Shown here piece after piece: positions 1 to 53,966 of a DNA stretch of 53,966 bases. The translations under genes and the position numbers were made by a program. How positions within the stretch are numbered: position 1 is the first letter of the stretch; the number at the start of each line of letters is the position of its first letter. The notes beneath the pieces are model-generated. The model worked only from the letters and a program-made list of their open reading frames with translations. It had not been told where the DNA came from and made no database searches. This stretch comes from Candidatus Oleincola secundus (GTDB lineage: Bacteria > Atribacterota > Phoenicimicrobiia > Phoenicimicrobiales > Stramentimicrobiaceae), in contig JAGYLS010000003.1 in the NCBI GenBank assembly GCA_018400815.1, positions 1 to 53,966 on the forward strand. Reading direction: 5' to 3'.

Positions 1-1
1 C

Positions 2-454
2 AGAAAAATAGGACTTTAACCCTGAATGAAATATTTTTTTGTTTTGTATTTCCGGATCCCCTAATGTTGCTAATATCAGGATATAATTATTTCTCAAGTA
101 ACTTAATACTTCCTCCGCCCCTTTTACCTGTTCGGGTATCTGACGAAATACTTTCCATCCTATATTTTCAATTTTCTTTTCCATTTTCAAGTCAACTTCC
201 TTGCCAGCCTTCTCAATGTAATAATGGTAAGTCTTAATAAGACTATAAGGATAACGTTCTTTGGCAAAACCCTGTTGGGAAATATGACCAATATCGATTT
301 CATCAAGCTTTTCCAGTATATCGTTTTCTAAAAATCCTAATTCGGACATCAAGGCAGAAAATTCATTTCTGGCTTTGTTATATATTTTTGAAGTCTGTAT
401 TAAAGTATCATCTAAATCAAAAATAATAGTACGTATTTCTTGTACCTCCGTCAT
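2..454 (-). CDS. HAD-superfamily hydrolase (3' end runs off the window)
   Basis: Manual translation from ATG at 454: MTEVQEIRTIIFDLDDTLIQTS... with the HAD motif I DxDDT. Open to the window edge and absent from the ORF track. Confidence 0.85.
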   Translation of the reverse strand, partial: MTEVQEIRTIIFDLDDTLIQTSKIYNKARNEFSALMSELGFLENDILEKLDEIDIGHISQQGFAKERYPYSLIKTYHYYIEKAGKEVDLKMEKKIENIGWKVFRQIPEQVKGAEEVLSYLRNNYILILATLGDPEIQNKKIFHSGLKSYFS

Positions 455-604
455 TTTAAAAAGAATGATCTATCCAAAAGATACTTTTTATTATAACCTG
501 TTTGCTTTTTCTGGTAAAATATATTTAGAAGCTTTAAAATATTATAAATATGATATAATTTTTATTAAAAGAATAATCATAAATATATAGCAGAAAGGAA
601 ATCA

Positions 605-1156
605 ATGAGAAAAAGTAAGAATAAACTTCTAGATGGAAAAAACGAGAAAAGGGTAAAACCAATGTGGCGAGAACTTATTGAGACAGTAGTAAGCGCGGGC
701 ATCATCGCCTTTATCATTATCACCTTTATCGGACAGGTTACTGTGGTAAAAGGAGCTTCTATGGAAGATACTCTCTTTAATAGCGAAAGGCTTATCTGCA
801 ATAAGATTGTTTATCGGCTAACTGAACCAAAACACGGTGATATTGTCATTTTTAAGCCCCCTATTGATCAAAACCATAATTATATAAAGCGAGTTATTGC
901 TGTTGAGGGTGACGAAATAAAAATTATTGACGGTATAGTCTACCTTAATGGAGAAAAATTGGAAGAAGATTATATAGAACATCGTTCATTTGAAACTATG
1001 CCGGAAATTACTGTACCCGAAAATTCTTATTTTGTGTTAGGAGATAACCGAACCAATAGCAGTGATAGTAGGTTTTGGGGGTTTGTTCCCGAAGAAAACA
1101 TTATCGGCAAGGCATCCCTCATCTTTTGGCCCATCACTAGAGCTCGTATGCCATAA
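605..1156 (+). CDS. lepB: Signal peptidase I
   Basis: N-terminal TM segment, GASM catalytic Ser box, YIKRVIA Lys box, GDNRTNSSDSR. Confidence 0.95.
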   Translation: MRKSKNKLLDGKNEKRVKPMWRELIETVVSAGIIAFIIITFIGQVTVVKGASMEDTLFNSERLICNKIVYRLTEPKHGDIVIFKPPIDQNHNYIKRVIAVEGDEIKIIDGIVYLNGEKLEEDYIEHRSFETMPEITVPENSYFVLGDNRTNSSDSRFWGFVPEENIIGKASLIFWPITRARMP

Positions 1157-1182
1157 TATAAAGAATAGGAGAGCGGTGTAAA

Positions 1183-1767
1183 ATGAAAAAATTAATTAAA
1201 TGTTTGCACTTTATTTCTGTTATAACTCTGATCATTATCATACCAATGACTATAATGGCCTCAGAGAAAAAGCTTATCGAACAATCACTGGAATATCTTG
1301 AAGAGCAAAATTACATTATAGCCATTGATACACTGGAAAAAGCTTTGCTATCAATCCGTGAAAAAGCACAATTACAATTAAAAAACTTGCAGTTCACAGA
1401 AGATAACGCAACGGGTTTTGGTATGTACCAGGTACGCCAAGATGCCACTTTTACTCAAGGAGAAACCTTTCTTATTTATGCGGAGCCAAAAAATTATAAT
1501 ATCAAAGAAATCGAACAAGGATTATTTGAAATCCATATTAAGGAAGACCTTTATATTCTGGACATGGAAGGAAATATTCTCTGGGGTCAAAAAGATTTTC
1601 TAGACTACCATATTTTCTCTCATAACCCGAACAATGAGTTATATATTAGCAATACTGTTACCCAGGACACTCCTTTCCCTAAAGGTGAATATCAATTTCA
1701 ACTAGTCCTAAAAGATGTTTTTAGCCAAAAAACAGTTGAACAAAATATTGAATTCATTGTGGAATAG
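1183..1767 (+). CDS. Hypothetical exported protein
   Basis: 194 aa ORF, AGGAG RBS, hydrophobic signal-like N-terminus; family not recognised. Confidence 0.7.
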   Translation: MKKLIKCLHFISVITLIIIIPMTIMASEKKLIEQSLEYLEEQNYIIAIDTLEKALLSIREKAQLQLKNLQFTEDNATGFGMYQVRQDATFTQGETFLIYAEPKNYNIKEIEQGLFEIHIKEDLYILDMEGNILWGQKDFLDYHIFSHNPNNELYISNTVTQDTPFPKGEYQFQLVLKDVFSQKTVEQNIEFIVE

Positions 1768-1822
1768 ATAAAAAAGGGCTAAATCCTAATTAAAATTATT
1801 AAACGATTAGAAAAGATAAACA

Positions 1823-1873
1823 AATAAAAATAATGAGAGAGAATAATAGGAATCCTCTCTCATTATTTTTATT
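1823..1873. terminator. Bidirectional intrinsic terminator
   Basis: 19-bp perfect inverted repeat AATAAAAATAATGAGAGAG / CTCTCTCATTATTTTTATT between convergent genes. Confidence 0.75.
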
Positions 1874-1913
1874 CACCAAGCATTTTATTTTGATTAAAAC
1901 ACATCATTCAATT

Positions 1914-3089
1914 TTAAACTGTGTTCCCATATACTTCATTGGCAACTACAATACCATGTTCAGGTACGGTATACCCGTTATTCTGCAAAATATTCTCCAG
2001 GGCTGATAAGAACAACGTTACATTAGCTTTGGAACAGGAATAACCCATTAGACCGATACGCCAGGCTTTTCCTTTAAATTTACCCAGTCCTCCACCGATT
2101 TCAATTCCATACTCATTTAATAGTGCTTTCCTTACTGTTCCATCATCAATTCCTTCCGGAATATAAACAGCATTTAATTCCGGTAGGCGATACTGGGCAG
2201 GGGCTACCATCTTTAAGCCCATTGCCTCCAGACCCTCTACAAGTGCCTTGGAATGTAATTGATGTCTTTGAAATCGCTTTTCTAATCCTTCCTCTAAAAC
2301 CAGTCGCAATGCCTCCCTTAAGGCATAAACCATATTGATTGGTGCAGTATGATGGTAAAATCTTTCCTTGCCCCAGTAACTCTGTAACATCTGCATATCC
2401 AGATACCAGCTACGGATAGGGCTGGTCCTTTTTGCCATGGATTTAGTTGCCTCCTCACTGAAGGAAACTGGAGATAAACCAGGAGGACAGCTCAAACATT
2501 TCTGGGTTCCACTATAGATGGCATCAATTTTCCAGTTATCTGGCTCTACAGGAATTCCGGCTAAAGAGGTTACTGCATCTACCACAAAGAGAGCTCCTGC
2601 CTCTTTGGTTAGGCGGGAGATTTCTTCCAGAGGCTGTCTGACACCTGTTGATGTTTCGGCATGAACAATAGCTAACAATTTTATCTTAGTATTTTTTTCA
2701 AAAACTTCTTTTACCTGTTCCGATTCAACAATGTTTCCCCAGTCTGCCTGAATAATAATAGGTTCAGCCCCGCATCGCTTTACGATGTCGGCCATTCTTT
2801 CTGCAAATAATCCGTTAATACATACTACCGCTTTATCGCCCGGCTCCAACAGGTTAACCAGAGAAGCTTCCATTCCGGCGCTTCCCGTACCAGACAAGGC
2901 AATTGTAAGCTCATTTTTGGTTTGAAAAACTTCTCTCAGCATTTCTCTGGTTTCATTCATAATTTGTAGAAAATCAGGGTCCAAATGACCCACCAGTGGT
3001 GTAGACATTGCTTTTAATACCCTGGGATGAACATCACTGGGGCCTGGTCCCATCAAAACTCTTTTTCCCGGATTTAAATCAGAATACAT
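1914..3089 (-). CDS. Alanine-glyoxylate / serine-pyruvate aminotransferase family (class V PLP)
   Basis: LMGPGPS, VHAETSTG, VDAVTS, SGTQKCL (PLP lysine), YHHTAP, RIGLMG. Confidence 0.92.
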   Translation of the reverse strand: MYSDLNPGKRVLMGPGPSDVHPRVLKAMSTPLVGHLDPDFLQIMNETREMLREVFQTKNELTIALSGTGSAGMEASLVNLLEPGDKAVVCINGLFAERMADIVKRCGAEPIIIQADWGNIVESEQVKEVFEKNTKIKLLAIVHAETSTGVRQPLEEISRLTKEAGALFVVDAVTSLAGIPVEPDNWKIDAIYSGTQKCLSCPPGLSPVSFSEEATKSMAKRTSPIRSWYLDMQMLQSYWGKERFYHHTAPINMVYALREALRLVLEEGLEKRFQRHQLHSKALVEGLEAMGLKMVAPAQYRLPELNAVYIPEGIDDGTVRKALLNEYGIEIGGGLGKFKGKAWRIGLMGYSCSKANVTLFLSALENILQNNGYTVPEHGIVVANEVYGNTV

Positions 3090-3157
3090 TTAGAATACCC
3101 CCTTATAACGCATTCATTAAATTAGCTATTTATTTAATCTGATCAAGTGAAAATATT

Positions 3158-3961
3158 TTAACCCAGATGCTTTTTTATGACAGGATAAAAGTCATTTTCC
3201 TTTTCAATCACCGTTATATTTTTTTCTTGAGCAATCTTTTTATGATCTTCAGTACAATAACCCCATCCTGCCAGAAAAACATTTACTCCTAACAATTGTG
3301 TATCCTCAAGATAACTCAGCTGGTCATCGATAAAATAAATATCACCAAACTCTACATCGTATTGTTCGGCAATGGCCTTCATATGATCAGATTTATTCTT
3401 ACCATAATTTTTATCAAAGATATCTTTCATTTCAATATGAAAACCCAGATAATCCGGATGAAAAGCGGGGTGGATTGCTTTTCCCAAATTGGAGGTAGCA
3501 ATAACTACTTTTTTGTCCTCTGCCAGAAATTTTTTAATTCCTGTTATCACATCCCTGAAAACAGGAGACAGGAAAAACCATTTTTTAAAGTCTTTTTCTT
3601 GCCATCTTTCTTTTTCCTGGAAAAATAAATCATGGAAAAAATGGTAATCAAAATCCATCGTGTTCCGAATTTCAGCAAATTCTTTTTGATTACTCACTTC
3701 AATTTGTTCTTCGATGATTTTAATCATAACAAAAAAATCACAGGAAAGTTCTATATAAGAACGGATTTGACGATATTTTTCTATTTCCCTGCTATATTCT
3801 TTTTTCATTCGCTCCCAGTTTTCAAAGGTAAAGCATTCACCGCCAAAATTCTTTTTGACTTCCGGTCCAAAATAGCAGCAATAAGCATTATGACTGACAA
3901 ACAATGACTTAAGTGCACTATCACTTATCACCCCGTCAAAGTCAACTGCTAATACTTTCAT
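3158..3961 (-). CDS. HAD family hydrolase (paralogue A)
   Basis: LAVDFDGVISDS, IATSN, FIDD, FLAGWGY motifs. Confidence 0.85.
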   Translation of the reverse strand: MKVLAVDFDGVISDSALKSLFVSHNAYCCYFGPEVKKNFGGECFTFENWERMKKEYSREIEKYRQIRSYIELSCDFFVMIKIIEEQIEVSNQKEFAEIRNTMDFDYHFFHDLFFQEKERWQEKDFKKWFFLSPVFRDVITGIKKFLAEDKKVVIATSNLGKAIHPAFHPDYLGFHIEMKDIFDKNYGKNKSDHMKAIAEQYDVEFGDIYFIDDQLSYLEDTQLLGVNVFLAGWGYCTEDHKKIAQEKNITVIEKENDFYPVIKKHLG

Positions 3962-4011
3962 AGTAAACTCCGCATAAGTTTAAAAATTTAGTCTCCTCCA
4001 AAGGTGAGAAT

Positions 4012-4350
4012 CTATTTATAAGGGATTAAACAAAGAAACTTCAATAAACTGTCTCCGGTATTTTTAAAACTATGTTTTTGATTGGGCTCGACAAAGACCA
4101 CACTATCTTTTTTAATGGGATAAACTTTTTCATCTACCTTGACTTCTCCCTCTCCTTCCAGGACAAATACTTCGTGTTCCCAGTCATGGGTATGATAGGG
4201 TGTATATCCTCCCGGTTCTACCTCAAATAATCGCATGGCAAAATTTTTCGCATTATCTTTATCGGAAATTAGCCATCTTACCTTAACATTTTTTGCTTCT
4301 TCCATCTCTACTGCTTCTAAAGATACTTTCTGATAATCTGTTACTTTCAT
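4012..4350 (-). CDS. Cupin domain protein
   Basis: PGGYTPYHTHDWEHEVFVLEG...HSFKN cupin metal motifs. Confidence 0.9.
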   Translation of the reverse strand: MKVTDYQKVSLEAVEMEEAKNVKVRWLISDKDNAKNFAMRLFEVEPGGYTPYHTHDWEHEVFVLEGEGEVKVDEKVYPIKKDSVVFVEPNQKHSFKNTGDSLLKFLCLIPYK

Positions 4351-4366
4351 AAATCCTTCCTCCTGT

Positions 4367-5194
4367 TTATTTTTTAATTAAATAATCTTTTATTTGAGAG
4401 TAAAATCTTTCTTCTTTTTCAATAACTGTTATCCCCTTGTCTTGAGCTGCCCTTTTCTGCTGTTCGGTAGCATAACTCCAGCCAGCCAGAAAAACATGAA
4501 TTCCTAATTCATGGGTTTGTTCCAAATGAGCCAATTGATCATCAACAAAATAAATATCCCGATAATCAACATTATACTTTTCAAAAATATGGTGCATCTG
4601 GCTTGATTTATCTTCTCCAAAGCGATTGTCAAGAATATCCTCAGCATCTATCGGAATATTATAATATTTTGGAGGAAAAGCCCTGGCGATATATTCCCGA
4701 CGGTTGGAAGTGGCAACCATTACCTTAATCCCTTCTTGAACAAACTTATGAATTCCTCGAACCACTTCTTTATAGGGTGGTTCCAAACTAAGCCATCCTT
4801 CAAAACTTTCCTGCTGGGCTTCTCTTCTTGCCTGATAAAATGCATCATGAAAATTCTGAAAGTCAAAGTCAGCAGTCTGTCTGTATTCATCAAATTCCTG
4901 TTGGTTTTTTATATACCTTCCTTCCTCCATCAGTTTCTGAATTAAACCATAATCGGTAGCTCCCCGAATGTACGGCCTGAGGGAGCGGTAATACTCAATT
5001 TCTTTTTTGTATTTTTCCTTAATGATAGGCCAATTTTGAAAAGTAAATGGTTTACAGCCAAAATTTTTTTTCTTAGTATTTTCATACACTTTCAGATAAG
5101 CATTATGACTGACAAAAAGAGAATCCATAACACTATCCACTATCACGCCATCATAATCAAGAGCCAAAACTTTCATATAAACTTCCTTCTGCAT
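4367..5194 (-). CDS. HAD family hydrolase (paralogue B); likely start at the second Met (MKVLALD)
   Basis: LALDYDGVIVDS, VATSN, FVDDQL, FLAGWSY; clearly similar to 3158..3961. Confidence 0.85.
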   Translation of the reverse strand: MQKEVYMKVLALDYDGVIVDSVMDSLFVSHNAYLKVYENTKKKNFGCKPFTFQNWPIIKEKYKKEIEYYRSLRPYIRGATDYGLIQKLMEEGRYIKNQQEFDEYRQTADFDFQNFHDAFYQARREAQQESFEGWLSLEPPYKEVVRGIHKFVQEGIKVMVATSNRREYIARAFPPKYYNIPIDAEDILDNRFGEDKSSQMHHIFEKYNVDYRDIYFVDDQLAHLEQTHELGIHVFLAGWSYATEQQKRAAQDKGITVIEKEERFYSQIKDYLIKK

Positions 5195-5200
5195 TGTCCA

Positions 5201-5539
5201 TCAAGACAAGTAATCTTCTCTAAGAGGGTAAAAAACATCCAGTACCTGGCTGTCTTTTTCTAAAGCAGTTACTTCATGCTCAACATCCGCTGGTATTACT
5301 GCCCCTTCTCCTGCTTTTAGTACCTGGCTTTTACCGCCGGCTATCATTTTTACCGAACCTTTTAAAATATAAGTGATTTGTTCATGTGGGTGATGATGAT
5401 TGGGCATTACCTGATCATCTGGACCAAAATCAAATAGAGTTATCATTACATGCTCATTTGCTACTGCCCTTAATTGTGAACTTTTTAATACCTGTTTTGC
5501 TTTTAAATTATTTTTCTTAAAGAATTTTACTTCTTTCAT
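5201..5539 (-). CDS. Cupin domain protein
   Basis: PNHHHPHEQITY...IPADVEH...LDVFYPLREDY; AGGAGG RBS. Confidence 0.9.
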   Translation of the reverse strand: MKEVKFFKKNNLKAKQVLKSSQLRAVANEHVMITLFDFGPDDQVMPNHHHPHEQITYILKGSVKMIAGGKSQVLKAGEGAVIPADVEHEVTALEKDSQVLDVFYPLREDYLS

Positions 5540-5560
5540 ACCAAAAGACCTCCTGTTCCC

Positions 5561-5833
5561 TTATTCTTTATCTTGTTTTTGATAGGTTGCACCTAGCACT
5601 TTCTCCACTGCTTTCTCCTGAAAATAAAAAGCCAGAGGAGGCAATTGCTCGGTAAATTTACTTCATAGATAATAATTATAACATACCCATAGATTCTGCT
5701 TTCATGATTATAAATACCAATAAAATTTTTTACAACCCCCCTCAAGCCAGTTTCTTCTTTCATTTCCCTGGATCATTCTTTTTTCCAGCTGATTACCACA
5801 TTTTGGACAATATTTCAGATCATTCTTTCTCAT
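5561..5833 (-). pseudogene. Zinc-ribbon NUDIX hydrolase remnant with two internal block deletions
   Basis: Three frame segments: MRKNDLKYCPKCGNQLEKRMIQG / REMKEETGLRGVVKNFIGIYNHESRIYGYVIIIIYEVNL (end of Nudix box) / EQLPPLAFYFQEKAVEKVLG...DKE*. Confidence 0.75.
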
Positions 5834-5864
5834 TCAAAGCTCCCAGTTTTTTACATTTCAAAAA

Positions 5865-6587
5865 TCAGCTTTCCTTAATTTGTCCCATTTGAGCAAAGCT
5901 ATAAAAATTATCTTCTCCTATAATAATATGATCAAGCACCTTTACACCCATCACATGACAGGACTTACATAATCTATCGGTTAACTCGATATCCTGCTGA
6001 CTGGGCTGCGGGTTTCCGCTGGGATGATTGTGAAGAAAAATAACCGCTGCTGCTGATTCCTTGATAACTTCTTTTAATACCTCCCGGGGGTGTACTGTAG
6101 TTTCAGTCAAACTTCCCATGGAAATGAGTACATCTCGAATGATTTGATAGCGTATATCCAAAAGAACAATATGGAAAAGTTCTTTCTTTTTATCCCGCAT
6201 TTCAGCATAATAATAATCAACTACATCCTGGGCTTTTTGGATTCTTTTACCAGGAAGCATCTTTTCCTGTGCCAGGCGAACTCCCATTTCCAAGGCTGCC
6301 TTAATCTGGGAATATTTTGCCTTTCCAATACCACGTACATCCTTGATTTCTGAATAGGAAATATTCATTAATTTTCTCAATCCGCCAAACTTGACCAGCA
6401 AATTCCTTGCCAGCTCCACCGAAGTTATTCCCGAATATCCATTGACTAAAATAATTGCCAGCAATTCTGCATCTGTTAAATATTCGCTACCATGATGCAT
6501 CAGTCTTTCCCGCGGTCGCTCAAATTCTGGCCACTCCTTGATAGTATAATTTATTTTACTGATTTCTGTTTCTTTTTCTTTTCTCAT
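5865..6587 (-). CDS. radC: RadC family (JAB/MPN domain) protein
   Basis: ERPRERL, LTDAELLAIIL, GIGKAK HhH motif, VHPREV, HNHPSGNPQPSQQD, LDHIIIG; the start could be 6587 or 6602. Confidence 0.95.
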   Translation of the reverse strand: MRKEKETEISKINYTIKEWPEFERPRERLMHHGSEYLTDAELLAIILVNGYSGITSVELARNLLVKFGGLRKLMNISYSEIKDVRGIGKAKYSQIKAALEMGVRLAQEKMLPGKRIQKAQDVVDYYYAEMRDKKKELFHIVLLDIRYQIIRDVLISMGSLTETTVHPREVLKEVIKESAAAVIFLHNHPSGNPQPSQQDIELTDRLCKSCHVMGVKVLDHIIIGEDNFYSFAQMGQIKES

Positions 6588-6657
6588 AATTAATCCAATC
6601 ATATTACAACTTAATTTTTATTGTGTTTTACATTAAAGACTTTTTCTGGTCATTTAA

Positions 6658-7947
6658 TCATTTTTTAAGCTTGGACATTGCTTGTTTTCGTTTAATTCTC
6701 TCTAAACGATAATTTAGTGCCCTCAGCAACTTATCTTTATTCTCCGGGTCAATATTTTGTTGTTCCAGGCATAAGAGGGCTTCCTCGAGCACATTAAATG
6801 CCTCAAAATAATCCCTTAATTGATGCTCGTAATATTTAGCCAATTCCTCATAAGGATAAAGAATAAACTCATTACTCAGAGAAATAATATCCCGCCAGGC
6901 TTTTTTCGCCTGCTTCCAATTACCCTGTTTTTTATAAGCAAAAGAACATAACCTTAATACTTCCAATGATTCCTCGTCTGTTAAATTATGATTCAATGCC
7001 TCTTCATAACACCGGCTACTATATTCATAATCCTTGTTTCCTTCATAAATTTTCCCGATACTATAAAAATCAATGCCGTGGTTTCCCATGCCGGCACGGA
7101 AGGGATCTAGCAGGACTTGACCAATTTTGGTAGTGAGAATGACTAATGAGATAATATCCTGCAAATTGTGTTCAAAAATAGGCTTGAGGGGACGGGCATC
7201 TTTGTCCTGCAGATAGCGAAAATAGACATGGGGAATTAAATAGCCGGGTATATCCTCATCTCTTTTAATATTCAATATCCTTCTTTCTATATTGGATAAA
7301 GAACAATCCTGTAATCTCTTTTTCCACAAACGCCGGGTGGGAAACAATAAATCAAGGTGATGATGGTCAGTTAATTGTAAGGGGAGGCGTGCCATAATAA
7401 AACGAGTCTGCATTAAAGGAAAATCATAGCATTTCCCATTGTAAGATACCAGCAATTTAAAATCTTGCGCAAATAATTGATTTACCGCCCAGAGCAGGGC
7501 TTCTTCTTCATGATAATCTGACATAAAATATTGTCTTACACAAAAAGAATCTCCGGTAAAATAACCCAGACCCAGTAGAAAAATATATGTTCCGGCACCA
7601 CCGGCTAATCCGGTTGTTTCCGTATCAAAAAAAAGGGCTTGATTCAGTTGAATATCTGCAACTTTATTCTTAAACCTGGAGATATTAAAATTTGCCCTAC
7701 CAGGGAAATATTGTTCGGCTTCTAACAGGGAATAATCACCAAATGATGTTTCCAGTGGTATCTTCTTTTCAGTATAAAAACAGGAGCCATGCGGGGTATT
7801 GACAATATTTCCGGTTAATATCTCTGAAATAGGAACAGACCTACTATTTTTTGGAACTTGATATTTTCTTTCCTGATGACTATGACTGATTTGCTGAACC
7901 TTTTTCTTCAGACCCTCAATCTTCTCCAAACGATCCCGTAAATCCAT
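6658..7947 (-). CDS. mrfB: YprB/MrfB-like RNase H-fold exonuclease with TPR C-terminus
   Basis: FFDTETTGL, SYNGKCYD, HLDLL, HNLQD DEDDh-type motifs; TPR-like tail; directly downstream of a DUF1998 helicase. Confidence 0.8.
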   Translation of the reverse strand: MDLRDRLEKIEGLKKKVQQISHSHQERKYQVPKNSRSVPISEILTGNIVNTPHGSCFYTEKKIPLETSFGDYSLLEAEQYFPGRANFNISRFKNKVADIQLNQALFFDTETTGLAGGAGTYIFLLGLGYFTGDSFCVRQYFMSDYHEEEALLWAVNQLFAQDFKLLVSYNGKCYDFPLMQTRFIMARLPLQLTDHHHLDLLFPTRRLWKKRLQDCSLSNIERRILNIKRDEDIPGYLIPHVYFRYLQDKDARPLKPIFEHNLQDIISLVILTTKIGQVLLDPFRAGMGNHGIDFYSIGKIYEGNKDYEYSSRCYEEALNHNLTDEESLEVLRLCSFAYKKQGNWKQAKKAWRDIISLSNEFILYPYEELAKYYEHQLRDYFEAFNVLEEALLCLEQQNIDPENKDKLLRALNYRLERIKRKQAMSKLKK

Positions 7948-7948
7948 C

Positions 7949-10237
7949 TTAACGGACAGCCTCCTTCAAGATTAACAGTGCACTTTGTTTCCCGTGGTTA
8001 CCTACCTGATTAATTGGTCCGACACAAGATGGACAACCTTTATCACAGCCGCAATTTTCAATCAAATCCCTGGCCGCCTTTAAAATTTTATCATGAAGTT
8101 CATAAATCTTCTCACTAAATCCGACACCACCCGGATAATTATCATAAATAAACAGTGTGGGTAAATCGGTAAAAGGAGAACGAATTTGGGCTACAGCCCG
8201 AATATCCTTTGGGTCACACATGATAAACAAAGGAGCTACATTGACCATCACATTGGATAATGCCAGCAAGCCCCCTCCCAAATCAAAGGTAAATCCGGAT
8301 TGAATTTTTTCACCAGAGTAATTATTAAGCTCCTCTGACAAAACCAACCAATAAGCAGTAGTATGCATATCTTCAGCGGGTAAGTTTATCTTCCCATAAC
8401 CAAGATTTTCATGCGTATAAAACTTAACCTTTTTGTACATGGTGGATATAGTGGTAATGGATATTTCACCATGTTGATGCTTGACATTTGCTTGGTCATG
8501 TCCCTCAAAAACATCCAGAAGTTTAATATGACTTTCTACCTGGGCGTCGGTATAGTAATCGGCATCTACTTTTTTTGCGTAGGCTTTATAATCATCATAA
8601 TCCAGCCTGGTAATAGTGTACTGATCCCCCTCGTGAATATAAATAGCACCTTCATGAATGGTAGTCGCTACACTCTCTCTATCCACTTCCCCGATAACCT
8701 TATTTTCTCCTGCTTCTGTATCAATAATTGCAAAATTCTCAGTTGAGGCACTGCGTAAACTAACTTCATCAGCAGGGTAGGCTTCACTCATCCAGTGCCA
8801 TTTATTCTGGGTGAAATGAACCATTTTCTTATCTTCCAAAAATTGCAATATTTCTTCCAACTCTTCAGAACCAAATTTTTCTCCCCGTATAAATGGCAAC
8901 TCAAAGGCAGCACATTTAATGTGGCTTATTAATATACTCAGGTTATTCGGGTCAATTACGGCGCTCTCCGGCGTTTCTTTAAAAAAATAATCAGAGGCAT
9001 TAATCATATATTGGTCCAGCGGTACACTGGAAGCAACCAGAATAGCAACAGAGGAATGGGACCGTCTGCCTGCCCGGCCAGCCTGCTGCCAGGTACTGGA
9101 GATTGTTCCGGGATAACCGGCAATAAAACAGGCATCCAGCTGCCCGATATCAACCCCTAGCTCCAGGGCATTAGTGCTGACTACACCCTTGATTTTACCT
9201 TCTTTAAGTCCTTTTTCAATTTCTCTACGTAAATTCGGTAGATAACCACCCCGATATCCTCTAACTTGGTCCCGGTCAATCCCTTTTTTCACCAAATAAT
9301 CCTTCAGATAACTGGTTAACAATTCAGTGGTTAAACGGCTGCGGGCAAAAACAATACTTTGAATATCATAATTTAAAAACTTGCTTACCAAACGGGCTGT
9401 TTCTTTAATGAGGCTTTTGCGAATTCCTAATTGCCTGTTAACAACCGGAGGGTTATAAAACAAAAAATATTTCTCACCTCTAGGTGCTCCGTTGTTATTA
9501 ATCAAGGTGAATTTTTCCCCCACAATCTTTTCGGAAAATTCCAGTGGATTAGCTATAGTAGCAGAACAGCAAATAAATTGTGGTTTTGAACCATAAAATT
9601 CACAGATCCTCTTTAATCTGCGTATTACATTGGCCATATGACTACCGAAAACACCACGATAAATATGAATTTCATCCATCACAATATATTTTAGGTTCTG
9701 AAATAACTGATGCCATTTGGTATGATGGGGTAATATCCCGGTATGTAGCATATCAGGGTTTGTAACCACAATTTGACCTTGCTTGCGAATAGAAGACCTG
9801 GCTGAAACAGGAGTATCACCATCATAGGTAAAGGTCTTCACCGGCTCATCCAGTGCCTCTATCATTCGGTATAGTTCCCCTAACTGATCTTGAGAAAGAG
9901 CCTTGGTGGGGAAAAGATAAATTGCCCGGGTTTCCGGTTTTTTAATTATAGCATCCAGTACCGGCAGGTTATAGCAAATCGTTTTTCCTGATGCCGTAGG
10001 CGTCACTGTAACTACATTTTTCCCTTCATTAATCGCCTTTAAAGCACTGGCTTGGTGAGAATAAAGATGGTTTATCCCATCTTTTCTTAAAATATCAATC
10101 AATCCGCTATTCAACCAATTCGGAAATTCAGCTAAACAAGCCTCTTCTGCCGGCAAGTGTTCCAGTGCCGTTAAATAGGGTCTTACAGTAAAATCATTTT
10201 CCAGCTCCTGTATGATTGCTGATACGTCGCAACTCAT
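7949..10237 (-). CDS. mrfA: DEAD/DEAH-box helicase with DUF1998 (YprA/MrfA/Hrq family)
   Basis: LYSHQ, TPTASGKT, DEIH, SAT, QQAGRAGR, C-terminal CGCDKGCPSC; RBS AGGAG before ATG 10237. Confidence 0.85.
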   Translation of the reverse strand: MSCDVSAIIQELENDFTVRPYLTALEHLPAEEACLAEFPNWLNSGLIDILRKDGINHLYSHQASALKAINEGKNVVTVTPTASGKTICYNLPVLDAIIKKPETRAIYLFPTKALSQDQLGELYRMIEALDEPVKTFTYDGDTPVSARSSIRKQGQIVVTNPDMLHTGILPHHTKWHQLFQNLKYIVMDEIHIYRGVFGSHMANVIRRLKRICEFYGSKPQFICCSATIANPLEFSEKIVGEKFTLINNNGAPRGEKYFLFYNPPVVNRQLGIRKSLIKETARLVSKFLNYDIQSIVFARSRLTTELLTSYLKDYLVKKGIDRDQVRGYRGGYLPNLRREIEKGLKEGKIKGVVSTNALELGVDIGQLDACFIAGYPGTISSTWQQAGRAGRRSHSSVAILVASSVPLDQYMINASDYFFKETPESAVIDPNNLSILISHIKCAAFELPFIRGEKFGSEELEEILQFLEDKKMVHFTQNKWHWMSEAYPADEVSLRSASTENFAIIDTEAGENKVIGEVDRESVATTIHEGAIYIHEGDQYTITRLDYDDYKAYAKKVDADYYTDAQVESHIKLLDVFEGHDQANVKHQHGEISITTISTMYKKVKFYTHENLGYGKINLPAEDMHTTAYWLVLSEELNNYSGEKIQSGFTFDLGGGLLALSNVMVNVAPLFIMCDPKDIRAVAQIRSPFTDLPTLFIYDNYPGGVGFSEKIYELHDKILKAARDLIENCGCDKGCPSCVGPINQVGNHGKQSALLILKEAVR

Positions 10238-10416
10238 AATTACGCTCCTGTTTGGTTCTTTGTTTTCAATACAAAATTTCATATAAAAAGCACTTGTATC
10301 TTTACTTTGTTTTGGAAAATATTTTCTAAATAATTGACTTAATTACTATAAATATATCATACCATAAAAAGAGAACTGTAATTGTCAATAGAAATAATAT
10401 TCAAATAACTGACAGC

Positions 10417-12151
10417 TTAATCAAACTCACATGGCTGGACATAAAAATCAATGCGATAACCATCAATAATTGGCAAACGCCGATCTTTCCCGAAAGATTT
10501 CGGGGTAATTCTAATACCCGGAGGGGCTTGTCTACGTTTAAATTCATTATTATCAACCAGTTGAATTACACGCAGAATAGTCTTAACGTCCAGACCGCTA
10601 TTTTCCACAATACGATATAACGAATTATCCTTCTCAATATATTCCTGTAATATATCATCCAATATTCGATAAGCGGGTAGGAAGTCAGTATCTTTTTGGC
10701 CTTCCCTTAGTTCAGCTGAAGGTGTCTTTTTTATAATACTTCCGGGAATTAATTCCCTTCCGGCCTGTTGATTACGAAAACGGGCTAGTTTATAGACTAG
10801 GGTTTTGTAAACATCCTTCAATATGCCGAATCCTCCCACCAGATCTCCATAAATTGTAGTATAGCCTACTGCAATCTCGCTTTTGTTCCCCGGTGCCAGA
10901 ACAAGCCAGTCTTTTTTATTCGAAAATGCCATGAGTAAGATTGGCTCGAATTCGAGCCTGTAAATTTTCCTCAGTCTTATCAAATTGCACTTCTCCCCAT
11001 ATCTTTGTTAGTGTTAATATATATTCCAGAAATATTTTTTCTATGGGAATTTCTATTATTTCTATGCCTAAATTAGAAGCCAATCGATAGGCATCTTCCT
11101 TAGAATGAGCAGAAGTATAACGTGAGGGCATAAAAAGAGCATTAACATTTTCCTTACCCAATGCATCTACGGCAATAGTTGCCGTAAGAGCTGAATCAAT
11201 GCCACCACTGAGCCCTACAACTACCTTTTGAAAACGTGTTTTGTAAATATAATCTCTGGTACCCAATAACAGAGCTTGATATATTTCATCTTCCTTTTTA
11301 TAAAATTTTTCAATACGACCACGATTATAGTCTCTTTTTTTCTCAATAAGTTTTAATGGCACATGATAATAATTACCCTTTACCAAAGGTATTTTCGCTT
11401 TAAGCTCAGCTCGGGGCAAATCTACAATCAAGAGATCCTCTTCAAACTGTTTGGCTGCAGCAAGTATTTTACCATTGGGACTAATGACCATACTCCCCCC
11501 GTCAAATACCATTTCATCCTGACCACCGACCAGATTGACATAACTGATATAGGTATTAAACCGCAATGCCTGTTCCTTTAAAATATCAACCCTTTGCTGA
11601 ATTTTATTAGCATAATAAGGAGAGGCAGAAAGGTTAATATTCAATTTGGCTCCCAGATTGGCCTGCCTTTCAATAACAAAACCTTTTTTAATCCAGATAT
11701 CTCCGCAGATGCTGGTCCCTAAAAGCATGCCATCAACATCGAGAATAAGAAATTTACGACCTGGACTGAAATATCTTTTTTCATCAAAAACACTATAATT
11801 GGGTAATTCTATCTTACGATATATTGCCCTTACCCGTTGTTGATGTAATACGGCTGCCACATTATTGATAATCCATCTTCTTTTTCTGGCTACCGTCCCT
11901 ATATAGACAATGGTATCATTAACCTGTTGACAAATATAATTTAATTCTTTTAATGAATCATCAATAAAATGTTTTTTTAATAGTAAATCTTCTGGCGGAT
12001 AACCTGTTAATGCCAGTTCTGGAAAGACAACAATATCTGCTTGTTCTTTCTCAGCTTCTTTAATAAAAGATATGATTTTATCACTGTTATAGGATAAATG
12101 CCCGGTAATAGGATTTATCTGAGCTAAGGCCAGTCGCAGATATTTTTTCAT
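10417..12151 (-). CDS. nadE: Glutamine-dependent NAD+ synthetase, frameshifted near 10935
   Basis: Nitrilase domain (FPEL, LPNYSVFDEKRYF, ICGD) plus SGGIDS and ENLQARIR; continues in another frame LMAFSN...GNKSE...PSAEL...EFKRRQAPPG. Confidence 0.9.
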
Positions 12152-12384
12152 TACATTTCCCTTTCTAAATTTTATCATGAGTTCTATTGTATTTTTGTCA
12201 GAATTGGGCTCTTTAAAATTCTATCATAAATATAATCATATAGCGAAATTCATTCTATCCGGAAATTAGTTAAAATATTGAGTCCCGATAAAAGCATTAA
12301 TCTTTATTTGCTTTTTTATTCATGACTTATTATAATATATATTTGTATTATCTATAAAAATAATCATACGAAAGGATGAAACAT

Positions 12385-12785
12385 ATGAAAATACCGCAAG
12401 ATATCCAGAATGTTATGAACGAGGACAAGGCTTTTTCTTTTGCAACAGCCAGTAAAAAGGCACTCCAAATATTAACGTGATTGGGATTAAAAAAATAGAG
12501 GATGACGAGACCGTTTTACTTGCTGATAACTATTTTGATAAAACATTCGCTAACCTTAAAGAAAATACCCAAGCAGCAATACTCACCAAAAAACCTGAAG
12601 ATAAACTATGGTATCAATTAAAGGGAACTTGTCAGTATGTTAATGAAGGTCAAAAATACGAAGAATTTAAAAATTGGGTAAAATCCAAGAACGAGAGTCT
12701 TCCTGCTAAAGGAATGGTAATTTTTAAGGTTGAACAAATTTTCAATACAGCAGCAGGTCCAAATGCAGGTAAACCCATTGCTTAA
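12385..12785 (+). CDS. Pyridoxamine 5'-phosphate oxidase-like FMN-binding protein, frameshifted at the A-run near 12454-12458
   Basis: ATG 12385 gives MKIPQDIQ...FATASK, then [GTPNINVIG]...ADNYFDKTFANLKEN...YQLKG once one A is restored. Confidence 0.8.
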
Positions 12786-12829
12786 GATATAAGTTCAATT
12801 TTTTAAATCATTCAATAAGTGCTTATTCT

Positions 12830-13080
12830 AATTTATTTAACCATTACCACCTTCTTAGAAGGTGGTAATGGTTAAATAAATTGTTTTATCACAAAAAAGA
12901 ATAAGAAAAGCTATCTGACAATTTTCAGCTAAACTCTTAAGTTGGAAGTTGGTTAACTTAGAAATATTTATAGTTAAATAAAATTAAAAGAAAAAAGAGC
13001 ATAACAAAAAATTAAACAAGAAAAACTCAAACATCTTTTAGATGTTCTTAAAGCCACCTGCTTTGCTGGTGCGATGTTTG
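12830..13080 (-). repeat. Dispersed hairpin/palindrome element, copy A (full length, reverse orientation)
   Basis: Perfect 53-bp palindrome 12830-12882, conserved core, twin hairpins at 13029-13075. Confidence 0.9.
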
Positions 13081-13084
13081 CTAA

Positions 13085-15838
13085 TCAATCACTTATTGAA
13101 TGATTTTTCTTATAAGTGAGTTTTAATTTTTTTAATATCTCCACATAAGGAACCGCAGTAAAAGAAAGAAATATAATTACCAGCCATTGATAATAACTGA
13201 GTGGTACTACCTTGAATACTAGTTGCAAATAAGGAATAAGCATCACTGCCAACTGCAAAATACCTGAAACCAAAATGGCCAGAATCAAATATCGATTACT
13301 AAAAATACCCAATTTGGCCAATGAATAACGCTCAGAACGAGAGTTCAAAGATTGCCACAATTGGGTGAAACTTAAGGTACCAAAAGCCATAGTTTCCCCC
13401 ACTTCTAAGGAATACTGGCTATATCCGTAATAAAAGGCAATTAAAGTAATAATACCAATGAATATTCCCTGGGAAAAAATATTAAATCCCATCTTACCCG
13501 AAAAAATTCCTTCATCCGGATCCCGGGGAGGGTGTTTCATCAGATCCCTCTCGGCCGGATCAAGGCCTAATGCTAAAGCAGGAAAACCGTCGGTAACTAG
13601 ATTAACCCAGAGAATTTGAATAGGAAGCAACGGGCGAGGTAAACCAATTAAAATGGCAATAAAAATGGTAATTATTTCTCCTAAATTACATGATAGTAGA
13701 TATCGGATAAATTTCCGGATATTCTGGTAGATTTTTCTTCCTTCCTCCACAGCAGATACAATAGAAGAAAAATTATCATCGGTTAAAATCATATCAGCTG
13801 CTTCCTTGGAAACATCCGTACCGGTAATACCCATGGCCACGCCAATATCAGATTCCTTTAATGCAGGTGCATCATTAACGCCATCACCGGTCATTGCTAC
13901 CACCTGTTTGTTTTTCTGCAAAGCCTTGACAATCCTTTGCTTATGTCTTGGTGAAACACGTGCAAAAATAGTAGTTTCCAATACAATTTTCTCTAATTCC
14001 GGCTGAGACATATTCTCCAGTTCTGTACCGGTAATAATACGGTCACCGGAATGATAAATATCCAATTGGTCAGCAATTGCCTGGGCAGTCAGTGAATAGT
14101 CTCCGGTAATCATAACAGGACGTATGCCCGCTTTTCGACAGGTCTGAACTGCTTGAAGGGCTTCTTTTCTGGGAGGGTCTATCATAGCCATCAGCCCTAA
14201 AAAAATTAACTGACTTTCTGTTTTATCAATATCAAATTTTTGGTCATACTCTAATTGTTTTTTTTCAGATGGAGTTATCTCTCGATAGGCAATTGCCAAA
14301 ACTCTGAGTGCTGCTGAGGCAAGTTTTTTATTTTGTTCTAAAATAAGTTCTTTTATTGATTTAGATAATTGAGTAGATTCCCCGTTGTTCATATAATTTT
14401 TACATCTTTCAATGATCTGATCTGGCGCACCTTTTACAAAAAGTAATGTACCTCCATCCGTTGTTTGATGGATAGTTGACATCCTTTTCCGGTCTGAATC
14501 AAAAGGTAGTTCTTTTAAGCGGGGATATTTGTTTTCTAATCCCTCTTTTTGGTAACCTGCTTTGGCTGCCGTAACAATGAGCGCTCCTTCGGTTGGATCA
14601 CCTATAATATCCCAGTTTTGATTATCTTCATTTTGCCTTAAAGAAGAATTATTGCAAAGAGCTGCAGCCTTTAGCAAAAGGGACAAACTTTGCTCTTCAC
14701 TGGGTTGAATAAATTTACCATTCTCTCTAAATTGACCAAAAGGCTCATATCCAACACCCTCTACATCTATTTCCCTATTTGCCAATGCCAGCTTTTGGAC
14801 AGTCATCTGATTCTGGGTGAGGGTTCCGGTCTTATCTGAACATATTACAGTAGTTGCACCCAATGTCTCTACAGCCGGCAAACGCCTGATAATTGCATTT
14901 TTTTTAATCATTTGCTGTACACCCAGGGCTAGGACTATTGTTACCACCGCTGGTAATCCTTCCGGAACTGCGGCAACAGCAAGAGAAATACCGGTCATAA
15001 ACATATCAAAGAAATCAATCCCCCTCAAGCAACCTAATAAAATTACAATGGCTATTACGAATAGGATAATAACTCCCAGGTTCTTACCAACCTGGTTTAA
15101 CTTTTTCTGCAGGGGGGTCAATTCCTGCTTCTGTTCCTGAAGCATGCCGGCAATCTGTCCCATTTCGGTATCCATGCCGGTAGCAACAACTAAGCCCTTG
15201 CCTCTTCCGGCAATAACCGAAGTGCTCATATAGGCCATATTGGTACGGTCTCCAAGAGAGGTATCTTTTGCCTCAACTGCACTTGTATTTTTCTCTACTG
15301 CTTCGGATTCGCCGGTTAAAACGGATTCCTGGATGCGCATATCAGTCACTTTAACCAAGCGAAGATCTGCCGGAATTCTATCACCAGACTCTAAAATAAC
15401 TATATCTCCCGGAACCAATTGCTGTGATTGAATCTTTTTTTGCTGACCATCTCTAATAACCACTGTTTCAGGAACAGTCATTTTTTTTAAGGCATCCAGT
15501 GACTTTTCTGCCTTAAATTCCTGCAAAACACTCATGACCGCATTTAATATTACAATGATTACAATTACAATGGCATCAGTAGCTTCCCCCAATAATAGAG
15601 AAACGACTGCAGAGACCAATAAAATAAGAATTAGAACATCTTTAAACTGGTCTATCAGCATATTCCATATCGTTCTTTTCTTGCCCTCTTTTAACTGGTT
15701 AGGTCCGATTTTTTCCAGACGGTTATTGACTTCAGATTCACTCAGTCCTTTGCTTAAAGAAGTATTTAGCTCTGATTCTATTTCTTTTATCGACTTTTGA
15801 TAATATTTTCTTAAACTGTTCTTTTCTGTTCCAGTCAT
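13085..15838 (-). CDS. Calcium-translocating P-type ATPase (type IIA)
   Basis: TGES, VPEGL, DKTGT, KGAP, MITGD, GDGVND, NLVTDG. Confidence 0.93.
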   Translation of the reverse strand: MTGTEKNSLRKYYQKSIKEIESELNTSLSKGLSESEVNNRLEKIGPNQLKEGKKRTIWNMLIDQFKDVLILILLVSAVVSLLLGEATDAIVIVIIVILNAVMSVLQEFKAEKSLDALKKMTVPETVVIRDGQQKKIQSQQLVPGDIVILESGDRIPADLRLVKVTDMRIQESVLTGESEAVEKNTSAVEAKDTSLGDRTNMAYMSTSVIAGRGKGLVVATGMDTEMGQIAGMLQEQKQELTPLQKKLNQVGKNLGVIILFVIAIVILLGCLRGIDFFDMFMTGISLAVAAVPEGLPAVVTIVLALGVQQMIKKNAIIRRLPAVETLGATTVICSDKTGTLTQNQMTVQKLALANREIDVEGVGYEPFGQFRENGKFIQPSEEQSLSLLLKAAALCNNSSLRQNEDNQNWDIIGDPTEGALIVTAAKAGYQKEGLENKYPRLKELPFDSDRKRMSTIHQTTDGGTLLFVKGAPDQIIERCKNYMNNGESTQLSKSIKELILEQNKKLASAALRVLAIAYREITPSEKKQLEYDQKFDIDKTESQLIFLGLMAMIDPPRKEALQAVQTCRKAGIRPVMITGDYSLTAQAIADQLDIYHSGDRIITGTELENMSQPELEKIVLETTIFARVSPRHKQRIVKALQKNKQVVAMTGDGVNDAPALKESDIGVAMGITGTDVSKEAADMILTDDNFSSIVSAVEEGRKIYQNIRKFIRYLLSCNLGEIITIFIAILIGLPRPLLPIQILWVNLVTDGFPALALGLDPAERDLMKHPPRDPDEGIFSGKMGFNIFSQGIFIGIITLIAFYYGYSQYSLEVGETMAFGTLSFTQLWQSLNSRSERYSLAKLGIFSNRYLILAILVSGILQLAVMLIPYLQLVFKVVPLSYYQWLVIIFLSFTAVPYVEILKKLKLTYKKNHSISD

Positions 15839-15957
15839 TTTTGCTTCTACACCTCAGAAATAATTTATATCATCTAATTCTCACTATATTATATATTTTT
15901 AATTTCCTATTTATTATTAATCAAGATGATTGAAAATATAATTATATCTATTATATT

Positions 15958-16425
15958 CTAGATTTCTTTAAAATAATCCTGAAGGTAATCAATATTTCGT
16001 TTTATTTCAGTCAAACTTTGACGAAAATTTTTACCCTTATCTGGTAATTTGGACAAATAATGGGCATAGACTTCCAATGATTCATAGCGATGATAAAGAT
16101 AAAATTCCTTGCCCTTTTCTGAAAGAGTAACCAAAACTTTCCTTCTATCCTGCTGAGCTCGACGTCTTTTTATATAACCACGCTGGACTAAACGGTCAAC
16201 GATACTTGTCATGGTAGTAGGAGGAACATGGAATATCCGGGAAAGTTTGCTCATTGAAGCAAAGGATTCTTTCCCTAAAAATTCGATGAGATAATGTTCG
16301 GTAATACTAAAGGAAACTTTTCTAGTAGAAAGATGACTGCTATAGACATGTTCCCATAACATTTCAGTCAGTTGCAGAAATAAATCATTAATTTCGGCCG
16401 CAATCTTTTTTTCTTCTCTTCCCAT
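15958..16425 (-). CDS. MarR family transcriptional regulator
   Basis: TMTSIVDRLVQRGYIKR...DRRKVLVTLSEKG winged helix. Confidence 0.9.
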   Translation of the reverse strand: MGREEKKIAAEINDLFLQLTEMLWEHVYSSHLSTRKVSFSITEHYLIEFLGKESFASMSKLSRIFHVPPTTMTSIVDRLVQRGYIKRRRAQQDRRKVLVTLSEKGKEFYLYHRYESLEVYAHYLSKLPDKGKNFRQSLTEIKRNIDYLQDYFKEI

Positions 16426-16508
16426 GTATTTTTACCCAATTTACAAACTTTTTATTGCGAATATCGTACTTTAAATCATACGAATTACTATCCGAAAAGT
16501 CAAATTGA

Positions 16509-17897
16509 TTATTTTGTTTTCCAATTGTCAAATATTTTTTCCGCTTCTATTATAGCCTTTTTTACCCTATGCATAGAAGTACCGCCGTAGGATTTCTTGG
16601 AGTTTACAACATCTTCTGGGCTGAGTATATTTAGAACATCTTTTTCAAAAAGGTGCTGGAAATTCTGGAATTCTTTTAGTCTTAACTGCTCTATATTCTT
16701 TTTTTGTTCAATACAATATAGTACAATTTCTCCTACTACCTGATGGGCTTCACGAAAAGCCAAACCTTTTTTAACTAAATAATCAGCAACTTCGGTAGCA
16801 TTGGAAAAATCTCCCTTCAGACTATTTCTCATATTCTCTGATTTAACCTGCAAAGTTCTAACCATTCCACTCATTATGATAAGTGAATTTTTTAAGACCT
16901 CTACTGAATCAAACAGAGGCTCCTTGTCTTCCTGCATATCATGGTTATAAGCAAGAGGTAAGGCTTTCATGACAGTAAGTAAAGCCATAAGATGACCGTA
17001 CACTCTGCCTGATTTGCCTCTGATTAATTCTGCTGCATCAGGGTTCTTCTTTTGGGGCATAATACTGCTACCGGTACAAAAAGAATCATCCAATTCAATA
17101 AAATCAAACTCTTGGGAAGACCATAAAATTATTTCCTCGCTTAAACGGCTAAGATGCAACATTGTCATCGCTGAATCCGACAAAAATTCAATAATAAAGT
17201 CCCTGTCACTTACCGCATCAAGGCTATTTTGTGAAATCTCACTGAAATTAAGCTCTTTTGCCAGATATTGCCGGTCTATCGGGTAAGATGTCCCGGCCAT
17301 AGCAGCAGAACCTAACGGAAGAATATCCACCCTTTTATACAAATCTTCTAATCTTTCCCTATCCCGGTTAAATTTAAAAAAATAAGCCAGCAGGTAATGA
17401 GAAAATAGGATAGGTTGGGCATGCTGCAAATGGGTATAACCAGGCATAATAATTCCCAGATGATTCCACGCTATAAATAGCAGGGCTTCCTGCAAAGCAT
17501 CCAAATTTTGTTGAATTGTTCTAATTTCATCCCTTAAATACATTCTCTCATCAAGGGCAACCTGATCATTACGGCTTCGGGCAGTATGAAGTTTTCCGGC
17601 AATTTCACCTATCTTTTCTCTCAATATATTTTCAACCCAGGTATGAATATCTTCTGCCTGGTTATCGACAATTAAACTTCCGTCTTTAATTTGGCTCAAA
17701 ATATCCTTCAATCCTTTTATGATTTTATCAGCCTCAATCCTGGTAATGATTTTACATTTCCCCAGCATTTTGGCATGAGCAATACTGCCCAGGATATCAT
17801 ATTTGACCAGCTTTTTATCAAAATAGATTGAAGAAACAAAAGCCTGCATTGTTTTATCTATCTCTTTTCTGAATCTGCCGCCCCATAGTTTTTCCAT
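16509..17897 (-). CDS. argH: Argininosuccinate lyase
   Basis: True start MEKLWGGRF at 17897; LHTARSRNDQ, PGYTHLQ, GSSIMPQKKNPD. Confidence 0.97.
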   Translation of the reverse strand: MEKLWGGRFRKEIDKTMQAFVSSIYFDKKLVKYDILGSIAHAKMLGKCKIITRIEADKIIKGLKDILSQIKDGSLIVDNQAEDIHTWVENILREKIGEIAGKLHTARSRNDQVALDERMYLRDEIRTIQQNLDALQEALLFIAWNHLGIIMPGYTHLQHAQPILFSHYLLAYFFKFNRDRERLEDLYKRVDILPLGSAAMAGTSYPIDRQYLAKELNFSEISQNSLDAVSDRDFIIEFLSDSAMTMLHLSRLSEEIILWSSQEFDFIELDDSFCTGSSIMPQKKNPDAAELIRGKSGRVYGHLMALLTVMKALPLAYNHDMQEDKEPLFDSVEVLKNSLIIMSGMVRTLQVKSENMRNSLKGDFSNATEVADYLVKKGLAFREAHQVVGEIVLYCIEQKKNIEQLRLKEFQNFQHLFEKDVLNILSPEDVVNSKKSYGGTSMHRVKKAIIEAEKIFDNWKTK

Positions 17898-17898
17898 A

Positions 17899-19113
17899 TT
17901 AATCCTCTTGTTTATTTTGACTATTGACAGAGGCATAAACTTTGCTCGGTAATCCCCAGAGTTGAATAAAACCTTTGGCAAAATCCTGATTAAAGGTATC
18001 ACCTTCATCATACGTTGCCAGGTTAAAATCGTAAAGTGAATTTTTAGATTTTCTTCCGATAACAATACATTGTCCCTTGATTAGCTTAATTTTTACTGTT
18101 CCGTTTATTTTTTCTTTGATAACGCCAACGAATCCATCCAATGCTTCCTTTAGAGCTGAGAACCATAAGCCATTATAAGTCAGCTCTGCATATTTCTGAG
18201 AAATAATTTGCTTGAAATGAGCTAAATCTCCAGGTAAAACCAGACTTTCCAATGCACCGTAAGCCTTCAATAAGATAGTTGCTCCAGGACACTCATAAAT
18301 CTCTCTTGACTTGATACCAACCAACCTGTTTTCAACCATATCTACGCGTCCTATCCCGTTTTCTCCTCCCATTTTATTCAGCTTGGAGATAAGAGTCGAT
18401 AGGGAAATATTTTCTCCATCCACACTTAAAGGGACACCTTTTTCGAAATAAATTTCCAAATAAGTCGGTTTATTGGGAGCATCCTCTGGTTTTATTGTCC
18501 ATTTATATGCTTCTTCCGGTGGTTCTACCCAGGGATTTTCCAGAACTCCACACTCACATGACCTACCCCATAAGTTCTGGTCAACACTATAAGGATTGTC
18601 AACATCTACCGGAACTGGAATATTATATTTTTTTGCATATTCAATTTCCTCTTCCCGGGTAAATCCCCACTCCCTTGCCGGAGCAACAACCTGCAGGTTT
18701 GGATTCAAAGCAGCGGTTGATACTTCAAACCTTACCTGGTCATTGCCTTTGCCGGTACAGCCATGGGCAATTGCCTGTGCCTGTTCCTTTTTTGCAAAAT
18801 CAACTAATATTTTGGAAATCAAAGGTCTGGAATAAGCAGTCGCTAAGGGATAATGTTGTTCATAAACAGCTCCTGCCTGCAATCCTTTTAAAGCATATTC
18901 TCTGGCAAACTCTTCTTTGGCATCCACCACATATGATTTGCTTGCACCAACTTTCAAAGCTTTCTCTTTTACAAATTCCAAGTCACTTTCCTGTCCCACA
19001 TCAACTGCTACGGTTACTATTTCCTCACAGTAATTTTCCTTTAACCATTTGATGGCAATTGAAGTATCCAAACCACCTGAATAAGCCAGTATAATCTTCT
19101 TTAGTTTTTTCAT
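17899..19113 (-). CDS. argG: Argininosuccinate synthase
   Basis: [35 protein letters not shown]. Confidence 0.98.
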
Positions 19114-19185
19114 TACAAAACATCTCCTTAAATTATTTTCAATTTTAAAATATTATTCATTAATCATGCTATAAATTGGCAAATA

Positions 19186-20388
19186 TTATTTTATTTCCTT
19201 GAATATCTTATCCAAGGCATTAACAAGATAATCAATTTCTTTCTCTTGAATAATCAGTGGTGGTAAGAAACGCAACACATTTCCAGCAGTACAGTTGATT
19301 AATATTCCTTCATCCAGCATTTTTTTTACTACTACCAGACCGTCTTTTTCTAATTCTAAACCCACCATTAATCCTATTACCCGTATTTCTTTGATTAAAC
19401 CAGGATAATTTGTCTTTAGCAGTTCTAAATTTTTCTGAAAATATTTACTCTTCTTCTGGCATTCTGCCAACAAGCCGTCCTCTTCTAACACTTCCAGGAA
19501 AGCCAAAGCAGCAGCACAGGCAACCGGATTTCCTCCGAAAGTAGTTCCATGGTCTCCGGGTTTATAGGCAGAGGCAATCTTTTCTTTGGCAATCAATGCC
19601 CCTAAAGGCAAACCACCACCTAAAGGTTTTGCCAGAGTCAACATGTCAGGTTCAATATTATAATTTTGATAGGCAAACATCTTTCCGGTTCGTCCCAGTC
19701 CACACTGTATCTCATCAAAAATTAATAATATACCTTTACTATCACAAAATTCTCTTAATCCTTCCATAAATTCTACTGTAGCAATATTGATTCCACCTTC
19801 TCCCTGAACCGGTTCCACCAGCACAGCAGCAACATTTTCATCATAAGCATCCTTAATAGAATCTAAATCATTAAAAATTGCCTGTTTAAAGGCTGGTAAA
19901 AGAGAAAGGTAATCCTTTTGATATTTATATTTACCAGTGGCAGCCAGTGTAGCAATTGTTCTGCCATGAAAAGAATCTTTCATATAAATAATTTTGAACT
20001 TTTCTTTACCTTGTTCCTTAAAGTATTTAACCGCTAATTTAATAGCTGCTTCATTTGCCTCTGCCCCACTGTTGCCGAAAAACACCCTGTCTCCGCAGGA
20101 ATTATTCACCAGCTCTCTGGCCAGAAGAATCTGAGGTGCATTATAAAAAAGGTTGGAACAATGAATCAATTTCTCTGATTGTTTATGGATAGCTCCCACA
20201 ATCCTGGGATGGCAATAACCTAAACTATTGACCGCAATGCCTCCGATAAAATCATAGTACATATTTCCTTCTATATCCCATACTTTTGTTCCCTCACCCC
20301 TGTCCAGTACCATCTCCGGCTGCTTATAAGTTTGAATTAAATATTTACCCTCCTCTTCAATTAATTCTTTGGTATTTTTAATATTCAT
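19186..20388 (-). CDS. argD: Acetylornithine aminotransferase
   Basis: NSGAEANE, SFHGRT, EPVQGEGG, DEIQCGLGRTG, HGTTFGGNP; arg operon context. Confidence 0.92.
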   Translation of the reverse strand: MNIKNTKELIEEEGKYLIQTYKQPEMVLDRGEGTKVWDIEGNMYYDFIGGIAVNSLGYCHPRIVGAIHKQSEKLIHCSNLFYNAPQILLARELVNNSCGDRVFFGNSGAEANEAAIKLAVKYFKEQGKEKFKIIYMKDSFHGRTIATLAATGKYKYQKDYLSLLPAFKQAIFNDLDSIKDAYDENVAAVLVEPVQGEGGINIATVEFMEGLREFCDSKGILLIFDEIQCGLGRTGKMFAYQNYNIEPDMLTLAKPLGGGLPLGALIAKEKIASAYKPGDHGTTFGGNPVACAAALAFLEVLEEDGLLAECQKKSKYFQKNLELLKTNYPGLIKEIRVIGLMVGLELEKDGLVVVKKMLDEGILINCTAGNVLRFLPPLIIQEKEIDYLVNALDKIFKEIK

Positions 20389-20437
20389 TCTTTTCCTCCC
20401 ACAATATTATATTTTCAAAATCTCTTTTATCTGATTT

Positions 20438-21325
20438 TTAATCTGAAATAAATTCTGTCCCTATCCCGCTATCGGTAAATAATTCCAATAGGATGGAGTG
20501 AACATGCTTTCCGTTGAGAAAATGAACTTTACTGACTGCATTTTCTAATGCTTGAATAGCTGACTCAACTTTAGGAATCATCCCTTTCTGTATCTGTCCG
20601 GATTTGAGTAACGCCCTGGCTTCTTCGGCTTTCAGGCTGCTGATAATTGAGTTAGCATCCTTTACTTCTCTTAATATTCCGTCCACATCTGTCAGATAGA
20701 TTAATTTTTCTGCTTTAAGTGCAATGGCCAACTGTCCCGCTACTGTATCGGCATTGATGTTGTATCTTGCTCCACTATCATCCACCCCTATTGTAGCAAT
20801 TACCGGAATATAGTTTTTTTCTAAAAGTAAAAACAATATTTCCGGATTTATTTTTTTAATTTCTCCTACGAAACCTAAATCAACTGAGCTATGTTTCTTA
20901 ACCATGAGAAGTTGAGCATCTTCTCCGCTCAGACCAATACCCTTCACACCATTCCCCTGATCTTCTGAGATGCATAGATTAATCTCTGCTACCAAACGTG
21001 TATTGATTTTACCGGTTAAAACCATCTCAGTAATATCCATGGTATCCTGATCAGTTACTCTTAATCCATTAATAAATTGAGGAATTTTATTCTGTTTTTT
21101 CATTTCCTGAGAAATTTCCGGACCACCACCATGCACAATAACCGGATTCATGCCAATATACTTTAACAATATTATGTCTTTAATAATCAATTTCTCTAAC
21201 TCGTTATCCTGCATAGCGCTTCCTCCATACTTGATAACGACAATTTTATTCCAAAACCTCTTTATATAAGGCAGGGCTTCTACCAGAACCCCCGCCCGGT
21301 TGTTATCATTTTTATTCTTAAACAT
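20438..21325 (-). CDS. argB: Acetylglutamate kinase
   Basis: LVEALPYI, KYGG, VHGGGP, NINAD, GMIPK. Confidence 0.97.
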   Translation of the reverse strand: MFKNKNDNNRAGVLVEALPYIKRFWNKIVVIKYGGSAMQDNELEKLIIKDIILLKYIGMNPVIVHGGGPEISQEMKKQNKIPQFINGLRVTDQDTMDITEMVLTGKINTRLVAEINLCISEDQGNGVKGIGLSGEDAQLLMVKKHSSVDLGFVGEIKKINPEILFLLLEKNYIPVIATIGVDDSGARYNINADTVAGQLAIALKAEKLIYLTDVDGILREVKDANSIISSLKAEEARALLKSGQIQKGMIPKVESAIQALENAVSKVHFLNGKHVHSILLELFTDSGIGTEFISD

Positions 21326-21344
21326 TTTTTACCTTCCAATAAGT

Positions 21345-21506
21345 AAATAACGCACCCGCATAGCAGGTGGCTTTAAGAATCCTCTAAAAGGGGCTTAACT
21401 ATTTATTAGCCATTTTTTTTCTATTCTTTTCTCTTCAAATCTCTTTAGGACTTCAGGTAAAAATATTTCAGTTAGTATATTTTTATGGTAAAACAATTTT
21501 ATTTAA
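21345..21506 (+). repeat. Dispersed element, copy B (internally shortened; only the TTTATTTAA stub of the palindrome remains)
   Basis: AAATAACGCACCCGCATAGCAGGTGGCTTTAAGAATCCTCTAAAAGGGG...GGACTTCAGGTAAAAA...TTTTATGGTAAAACAATTTTATTTAA. Confidence 0.85.
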
Positions 21507-22827
21507 GTTTCTTTAATCCATATTTATCAATAACAGCTAATAGCAAGGGTTCTTCTTTCGGTTTTTTATCAATAATATGAAAAGCATTTTTTACTATATT
21601 CTTTGCATTAAAATATTTTTTTTCATCATTAAAATATAATGTTGCTAAAACCTCTTTTGAATCTACGTAATTACCTTTTTTCTTTTTTAATATTATTCCA
21701 ACAGATAAATCTATTTTTGCATCTTTCACTTCTCTGCCTGCTCCTAGAACCATAGAAGCTTCACCAATCATGTGTGCATCAATGATATCAACAAATCCAT
21801 TTCTTTCAGAATATATATTTCTTTCATACTTTGCTTTTGGTAATAAATCAGTGTTGTCTATTTGACTTATATCACCATTTTGGCTTTTTACCATTTGCCT
21901 AAATTTCTCTAATGCCTTACCATTGTGAAGAACCTCTTCTAGTATATTAACTCCGTCTTTTTGATTACTAATAACTTCAGCTGCAATTAACATATATGAA
22001 CCTATACAAAGACAAAGATTTTTTAAGTCATCAGGACCTTGATTATTTAATAGTGCAATTGCTTCTTCTACTTCAAGAGAATTTCCAATTGCATATCCTA
22101 GAGGTTGATTCATTGAGGAAATAATCGCATAAGTATCTTTATGATTATTTTCCCCAATGTTAACCATTGTTTTGCCTAATAAAACAGCATCTTCAATATT
22201 TTTTATAAAAGCTCCTCTGCCAACTGTTATATTTAAAACAAATGCATCTGCTCCACCAGCAATCTTTTTACTCATAATACTACTGGCAATCAGAGGAATG
22301 CTGTCAATGGTACCTGTAACATCTCTTAAGGAATATATTTTTTTATCTGCTGGTGCAAGATTAATATTAGCACTGATAATCGAGGCATTTACATCTTTAA
22401 CAATTTCAATAAATCTTCTAATAGAAAGATTGGTTTTAAAGCCATTTATTGATTCTAATTTATCAATAGTTCCACCAGTATGTCCTAATCCACGACCAGA
22501 AATTTTAGGAATCGGGACACCTACAGCAGCAACCATTGGTAATAATACCAGAGAAGTTTTATCTCCAACACCTCCTGTGCTATGTTTATCAACCTTTTTC
22601 CCAGATATTGAGCTTAGATCTAATATTTCACCTGATTTAGCCATGGTTATAGTCAAATCATTCATTTCTCGTTTAGTCATTCCATTAAACCAAATAGCCA
22701 TAAGAAGTGAGGACATTTGATAATCTTGTATTTTTCCATTTAAATAATTATCAATAATAAATTGTATTTCTTCTGTAGATAGCGCTTTTTTGTTCTTTTT
22801 TTTCTCAATAATTCCGATAATATTCAC
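21499..22827 (-). CDS. pdp: Pyrimidine-nucleoside (thymidine) phosphorylase
   Basis: DKHSTGGVGDK, SGRGLGHTGGTIDKLES, SIMSKK, LGAGR. Confidence 0.95.
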   Translation of the reverse strand: MNIIGIIEKKKNKKALSTEEIQFIIDNYLNGKIQDYQMSSLLMAIWFNGMTKREMNDLTITMAKSGEILDLSSISGKKVDKHSTGGVGDKTSLVLLPMVAAVGVPIPKISGRGLGHTGGTIDKLESINGFKTNLSIRRFIEIVKDVNASIISANINLAPADKKIYSLRDVTGTIDSIPLIASSIMSKKIAGGADAFVLNITVGRGAFIKNIEDAVLLGKTMVNIGENNHKDTYAIISSMNQPLGYAIGNSLEVEEAIALLNNQGPDDLKNLCLCIGSYMLIAAEVISNQKDGVNILEEVLHNGKALEKFRQMVKSQNGDISQIDNTDLLPKAKYERNIYSERNGFVDIIDAHMIGEASMVLGAGREVKDAKIDLSVGIILKKKKGNYVDSKEVLATLYFNDEKKYFNAKNIVKNAFHIIDKKPKEEPLLLAVIDKYGLKKLK

Positions 22828-22895
22828 AACAGAAATAATCAGAAGACTAAATGTCCCTGAAATCCTTTCAAAATATTTTTATAATTTTTTACAAT

Positions 22896-23058
22896 AAATA
22901 TCGCACCCGCATAGCGGGTGTCTTTAAGAACCTCTAAAAGAGGTTTAACTTTTTATTAGATAGTTTTTGCTCTGCTCTTTTCTCTTGATCTCTTGGCTAT
23001 CTTTTAAAAGAGCTCTTTCATGCTATTTTTCGTGTATTTAGGATTTAAGGTAAAAATA
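22896..23058 (+). repeat. Dispersed element, copy C
   Basis: AAATATCGCACCCGCATAGCGGGTGTCTTTAAGAACCTCTAAAAGAGGTTTAACTTTT; core-like GGATTTAAGGTAAAAATA at 23041-23058 (right boundary uncertain). Confidence 0.85.
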
Positions 23059-25012
23059 AAGGTATAAAAACCAGCGATACAATGGACATAACTTTAATTA
23101 AAATATTCATAGATGGCCCTGCTGTATCTTTGAAAGGATCACCGACTGTATCACCGATAACGCCTGCTTGATGTGCTGGTGAATTTTTACCACCATAGTT
23201 TCCTTTCTCGATATATTTTTTTGCATTATCCCAGGCACCTCCGGAATTGGCCATCATAATCGCCAGAAATACTCCTACAACAACTGAACCCAGTAAAAGA
23301 CCCCCTAGAGCTTCTGAACCAAGAAATACGCCAACAAAAATAGGAGCAATAATAGCAAGTAATCCTGGTATAATCATTTCTTTCAATGCACCTTTTGTGC
23401 TAATATCTACACATTTTTCTGGCTCTGGTTTAGCAGTGCCATCTTTTAAACCAGGTATTTCTTTAAATTGCCTTCTTACTTCAGCAATCATTAATGCTGC
23501 GGTTTTTCCGACAGCCTCTATTGTCATAGAAGCAAAAAGGAAGGGTAATATACCTCCAATAAAAATACCAATCATTACCATGGGATTAGTAATGCTAATA
23601 ATACTCAATCCTACAGATTTACTATATGCAGTAAATAATGCCAATGATGTTAAGGCTGCTGAGCCAATGGCAAATCCTTTTCCAATAGCTGCGGTAGTAT
23701 TTCCTACAGCATCCAATGAATCAGTAATCTTTCTTACTTCAGGTTTCAATCCTGCCATTTCTGCTATTCCTCCTGCATTATCTGCTATAGGTCCATAAGA
23801 ATCAACCGATACTGTCATACCTACAATAGATAGCATTCCCACTGCAGCAACGGATATGCCATACAGTCCTGCAAAATAATGAGAAACATAAATTGCTATA
23901 CAAATGACAATAATAGGCAATGCTGTGCTTTTAAGTCCCACAGCAAATCCTTCCAGAATTGTAGTCGCAGCTCCTGTCAACGAAGCCTCCGCTATTCTTT
24001 TTACTGGAGAATAATCATAGGAAGTATAATACTCTGTAATCAAACCAATTGCTACACCGGCAATTAAACCTGAAATCGTAGCAAAGAATATTGCCAGATT
24101 TCCAAACAATATATAAGACAAAGCGAAAGACGCTATTATTACCAAGGCACCACTTATATATGTACCTGAATTTAATGCCTTATGAATACTTTGGTCATCC
24201 TTAGGGGATATGAAAAAAGTTGCAATAATTACAGAAATAATCCCACAAGAAGCAAGAATCAATGGATAGATGATGTAGTTTATCGAATCGTGCAATATGC
24301 TACCCAATATCATGCATGACAAAATAGAACCTACAAAAGATTCAAACAAATCAGCTCCCATTCCTGCGACATCTCCAACATTGTCTCCAACATTATCGGC
24401 TATTACTGCAGGGTTTCTTGGATCGTCTTCAGGTATCCCGGCTTCAACTTTTCCAACTAAATCAGCTCCAACATCTGCTGCTTTTGTATAGATACCACCT
24501 CCAACTCTGGCAAATAGAGCTATTGAACTAGCACCTAAAGCAAAGCCATTGATTAAGTTAGGGTCTTCATATAAATAATATAAAATACCTAAACCAACTA
24601 AACCAAAACCGGCTACTGACATTCCCATTACTGCGCCTCCGGAAAAGGCAACCTTTAGTGCTTTTGCTAATCCGGATTCCTGAGCCGCAAATGTTGTTCT
24701 TGCATTAGTCTTCGTAGCAATTTTCATACCTATAAATCCTGCTAATGCCGAACATGATGCTCCAAATACAAATGAAATACCAGTTATGCTTCCCCTAACC
24801 AATACAATGATTAATGCAATGATAATAACAAAAAATATCAAAATCGAATATTCTCTTTTTAAAAATGTCATTGCACCTTTTTCAATCGAAGCTGAGAGTT
24901 GTTGCATTAAATCGCTCCCTGCTTTTTCAGACATAACACGTTTTGCCAGTATCATTGCATATAACAATGATATTAAACCACTAATAATTATCATCAGCTT
25001 AATTACCAACAT
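23045..25012 (-). CDS. hppA: Membrane-bound pyrophosphatase, K+-dependent type (probably Na+-translocating)
   Basis: [35 protein letters not shown] (Ala form = K+-dependent), [10 protein letters not shown]. Confidence 0.95.
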
Positions 25013-25054
25013 TTTTGACTCCTTTTATATTTTAATAAAATCCATATATCCATT

Positions 25055-25261
25055 AAATACCGCACCTGCAAGGCGGATGGTTAAACAATTCTTTCCAGGA
25101 TATTCAAGGGGAATACTTCCCCTTGAGAACCCCTGAAATGCTATACTTGATTTTAAAATCTAGCTTCGTATATATTTGGGTCTTATGTGATATTGCCTCT
25201 TTTTAGCACCTTGGGTAAAATATTTCAGGTAGTATATCTATTGTCTTTCTGGTTAAATAAA
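25055..25261 (+). repeat. Dispersed element, copy D (divergent, with an alternative internal hairpin)
   Basis: AAATACCGCACCTGCAAGGCGGATGG head; TTTAGCACCTTGGGTAAAATATTTCAGGTAGTATAT matches the copy B core; GGTTAAATAAA palindrome-arm remnant. Confidence 0.65.
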
Positions 25262-25348
25262 CATAATTAAAATTATAATTATTTACACTATAAATTATAA
25301 ATCAATATTACTAATAATCTAATATTATTTTATCACATTTAAAATTAC

Positions 25349-25393
25349 AAGGTGGTTCCCCCATATTTTTAAAAAACAAAAGGAAACCACCTT
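25349..25393 (-). terminator. Putative terminator after ppdK
   Basis: Inverted repeat AAGGTGGTTCCC / GGAAACCACCTT with a long loop. Confidence 0.45.
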
Positions 25394-25448
25394 ATTTTTA
25401 TTACAAATATATGAAAATATAAATATTTGTAATTATTGATTTTTTGTT

Positions 25449-28081
25449 TTATTCCTTTAAAACTGCATGTGCTGCAGCTAATCTGGCAATCGGTACCCTG
25501 AAAGGAGAACAGCTTACATAATTCAATCCAGTTCTGTGACAAAATTCAACGGAATTTGGTTCTCCCCCATGTTCTCCGCATATTCCAATCTCTAAATCTG
25601 GATTTGTTTTTCTACCTAATTCTACACCGGTTTGAACTAGTTTTCCAACTCCTTCTGTGTCTAAAACTTCAAAAGGATTTTCTTTTAATATTCCTTCATC
25701 AACATATTTTAGTAAAAACTTTCCTTCTGCATCATCTCGGCTTATACCGAATGTTGTCTGGGTCAAGTCATTGGTTCCAAAGGAGAAGAATTCTGCATAT
25801 TTAGCAATTTCATCAGCAGTTAATGCCGCCCTTGGCAATTCTATCATGGTTCCTACTTTATATTCTAAATCCAGATTTTCTTTGGAAATAATTTCCTCGG
25901 CTAATTTTTTAGTTTTATTGTAAATCGGTTTTAATTCATTGACATGTCCAACCAGAGGAATCATAATTTCAGGTTTTACGTCCACTCCTTGTTTTTTTAA
26001 TTCTACGCTTGCTTCAATAATAGCCTTTACTTGCATCTCATAAATCTCAGGATACAATAATCCTAAACGGCATCCTCTTAAACCAAGCATAGGATTCATT
26101 TCCTGTAACATTCTTATTCTCTCTAATATTTTTTCTTGCTTTTCTAATTCATCCTTATTTTGTGGTTTCTCTAATTTTAGTGTTGTTACCTTTACTAATG
26201 TTTCTTCGAAATTAGGTAAAAATTCATGCAAAGGTGGGTCCAACAAACGAATGATTACAGGAAAACCGTGCATTGCCTTTAATATTCCTACAAAGTCACT
26301 TTTTTGCATAGGCAATAACTTATCCAATTCTTTTTGCCGTGATTCCTTGGTATCAGAAGTGATCATAGCTTGAACAATAGGTAATCGCTCAGGTGCCATA
26401 AACATATGTTCGGTTCTGCATAAACCTATTCCTTCTGCTCCTAAATCTCTTGCTTTTTGAGCGTCTTCCGGGGTATCAGCATTTGCATACACACCCAATT
26501 TTCTAATATCATCAGCCCAGGAAAGTAGTAGAGTAAATTCCTCACTCATCTTTGGCTCAATCATAGGAACTTTTCCTTCAAATACCTTGCCGTTACCCCC
26601 ATCAATCGTGATCTGGTCACCTTTTTTGATTGTTTTCCCTTCGACAGTAAAAGTCTCTTTTTTTGAATTAATCCTAATATCACTACAACCAGCAACACAG
26701 GGCATACCCATTCCTCTTGCTACCACAGCAGCATGACTTGTCATACCACCCCTGCTGGTTAAAGTGCCTTTTGCTGCAACCATCCCATGTATATCATCCG
26801 GCGTTGTTTCTGTTCTTACCAATATGACATCTTCACTATTTTTACCCATTTCTTCAGCTTCATCAGCAGTAAAGACAACTTTACCTGAGGCTGCACCGGG
26901 TGAAGCTGGTAATCCTTTAGCAATAGATTCAATATTGGCTTCAGGATCAATCCTACGATGGAGCAATTGATTTAATTGCATTGGTTCAATTCTGCTAACA
27001 GCAGTTCTCTTATCAATAACACCCTCATTAAACATATCAACTGCAATTTTTAATGCTGCCTGTGCGGTTCGTTTGCCTGTCCTTGTCTGAAGAAGGTAAA
27101 GCTTCCCTTGCTCAATGGTAAATTCAAAATCCTGAACATCTTTGTAATTTATTTCCAATGTTCTCACGATACGTATTAATTCTTCATATGCCTTTGGTAA
27201 ATCCTTCTTAAGGTCATCCAGGGGCTTTGGTGTTCTGATTCCAGCTACAACATCTTCGCCCTGGGCATTTAAAAGATATTCACCATAATTTTCTTTTGCA
27301 CCTGTAGAAGGGTTTCGAGTAAAACCAACCCCTGTTCCGGAATCATCTCCCATATTTCGAAGACCATTTCCTGAACATTAACAGCAGTTCCCAAATCATC
27401 AGGAATCTTATGTATTCGGCGATAGGTAATGGCACGTTTATTGTCCCAGGAGCTAAAAACAGCCTCTATAGCCATATTCAGTTGCTGTTGAGGGTCATCG
27501 GGAAACTTTTTTCCTGTTTCTTTTAAAACTAGACTTTTATACTGTTTAACAAGTTCTTCAGTCCTTCTACATTTATTTCAGCATCAATTTCTACCTTTTG
27601 TTTTTCTTTGATTTTTTCCAGGATTTCTTCAAAAGCTCTCCCTTAATACCCATTACTACATTACCAAACATTTGAATAAATCTGCGATAGCTGTCATAGA
27701 CAAATCTTTCATCATTTGTTTTTTATGTATCGCTTTAATGGTATCTTCGTTTAATCCTAAATTAAGAACAGTATCCATCATTCCTGGCATAGAAATAGCA
27801 GCACCTGAACGTACAGATACCAGCAACGGATTTTCTGGATCCCCTAAAATCTTATTGGCTTTTTCCTCTAATTTTTTCAAGTTTTTATTAACCTGTTCCG
27901 GTAAGCCTTCCGGGAATTTTTTCGATTTTGTATATTCAATGCATGCTTCTGAGGTTATAGTAAACCCCTGAGGTACTGGTATTCCCATTTTAGTCATCTC
28001 GGCTAAATTGGCTCCCTTACCTCCCAACAATCTTTTCATATCCTTATTTCCTTCATCAAAAAAATACACATATTTTTTCAT
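25449..28081 (-). CDS. ppdK: Pyruvate, phosphate dikinase (four apparent single-base deletions in 27355-27725)
   Basis: LLGGKGANLAEM, VSVRSGA, GEDVVAG, GGMTSHAAVVAR, GIGLCRTEHM, SFGTNDL, GICGEHGG across the fragments. Confidence 0.95.
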
Positions 28082-28169
28082 TGATATTAATTCTCCTCTC
28101 TTTTATTGTATCAAATAAATGAAAATGTTTTTTATTAAGATAATCTAAAAAATATTTTTTTCAAATAAT

Positions 28170-30293
28170 TCAGTTCGATTCTCCCTTGGCAAGAGAAATC
28201 TTGGATAAATCTGCTACAATATAATACATATCTGTAATATTTTTTAATAGGGCTAATCGATTATTCCTGATTAATTCATCTTTATCCATTACCAGTACTC
28301 TATCAAAAAATGAGTTAATCGGTTCAGTCATCAATTCTAAATAATCAAAAATTTTATCATATTTTTGTTTTGAAACCGCTTTTTCTATTTTGTCACTTAT
28401 TTTAAGGTAATTTTCATAAAGAATATTTTCTTCTTTTTCTTGAAATATTGTACGGTTTATCTCATTTGTTCGTGCATTTTTGGACAAGTTAACTGTTCTT
28501 GTCGCTGCAGTAATGATTTTATTGAATTTCGAAAAGTTATATATGTTTTGAATAACTTTTATTCTTAACAATGCATCGATAAGAGTTGGGGGATATTTTA
28601 CTAAAACAGCATCAATCACATCATAATTATATCCTCTTTCAATAAGCAAATATCGAAATCTTTGAAAAATAAAATCTTTAATTTTATAAGTTAATTCATG
28701 ATTGTTTATATTATTTTTTAATATGTTGTTTTCTTTCAATAATAATTCAATGTCTAAATTTATAATTTCATCCAAAGAAAAATCCATATTGTTAAAGATA
28801 AGAATATTTATAATGCCCAAAGCTTGTCTCCTCAAGGCATAAGGATCCTGAGAACCATCAGGAATATTATTATTGACAAAACATGCTGTAATATTATCAA
28901 TCTTGTCGGCAATACTAAGAATTTTACCACTAATTGTTCTAGGTAAATCATCATCTGAAAATCTTGGTAGATAATGCTCGAAAATACTTTCGGCAACTTG
29001 CTTATCTTCTCCCTGCAATATTGCATATTCTTTACCCATAATACCTTGTAATTCAGGGAATTCCTTAACCATATCAGTAACCAAATCTGATTTGCATAAT
29101 TGAGCTGATCTTTTTATTACTTCTGATAGATCATTACTTAATTGAATTTTATCTCCTATTGTTTCTACTAAAGCAATCAATCTTCCTACTTTATTAAACA
29201 TGGAACCTAATTTTTCTTGATAGACAACATTTTTTAGCTTTTCCAGATTATTATCAAGTGGTTTTGTATTCGTATCGGTAACTTTTTGGTCTTCCTGATA
29301 GAAAAATTTGGCATCTTCCAATCTAGCTTTTAAAACTTTTTCATTACCATGAACAATAATATTTTTATATTTATCTTCATTTCCATTAATTACAACGAAA
29401 AAATATGGTAATATGTATCCTTCTTTCGAGAAAGTAGGAAAATATTTTTGATGTTTTATCATCACTGATTTTAATACTTCAGAAGGTAATTTTAAGTAAC
29501 TTTTATCGAATTGACCCAAAAAAACTCGTGGATATTCAACTAAATTCTTTACTTCATCAAGCAATGTTTGGTCTATATAATCTCTTCCGGATATACTTTT
29601 GGTCATTTCAGTAATTTGATTAGTAATTATTTTCTTTCTTTCATCAGGGTCAATAATTACAAAGCAATTGTTCATTATATTAAAATATTCATCTACTGTA
29701 TTTACTGTTTCAGATTTTGGAGAAAGAAGACGGTTACCAAAAGTATTACAATCGGAATTTAATGTTTCTAAATTAAAGGGAATGATTTTATCATTATATA
29801 AAGCTAATAACCATCTTATTGGTCTTATAAAACGGAAAATGGCATCCCCCCATCGCATGGACTTAGGAAAGTTTAAACTAAAAATTAACTTAAGAAGTAT
29901 TTCTGGAAGCAGGGTTTCGGTTTTTTTACCTTTTACAATTTTTTGGGCAAATAAATATTCACCTTTGTCTGTTTTTTCTATTATAAGTTTTTCCACTTTT
30001 ATATTATTAGCTTGAGCAAATTTTATTGCAGGTTTTTGGGGATTGTCATCTTTGTCAAAAGAAATATTTTTTGAAGGGCCTTTAACTTTTTTAAAAATAT
30101 CTTTTTGCTGAGAATTTATATCTTCTATATAAACGATAAGTCTTCTGGGTGTACCATAGGTCTTTATGTGACTATATTCAATATTAAGCTTTTTTAACTT
30201 ATTTCTGGCGATATTTCTTAAATCAATTAGTGCTTTATCTATATATATAGAAGGTATTTCTTCTGTACCTATTTCCAAAATAACTTTATTCAT
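28170..30293 (-). CDS. glyS: Glycine--tRNA ligase beta subunit
   Basis: LEIGTEEIP, TPRRL, FPKSMRW, EFPELQG, EHYLP, DPYALRR. Confidence 0.96.
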   Translation of the reverse strand: MNKVILEIGTEEIPSIYIDKALIDLRNIARNKLKKLNIEYSHIKTYGTPRRLIVYIEDINSQQKDIFKKVKGPSKNISFDKDDNPQKPAIKFAQANNIKVEKLIIEKTDKGEYLFAQKIVKGKKTETLLPEILLKLIFSLNFPKSMRWGDAIFRFIRPIRWLLALYNDKIIPFNLETLNSDCNTFGNRLLSPKSETVNTVDEYFNIMNNCFVIIDPDERKKIITNQITEMTKSISGRDYIDQTLLDEVKNLVEYPRVFLGQFDKSYLKLPSEVLKSVMIKHQKYFPTFSKEGYILPYFFVVINGNEDKYKNIIVHGNEKVLKARLEDAKFFYQEDQKVTDTNTKPLDNNLEKLKNVVYQEKLGSMFNKVGRLIALVETIGDKIQLSNDLSEVIKRSAQLCKSDLVTDMVKEFPELQGIMGKEYAILQGEDKQVAESIFEHYLPRFSDDDLPRTISGKILSIADKIDNITACFVNNNIPDGSQDPYALRRQALGIINILIFNNMDFSLDEIINLDIELLLKENNILKNNINNHELTYKIKDFIFQRFRYLLIERGYNYDVIDAVLVKYPPTLIDALLRIKVIQNIYNFSKFNKIITAATRTVNLSKNARTNEINRTIFQEKEENILYENYLKISDKIEKAVSKQKYDKIFDYLELMTEPINSFFDRVLVMDKDELIRNNRLALLKNITDMYYIVADLSKISLAKGESN

Positions 30294-31169
30294 CTATAAT
30301 TCCTTTTTTAATAGGGGATATCCTAATTTCTCTCTTTGTTCAATATAATATTTTGCGCATAGTTTAGCTAGTTCCCTTACCCTTGAGATATAACCAGTTC
30401 TTTCAGTAACACTAATTGCACCCCTTGCTTCTAAGAGATTAAATGTATGAGAACATTTTAAAGCATAATCATATGCAGGTATTGCTAAATTTTTTGAAAT
30501 AAGTTGAATAGATTCTTTCTCAAATATTTTAAATAAAGAAAACAACATATTTACATCAGCTTCTTCAAAATTGTATTTAGACTGTTCGAATTCTACTTGA
30601 TGTTGTATTTCACCATAAGTAATATTTTCACTCCAAAGTAAATTATATATGTTTTCCTTTTGTTGTACTACCATAGCAAGCCTTTCTATTCCGTAAGTTA
30701 TTTCTATGGATACAGGTTTTAAATCAATTCCACCAGCCTGTTGAAAATAAGTAAATTGGGTAATTTCTAAACCATCTACAATAAGTTCCCAGCCTAACCC
30801 CCATGCACCTAATGTTGGAGCTTCCCAGTCACCCTCCATAAACCTAATATCATGTTCTCTTCTATGTATACCAATTTGATCAAGACTTTCTAGATATAAA
30901 TCCTGGATATTTTCCGGAGAAGGTTTTATAATAACTTGAAATTGATAATGCTGTTGAACACGATTGGGATTTTCACCATAGCGACCATCAGATGGTCTCC
31001 TGGAAGGTTCAACATAAGCAGCTTTCCATGGTTCTGGACCAAGAACACGTAGAAAAGTAGCAGGATTCATTGTACCCGCACCAACTTCAGTGTCATAGGA
31101 ATTTAAAATAACACAACCTTTTTCACTCCAGTATTTTTCTAAATTAAAAATAATTTCCTGAATATTCAA
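30294..31169 (-). CDS. glyQ: Glycine--tRNA ligase alpha subunit
   Basis: [38 protein letters not shown]. Confidence 0.98.
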
Positions 31170-31370
31170 ATAGATAGTCCTTTTCTAATATAAATCTTCT
31201 AATATAAACAAAATCCCTCTCCACCATGTTATGTTATTTAACTATATACAAGTTTCTATTGAGAGGGACTTTTTATCTTTATAAATATAACAAAATCATT
31301 TTATGATGTCAAAAAAAGATTAAGAAAATTAAAATATTAATACATTTATTTTCTATTTATTATAACATTA

Positions 31371-31432
31371 TTTATTTACCCATTACCACCTTCTTTGAAG
31401 AAGGTCGCCCGCTTTGCGGGTGCGGTATTTAC
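31371..31432 (-). repeat. Dispersed element, copy E (minimal ends-only form)
   Basis: TTTATTTACCCATTACCACCTTCT (palindrome arm) fused directly to GCCCGCTTTGCGGGTGCGGTATTTAC (GC hairpin end). Confidence 0.85.
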
Positions 31433-31434
31433 TG

Positions 31435-32208
31435 TTAATTAATTGTTTTTATTCTATCTATAAACTGTTTAGTTTTATTTTCAATTTCAAATTGATAAAA
31501 CATATATCGATCTGTAATTTTTACTAATTCGCATAATTCGGATTGCAAGACTTTTTTATTATGAATCATGGGCAAATCAGCAGCTAATATCCTTTTTAAT
31601 AATCTCAGGCAATAACCAGTTATTTTTATCTGATAGTAATTGTTTTCCATTTGACAGGAATTACAGATTAAACCTCCTTTTTGAATATCAAAAACATAAA
31701 ATTTATTTTCTTTAATATGGCTATTACAATGAACGCATTTATTTAGCTCCGGTTGATATCCTAAAAAAGAAAATAATTTCCATTGAAAGGAAACCAATAA
31801 AAGAGCAGGGTTTTTCTCATCTTTTAACAACATCAATACATTTTTAAATAAGATATAAATATATTCATTAGGGTCTTCATCTTCTGTTATTTTATCAATA
31901 ATTTCCGCGCATTGAATAGCTATTCCATAACTTATTAAATCTTTGGATTGAGGGAAAAAAGAGTTAATAATTTCGGTTTGACTTACAATATTTAAATTTT
32001 TACCCTTGAAAGCCATTATTTTTACCAGTGTTAAGTTTTCCAGGCTACTACCAAATTGGCTTTTTGTTTTTCTAATACCTTTCGCAATTGCTCTTATTTT
32101 TCCATAATCACGACTGAATATAGTTACGATTTTATCAGATTCATTAAGCTTTATACTTTTAAGTACTATTCCGTCAGTTTGAAATAAACGATTCATTGAT
32201 TTAATCAA
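31435..32208 (-). CDS. recO: DNA repair protein RecO
   Basis: GIVLKS..LNESDKIVTIFS..YGKIRAIAKG; CVHC...CNSC zinc site; position before glyQS. Confidence 0.93.
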   Translation of the reverse strand: MIKSMNRLFQTDGIVLKSIKLNESDKIVTIFSRDYGKIRAIAKGIRKTKSQFGSSLENLTLVKIMAFKGKNLNIVSQTEIINSFFPQSKDLISYGIAIQCAEIIDKITEDEDPNEYIYILFKNVLMLLKDEKNPALLLVSFQWKLFSFLGYQPELNKCVHCNSHIKENKFYVFDIQKGGLICNSCQMENNYYQIKITGYCLRLLKRILAADLPMIHNKKVLQSELCELVKITDRYMFYQFEIENKTKQFIDRIKTIN

Positions 32209-32268
32209 AAGCTCCTATTGTTATAACATTAAAATATGGTATTATATTTCTTTTATGCTCTAGTTATT

Positions 32269-32524
32269 AAATATCGCACCCGCATAGCGGGTGGCTTTAA
32301 GGATTTCTAAAAGAGGTTTAGGTTTTTCTTAGACAATTTTTGTCACACTCTTTTTCTTCTTTCGATGTTTTATTTATATTTTAACAATATTTCTAAGCAA
32401 AACAAATATCTATTTTGAGCTTCAGGTGAAAAATTGTCATCTAGCTTATCTTAATATTTTTATGGAAAAACCAGTTTATTTAACCATTACCACCTTCTTA
32501 GAAGGTGGTAATGGTTAAATAAAC
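32269..32524 (+). repeat. Dispersed element, copy F (full length)
   Basis: Twin-hairpin head, core CTTCAGGTGAAAAATTGTCATCTAGCTTATCTTAAT, perfect 51-bp palindrome 32474-32524. Confidence 0.92.
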
Positions 32525-32898
32525 GCATTGGGAAGTAATTTATTTGCCTTTTTTATTTTAATTTCATTTTGCAGGTTTGTCATTATAACATCCATTTCTG
32601 GTGAAAACTCTATCATTACTTGTCTACAGGCACCACAGGGAGTACAAGGTCCTCTAGTGTTACCAACAATTGCAATTGCTTTAAATTTTTGATATCCAGC
32701 AGAAATTGCCTTAAAAATCGCAACTCGTTCAGCACAAATACTTAATCCAAATGAAATATTTTCGATATTACATCCTGTAAATATAGATCCATCATCTGTC
32801 ATTACAGCTGAACCAACTATAAATTTAGAATAAGGAGCATAAGCTTTTAGTCTTGCCTCTTTTGCTTTTTCAATTAATTTACTAAAATATTTTTTCAA
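32515..32898 (-). CDS. cdd: Cytidine deaminase
   Basis: AYAPYSKF, GCNIEN, CAER, PCGACRQ. Confidence 0.96.
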   Translation of the reverse strand: MKKYFSKLIEKAKEARLKAYAPYSKFIVGSAVMTDDGSIFTGCNIENISFGLSICAERVAIFKAISAGYQKFKAIAIVGNTRGPCTPCGACRQVMIEFSPEMDVIMTNLQNEIKIKKANKLLPNAFI

Positions 32899-32917
32899 AA
32901 TTTACCCTTTATAGTTA

Positions 32918-33868
32918 TCATTTAAACCAGACTTCTGAATCTTTTGATAAAAGGTGAATCCAGGCATTTCCATGATTATATGCTATTGGCGAACCTTCTT
33001 CATCCAAGAATAATGTTTCTTTGTCTTTATTTTTTTTAATCCATTTTACAAGTTGGTAAGTACCTCTATTAAATACTTTTGCAATGCCTTCCCCTATTAG
33101 TTCTACGTTAACCCTTCCCTTATCATCACCTTTTATTTTTTCAATAGATGTATATTGAATTATTATATTAGAAACCTTAATCTGTTCACCGCTTTCTTGG
33201 TCAATATGTGGTTTTTGATTAATATAGCGATAATATTTTCCCTGATCATCGTGATATTCATAACTAATCATATAATCTGAATTATATTTAATAGTGATTT
33301 TAGTTATCTGATTACTGTTTTTCAAATCTAATTCTGTAAAATTTAACAAATTATGGGTATACTGAATACCGTTGCCACTGTCACTATATTCCTTTATCTC
33401 TTGGGTTATTTTAGCTGTGCTGGTAAACAAATTAATCCAACCTCCAATTTTTTCATTACGCCAATAAGGAGACGGATGCTGCATCTGATCAATGTCCAAT
33501 ATATTTGGATTTTTTAAACTTTGCCCACCACAATGTGCAAAAACTGCCGACCATTCGGCACAAATTCGAGAAAAATAATAGCGACTGCTTCTAACTGGAC
33601 CCACAATTGTATCGGAATTTTCTAAAAACAAAGCCATTATTCTGGTAAAAGGAAATTCCACTTCTATTTCATAAATAATATCAGCCTTACTTACACCATT
33701 TTGAATAATTCTCTCATCAGGAGAGTTACCAATCATCACTGCAATTGGTTTTTCATTTAAAATATTATCCTTGGAAGAAACAGTTTTATTGGTATATAAA
33801 GTCAATATTATTAATATTATAAAAAGCATCAAAGATATTCTTATGAAATAAGTATTATTACACAACAT
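32918..33868 (-). CDS. DUF3048 (YerB-like) exported protein
   Basis: PIAVMIGN, ADIIYE, TRIMALF, GPVRSSR, AHCGG; N-terminal TM segment. Confidence 0.8.
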   Translation of the reverse strand: MLCNNTYFIRISLMLFIILIILTLYTNKTVSSKDNILNEKPIAVMIGNSPDERIIQNGVSKADIIYEIEVEFPFTRIMALFLENSDTIVGPVRSSRYYFSRICAEWSAVFAHCGGQSLKNPNILDIDQMQHPSPYWRNEKIGGWINLFTSTAKITQEIKEYSDSGNGIQYTHNLLNFTELDLKNSNQITKITIKYNSDYMISYEYHDDQGKYYRYINQKPHIDQESGEQIKVSNIIIQYTSIEKIKGDDKGRVNVELIGEGIAKVFNRGTYQLVKWIKKNKDKETLFLDEEGSPIAYNHGNAWIHLLSKDSEVWFK

Positions 33869-34068
33869 AGCTCTAACTTTTATTTTTATTTTATTTAAAA
33901 ATAATAATTATTCAATTTATTCATTCATAAATAAGTGTATCGCGGAGACATTTTATTAAATGATAAATCTAGTATCCCCGCGATATTTATGTTTTTTAAC
34001 AGCAATATTTGAATTGATTCTTACAATCAATATTTTATAAGAAATTTATAAAAATAAATCTTAAAAGA

Positions 34069-36069
34069 CTAAGTCATTACTTTATTTGCTTGATCTTTAT
34101 TTTGTCTTGTTTTCTGCATAAACAAAACGGCAATCAAAAGAATTACACCGGGTATGTCTGTAATGATATTTGGTGTTAATAACAAAAAAGCACTAATTAT
34201 TAACAAAATTCGTTCAATAGGTTTTGTTAAGGTCAATAAATAACCCCCCGCTGCAGATCCTAAAGCCAATACTCCAGCCAGAGATGTCAAGATTAATACA
34301 AAAGTATGGAACCAGGAACCGGTTAAACCCAATAAGCCGGGATCGAGAGCAAATATATAGGGAATCATAAATCCACCTACAGCTAATCGTAGTGCATTTA
34401 ACCCAGTTTTCATGGTATTACCACCTGCTATCCCGGCACCGGCATAGGCTGCAACTGCTACAGGAGGTGTTACATCTGCAATAACCCCAAAGTAGAGTAT
34501 AAATAAGTGTGCTGCCAGAGGAAGAACACCAAGCTGCACCAAAGCAGGAGCAGCCATAATTGACAGTATAATATATTTAGCAGTAGTTGGTAGACCCATC
34601 CCCAATAAAATAGAAGCAATCATTGTAAAAAATAAAGTAAATAATAAATTTCCGCCACCTAAAGCTACCAGACCACTGGCAATTTTTAAACCCAATCCTG
34701 TTAAAGTGACTACTCCTACAACTATACCAGCAGAGGCACAGGCTGCGGCAACACCCAATGCACCTCTGGCTCCATCTTCGAATGCCGCAAATAGATCCTT
34801 AACATTGAGTCGAGTATTTGCTTTTATCATACTAATAGCTATACTCATAACAATAGCCCAAAATGCTGCAAATAACGGTGTATAACTTCTTACCAATAAA
34901 TATACTAATCCAATAATTGGTATAATAAGGTGTCCTTTTTCTTTTAACACTTCTTTTGCTCTGGGTAATTTCTCTTTTGGTAAACCCTTAAGTCCATATT
35001 TACAGGCCTCTAAATGTACCATGGTCATTACGGCAATATAGTAAATAACAGCAGGTATCACTGCTGCAGCGGCAATTTTAATATATGGAATTTCCAAAAA
35101 CTCTGACATAACAAAGGCAGCTGCACCCATAACAGGTGGAAGGATTTGACCACCTGTAGAAGCAGCTGCTTCTACAGCACCGGCAAAATCTTTTTTATAG
35201 CCGATACTCTTCATTAAGGGAATAGTAAAACTACCAGTTGTTACGGTGTTGGCAACAGAACTACCGTTAATCGAACCCATGAATCCACTGGCAATAACAG
35301 CAACCTTTGCCGGACCACCGGTGGTATGGCCAGCTAGAGCCATCGACATATCAATAAAAAATTTACCCATACCCGTTTTATTTAAAACGGCTCCAAATAA
35401 AATAAACAAAAATACGAAAGAAGATGAAACACCAAGTGGAATTCCAAAAATACCTTCCGTACCCATATATAAATGTTCAATAATTCTTTCCAAAGAATAA
35501 CCTCGATGGGCAAAAAAACCAGGCATATAGGGACCAAAATAAGAGTAAATTAAAAAAACAGCTACAACAATCGGCAATTCTGGCCCAATTGCTCTCCTTG
35601 TAGCTTCTAAGACTAATAAAATACAAATACCTCCCAAAATAATATCCATATTTGTTGGTAATCCGGAACGTAAAACAAGTTCATTGTAATTTACAATAAG
35701 ATATAGTGAAACAACAGCACCAAGTACAGCTAATATAAAATCATAGGCCGGAACTTTAGTTTTATCACTGCCAATCCCCTTTTTGGTAGTAGGGTAAAGA
35801 AGGAAAACCAATGTCAGGGTAAAAGCTAGATGTAATGCCCTCTGCTTTAAAGCCAGCCATAAACCAAAACCACCGGTGTAAAAATGAAAGATGGACATGC
35901 TAATGGCAATTATGGAAATAATGATGGCAATTATACCTAATGGTCTTCTAACATTTGATTCAGTATCGTATTGTTCTAATAATTTTTGAACATCGATTTT
36001 TCCTTCTTCTTTGGCTTGTTCTTGAAGGCTTTCTACGGGTTTTTTATCTTTTTCTTGATTATTTTCCAA
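34069..36069 (-). CDS. TAXI-type TRAP transporter fused 4TM/12TM permease
   Basis: GGPAKVAV, EAAASTGGQILPPVMGAAAF, LGMGLPT, TPPVA; likely TTG start at 36069 after AGGAGG. Confidence 0.93.
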   Translation of the reverse strand: MENNQEKDKKPVESLQEQAKEEGKIDVQKLLEQYDTESNVRRPLGIIAIIISIIAISMSIFHFYTGGFGLWLALKQRALHLAFTLTLVFLLYPTTKKGIGSDKTKVPAYDFILAVLGAVVSLYLIVNYNELVLRSGLPTNMDIILGGICILLVLEATRRAIGPELPIVVAVFLIYSYFGPYMPGFFAHRGYSLERIIEHLYMGTEGIFGIPLGVSSSFVFLFILFGAVLNKTGMGKFFIDMSMALAGHTTGGPAKVAVIASGFMGSINGSSVANTVTTGSFTIPLMKSIGYKKDFAGAVEAAASTGGQILPPVMGAAAFVMSEFLEIPYIKIAAAAVIPAVIYYIAVMTMVHLEACKYGLKGLPKEKLPRAKEVLKEKGHLIIPIIGLVYLLVRSYTPLFAAFWAIVMSIAISMIKANTRLNVKDLFAAFEDGARGALGVAAACASAGIVVGVVTLTGLGLKIASGLVALGGGNLLFTLFFTMIASILLGMGLPTTAKYIILSIMAAPALVQLGVLPLAAHLFILYFGVIADVTPPVAVAAYAGAGIAGGNTMKTGLNALRLAVGGFMIPYIFALDPGLLGLTGSWFHTFVLILTSLAGVLALGSAAGGYLLTLTKPIERILLIISAFLLLTPNIITDIPGVILLIAVLFMQKTRQNKDQANKVMT

Positions 36070-36088
36070 AATATTATCCCTCCTATTC

Positions 36089-36607
36089 CTAAACAAAATA
36101 TTTATTAAAAAAATAGCCAAATAAATTTAACTGAACAACATTAATTGTTATTACAGTATCGCCTAATATTTCCGATAAATTGATATTATTATTTTTATAA
36201 ATAAAATGGTTTTCTCTTATCTTACCAATGCGATAATACAAAGGCAATGATATTTTCCTGTACATATTTTTAATCTTAAACTTACCATCTTGATTTACAA
36301 AGAACTCATTTTCAAAAGCAGTATAAGGCAAACCCGCTCCATGATCAAGAAAATGAGTCTCTACAAGAATCAATTCTCCATTTTTATTAATTTCAAAGAA
36401 TTCCCAGACCGGTGTCCGAGCAACCGAATGGGTATATTTTAAGGCAAATATTTCTCCCGGAGTTACTATATCTTGAAAAATAACTTCACCATCCGGATAA
36501 TCCTGAATATTAAGTAATTGAAGGGAAAAGAAATTTAAAAATAAAAACATTAAAACTATGATAAAAAATATTAATAAAAGAGTGGTATTTTTTTTCTTCA
36601 TTTTCAT
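36089..36607 (-). CDS. DUF1850 domain protein
   Basis: YTHSVARTPVWE and GAGLP motifs; typical position in TAXI-TRAP operons. Confidence 0.85.
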   Translation of the reverse strand: MKMKKKNTTLLLIFFIIVLMFLFLNFFSLQLLNIQDYPDGEVIFQDIVTPGEIFALKYTHSVARTPVWEFFEINKNGELILVETHFLDHGAGLPYTAFENEFFVNQDGKFKIKNMYRKISLPLYYRIGKIRENHFIYKNNNINLSEILGDTVITINVVQLNLFGYFFNKYFV

Positions 36608-36645
36608 TAAAGAATATCTTTAGATTATTATGTATTTATTCATTT

Positions 36646-36695
36646 CGAATAAAATAAACCAGAGTACTTTATAGTACCCTGGTTTATTTTATTCG
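36646..36695 (-). terminator. Intra-operon stem-loop after the solute-binding protein gene
   Basis: CGAATAAAATAAACCAG.GTACT / AGTAC.CTGGTTTATTTTATTCG inverted repeat. Confidence 0.7.
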
Positions 36696-36704
36696 CTTAA
36701 ATTG

Positions 36705-37661
36705 CTAGTCTACAAGCCCAACTTCTTTATAGTATAGCTCTGCACCGGCATGTAGTGGAATACCAATACCGTCAAGTGCAGTCTCTAGAGTGATGTCTTT
36801 ACCTTTAGCATGTGTCTGTGCCAATATATCTGTATGTTCCCATAAAGCTTTGGTCATTTTATAGACTAGTGTGGGATCTAATTGAGAATCACAGATCCAA
36901 AGTGCTGGGGTAGCCAGCGCTCTTACAGGTTCTTCCATACCCGTATACATACCGGCTGGAATTTCGGTAATACCATAGTAGGGAATCTCCTCAACTAGTT
37001 TTTCGGCAACTTCCAAATCTACCGGAATTAAAACAATATCTCTAACAGTAGCTATATTAATAACACTGGAAGTGGGATATCCAGCAGTAGTAAACCCAGC
37101 ATCAATCTGACCGTCAATTAAGCGGTCTGCCACTTCATTGAAATCGATATAATCTACATTCATATCATCAAAGGAAACTCCGTGGGCTTCAACAATAATT
37201 TCCGCATCGGCAGCGGTTCCGCTATTAGGAGCACCGACGCCAACGCTTTTGCCTTTTAAATCAGCAATAGTTTTAATTCCGGATTCCTTGGTAGCAAGAA
37301 TATGAATGGTTTCCGGATAGAGAGAGGCAATTCCTCTTAGATTTTCAATAGGTTCAGTGTCAGCTAAAAGGCCTGTAGCACTATAAGCCCAGTAAGTAGT
37401 ATTAGCTTGGGAAAAACCTGTTTCAATCTGATGACGACCGATCAAATTACAGTTGGCAATTGAAGCATTTCCGGTTTGTGCCGTAACAATCAAATTTTCT
37501 ATCTGATTAGAAAGCAACTGTGCTAATGCACCGCCAAGCGGATAATATGTACCACCGGTCCCACCAGTTGCGATGGCTAGAAATTCCTTTTGCGCAGAAC
37601 CACTTAAACTAAATGTTAAAATCAAAGTACCAATGATTAAAATAATGAAAAGTTTTCTCAT
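36705..37661 (-). CDS. TAXI family TRAP solute-binding protein
   Basis: Signal peptide, IATGGTGGTYY, LYPETIH, GAPNSGT, IPLHAGA. Confidence 0.95.
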   Translation of the reverse strand: MRKLFIILIIGTLILTFSLSGSAQKEFLAIATGGTGGTYYPLGGALAQLLSNQIENLIVTAQTGNASIANCNLIGRHQIETGFSQANTTYWAYSATGLLADTEPIENLRGIASLYPETIHILATKESGIKTIADLKGKSVGVGAPNSGTAADAEIIVEAHGVSFDDMNVDYIDFNEVADRLIDGQIDAGFTTAGYPTSSVINIATVRDIVLIPVDLEVAEKLVEEIPYYGITEIPAGMYTGMEEPVRALATPALWICDSQLDPTLVYKMTKALWEHTDILAQTHAKGKDITLETALDGIGIPLHAGAELYYKEVGLVD

Positions 37662-37969
37662 AAAATAACCTCCTTAAAAATTTACTTATTGTTTACTTCA
37701 TAAAATATCTAAATATTTCTTTTTTATCACACCCTTTCTCATAGTGAAAAATCCTACTCTATAATTTTATTAGGTATTTATATATTATATTATGCAACAT
37801 TTAGAAAAAAATATCAATTTTTTTGCAAGTAATTACTTAGAAAGCACCTACTAAAATTTTACACTATCACAAATAACACAGAGAAATCATTATGTTTAAA
37901 AAAAATAGTATTAGTAAAAAATTTAATATATTAAATTATCTATCATTAATAATGATATAATTTTTCTTA

Positions 37970-38427
37970 TTATATAAGTTCTTTATTGACAATCTTCAAT
38001 ATTTTTTCCTCTTCAGCTTTCATCTTTTCAGAATCTTCTGTGCTAATATGATCAAACTCCAAGAGATGCAATAAACCATGAATAAGCAAAACAGTCAGTT
38101 CTTGTTCTAAGGAATGACCTAAAAGTTTAGCTTGTTTTATTGCTGTCTCTATAGAAATTATAATGTCACCTAATAAATATTCATCAATCCCTTCAGGTAA
38201 AGAAGAACCATTGGAGCCTTCTGACATACTGAAAGCCAATACATCTGTAGGGGAATCAATATTCGAAATATTTTGTTTAAATTCTGTATTTCCTTGTCAT
38301 TAGTTAGCAATAGGCTTACTTCACTGCCTTTTTTTAGCTCCATTGATTTCATTGCTATTATTAGTATTTTTTTCATTTTCTGAAGATTGATTGACTGTTT
38401 CTGATGATTTTTTATTTGTACTTTCAA
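37970..38427 (-). CDS. ybeY: rRNA maturation endoribonuclease YbeY, frameshifted near 38262
   Basis: EIQNLNKIFR | IDSPTDVLAF...LGDIIIS...LLIHGLLHLLEFDH. Confidence 0.9.
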
Positions 38428-40576
38428 CCTGAGAGCGCTCCTTCTTCAATTTATTGATTAATTCTTCATCCGGATATTCCACTCGATTATGGAACATACC
38501 GGTAAATATTCTGGAAAAAATATCCTTGATCTTAGTTAAATCTCTCAAAGTAAGATTACACTCATCCAATTGCCCATTTTCTAAAGACCTGTTAATAACA
38601 TTTTGAGTAAGATTTTTAATTCTACTAGATGTAGGGCTATTAAGGGTTCTGGCTTCTGCCTCAAGAATATCAGCTAAATGAATAATTCCGGCTTCTTTGC
38701 TTTTTGGTTTAGGCCCGGAATAACGATAATTTTCTTCGTTAATCCCAGTGGATTTGGGGTCAGTAGATTGTAATGCTCGATGGAAGAAATAACTTATTAA
38801 TCCTGTACCATGATGTTGATTAATAATATCAATAATAGCCTTTGGTAACCTATATTTTTTTGCCATATCAACACCATCTTTAACATGAGAAGCGATAACT
38901 AATGCACTCAAGCTGGGTTCCATATCATCATGGGTATTTTTATATGCTTCCTGGTTTTCAGCAAAAAAGTATGGCCTCTTTAGCTTTCCTATATCATGAT
39001 AATAAGCCCCTACACGTGTTAACAAGGCATTGGCACCTATTTCCTCAGCAGCAGATTCAGCAAGATTACCAACCACAACACTATGATGATAAGTGCCTGG
39101 AGCTTCAACCAACAACTGCTTTAAGAGAGGTTGGTTGGGATTTGACAATTCCATTAGTTTGAATGAAGAAGTTATGTCGAAGAAGCTTTCCAGAAATGGG
39201 AGTATACCAATAGTTAGTATTGCTGATGCAAATCCATTCAATACACCCCACATACAGTTTTCTAATATAATCTGAGAAGAACTCCTATGCATCATACCCA
39301 AGGCTAATATTGAAAATATATTAGAAAGTGCAATTAATAATCCAGCCCTGGTTAAACTCGAACGTTGAGTTGCTTTTCGAATACTAAAAACAGAAACAAG
39401 TCCTCCAGCCAGTGCAACAATCATATAATTTATTTCACCTAGAAATATGAAACCAATATTAAAGCTAATAATAAAAGTCATCCACAAGGCAAGTCTTGAA
39501 TCAATAGTTATAGCTATCAACATCGAGGCAAAAGCCACTGGTATAAGATAACCGGATATTTCTCCTGTAATTTTAGCAACAAACATCATGGCAATATATA
39601 TTATACTTAACAATATTAATTTGTTGGTATCATCAAATATATTTTTGTGGAATGTATAGATATACAGTCCTATCAATAAAATAAACAGAGAAATTATGAA
39701 AAACAAGCCAAGCATATTCTGAAAATGCAAGATAGGATTTTGCAACCCCAATGCTTTCATTTTTTCAATATGCTCAGGATTAACTATCTCCCCCTTTCTA
39801 ACAATTATTTGGTCTTTGCGAATAACATTTTTTACATCTCTGACTGCTTCTATCGAATCCTGCCTTTTCTTTTCTGTTGCTCCTATATCCAAAAATAGAC
39901 TTGGTTTAATAAAATTTTCACCTATCTCGCTGGAAATAATAGCATTGTATGGGTTCGTTGATCTTTCACTAATTTCCCTAATAATTTGTTTTTTTGCTTC
40001 TTCAATATCATCTTCTTTGATTCCTTGCTCCATAATTTTTCTTATAGATAAATATACATTTTGTTCAATTTCCTCTAATGAAGATTGATCTATTTTTATT
40101 AAATTTAATATAGAATCATCTTCTATTTCCATAGAATATTTTTCATTTATTTTACTCAAATTATTATCAATAAATTCATTGTTTAATACTTCATTATTTT
40201 GAATTCTCTGTTCCTCTAAATGAGTGTTATATTCATCTCTTAATTTTCTTACATCCAAAAAGAAATTACCAATATCATTTTCAACACTTTCAATACTAGC
40301 CAAATTAAGGTTGTAAACTTCACGAATTGATTTTGATGCATCTTCTTTCAATTTTTCCGTAGCTTTTTCATCAATAAATTCTATAGTTTCCGGGGCAACA
40401 ATGTCTCTTGTAGCTACTTCCCCCTCTTTTAGGATAATTTTTCCTGGTATAAAATTAATTGATAATATAAAAGTAATAGATAATACTAAAATAAATAGAA
40501 TTAATAACCTTTTTAAATTGTTCTTCAGAAATATTATAACTTTATTTTTAGTAAATTTATCTTTTTTCATTTTCAC
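38321..40576 (-). CDS. 7TM-HD phosphohydrolase (PgpH-like cyclic-di-AMP phosphodiesterase)
   Basis: Extracellular domain, multiple TMs, APGTYHHS, YYHDIGK, QHHGT; phoH-HD-ybeY context. Confidence 0.88.
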   Translation of the reverse strand: MKMKKDKFTKNKVIIFLKNNLKRLLILFILVLSITFILSINFIPGKIILKEGEVATRDIVAPETIEFIDEKATEKLKEDASKSIREVYNLNLASIESVENDIGNFFLDVRKLRDEYNTHLEEQRIQNNEVLNNEFIDNNLSKINEKYSMEIEDDSILNLIKIDQSSLEEIEQNVYLSIRKIMEQGIKEDDIEEAKKQIIREISERSTNPYNAIISSEIGENFIKPSLFLDIGATEKKRQDSIEAVRDVKNVIRKDQIIVRKGEIVNPEHIEKMKALGLQNPILHFQNMLGLFFIISLFILLIGLYIYTFHKNIFDDTNKLILLSIIYIAMMFVAKITGEISGYLIPVAFASMLIAITIDSRLALWMTFIISFNIGFIFLGEINYMIVALAGGLVSVFSIRKATQRSSLTRAGLLIALSNIFSILALGMMHRSSSQIILENCMWGVLNGFASAILTIGILPFLESFFDITSSFKLMELSNPNQPLLKQLLVEAPGTYHHSVVVGNLAESAAEEIGANALLTRVGAYYHDIGKLKRPYFFAENQEAYKNTHDDMEPSLSALVIASHVKDGVDMAKKYRLPKAIIDIINQHHGTGLISYFFHRALQSTDPKSTGINEENYRYSGPKPKSKEAGIIHLADILEAEARTLNSPTSSRIKNLTQNVINRSLENGQLDECNLTLRDLTKIKDIFSRIFTGMFHNRVEYPDEELINKLKKERSQVESTNKKSSETVNQSSENEKNTNNSNEINGAKKRQ

Positions 40577-41570
40577 CCTTGCTATTTTGCAAAATGTCTT
40601 TTATTATCTCAGTTTGACTATTTTCACTCTCTTCATAAGCGCGTATTATTTCTTTTACCAATCTATGTCTAACAACGTCTTTTTTTTCTAGATAAACAAA
40701 TTCAATACCTTCAATATCCTTTAATATCTTGGAAATCTTGACTAATCCTGAGTTTTTTTTCTGAGGTAAATCAATCTGAGTGATATCTCCCGTTACAATA
40801 ATTTTTGATCCGAAACCGAAACGAGTTAGAAACATTTTCATTTGCCCCAAAGTCGTATTTTGGGCATCATCTAATATAATAAAAGAATTATTTAGTGTTC
40901 TACCTCGCATATAAGCTAAAGGTGCAATTTCAATAATTCCACGATCTAAATAATTCTGAAATTTATCGGTTGGCATCATCTCGTAAATAGCATCATACAA
41001 AGGTCTAAAATATGGATCAATTTTTTCCATAAAATCACCTGGCAAAAATCCGAGACTCTCACCAGCTTCTACAGCAGGTCTTATTAAAATTATTCTATCA
41101 ACTTCTTTCTTCTTCAATGCAGAAATTGCAATAGCAACTGCCAAATAAGTTTTACCGCTTCCAGCTGGCCCAATTACAAATAAAATTTCATTATTATGTA
41201 TTTTTTCTAATATTTTCTTCTGTCCAAATGTTTTTGGCCTTATTATTTTATCTTTTTTAAATACATGAATTGCTTCTTTATACAGTTCATCTAAATGAAA
41301 TGTACTATTTTCTTTAAACATATCAATTTGATACCTGACTTCTGATAGATCAACAGAATAACCTCCGCGTATAATAACCAATAAATCCTCAATAATTTTA
41401 GCTGCCTTATGAACATTATTTTTTTCTCCAGATATTGACAAAGTATTACTATTCCTCGTTGAGATATTTACTGATAATGTCTGGCTAATTAATTTTATTT
41501 TAGTATCAAGGTGACCAAAAAGCTCCCTTAATTCATCTTTATTCTTTATAATAACTGATTCTTCAACCAT
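40557..41570 (-). CDS. phoH: PhoH family ATPase
   Basis: GPAGSGKT, RPAVEAGESLGFLPG, AYMRGRT, TGDITQID, VVRH. Confidence 0.95.
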   Translation of the reverse strand: MVEESVIIKNKDELRELFGHLDTKIKLISQTLSVNISTRNSNTLSISGEKNNVHKAAKIIEDLLVIIRGGYSVDLSEVRYQIDMFKENSTFHLDELYKEAIHVFKKDKIIRPKTFGQKKILEKIHNNEILFVIGPAGSGKTYLAVAIAISALKKKEVDRIILIRPAVEAGESLGFLPGDFMEKIDPYFRPLYDAIYEMMPTDKFQNYLDRGIIEIAPLAYMRGRTLNNSFIILDDAQNTTLGQMKMFLTRFGFGSKIIVTGDITQIDLPQKKNSGLVKISKILKDIEGIEFVYLEKKDVVRHRLVKEIIRAYEESENSQTEIIKDILQNSKGENEKR

Positions 41571-41976
41571 TTTATTTCCTCATTTTATCAACTTAATATA
41601 ATAATTGTTATACTTTAAATGATTTGATATCTTATATTATCAAATCATTCTATCTTTTAAATTTTAAATTATAATTTAATAATACTATTAAGCCAAAACA
41701 TTATAACGAATTTTATTATATTTTGCAAAATATAGGTAAGTCTACACCTATTTTATGTTAGAGAGCAAGTTCTAAGTATCTTTAAGTACCCCAGTAAATT
41801 TTACACTAACATATTAGTATTAAAATACATTAGCATGTTTTACAATTAATTGAAATTACTGATTTATAACTATACAATATGCTTTTTATATATACTTTCT
41901 TCAAATTAGATAACTTCTTCTTTTAATATAATCTTTCTGATTGAATTATTAAGTATTTTTTAAAGATTATTTTCTA

Positions 41977-42020
41977 AAAAAAAGAGAAGACTCAGTTATT
42001 TTAAATTATCTGAGCCTTCT
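41977..42020 (-). terminator. Intrinsic terminator downstream of rpsU
   Basis: Minus strand GAAGGCTCAG...CTGAGTCTTC followed by a T-run. Confidence 0.65.
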
Positions 42021-42130
42021 GGTTTCTTTGTAAAAGGTTATATTTAATCTCGAATATCTTCTAGTATTTTTTGACAATTTGATTAAATAATATCTCCTTT
42101 TGCATCTTCTTTAATTTTTATTTAAGAAAA

Positions 42131-42319
42131 TTAATTCCTCCCTCTCCTTTTCTTTTTTCTTTGGGCTGCTATTAATTTTCTCTTTCTTCTTTCACTTGGT
42201 TTTTCGTAGTATTCATGTCTCTTAATATCAGAGATAATCCCACTCTTTTGACATTCCTTCTTAAAGCGCTTTAACGCATGATCAAATTCTTCATCTTCTC
42301 TTACTCTTATTGTTGCCAT
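42131..42319 (-). CDS. rpsU: 30S ribosomal protein S21
   Basis: MATIRVREDEEFDHALKRFKK...HEYYEKPS; RBS precedes ATG 42319. Confidence 0.96.
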   Translation of the reverse strand: MATIRVREDEEFDHALKRFKKECQKSGIISDIKRHEYYEKPSERRKRKLIAAQRKKKRRGRN

Positions 42320-42603
42320 ACCTCTCACCCCCTTCTCTGCCATGATAAGCCATCAGAAATGACTGGCAAGTTAACCAAGTTATTTAACATTATATATTAT
42401 CACTCAGAAATGTTCAAGGTAACATTGATTAGTATATTATTTTCTTTGATATAAATGATTAAACTAGAATATTATTTAAAGGTGTATGAAAAGAAAGAAC
42501 ACATTTTTGTATATTCCTAGAAAACCATTTTCTTTACTAAATATATTTGTTATGGTAAACTTAAAAAACAAAAAATCTAAAAAAAGGAAGGAGATATAGC
42601 TAA

Positions 42604-43463
42604 TTGATTGAAAAACAAAAAAAATTATCTGTAGTTACCGTTTTTCTTTGTGCCATATTATTATTTTTTATGTCATTCTCTTTACAGGGGATTTCCTTAC
42701 AAGAACAGGATGACAGTGGGGAACCATTAGTTATTATTAATGGTGAAATTATTACCGTAGAAAAGTTTGAACAATTCTGGAATATGATTCCTGATAATTA
42801 TAAGGTCGAGTTAAATAAGGAAGATATATTAGATCAACTCATAACACAAACTTTATTAATCCAAAAAGCGGATGAACTGAATCTACGTGAAGATCCTGAG
42901 ATTGCCTTTCAGGTTAAAAGTGCTGTTGATCAGATATTAATACAAGCTCTCCTTGAAAAGGAGATCATCGAGGAAACCAGATTAAGTGATGAAGATATAG
43001 AATTATATTATGAAGAAAATAAAGAAGATTATTGGCAAGAAGAAGAAATTCATGCACTTAATATTTTAGTGGAAACCGAAGAAGAAGCAGAAGACATAGT
43101 TAAAAACTAGAGGAAGGCGAAGACTTTTCTAAATTGGCCGAAGATGCTTCTATTGCTTCTAGCGCCTCTGAAGGTGGAGACATTGGTTTTATAAGTAAAG
43201 GTACTTTGAGAAGTGAAATAGAAGAACAGTTGTTTATTCTTAATCCCGGAGAAATTAGTGAAATTATACCAATTGAAAATGGTTTCCATATTTTTAAAGT
43301 ATTAGAAAAAAAACCATCAGGTTATTTAGAACTAGAGGAAGTAAAAGAAGAAATTGAGTATCAGTTGCTTCCCCAAAAACAACAAGAAAATTTTGATAAA
43401 TATTTAAAAGAAATCGAAGATAAAGCTATTATCGAAAAAAATGTTGAATTACTCGAAGAATAA
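42604..43463 (+). CDS. PrsA/PpiC-type peptidyl-prolyl isomerase, frameshifted at the A-run near 43103-43107
   Basis: HALNILVETEEEAEDIVK | LEEGEDFSKLA...GGDIGF...GFHIFKV parvulin motifs. Confidence 0.85.
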
Positions 43464-43559
43464 AGAAAATTGAAATATAAATAAAGCAAAAAATTATTAA
43501 ATATAAACCTATATTATGCCTATTAAAGATAGAGAAAGCTTGTTAAATGTACTATTATA

Positions 43560-45731
43560 TTAAGATTCTTTCTCTATCTTTTTTATTGGAGCATATTTTA
43601 ATGACAACCTTTTAATTCCACTTATTTTAAAATAGACTGTGATATAACAATCATTGCCTGCTTCCTTCTTATTGACGATTGTTCCTTCTCCCCAGTCAGG
43701 GTGGTAAATACAATCATTGACTTCGAGATATTTGTCTTCTTGTTTTATATTTTCTTCCCTATTCATAATTAATCCATTAGATAATATTTCTGATTTTTCT
43801 AAATACTTTTTGGGGATTTCACTAAAAAAACGTGAAACTTTATTAAATTTTGTCTTGCCATCCATATTTCTTCGCCAACTATAGGTTAAATATAATTTAT
43901 CTATTGCTCTAGTCATTCCAACGTAACATAATCTTCTTTCTTCTTCCAAATTAGATTGGCTTGTTAAGCTTCTATTGTGAGGGAAAACCCCTTCTTCTAA
44001 TCCTGTTAGAAATACTACCGGGAATTCAAGTCCTTTAGCACAATGTAATGTCATCAAGTTAACCACATCTCCATCTTTTGAAATCTTAAGGCTATCAACA
44101 TCTGAAATAAGGGAAATATAAGTAAGAAATTCATTTAAGTTGCTTTGTGTGTGTAATTTTTCGTATTCTCTAATTGATTGAAGAAAAGCTTTAACATTTT
44201 CAATTTTATTTTCTTTCTTTATTTTGTCATCCTCATCATCCAACATACTATAATAATTTATTCTTGCAACTAAGCTTTCCGATAGGGAAGATATGCTCAT
44301 CTGACCTTTTCTCAAATTCATAAATATTTGAAGATACTTTCTTATCTTATCTTGGTTTTTTGGACTTACTCTATTTCCAGAAGTTTGGAGGTAATCTGGT
44401 AAGATATCCAAAATACTTTTCTTTTCTTTATTTGAAATGTCAGTTAACTTTTCTATTCCCTTTGTTCCTATTCCCATTTTATCCATCTCTAGCCACCTTC
44501 GACAACATTCCTTATCGTAGGGATTATCAATTAATTTTAATAAATAGATTAAATTTTTTATTTCTTTCCTTTCATAAAACCTAATACCACCAATTAATCT
44601 GAAAGGTATGTTTTTTCTAGCAAATACCTCTTCAAAAGATCTTGACTGTGCATTCGTACGGTACAATACGACAAAATGATACCAACTCATTTTTTCATTT
44701 CTCTTTAAATATTCTATTTCTCTTGCAATAAATTCTGCTTCATCGATGGCACTATTGGACTCATAATATTTTATCTTTTCACCGCCCTTTCTGTCGGTCC
44801 ATAACCCCTTCTCTTTCCTATAAGTGTTATTTTTAATAACAAAATAAGCACCCTTAAGTACAATATCAGAAGAACGATAGTTTTGTTCTAATTTAACAAC
44901 CTTGCATTCTGGAAAATCATCTTCAAAATTAATTATATTACTCAATTCTGCACCCCTGAATCTATATATACTTTGATCAGGATCTCCAACTACAAATAGA
45001 TTCTTGCTTTTTTGAGACAATAATTTAATTAATATATACTGAGCATGGTTAATATCTTGATATTCGTCAACTAAAATGTGTTTAAACTTATCTTGGTAAT
45101 GGCAAAGTATTTCGGGGTAATCCTGTAATAATTGGACTGTTTTTAGAATTAGATCACCATAATCTAATGATTGATTTTTAATTATTTCTTCCTGGTATTT
45201 TTTATAAATTTTTGCAACTATTTTATTATAAAAACCGATTGCCTCTTCACTAAATTTATTTTCATCTATTAATTTATTTTTTGCATTTTCGATAATATTG
45301 TATATTGTTTTTGGCCGATACTGTTTAGAGTCTAAATCAAGAATGTTGAGACATTTTCTTATAAGTCTTTGGGTATCGTTTTTATCATAAATATTAAAAC
45401 TTTTATTAAAACCTAAATATTTAATATGTTGATGTAAAATCCTGACACAAATTGCATGGAAAGTACCTATCCAAATACGATACTTCAAAGATTTTTGTTC
45501 ACTATCTATATTGGTTAGCTTTGCAATTCTTTCTTTCATTTCATTAGCTGCTTTATTTGTAAAGGTAACCGCTAAAATGTTTTCTGGTTTTATATTCTTT
45601 TTTTCAATTAAATATATAATATGCTGTATTAAAACACTTGTTTTCCCACTACCAGCACCAGCAATAACTAAAACGGGTCCATCACAGGCTTGAATTGCTT
45701 TTGCCTGTGCTTGGTTGTACTTTTTTAACAT
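43560..45731 (-). CDS. pcrA: ATP-dependent DNA helicase PcrA/UvrD
   Basis: AGAGSGKT, TFTNKAA, VDEYQD, GDPDQSIY, QNYRS, KGLEF, EERRL; Tudor-like C-terminus. Confidence 0.95.
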   Translation of the reverse strand: MLKKYNQAQAKAIQACDGPVLVIAGAGSGKTSVLIQHIIYLIEKKNIKPENILAVTFTNKAANEMKERIAKLTNIDSEQKSLKYRIWIGTFHAICVRILHQHIKYLGFNKSFNIYDKNDTQRLIRKCLNILDLDSKQYRPKTIYNIIENAKNKLIDENKFSEEAIGFYNKIVAKIYKKYQEEIIKNQSLDYGDLILKTVQLLQDYPEILCHYQDKFKHILVDEYQDINHAQYILIKLLSQKSKNLFVVGDPDQSIYRFRGAELSNIINFEDDFPECKVVKLEQNYRSSDIVLKGAYFVIKNNTYRKEKGLWTDRKGGEKIKYYESNSAIDEAEFIAREIEYLKRNEKMSWYHFVVLYRTNAQSRSFEEVFARKNIPFRLIGGIRFYERKEIKNLIYLLKLIDNPYDKECCRRWLEMDKMGIGTKGIEKLTDISNKEKKSILDILPDYLQTSGNRVSPKNQDKIRKYLQIFMNLRKGQMSISSLSESLVARINYYSMLDDEDDKIKKENKIENVKAFLQSIREYEKLHTQSNLNEFLTYISLISDVDSLKISKDGDVVNLMTLHCAKGLEFPVVFLTGLEEGVFPHNRSLTSQSNLEEERRLCYVGMTRAIDKLYLTYSWRRNMDGKTKFNKVSRFFSEIPKKYLEKSEILSNGLIMNREENIKQEDKYLEVNDCIYHPDWGEGTIVNKKEAGNDCYITVYFKISGIKRLSLKYAPIKKIEKES

Positions 45732-45787
45732 CTATTGTTAACCTTTCCTTACTATAATATTAGGCAAATATGTCTTCTCTTATCAAA

Positions 45788-45837
45788 AAGAAATCCAGGG
45801 AAAAAGAAAATAATCTATAATTACCCCTGGATTTCTT
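45788..45837 (-). terminator. Putative terminator after the class I aminotransferase
   Basis: AAGAAATCCAGGG / CCCTGGATTTCTT inverted repeat followed by a T-run on the minus strand. Confidence 0.65.
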
Positions 45838-45873
45838 ATATGTTGATTCTACAAGAATCTATTTGAAATATTT

Positions 45874-47064
45874 TTAATTAAATAATTTCTTTAATCGACT
45901 CATTCCCTCTTCAATTTCCTCTATGGAAGTTGCATAAGACAACCTCAAATATCCTTCAGCCTCAAATGCACTACCAGGTACTACTGCAACCTCTGCCTCA
46001 CTTAGTATATAATTTGCAAGTTGTAGCGAATCTTTTATTTCCTCACCATTATATAAAATTCCAGTTTTGAGAACTTTTGAAATATTAGGGAAAGCATAAA
46101 AAGCGCCCTTGGGCATATCACAGCTAAAACCATTAATCTTATTGAGTTCCTTAACAATAAATTTTCTTCTTTTATCAAATTCATCATGCATTTGTTTAAT
46201 TGACTCTTGGTCTCCTGCTAACGCTTCTACGCTTGCTTTTTGGGCAATTGAATTTGCGTTTGAGGTACAATGACCTTGAAATTTTGACATTCCTGAAATA
46301 ATTTCTTCAGGCCCAGCAGCATAGCCTATTCTCCATCCAGTCATTGCATAAGATTTAGATACCCCATTTATAAGTAGTACTTTTTCCTTGATATTCGAAC
46401 CGAAAGAAGCAATGGAAAAATGTTTTTCATTTTCATACACTAATTTTTCATAAATCTCATCACTTATACAATAAATATCCTTTTCTAATAAAATATCAGC
46501 AATTTTTTGTAATTCTTCTTTATTGTACACAGCACCGGTCGGATTATTGGGTGTATTTATTAAGAGAACCCTTGTCTTATCAGTTATACTGTTTTCCAGT
46601 TGCTTAGCTGATAGTTGAAATTGATTTTCCTGGCTGGTTCTAATAAAAACCGGTTTTGCTTGTGCTAATTTAATTTGTTCAGTATAACTTACCCAACAGG
46701 GTGTAGGTAAAAGAACTTCATCCCCGGGATTACAAAGTGCCATCAGGGCATTGTAAAGACAATGTTTGGCACCATTTGATATAATAATTTGATTAGTATT
46801 ATAGTGTATACCTTGATCTCTACTTAGTTTTTCAATTACTGCTTTTTTCAGTTCTGGAATCCCTGAGGCAGAAGTATAATGGGTAAAACCATCTTTAATT
46901 GCTTTTATTGCCTCTTCTTGGATATTGTTTGGAGTATTAAAGTCTGGCTCTCCGGCACCAAAACTAATTATTTTTTTACCATCAGCTTTCATCTTTAAAA
47001 CCTGGGACGTAATAGCCAGGGTTTGTGAAGCTTGTATATTTTTAACCCTTTCTGATAAAGTCAT
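45874..47064 (-). CDS. Class I/II PLP aminotransferase (aspartate aminotransferase-like)
   Basis: GEPDF, NTPNNPTG, SDEIY, SKSYAMTGWRIG, RLSYA. Confidence 0.92.
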   Translation of the reverse strand: MTLSERVKNIQASQTLAITSQVLKMKADGKKIISFGAGEPDFNTPNNIQEEAIKAIKDGFTHYTSASGIPELKKAVIEKLSRDQGIHYNTNQIIISNGAKHCLYNALMALCNPGDEVLLPTPCWVSYTEQIKLAQAKPVFIRTSQENQFQLSAKQLENSITDKTRVLLINTPNNPTGAVYNKEELQKIADILLEKDIYCISDEIYEKLVYENEKHFSIASFGSNIKEKVLLINGVSKSYAMTGWRIGYAAGPEEIISGMSKFQGHCTSNANSIAQKASVEALAGDQESIKQMHDEFDKRRKFIVKELNKINGFSCDMPKGAFYAFPNISKVLKTGILYNGEEIKDSLQLANYILSEAEVAVVPGSAFEAEGYLRLSYATSIEEIEEGMSRLKKLFN

Positions 47065-47096
47065 TAATTATTTATCTCCTTATTTTTTTCAATATT

Positions 47097-48008
47097 TTAA
47101 GTTACAAAATCCAACCAAGCATTATACTGTTTCTCTTTTCCCTTAAAAACATTAAATAATTTTTCCTGTAATTGCTTGCTAACAGGTCCCCTACTACCTG
47201 AACCGATAGAATGATGGTCAATTTCTCTTATAGGTGTTAATTCTGCAGCAGAACCAGCGAAGAAAGCCTCATCTGCCAGATACAATACATCTCTTGCAAT
47301 AAACTCTTCTTTAATCTTAAAATTCATGTCACTTGCTATTTTTATAACCGTTTTTCGAGTAATTCCCTCTAACACTGAAGTCAAGGGGGGCGTAAACACT
47401 ATGCCATCCTTAACCCAAAATATATTTTCACCAGGACCTTCAGCAACATACCCATTGCTATCCAACAGTATAGCTTCCTCTACACCGGATTCCACAGCTT
47501 CCATGTTGGCAAATATAGAATTTATATAGTTCCCGCATATTTTTGCCTTTGCAGAAGTAGAATTAATATGACTACGTTGCCAAGAAGATATTATTGCTTT
47601 TATCCCTTTAGCCAAAGCCTCTTCTCCAAGATAGGCTCCCCACTCCCATGCGGCAATCATGACTTGTACTGGACAAGTAAAGGGGTTTAATCCTAATTTT
47701 TTAAACCCTCTATAAACCAATGGTCTGATATAACAACTATCTAACTTGTTTACTTTAATAGTTTCTTTTATTGCCTTTGTAATTTCTTCTTTGGTGTAAG
47801 GAATGTCCATTCTCAATATCTTTGCTGAATTAAAAAGTCTGTCGACATGGTCCTTTAATCTAAAGACAGCCGTGCCCTGTTCTGTTTTATAAGCACGAAT
47901 GCCTTCAAAAACACCACTTCCGTAGTGCAAAGCATGGGTCAGAACATGAACCTTTGCATCGTTCCAATTAACTAGCTTTCCATCCATCCATATTTTTTCC
48001 GCTTCCAT
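47097..48008 (-). CDS. ilvE: Branched-chain amino acid aminotransferase
   Basis: LHYGSGVFEGIR, YIRP, AKICGNY, EGPGENIF, LEGITR. Confidence 0.95.
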   Translation of the reverse strand: MEAEKIWMDGKLVNWNDAKVHVLTHALHYGSGVFEGIRAYKTEQGTAVFRLKDHVDRLFNSAKILRMDIPYTKEEITKAIKETIKVNKLDSCYIRPLVYRGFKKLGLNPFTCPVQVMIAAWEWGAYLGEEALAKGIKAIISSWQRSHINSTSAKAKICGNYINSIFANMEAVESGVEEAILLDSNGYVAEGPGENIFWVKDGIVFTPPLTSVLEGITRKTVIKIASDMNFKIKEEFIARDVLYLADEAFFAGSAAELTPIREIDHHSIGSGSRGPVSKQLQEKLFNVFKGKEKQYNAWLDFVT

Positions 48009-48083
48009 ATTAATATCCCTCCTTTAATATTAATTTAAATATATTAAATATATTTAAATTATATAATTTAGCTACACAAAAGT

Positions 48084-48273
48084 AAATATCGCACCTGCAT
48101 AGCGGGTGGCTTTAAGAACCTCTAAAGAGGGTTTAACTTTTTACCACATTTTAGCTCTTTTTTTTTCGATTTTTTATCTAACCTTTAGCTATAATATTTC
48201 TAAGTAATATAACTTCCAACTTTGGACTTCAGGTGAAAAATTGTCATCTAGCTTATCTTAATCTTTTTATGGT
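48084..48273 (+). repeat. Dispersed element, copy G (palindrome end missing)
   Basis: AAATATCGCACCTGCATAGCGGGTGGCTTTAAGAACCTCTAAAGAGGGTTT...CTTCAGGTGAAAAATTGTCATCTAGCTTATCTTAAT (core identical to copy F). Confidence 0.9.
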
Positions 48274-49564
48274 CTATTCTTTATTGTATACCTTAGCATA
48301 GATATAATCCATATTCTTTATAAAATAATTATAATCAAAACACGAATTTATTTCATCTTTCGACATATATTTTTAATTTCTCCGTCTTCTAAAATTAAGT
48401 TCTTAAAATTTTTAAATTTTTCCAAGATTCCAAAGCATCATCTTGTACTATCTTATATGCTTTTTCCCTAGATAACCCTTTGTTGGTTAGTGAAAGCATA
48501 ACACGTTGAGAAAATACGAGACCTCTAGTTAGATTTAGATTTTTTTCATATTTTCCTGGTTTACTTTTAAAGTTTCTAATATAAAGAAAATCTTTTTAAC
48601 ATATAGTCTATTAATATTGTGCTGTCAGTAAAATAACCCTTTCTACAGAGGAATTTGATATATCCCGTTCATGCCAAAGATTGTTATTCTCCAATGCAGA
48701 AACTGCGTATCCCCTTAATATTCTTGACAGACCACAAATTCTTTCACATAAGATAGGATTTTTTATGTGGCATAGCTGAAGATCCTTTTTGTCCAGGAGC
48801 AAAGCTTTCTTCTAACTCTAATATCTCTGTTCTCTGTAAGCTCCTTATTTCAGTGGCAATTTTTCTAAACTAGAGGCAATAATGGCTAAAACACTGACAT
48901 AATATGCATGACGATCCCGTTGAATGATTTGACTCGAAATATCAGCTGATTTCAATCCTAATTTTTTACAGACCAGCTCTTCAATTTTTGGATCTATATG
49001 TGCAAAAGTTCCCACTGCTCCGGATATTTTCCCATAACTTATCTCTTCTTCAGCTAATTTCATTCTATTTAGGTTCCTAATCATCTCAGAATACCATAAA
49101 GTAAGCTTAAATCCAAAAGTAATTGGCTCAGCATGTACTCCATGTGTTCTGCCAATCATAATGGTGTTTTTATATTTATATGCCAACTTTTTTAATTTTT
49201 CTGTTAATTCCAGGATGTCATTATAAATAATACCAGAGGCTTTTTTTAAGGAAATACTTAAAGCAGTATCTAAAATATCAGAAGAGGTTAATCCCTGATG
49301 AAAATAACGTGAATATTCTCCCAAATATTCACCAACATTTGTAGTAAAAGCTAAAACATCATGTCTGGTTATTTTTTCTATTTCATTAATCCTTTCAGTG
49401 GAATATTTTGCATTTTTCTTTATTAATTCAAATATTTCCCTATCTAGTAGACCTAATTCTTTGCGAGCATCACAGACTGCCATTTCTACCTTTAACCAAG
49501 AACTATATTTCGCTTCTTCTTCCCATATTGATTTCATTGGTTCTAATGCATATCGTTCAATCAA
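48274..49564 (-). CDS. purB: Adenylosuccinate lyase (several frameshifts in the 3' half)
   Basis: TTG start [31 protein letters not shown]; later fragments contain [37 protein letters not shown]...KE*. Confidence 0.9.
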
Positions 49565-49601
49565 TTTTATTTTCTCCCACAATTTATTATATTTTTTGAT
49601 T

Positions 49602-50882
49602 TTATCTGATAATTGTTTGTGACCTCTTAGGACCTACGGAAATAATTGAAGCCTTACAATCTGTTAGAGTTTCAATTTTTTTAATATACTCTATCGTTTT
49701 TTTTGGTAAATCATTAAAATTTTTAATATGACTAATATCTTCCTTCCATCCTTCAATTTCTTCATATATTGGTTCTATCAATTTGATTATTTCGCTATCA
49801 GCAGGATAATGCGGATACACTTGATTGTTTATTTTGTATTCCTTACATATTCTGATTTTTTTGAAATGGCTTAATACATCAAGTTTAGTTAAAACAATTT
49901 CTTTTATACCATTAATCCGATTAGCATATTTAACTACTGCTGCATCAAACCATCCACATCTCCTTGGTCTCCCTGTTGTTGCACCATATTCATTACCATA
50001 TTCACGTAACTTTTCACCTATCGAATCAACTAACTCTGTTGGGAAGGGTCCTTCACCGACCCTGGTAGTATACGCTTTACAAATTCCAATTACCTTATCA
50101 ATATATATAGGGCTAATACCACAACCTGTACAAGCACAACCAGCCATGGGATTTGATGAAGTTACATAAGGGTAAGTACCGTGGTCGACATCGAGCATGG
50201 TTCCCTGTGCCCCTTCGAAAATTATATTTTTATGTTTTTTAATTTGCTCATCGAGAAGAAGAGATCCATCAATAATATACTTTTTTAGTTTCTGCCCGTA
50301 TTCATGGTATTTTTCTTTGATTTTATTAATATTTTCTTTTGAAATATTGATCTGATAATTTTTATACAAATATACTTTTTTATTTTCTAATTGAAAATTT
50401 AATTTTTTTTCAAGAGAATCAGAATGAATTAAATCACATGCACGTATGCCGTTTCTGGAATATTTATCAACATAAGCAGGGCCAATCCCCTTTTTTGTAG
50501 TTCCGATTTTTAAATTTTCTTTTTCTTCTTCCATACTTTCGTCAATCATTTTATGATAGGGAAATATTATATGTGTTTTATAATCAACAAAAAGTCTATT
50601 GGCAATACTTATTCCCTTTTCTTCTAATGCATTTATTTCATCAAAAAAAACTTCTGGATCCAACACAACTCCGTTACCGATTAAACAAATCTTATCTTTA
50701 TGCAGGATACCGGAAGGCAAAAGATGGAAGATATATTGTTTATCTTCTACTACTACTGTATGTCCAGCATTACAGCCACCTTGATATCGGGCGATTACAT
50801 CATATTGTTCAGACAATAAATCTGTTATTTTGCCTTTCCCTTCATCTCCCCATTGGGTTCCTACTATTATAGTTGTTGCCAT
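49602..50882 (-). CDS. purA: Adenylosuccinate synthetase
   Basis: QWGDEGKGK, GGCNAGHT, EGAQG, GATTGRPRRCGW. Confidence 0.98.
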   Translation of the reverse strand: MATTIIVGTQWGDEGKGKITDLLSEQYDVIARYQGGCNAGHTVVVEDKQYIFHLLPSGILHKDKICLIGNGVVLDPEVFFDEINALEEKGISIANRLFVDYKTHIIFPYHKMIDESMEEEKENLKIGTTKKGIGPAYVDKYSRNGIRACDLIHSDSLEKKLNFQLENKKVYLYKNYQINISKENINKIKEKYHEYGQKLKKYIIDGSLLLDEQIKKHKNIIFEGAQGTMLDVDHGTYPYVTSSNPMAGCACTGCGISPIYIDKVIGICKAYTTRVGEGPFPTELVDSIGEKLREYGNEYGATTGRPRRCGWFDAAVVKYANRINGIKEIVLTKLDVLSHFKKIRICKEYKINNQVYPHYPADSEIIKLIEPIYEEIEGWKEDISHIKNFNDLPKKTIEYIKKIETLTDCKASIISVGPKRSQTIIR

Positions 50883-51049
50883 ATTAAATACCTTTCTAAA
50901 AAAGTTTTAGTTTTTGTTAAAATAAAGAATAGTCGAATAAATATGATTAGTATTTAGTTTAAAATCTAAGAATCTATTTATTATATTATCCATTCTAACA
51001 TACTTCCATCTCAATCCCTTCATACAAACTGGTATACCTACAATATTCC

Positions 51050-51463
51050 AACTCAATATACTCGATACTAGTTTCATCTTGCCTCTTATTTTGTATTGAT
51101 TTCTTAACTTGAAACTCGCAATTTGGAACTTGAAACTTTTATTTTACCTTGCATCTTACTTTTTCATCTTTGTATTTACTTTTCTTCACGTTATACATTA
51201 TAGGAATACGTATACTGTTTTTCTTACTTCCTCCCCATTGAGGGAAATTATACTCCTCTTTTGTTTCCTCCCCCTCACCCTGAACCTCTCCCTCCGAGGG
51301 GAGAGGGAATTTTTCAAAAACTTGTTTTTTAACTTACATCTTGTAGCTTGCATCTTTTTGTCTTTATCTTTTTAGACTGAAAACTGAAAACCGACAACTG
51401 TATTTTATTTATTACTCATTACTTTATTTAGAACTCGATATTCGATGCTCACGACTTGATACT
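51050..51463. repeat. Degenerate heptamer tandem-repeat tracts
   Basis: AACTTGA-AACTCGC-AATTTGG-AACTTGA; AACTTAC-ATCTTGT-AGCTTGC; ACTGAAA-ACTGAAA-ACCGACA; AACTCGA-TATTCGA-TGCTCAC-GACTTGA. Confidence 0.65.
51270..51307 (+). repeat. REP-like CCCTCACCC...CCTCTCCC-N-GGGAGAGGG palindromic repeat
   Basis: CCCCCTCACCCTGAACCTCTCCCTCCGAGGGGAGAGGG, a GC-rich hairpin in an AT-rich spacer. Confidence 0.7.
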
Positions 51464-51468
51464 ACCTC

Positions 51469-53022
51469 TTATTCCCATTCAATAGTGGAAGGGGGTTTTG
51501 AGCTTATATCATAAAGAACGCGATTAATGCCTTTAACTTGATTAATTAAACGATTTGATATTTTACCCAAAAGCTCATGTGGCAATCTAGCCCAGTCAGC
51601 AGTCATACCGTCATAACTGGTAACAATCCTTATAACTACGCTGTAATCATATGTCCTTAGATCACCCATTACTCCAACTGATTTAATAGGAAGAAGAATA
51701 CCAAAGTACTGCCATAATTTTTTATTTAAACCTTCTTTTAGTATTTCTTTTCGAATAATTTCGTCAGCATCTCTTAAAATCTGCAACTTTTCCGAATTAA
51801 TTTCACCAATTACCCGAATTGCCAATCCTGGACCTGGAAATGGTTGTCTCCATAAAATATTTTCTGGGATGTTAATACTCTGGCCAATTTCTCTTACTTC
51901 GTCTTTAAATAAATTTTTTAATGGCTCCAAAAGTCTTAATTCCATTTTTTCAGGTAACCCGCCAACATTATGATGGGATTTTATTTTAGCTGATGGTCCT
52001 TGTATGGAAACACTTTCTATAACATCGGGATAAAGCGTTCCTTGCAGGAGATGAGTGACATTGCCGATTCTTTTAGCCTTTTCTTCAAATATTTTTATAA
52101 ACAAATTACCGATAACTTTTCGCTTTTTTTCCGGGTCTTTAATGCCTTTCAATTCACTAATGAATTCTTTAGAGTAGTCATAATCGTATAACTTTATTTC
52201 AAAGAAGTCTTTAAAAATACGCCTAACTTCTTCACTTTCATTTTTCCGCATAAGACCGGTATCAATAAAGATACAATGAAGTTGCTCCTTGATAGCCTTA
52301 TGGGTTAAAATAGCAGCAACCATGGAGTCAACACCGCCACTGACTCCAGCAACTACCTTCCCCTTCCCAATCTCATTCTTGATCTCATTAACAGTATTAT
52401 CAATGAAAACACTTGGGGTCCAGTTACCGGAGCATTTACAAATACGATGGGTAAAATTATACAAAATATCTTTACCTTTCTCAGTATGAGTTACTTCCGG
52501 ATGAAATTGTAAACCATATATATTCTTTTTTTCATCAAAAATGGCTGCAATCTTTTCTCCTGAGCTAACAGCAGCCAACTGAAACCCATCAGGCATCTTT
52601 TCAACTATATCATGATGACTCATCCAAGCGTTTATCTTGTCTGGTAAACCTTGAAACAATCTACTGTTATGTCGAATTCCAATAATAGTATTTCCAAATT
52701 CAGCGTTTTTTGAGTTAGAGACTGTACCACCCATCATTTTATTGATTAGTTGAGAACCATAACATATTCCTAGAATTGGTATGTTTAAATTAAAAATATT
52801 CTTACTTATTTTAGGTGCGTTTTTATTTAATACACTATCAGGACCACCGGATAAGATAATACCTTTGGGAGATTTTTCTTTTAATAAAGAAATATCAATA
52901 TAATATGGAAAAATCTCTGAATATATTTTCAATTCCCTTATTCTTCTGGCAATTAATTGGGTATATTGTGAACCAAAATCTAAAATAGCAATCCATTCTT
53001 TGTTAGAATTATCTTTATTCAA
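51469..53022 (-). CDS. guaA: GMP synthase (glutamine-hydrolysing)
   Basis: LDFGSQY, GICYG, QFHPEV, SGGVDS, KSHHNVGG, PFPGPGL, KPPSTIEWE. Confidence 0.98.
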   Translation of the reverse strand: MNKDNSNKEWIAILDFGSQYTQLIARRIRELKIYSEIFPYYIDISLLKEKSPKGIILSGGPDSVLNKNAPKISKNIFNLNIPILGICYGSQLINKMMGGTVSNSKNAEFGNTIIGIRHNSRLFQGLPDKINAWMSHHDIVEKMPDGFQLAAVSSGEKIAAIFDEKKNIYGLQFHPEVTHTEKGKDILYNFTHRICKCSGNWTPSVFIDNTVNEIKNEIGKGKVVAGVSGGVDSMVAAILTHKAIKEQLHCIFIDTGLMRKNESEEVRRIFKDFFEIKLYDYDYSKEFISELKGIKDPEKKRKVIGNLFIKIFEEKAKRIGNVTHLLQGTLYPDVIESVSIQGPSAKIKSHHNVGGLPEKMELRLLEPLKNLFKDEVREIGQSINIPENILWRQPFPGPGLAIRVIGEINSEKLQILRDADEIIRKEILKEGLNKKLWQYFGILLPIKSVGVMGDLRTYDYSVVIRIVTSYDGMTADWARLPHELLGKISNRLINQVKGINRVLYDISSKPPSTIEWE

Positions 53023-53190
53023 TATTTTTTATCACTCCCTGTTCGATTTATTTGTCATTGTATTATTTATAGTATATAATAAATTTGTACTGTAGAAAAA
53101 AACATTTTCAATTATATCATATATATTAATTTTTATCATACACTTTTCATTCAACAAAAAATGAATAGAATCAAGTATAAACTGTATGAA

Positions 53191-53419
53191 AATTTCGGGA
53201 GAGTTTTTTTCGTCTATATAACGAAAAAACGCCGAAGGGGCAAGATGATGGTTCATCCAAACTCTCAGGTAAAAGGACCGGAATTGGACAGTACTCTGGA
53301 AAGATTAATATATCACCGAAGGGGCAATTTCTTTAATAACCTTTATTCAAAAAATTCTGGCCAAAATATTTTTTACAAAGGATGTTTTAGGAAAAATCTC
53401 TCAGGTTTATAGACAGAGT
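53191..53419 (+). ncRNA. Tandem glycine riboswitch
   Basis: Two aptamers: GGAGAG..CCGAAGGGGCAA..AAACTCTCAGGTAAAAGGAC and CTCTGGAAAG..CACCGAAGGGGCAA..AATCTCTCAGG..GACAGAG, with P1 stems AATTTCGG/CCGGAATT and ACTCTG/CAGAGT. Confidence 0.93.
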
Positions 53420-53451
53420 CCTATAAGAAATATAGGATTCTGTCTTTTTTT
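53411..53451 (+). terminator. Riboswitch expression-platform terminator
   Basis: AGACAGAGTCCTATA-AGAAA-TATAGGATTCTGTCT followed by a T-run; overlaps the aptamer-2 P1 3' strand. Confidence 0.88.
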
Positions 53452-53628
53452 ATAATATTTTTTATTCTTATAATTTCAATGGGCATAAAAAAAATTATTT
53501 CATATTTCATAAAAGGTATATATTTTAAGATTTGTGTTTAATATACCTAATATCGGTAATTGTGCTTATTTTAGTAATTTAATAATTAATAGATTATTTT
53601 AATCTTAATAATAACAAAGGAGGAAAAT

Positions 53629-53966
53629 ATGAAATCAGATCTGGAAATTGCTCAGCAAACCAAACTGCTCCCCATTACTGAAATTGCTTCCAAAACGGAT
53701 ATCAAAGAAGACGAATTGGTACCTTATGGCAAATACAAAGCAAAGGTAAGGTCCGGTATCCTAAATCGCCTTAGCGATCATCCCCAGGGAAAATACATTG
53801 TGGTCACTGCCATTACCCCTACCCCACTGGGAGAAGGGAAAACTGTAACTTCCATAGCCTTAGGACAGGGTCTGGCCAAACTGGGCAAAAAAGTAATAAA
53901 CACCCTTAGAGAACCCTCTATGGGGCCGGTCTTTGGCATCAAAGGCGGCGCAGCAGGCGGAGGATA
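53629..53966 (+). CDS. fhs: Formate--tetrahydrofolate ligase (5' part, truncated by the window)
   Basis: [19 protein letters not shown]...PYGKYKAK...[14 protein letters not shown]...[20 protein letters not shown]. Confidence 0.96.

Follow-up and report, generated by a model that had tools for sequence, protein, structure and literature searches.

The window, the whole stretch of 53,966 nucleotides of Candidatus Oleincola secundus that was analysed, contains seven related repeats (A to G), which lie at the coordinates of the original prediction and match one another in blastn (best pair A/F, E 1e-48). The functional strand is the opposite of the one first assigned: the feature described as a terminal palindrome is the left end, and hairpins 1 and 2 together form the right end. 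Read on the functional strand, the features are as follows.

12832..12836, plus strand: target pentamer TTTAT of copy A, the predicted left cleavage site, outside the element
12837..13081, plus strand: copy A, 245 bp, full length; left hairpin (12847-12865) inside a perfect palindrome, AAAA guide lost; second hairpin of the right end at about 13030-13044, guide AAAG (13050-13053), right hairpin (13054-13072), terminal tetramer TTGC (13078-13081)
21343..21506, minus strand: copy B, left end truncated; right end intact, with guide AAAG, hairpin and TTAC (21343-21346)
22894..23058, minus strand: copy C, left end lost; right end present, with terminal TTAT (22894-22897)
25053..25256, minus strand: copy D, long-insert subtype, left hairpin deleted and right guide degenerate; preceded by TTTAT (25257-25261)
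31376..31432, plus strand: copy E, 57 bp, ends only, with left and right hairpins fused; terminal TTAC; preceded by TTTAT (31371-31375)
32267..32518, minus strand: copy F, 252 bp, full length; left hairpin (32490-32508) in a perfect palindrome, left guide lost; core 32420-32455; guide AAAG and right hairpin (32276-32298); terminal TTAA (32267-32270)
32519..32523, minus strand: target pentamer TTTAT of copy F
48082..48273, minus strand: copy G, left end lost; core 48227-48262; right end intact, with AAAG, hairpin and TTAC (48082-48085)

The complete architecture with a terminal palindrome, originally assigned to the whole set, is found in copies A (12830-13080) and F (32269-32524) only: B, C, D and G are devoid of the left-end hairpin, and E is a fusion of the two ends. 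The left guide is kept in none of the seven. A perfect palindrome does not define the family, as it occurs in only 14 of the 89 genome copies, and an imperfect A-tract arm is present in 34. The remainder of the earlier description holds: a core of 36 nt is the same in F (32420) and G (48227), no window copy contains an ORF, none of the 41 proteins scanned in the window is a transposase, neither terminus is an inverted copy of the other, and the copies are placed in intergenic gaps (0/89 inside ORFs). The estimated density of one copy per 8 kb applies locally; genome-wide, the total of 89-113 copies in 2.02 Mb corresponds to approximately one per 18-23 kb.

In the source genome (G000), 89 hairpin-1 ends are found, compared with 0 in the reversed genome, which indicates that the family is not due to chance. 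The copies measure 57-393 bp to the left terminus, with a mode of about 235-250, and this length, together with the absence of ORFs from the window copies, makes them too short for a transposase. Both ends carry hairpins of the CCACC-N9-GGTGG type near the termini, and the left and right ends differ from each other and are directional. The boundaries are fixed: TTTAT precedes the element, which ends in TTAC and is followed by T. TTTAT lies upstream of 56 of the 67 left ends in G000, and in 188 of 204 copies the base after the right end is T; this base is the same as the first base of the element, and, in the accessible parts of PMC5934647, a +1 base equal to the element's first base is also the preference of IS608. 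Chromosomal junctions of a right end with a left end are present at L227-L229 and G000:C79. Among the near-full-length copies of G000 (n=37), no pair is more than 95% alike, which suggests that activity in this genome is not very recent, with the caveat that assembly indel errors exist. The median pairwise identity of the copies is 77%.

A search for a Y1 TnpA gene with the same ends was successful in relatives and not in the source assembly. A tnpA-only IS200 of ~590 bp is present in sister-family genomes, with four full copies in differing flanks in three of these genomes; both repeat ends match the elements of G036, G083 and G084 (blastn E to 1e-17 for the left end and 1e-15 for the right), and in G036:C36 a 147-aa TnpA lies between both family ends. 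The protein reaches 149.8 bits with NF033573, for which the cut-off is 55, and 27.9 with the RAYT model, for which it is 80, and its alignment to solved transposases places the HIH motif and the Tyr as the Y1 HUH family requires. Records 91-100% identical to this TnpA are from Atribacterota, the best annotated plasmid matches are 53.5% identical and bear generic names, and the parent subfamily as a whole ranges over Bacteroidota, Spirochaetota and Atribacterota. The cognate tnpA is not found in G000 (86% complete), where the best tblastn match is an unrelated IS200, nor in 21 same-family genomes at E<=1e-35, although large expansions lie in that family. Another twenty Y1 matches from genomes of the same family, all of them short or broken, were rejected, since none has these hairpins. 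The ~130-nt repeat interior has no significant similarity to the parent tnpA (median z -0.5 to 0.7; no nhmmer hit), so descent of the family by deletion can only be inferred; the alignment of a deletion series from G084 and G085 is suggestive of homology between interior and tnpA.

Comparison of orthologous loci reveals empty sites without target duplication in the congeneric genome. Among the 19 empty-site comparisons listed, 13 leave 5-7 bases (6 predicted), nine of them exactly 6. Of 57 copies of the congeneric G001, 35 lack a counterpart in G000; in the reverse direction, 9 of 39 do. An independent sediment contig (run X5) skips 252 bases at copy F, as predicted, with the cut ambiguous by 1 base. 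The contigs of three DNA runs join across copy A imprecisely, with a 259-base skip and 10 other letters between; the skips at copies A and E were not counted as clean empty sites because of this imprecision. The site of copy C is empty in G002, G007 and G013, that of copy D in G001, G002, G007 and G013, and that of copy E in G002 and G007; for copy B, no orthologous site could be paired. In G001, the sites of copies A and C are filled by another subtype and that of copy E by a decayed long copy. Orthologous sites are often occupied by differing subfamilies, and four of five orthologous pairs are not nearest relatives.

The ends of the family fit the guide rule of IS608, with AAAA/TTAT on the left and AAAG/TTAC on the right. 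As set out in the accessible text of PMC3201880, this rule involves G1:C2 and G2:C1 pairs with the third base unpaired, and AAAG/TTAC is one of its pairs. At loci of the transposase subfamily, the rule holds at 133 of 141 left ends and 126 of 134 right ends, compared with shuffled means of 65 and 49 (maxima 83 and 63 in 2000 shuffles). When distinct ends only are counted, it holds at 79/85 and 43/51, against 37 and 16 after shuffling. The targets of the subfamily include TTAT, TTAA and TTAG, and its right ends TTAC, TGAC, TGAG and TCAA. Covariation of guide and cut site among the copies themselves is not significant (Fisher p 0.07-1.0). A right boundary placed one base further on (TANT) was considered as an alternative and abandoned, since the parental covariation (AAAG/TTAC vs AAAC/TTAG) appears only when the end is read as TTAC, a reading that is also consistent with the right-left junctions and the 252-base skip.

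In 67 of 79 copies the active strand is the G-rich one, a bias that is confounded with gene direction in a draft genome without a mapped origin; such a location is expected from the accessible parts of PMC5027513. The strand bias of the copies equals that of the genes (1154/1397), and copies in convergent gaps split 4:4, so the contributions of replication and transcription are not separable.

The repeats are gene-less elements of ~250 bp that bear the end hairpins of a tnpA-only IS200, and they were very likely spread in trans by its Y1 HUH TnpA to ~100 intergenic sites. This proposal draws on the ends common with an intact element, the fixed boundaries, the empty sites without duplication, the complementarity of guide and cleavage site, and the strand bias; the cognate element in relatives, the empty sites and the IS608-type guide rule also bear out the earlier suggestion of a non-autonomous HUH-mobilised element. 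By analogy with the biochemistry of IS608 and ISDra2, TnpA would bind both hairpins on one single strand, and each hairpin would have a four-base guide at its 5' foot, AAAA on the left and AAAG on the right, that chooses the cuts at TTAT and TTAC by pairing. The strand would leave as a circle and then enter single-stranded DNA, probably the lagging-strand template, on the 3' side of TTTAT. A reading as MITEs was rejected because terminal inverted repeats and target duplication are both missing.

The copies could instead be what is left of full-length IS200 insertions after a separate loss of tnpA at each site, with a short form that was immobile throughout. The divergence of the copies, the many copies without one end and the existence of parent deletion derivatives, including a clear internal deletion in G085, are compatible with this account. 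However, within subfamilies the interior, the length and the diagnostic bases are common to many loci and to both congeneric genomes, at 90-95% identity, which independent deletions could not produce, and G084 contains two identical gene-less copies of ~250 bp at different sites together with two intact tnpA genes. The account is thus largely refuted by the shared interiors and is judged very improbable. Slightly less probable still is mobilisation by another resident IS200 transposase of G000 (C133:17183-17611), which is intact, is the sole short Y1 TnpA found in that genome and abuts the right end of one copy. Its protein is only 39% identical to the cognate TnpA, and none of the family hairpins lies near its relatives in other genomes; additionally, G001 carries 91 copies yet no intact short Y1 TnpA among its five Y1 matches. 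The C133 element was also rejected as the parent, as its own end hairpins are different (6-nt TGTAAA centre).

REP/REPIN-RAYT systems combine a link to the HUH superfamily with high copy number, intergenic position and long residence with turnover. The present family resembles them in all these respects, and two longer Y1-domain proteins are encoded in G000, so that dispersal of REPIN-like repeats through a domesticated RAYT protein might be considered, the more so as sites persist between species. Such an origin is hardly credible, however, because the two longer Y1 genes have no family ends within 1.5 kb and no RAYT association was found, the ends are asymmetric and directional rather than an inverted pair of one REP, and convergent gaps are not enriched for copies (9/78 vs 78/953). 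The gene bounded by one left and one right family end is an ordinary mobile IS200 tnpA, and on this point the original analogy with REP/RAYT finds no support.

Equally remote is a conserved structured RNA or regulatory element (terminator or mRNA stabiliser) under selection, the other alternative first offered. The hairpins are strong, 52 of 59 copies share the orientation of the co-directional genes on either side, and many left ends lie less than 100 bases from the upstream stop codon. Nevertheless, Rfam 15 gives no family at the gathering threshold for the window and only sub-threshold miRNA-type hairpin hits, copy F having been searched by E-value; copy number within the family varies from 0 to 78, with 0 in some genomes that are 98-100% complete; presence varies site by site, with sites empty in relatives; and the conserved parts are exactly those read by TnpA. 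Secondary effects of the copies on transcription may nonetheless occur.

The family stands beside published elements. According to the accessible parts of the reports on the PATEs (palindrome-associated transposable elements) of Haloquadratum walsbyi (PMC3119063) and a PATE-like copy of Halanaerobium hydrogeniformans (PMC7290912), these likewise have no terminal inverted repeats, share near-terminal palindromes with IS200/IS605 elements, cause no target duplication, are too short for a transposase gene, show strain-specific insertions and heterogeneous copies, yield ends-only forms by repeat-mediated core deletion, and live in hosts without a clear intact cognate tnpA; well over 100 per genome are given for H. 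walsbyi (PMC3119063). As far as those accounts extend, the present family differs in being bacterial (Atribacterota), in having a tnpA-only parent, where theirs is of the IS605/IS1341 type with tnpB, and in a left end that has gained a long outer palindrome, which base-pairs with the target pentamer and has frequently been corrected to a perfect form. One family copy is interrupted by a group II intron; in haloarchaeal PATEs the interrupting sequences are SMR-A repeats. With IS608 and ISDra2, as covered in the accessible parts of PMC3201880, PMC5934647 and PMC5027513, the family shares subterminal hairpins, four-base guides at the 5' foot, cut sites of the form T-x-A-y, a right cut 9-10 bases past the hairpin, the +1 base preference and the strand bias. 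Unlike those elements, the repeat has neither tnpA nor tnpB and targets TTTAT; AAAG/TTAC stands at its right end and at the left end of IS608, and the left cut is 14 bases from the hairpin in the parent and 19 in IS608. The family was originally called undescribed, and it is indeed unnamed in the searches run; no paper on it was found in the searchable literature. The class (PATE) is already published (PMC3119063, accessible parts), as is its mechanism, and the family is an abundant new example of it, not a new RNA.

After insertion, the copies would decay along three routes, namely correction of the imperfect left palindrome to a perfect one with removal of the left guide, loss of the left hairpin between short repeats, and deletion of the core. 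All seven window copies would now be immobile, and about a third of the genome copies (34/89) retain the left guide. The outer quasi-palindrome is absent from the parent. The perfect palindrome has arisen repeatedly in individual copies, at the cost of the left guide, with the tree of interiors underlying this test poorly resolved (39 of 65 forks open); paired changes in the outer arms number five, against about one expected, a small count. One tentative and rather doubtful extension is that PATEs are self-limiting, REPIN-like residents run by a visiting IS200 transposase, in which occupants are swapped at persisting sites and the palindrome acts as an off-switch. A swap would perhaps proceed by insertion at the cut site of an old copy that is then lost, or by gene conversion, and template switching would perfect the outer quasi-palindrome and thereby delete the left guide. 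If this is true, the parent subfamily would amount to a naturally occurring catalogue in which guide/target pairs have been reprogrammed while the hairpin scaffold stays the same.

The repeats account for about 1% of the genome and for ~100 intergenic hairpins liable to be taken for RNAs or terminators, and their analysis supplies base-exact ends for an IS200 subfamily. The natural covariation supports the IS608 guide rule as a general one, which is useful for the retargeting of HUH transposases.

The seven repeats are a family of palindrome-associated transposable elements (PATEs), an already known class, and stem from an IS200 element of the tnpA-only type; a literature search, with ISfinder outside its scope, found no publication on the PATE family of this genome (G000). 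All seven copies of the original prediction are present and mutually similar by blastn, they occupy gaps between housekeeping genes, and the core is identical in copies F and G. The full architecture, however, is whole only in copies A (12837..13081) and F (32267..32518), whereas copy E consists of ends only and copies B, C, D and G are without the left hairpin. In G000 as a whole (2.02 Mb, 86% complete), blastn hits merge into 113 loci, and 89 right-end hairpins (hairpin 1 of the original prediction) are found versus none in the reversed genome; none of these 89 copies lies inside an ORF of at least 90 aa. Copy D has an extra interior of ~130 bases (window about 25090-25200) that includes a GC-rich hairpin of its own and may be a nested second repeat, and copies of this subfamily also occur on G000 contigs C57, C159, C170 and C203.

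The alternative proposal of a structured RNA family is not supported by the patchy distribution, and an Rfam search of the window and copy F returned no relevant family. Counts of right-end pattern matches in 86 genomes are 78 in G000, 62 in the congeneric G001, 60 in G013, 46 in G007, 30 in G005, 19 in G002, 12 in G019 and 9 in G011, with 0 or 1 in the remaining 14 same-family genomes (98-100% complete ones among them), 0-4 in the sister family and none in another 34 genomes from the same phylum, which fits a lineage-specific expansion rather than a conserved RNA.

A PF01797 scan of 41 genomes, followed by a hairpin scan of 33 loci, located the anticipated Y1 TnpA with the same ends outside G000, on contig C36 of the relative G036, where a 147-aa ORF lies between both family ends on the strand opposite to that originally assigned. 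The product is an IS200/IS605 TnpA (NF033573, 149.8 bits) that scores under the cut-off on the RAYT model and aligns with solved transposases, with the HIH motif and tyrosine conserved. Of 86 genomes, 6 have matches to this TnpA at E<=1e-35, and neither G000 nor any of 21 same-family genomes is among them; the sister family holds four full parent copies with different flanks and three truncated or decayed copies, one further match (44%) lies outside it, and the titled records with a transposase 91-100% identical are from Atribacterota. The helper transposase is absent from the assemblies carrying the expansions, and multi-copy elements often remain unbinned. The same missing-helper puzzle is reported for Haloquadratum (PMC3119063). 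The sole short Y1 gene of G000 was rejected as the parent, as it belongs to a different IS200 with other ends. At G000:C133:17100-17640 (L001), an unrelated intact IS200 (142-aa TnpA, own hairpins) adjoins a PATE copy on its right-end side, and an IS200 gene of the same kind in G085 (L332) contains an inserted deletion derivative of the parent. In L227-L229 (from about 1290), a parent element runs straight into another left end and a small ORF rich in Cys, which may represent a derivative carrying a passenger.

Steps on the route from parent to short form are seen in the sister family: G085 has an internal deletion of the parent, G077 a copy reduced to its ends, and G084 two gene-less copies of ~250 bp that are identical to each other but occupy different sites. 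The ~130-nt interior of the G000 family has no significant similarity to tnpA, so a deletion origin of this family is only inferred.

In IS608, the cut sites are recognised by a four-base guide located where each hairpin begins on its 5' side (PMC3201880); the corresponding pairs in the G000 family are AAAA for TTAT on the left and AAAG for TTAC on the right. On the active strand, TTTAT stands directly 5' of the copy at 56 of 67 left ends. The right termini of 204 G000 and G001 copies include TTAC (101), TTAT (38) and TTGC (22), the non-TTAC forms being decay variants, and 188 of the 204 are directly followed by T. This +1 base is identical to the first base of the element, as is also reported for IS608 (PMC5934647). 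Among at least 160 listed loci of the transposase subfamily, the guide-predicted cut site is at the expected distance at 133/141 left and 126/134 right locatable ends, compared with 65 and 49 for shuffled guides, a comparison that gives no probability because the loci are mutually related; the rule still holds on distinct ends (79/85 left, 43/51 right). The assigned ends are consistent with the right-left junctions present in L227-L229 and G000:C79.

The predicted empty sites are found: the model expects 6 bases left, and 5-7 are seen in 13 of the 19 comparisons listed (exactly 6 in 9), with no duplication. The sites of copies D, C and E are empty in four, three and two relatives, respectively, and a contig from an independent sediment DNA run (X5) lacks precisely the 252 bases that the model assigns to copy F. 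In 825 kb (with overlaps) of the 2.3 Mb of G001, picked around its copies and hence biased towards shared sites, 35 of 57 distinct copies with both flanks placed have no G000 counterpart, and 9 of 39 G000 copies have none in G001. At G000:C203 near 26700, a copy is inserted right beside a tRNA-like sequence, and the G001 site is cleanly empty. Of 79 copies, 67 have the G-rich strand as their active strand, in line with the lagging-strand-template insertion of IS200/IS605 (PMC5027513), but genes share this bias and copies in convergent gaps split 4:4.

Sharing of sites is common (22 of 57) for a genome in which TTTATT is present 7782 times. Yet for 4 of the 5 full-length pairs at orthologous sites, the counterpart takes a rank between 16th and 89th out of 94 in tree distance. 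This mismatch of occupants could result from gene conversion, replacement via a tandem or hot-spot re-use. Copy A lies within a host inverted repeat (window about 12805-12820 / 13085-13105) just after a P-type ATPase gene. In that loop G001 carries another subtype, displaced by a few bases, a hint that single-stranded loops may serve as hot spots.

At G000:C192 (L327, about 328-2190, - strand), a ~1.86-kb group II intron with a 473-aa RT-type ORF, matching RF00029, RF02001 and RF01998, interrupts a PATE copy 7 bases 3' of its left hairpin; the location is consistent with a group IIC intron, a class that targets stem-loops (PMC10190682) and to which it may belong, and intron 3' ends lie at the corresponding position in two parent elements (L239, L241). 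Among the window genes, ppdK (25449-28081) is in pieces, and extra single bases at 27357, 27556, 27630 and 27718 in all or most runs compared indicate that its breaks are probably assembly errors; the split of nadE into two ORFs (10417-12178) and the truncation of purB at 245 aa (48845-49582) are possibly errors of the same kind. Two glycine riboswitch aptamer matches lie at 53186-53419 (+), the nearest gene being guaA on the - strand.

Among the left ends of the 89 G000 copies, 34 keep the A-tract guide, 14 form a perfect palindrome, 4 are of other types, 12 have a terminus without a hairpin, and for 25 no left end was detected; the left guide is kept in none of the seven window copies. Both the copies reduced to their ends and those lacking a hairpin correspond to the repeat-mediated deletions known from PATEs (PMC3119063). 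When the tree is based on interiors alone, the perfect state (18 of 68 copies) needs 16 changes versus 16.2 with shuffled labels, at least 6 of them forced by well-supported branches, which argues that it arises copy by copy and not as a spreading subfamily. The likely cause is quasi-palindrome correction by template switching (PMC7202029), towards which the outer arms, with 5 paired changes versus about 1 expected, also point weakly. Perfecting of the palindrome removes the AAAA guide, so that copies in this state are predicted to be immobile.
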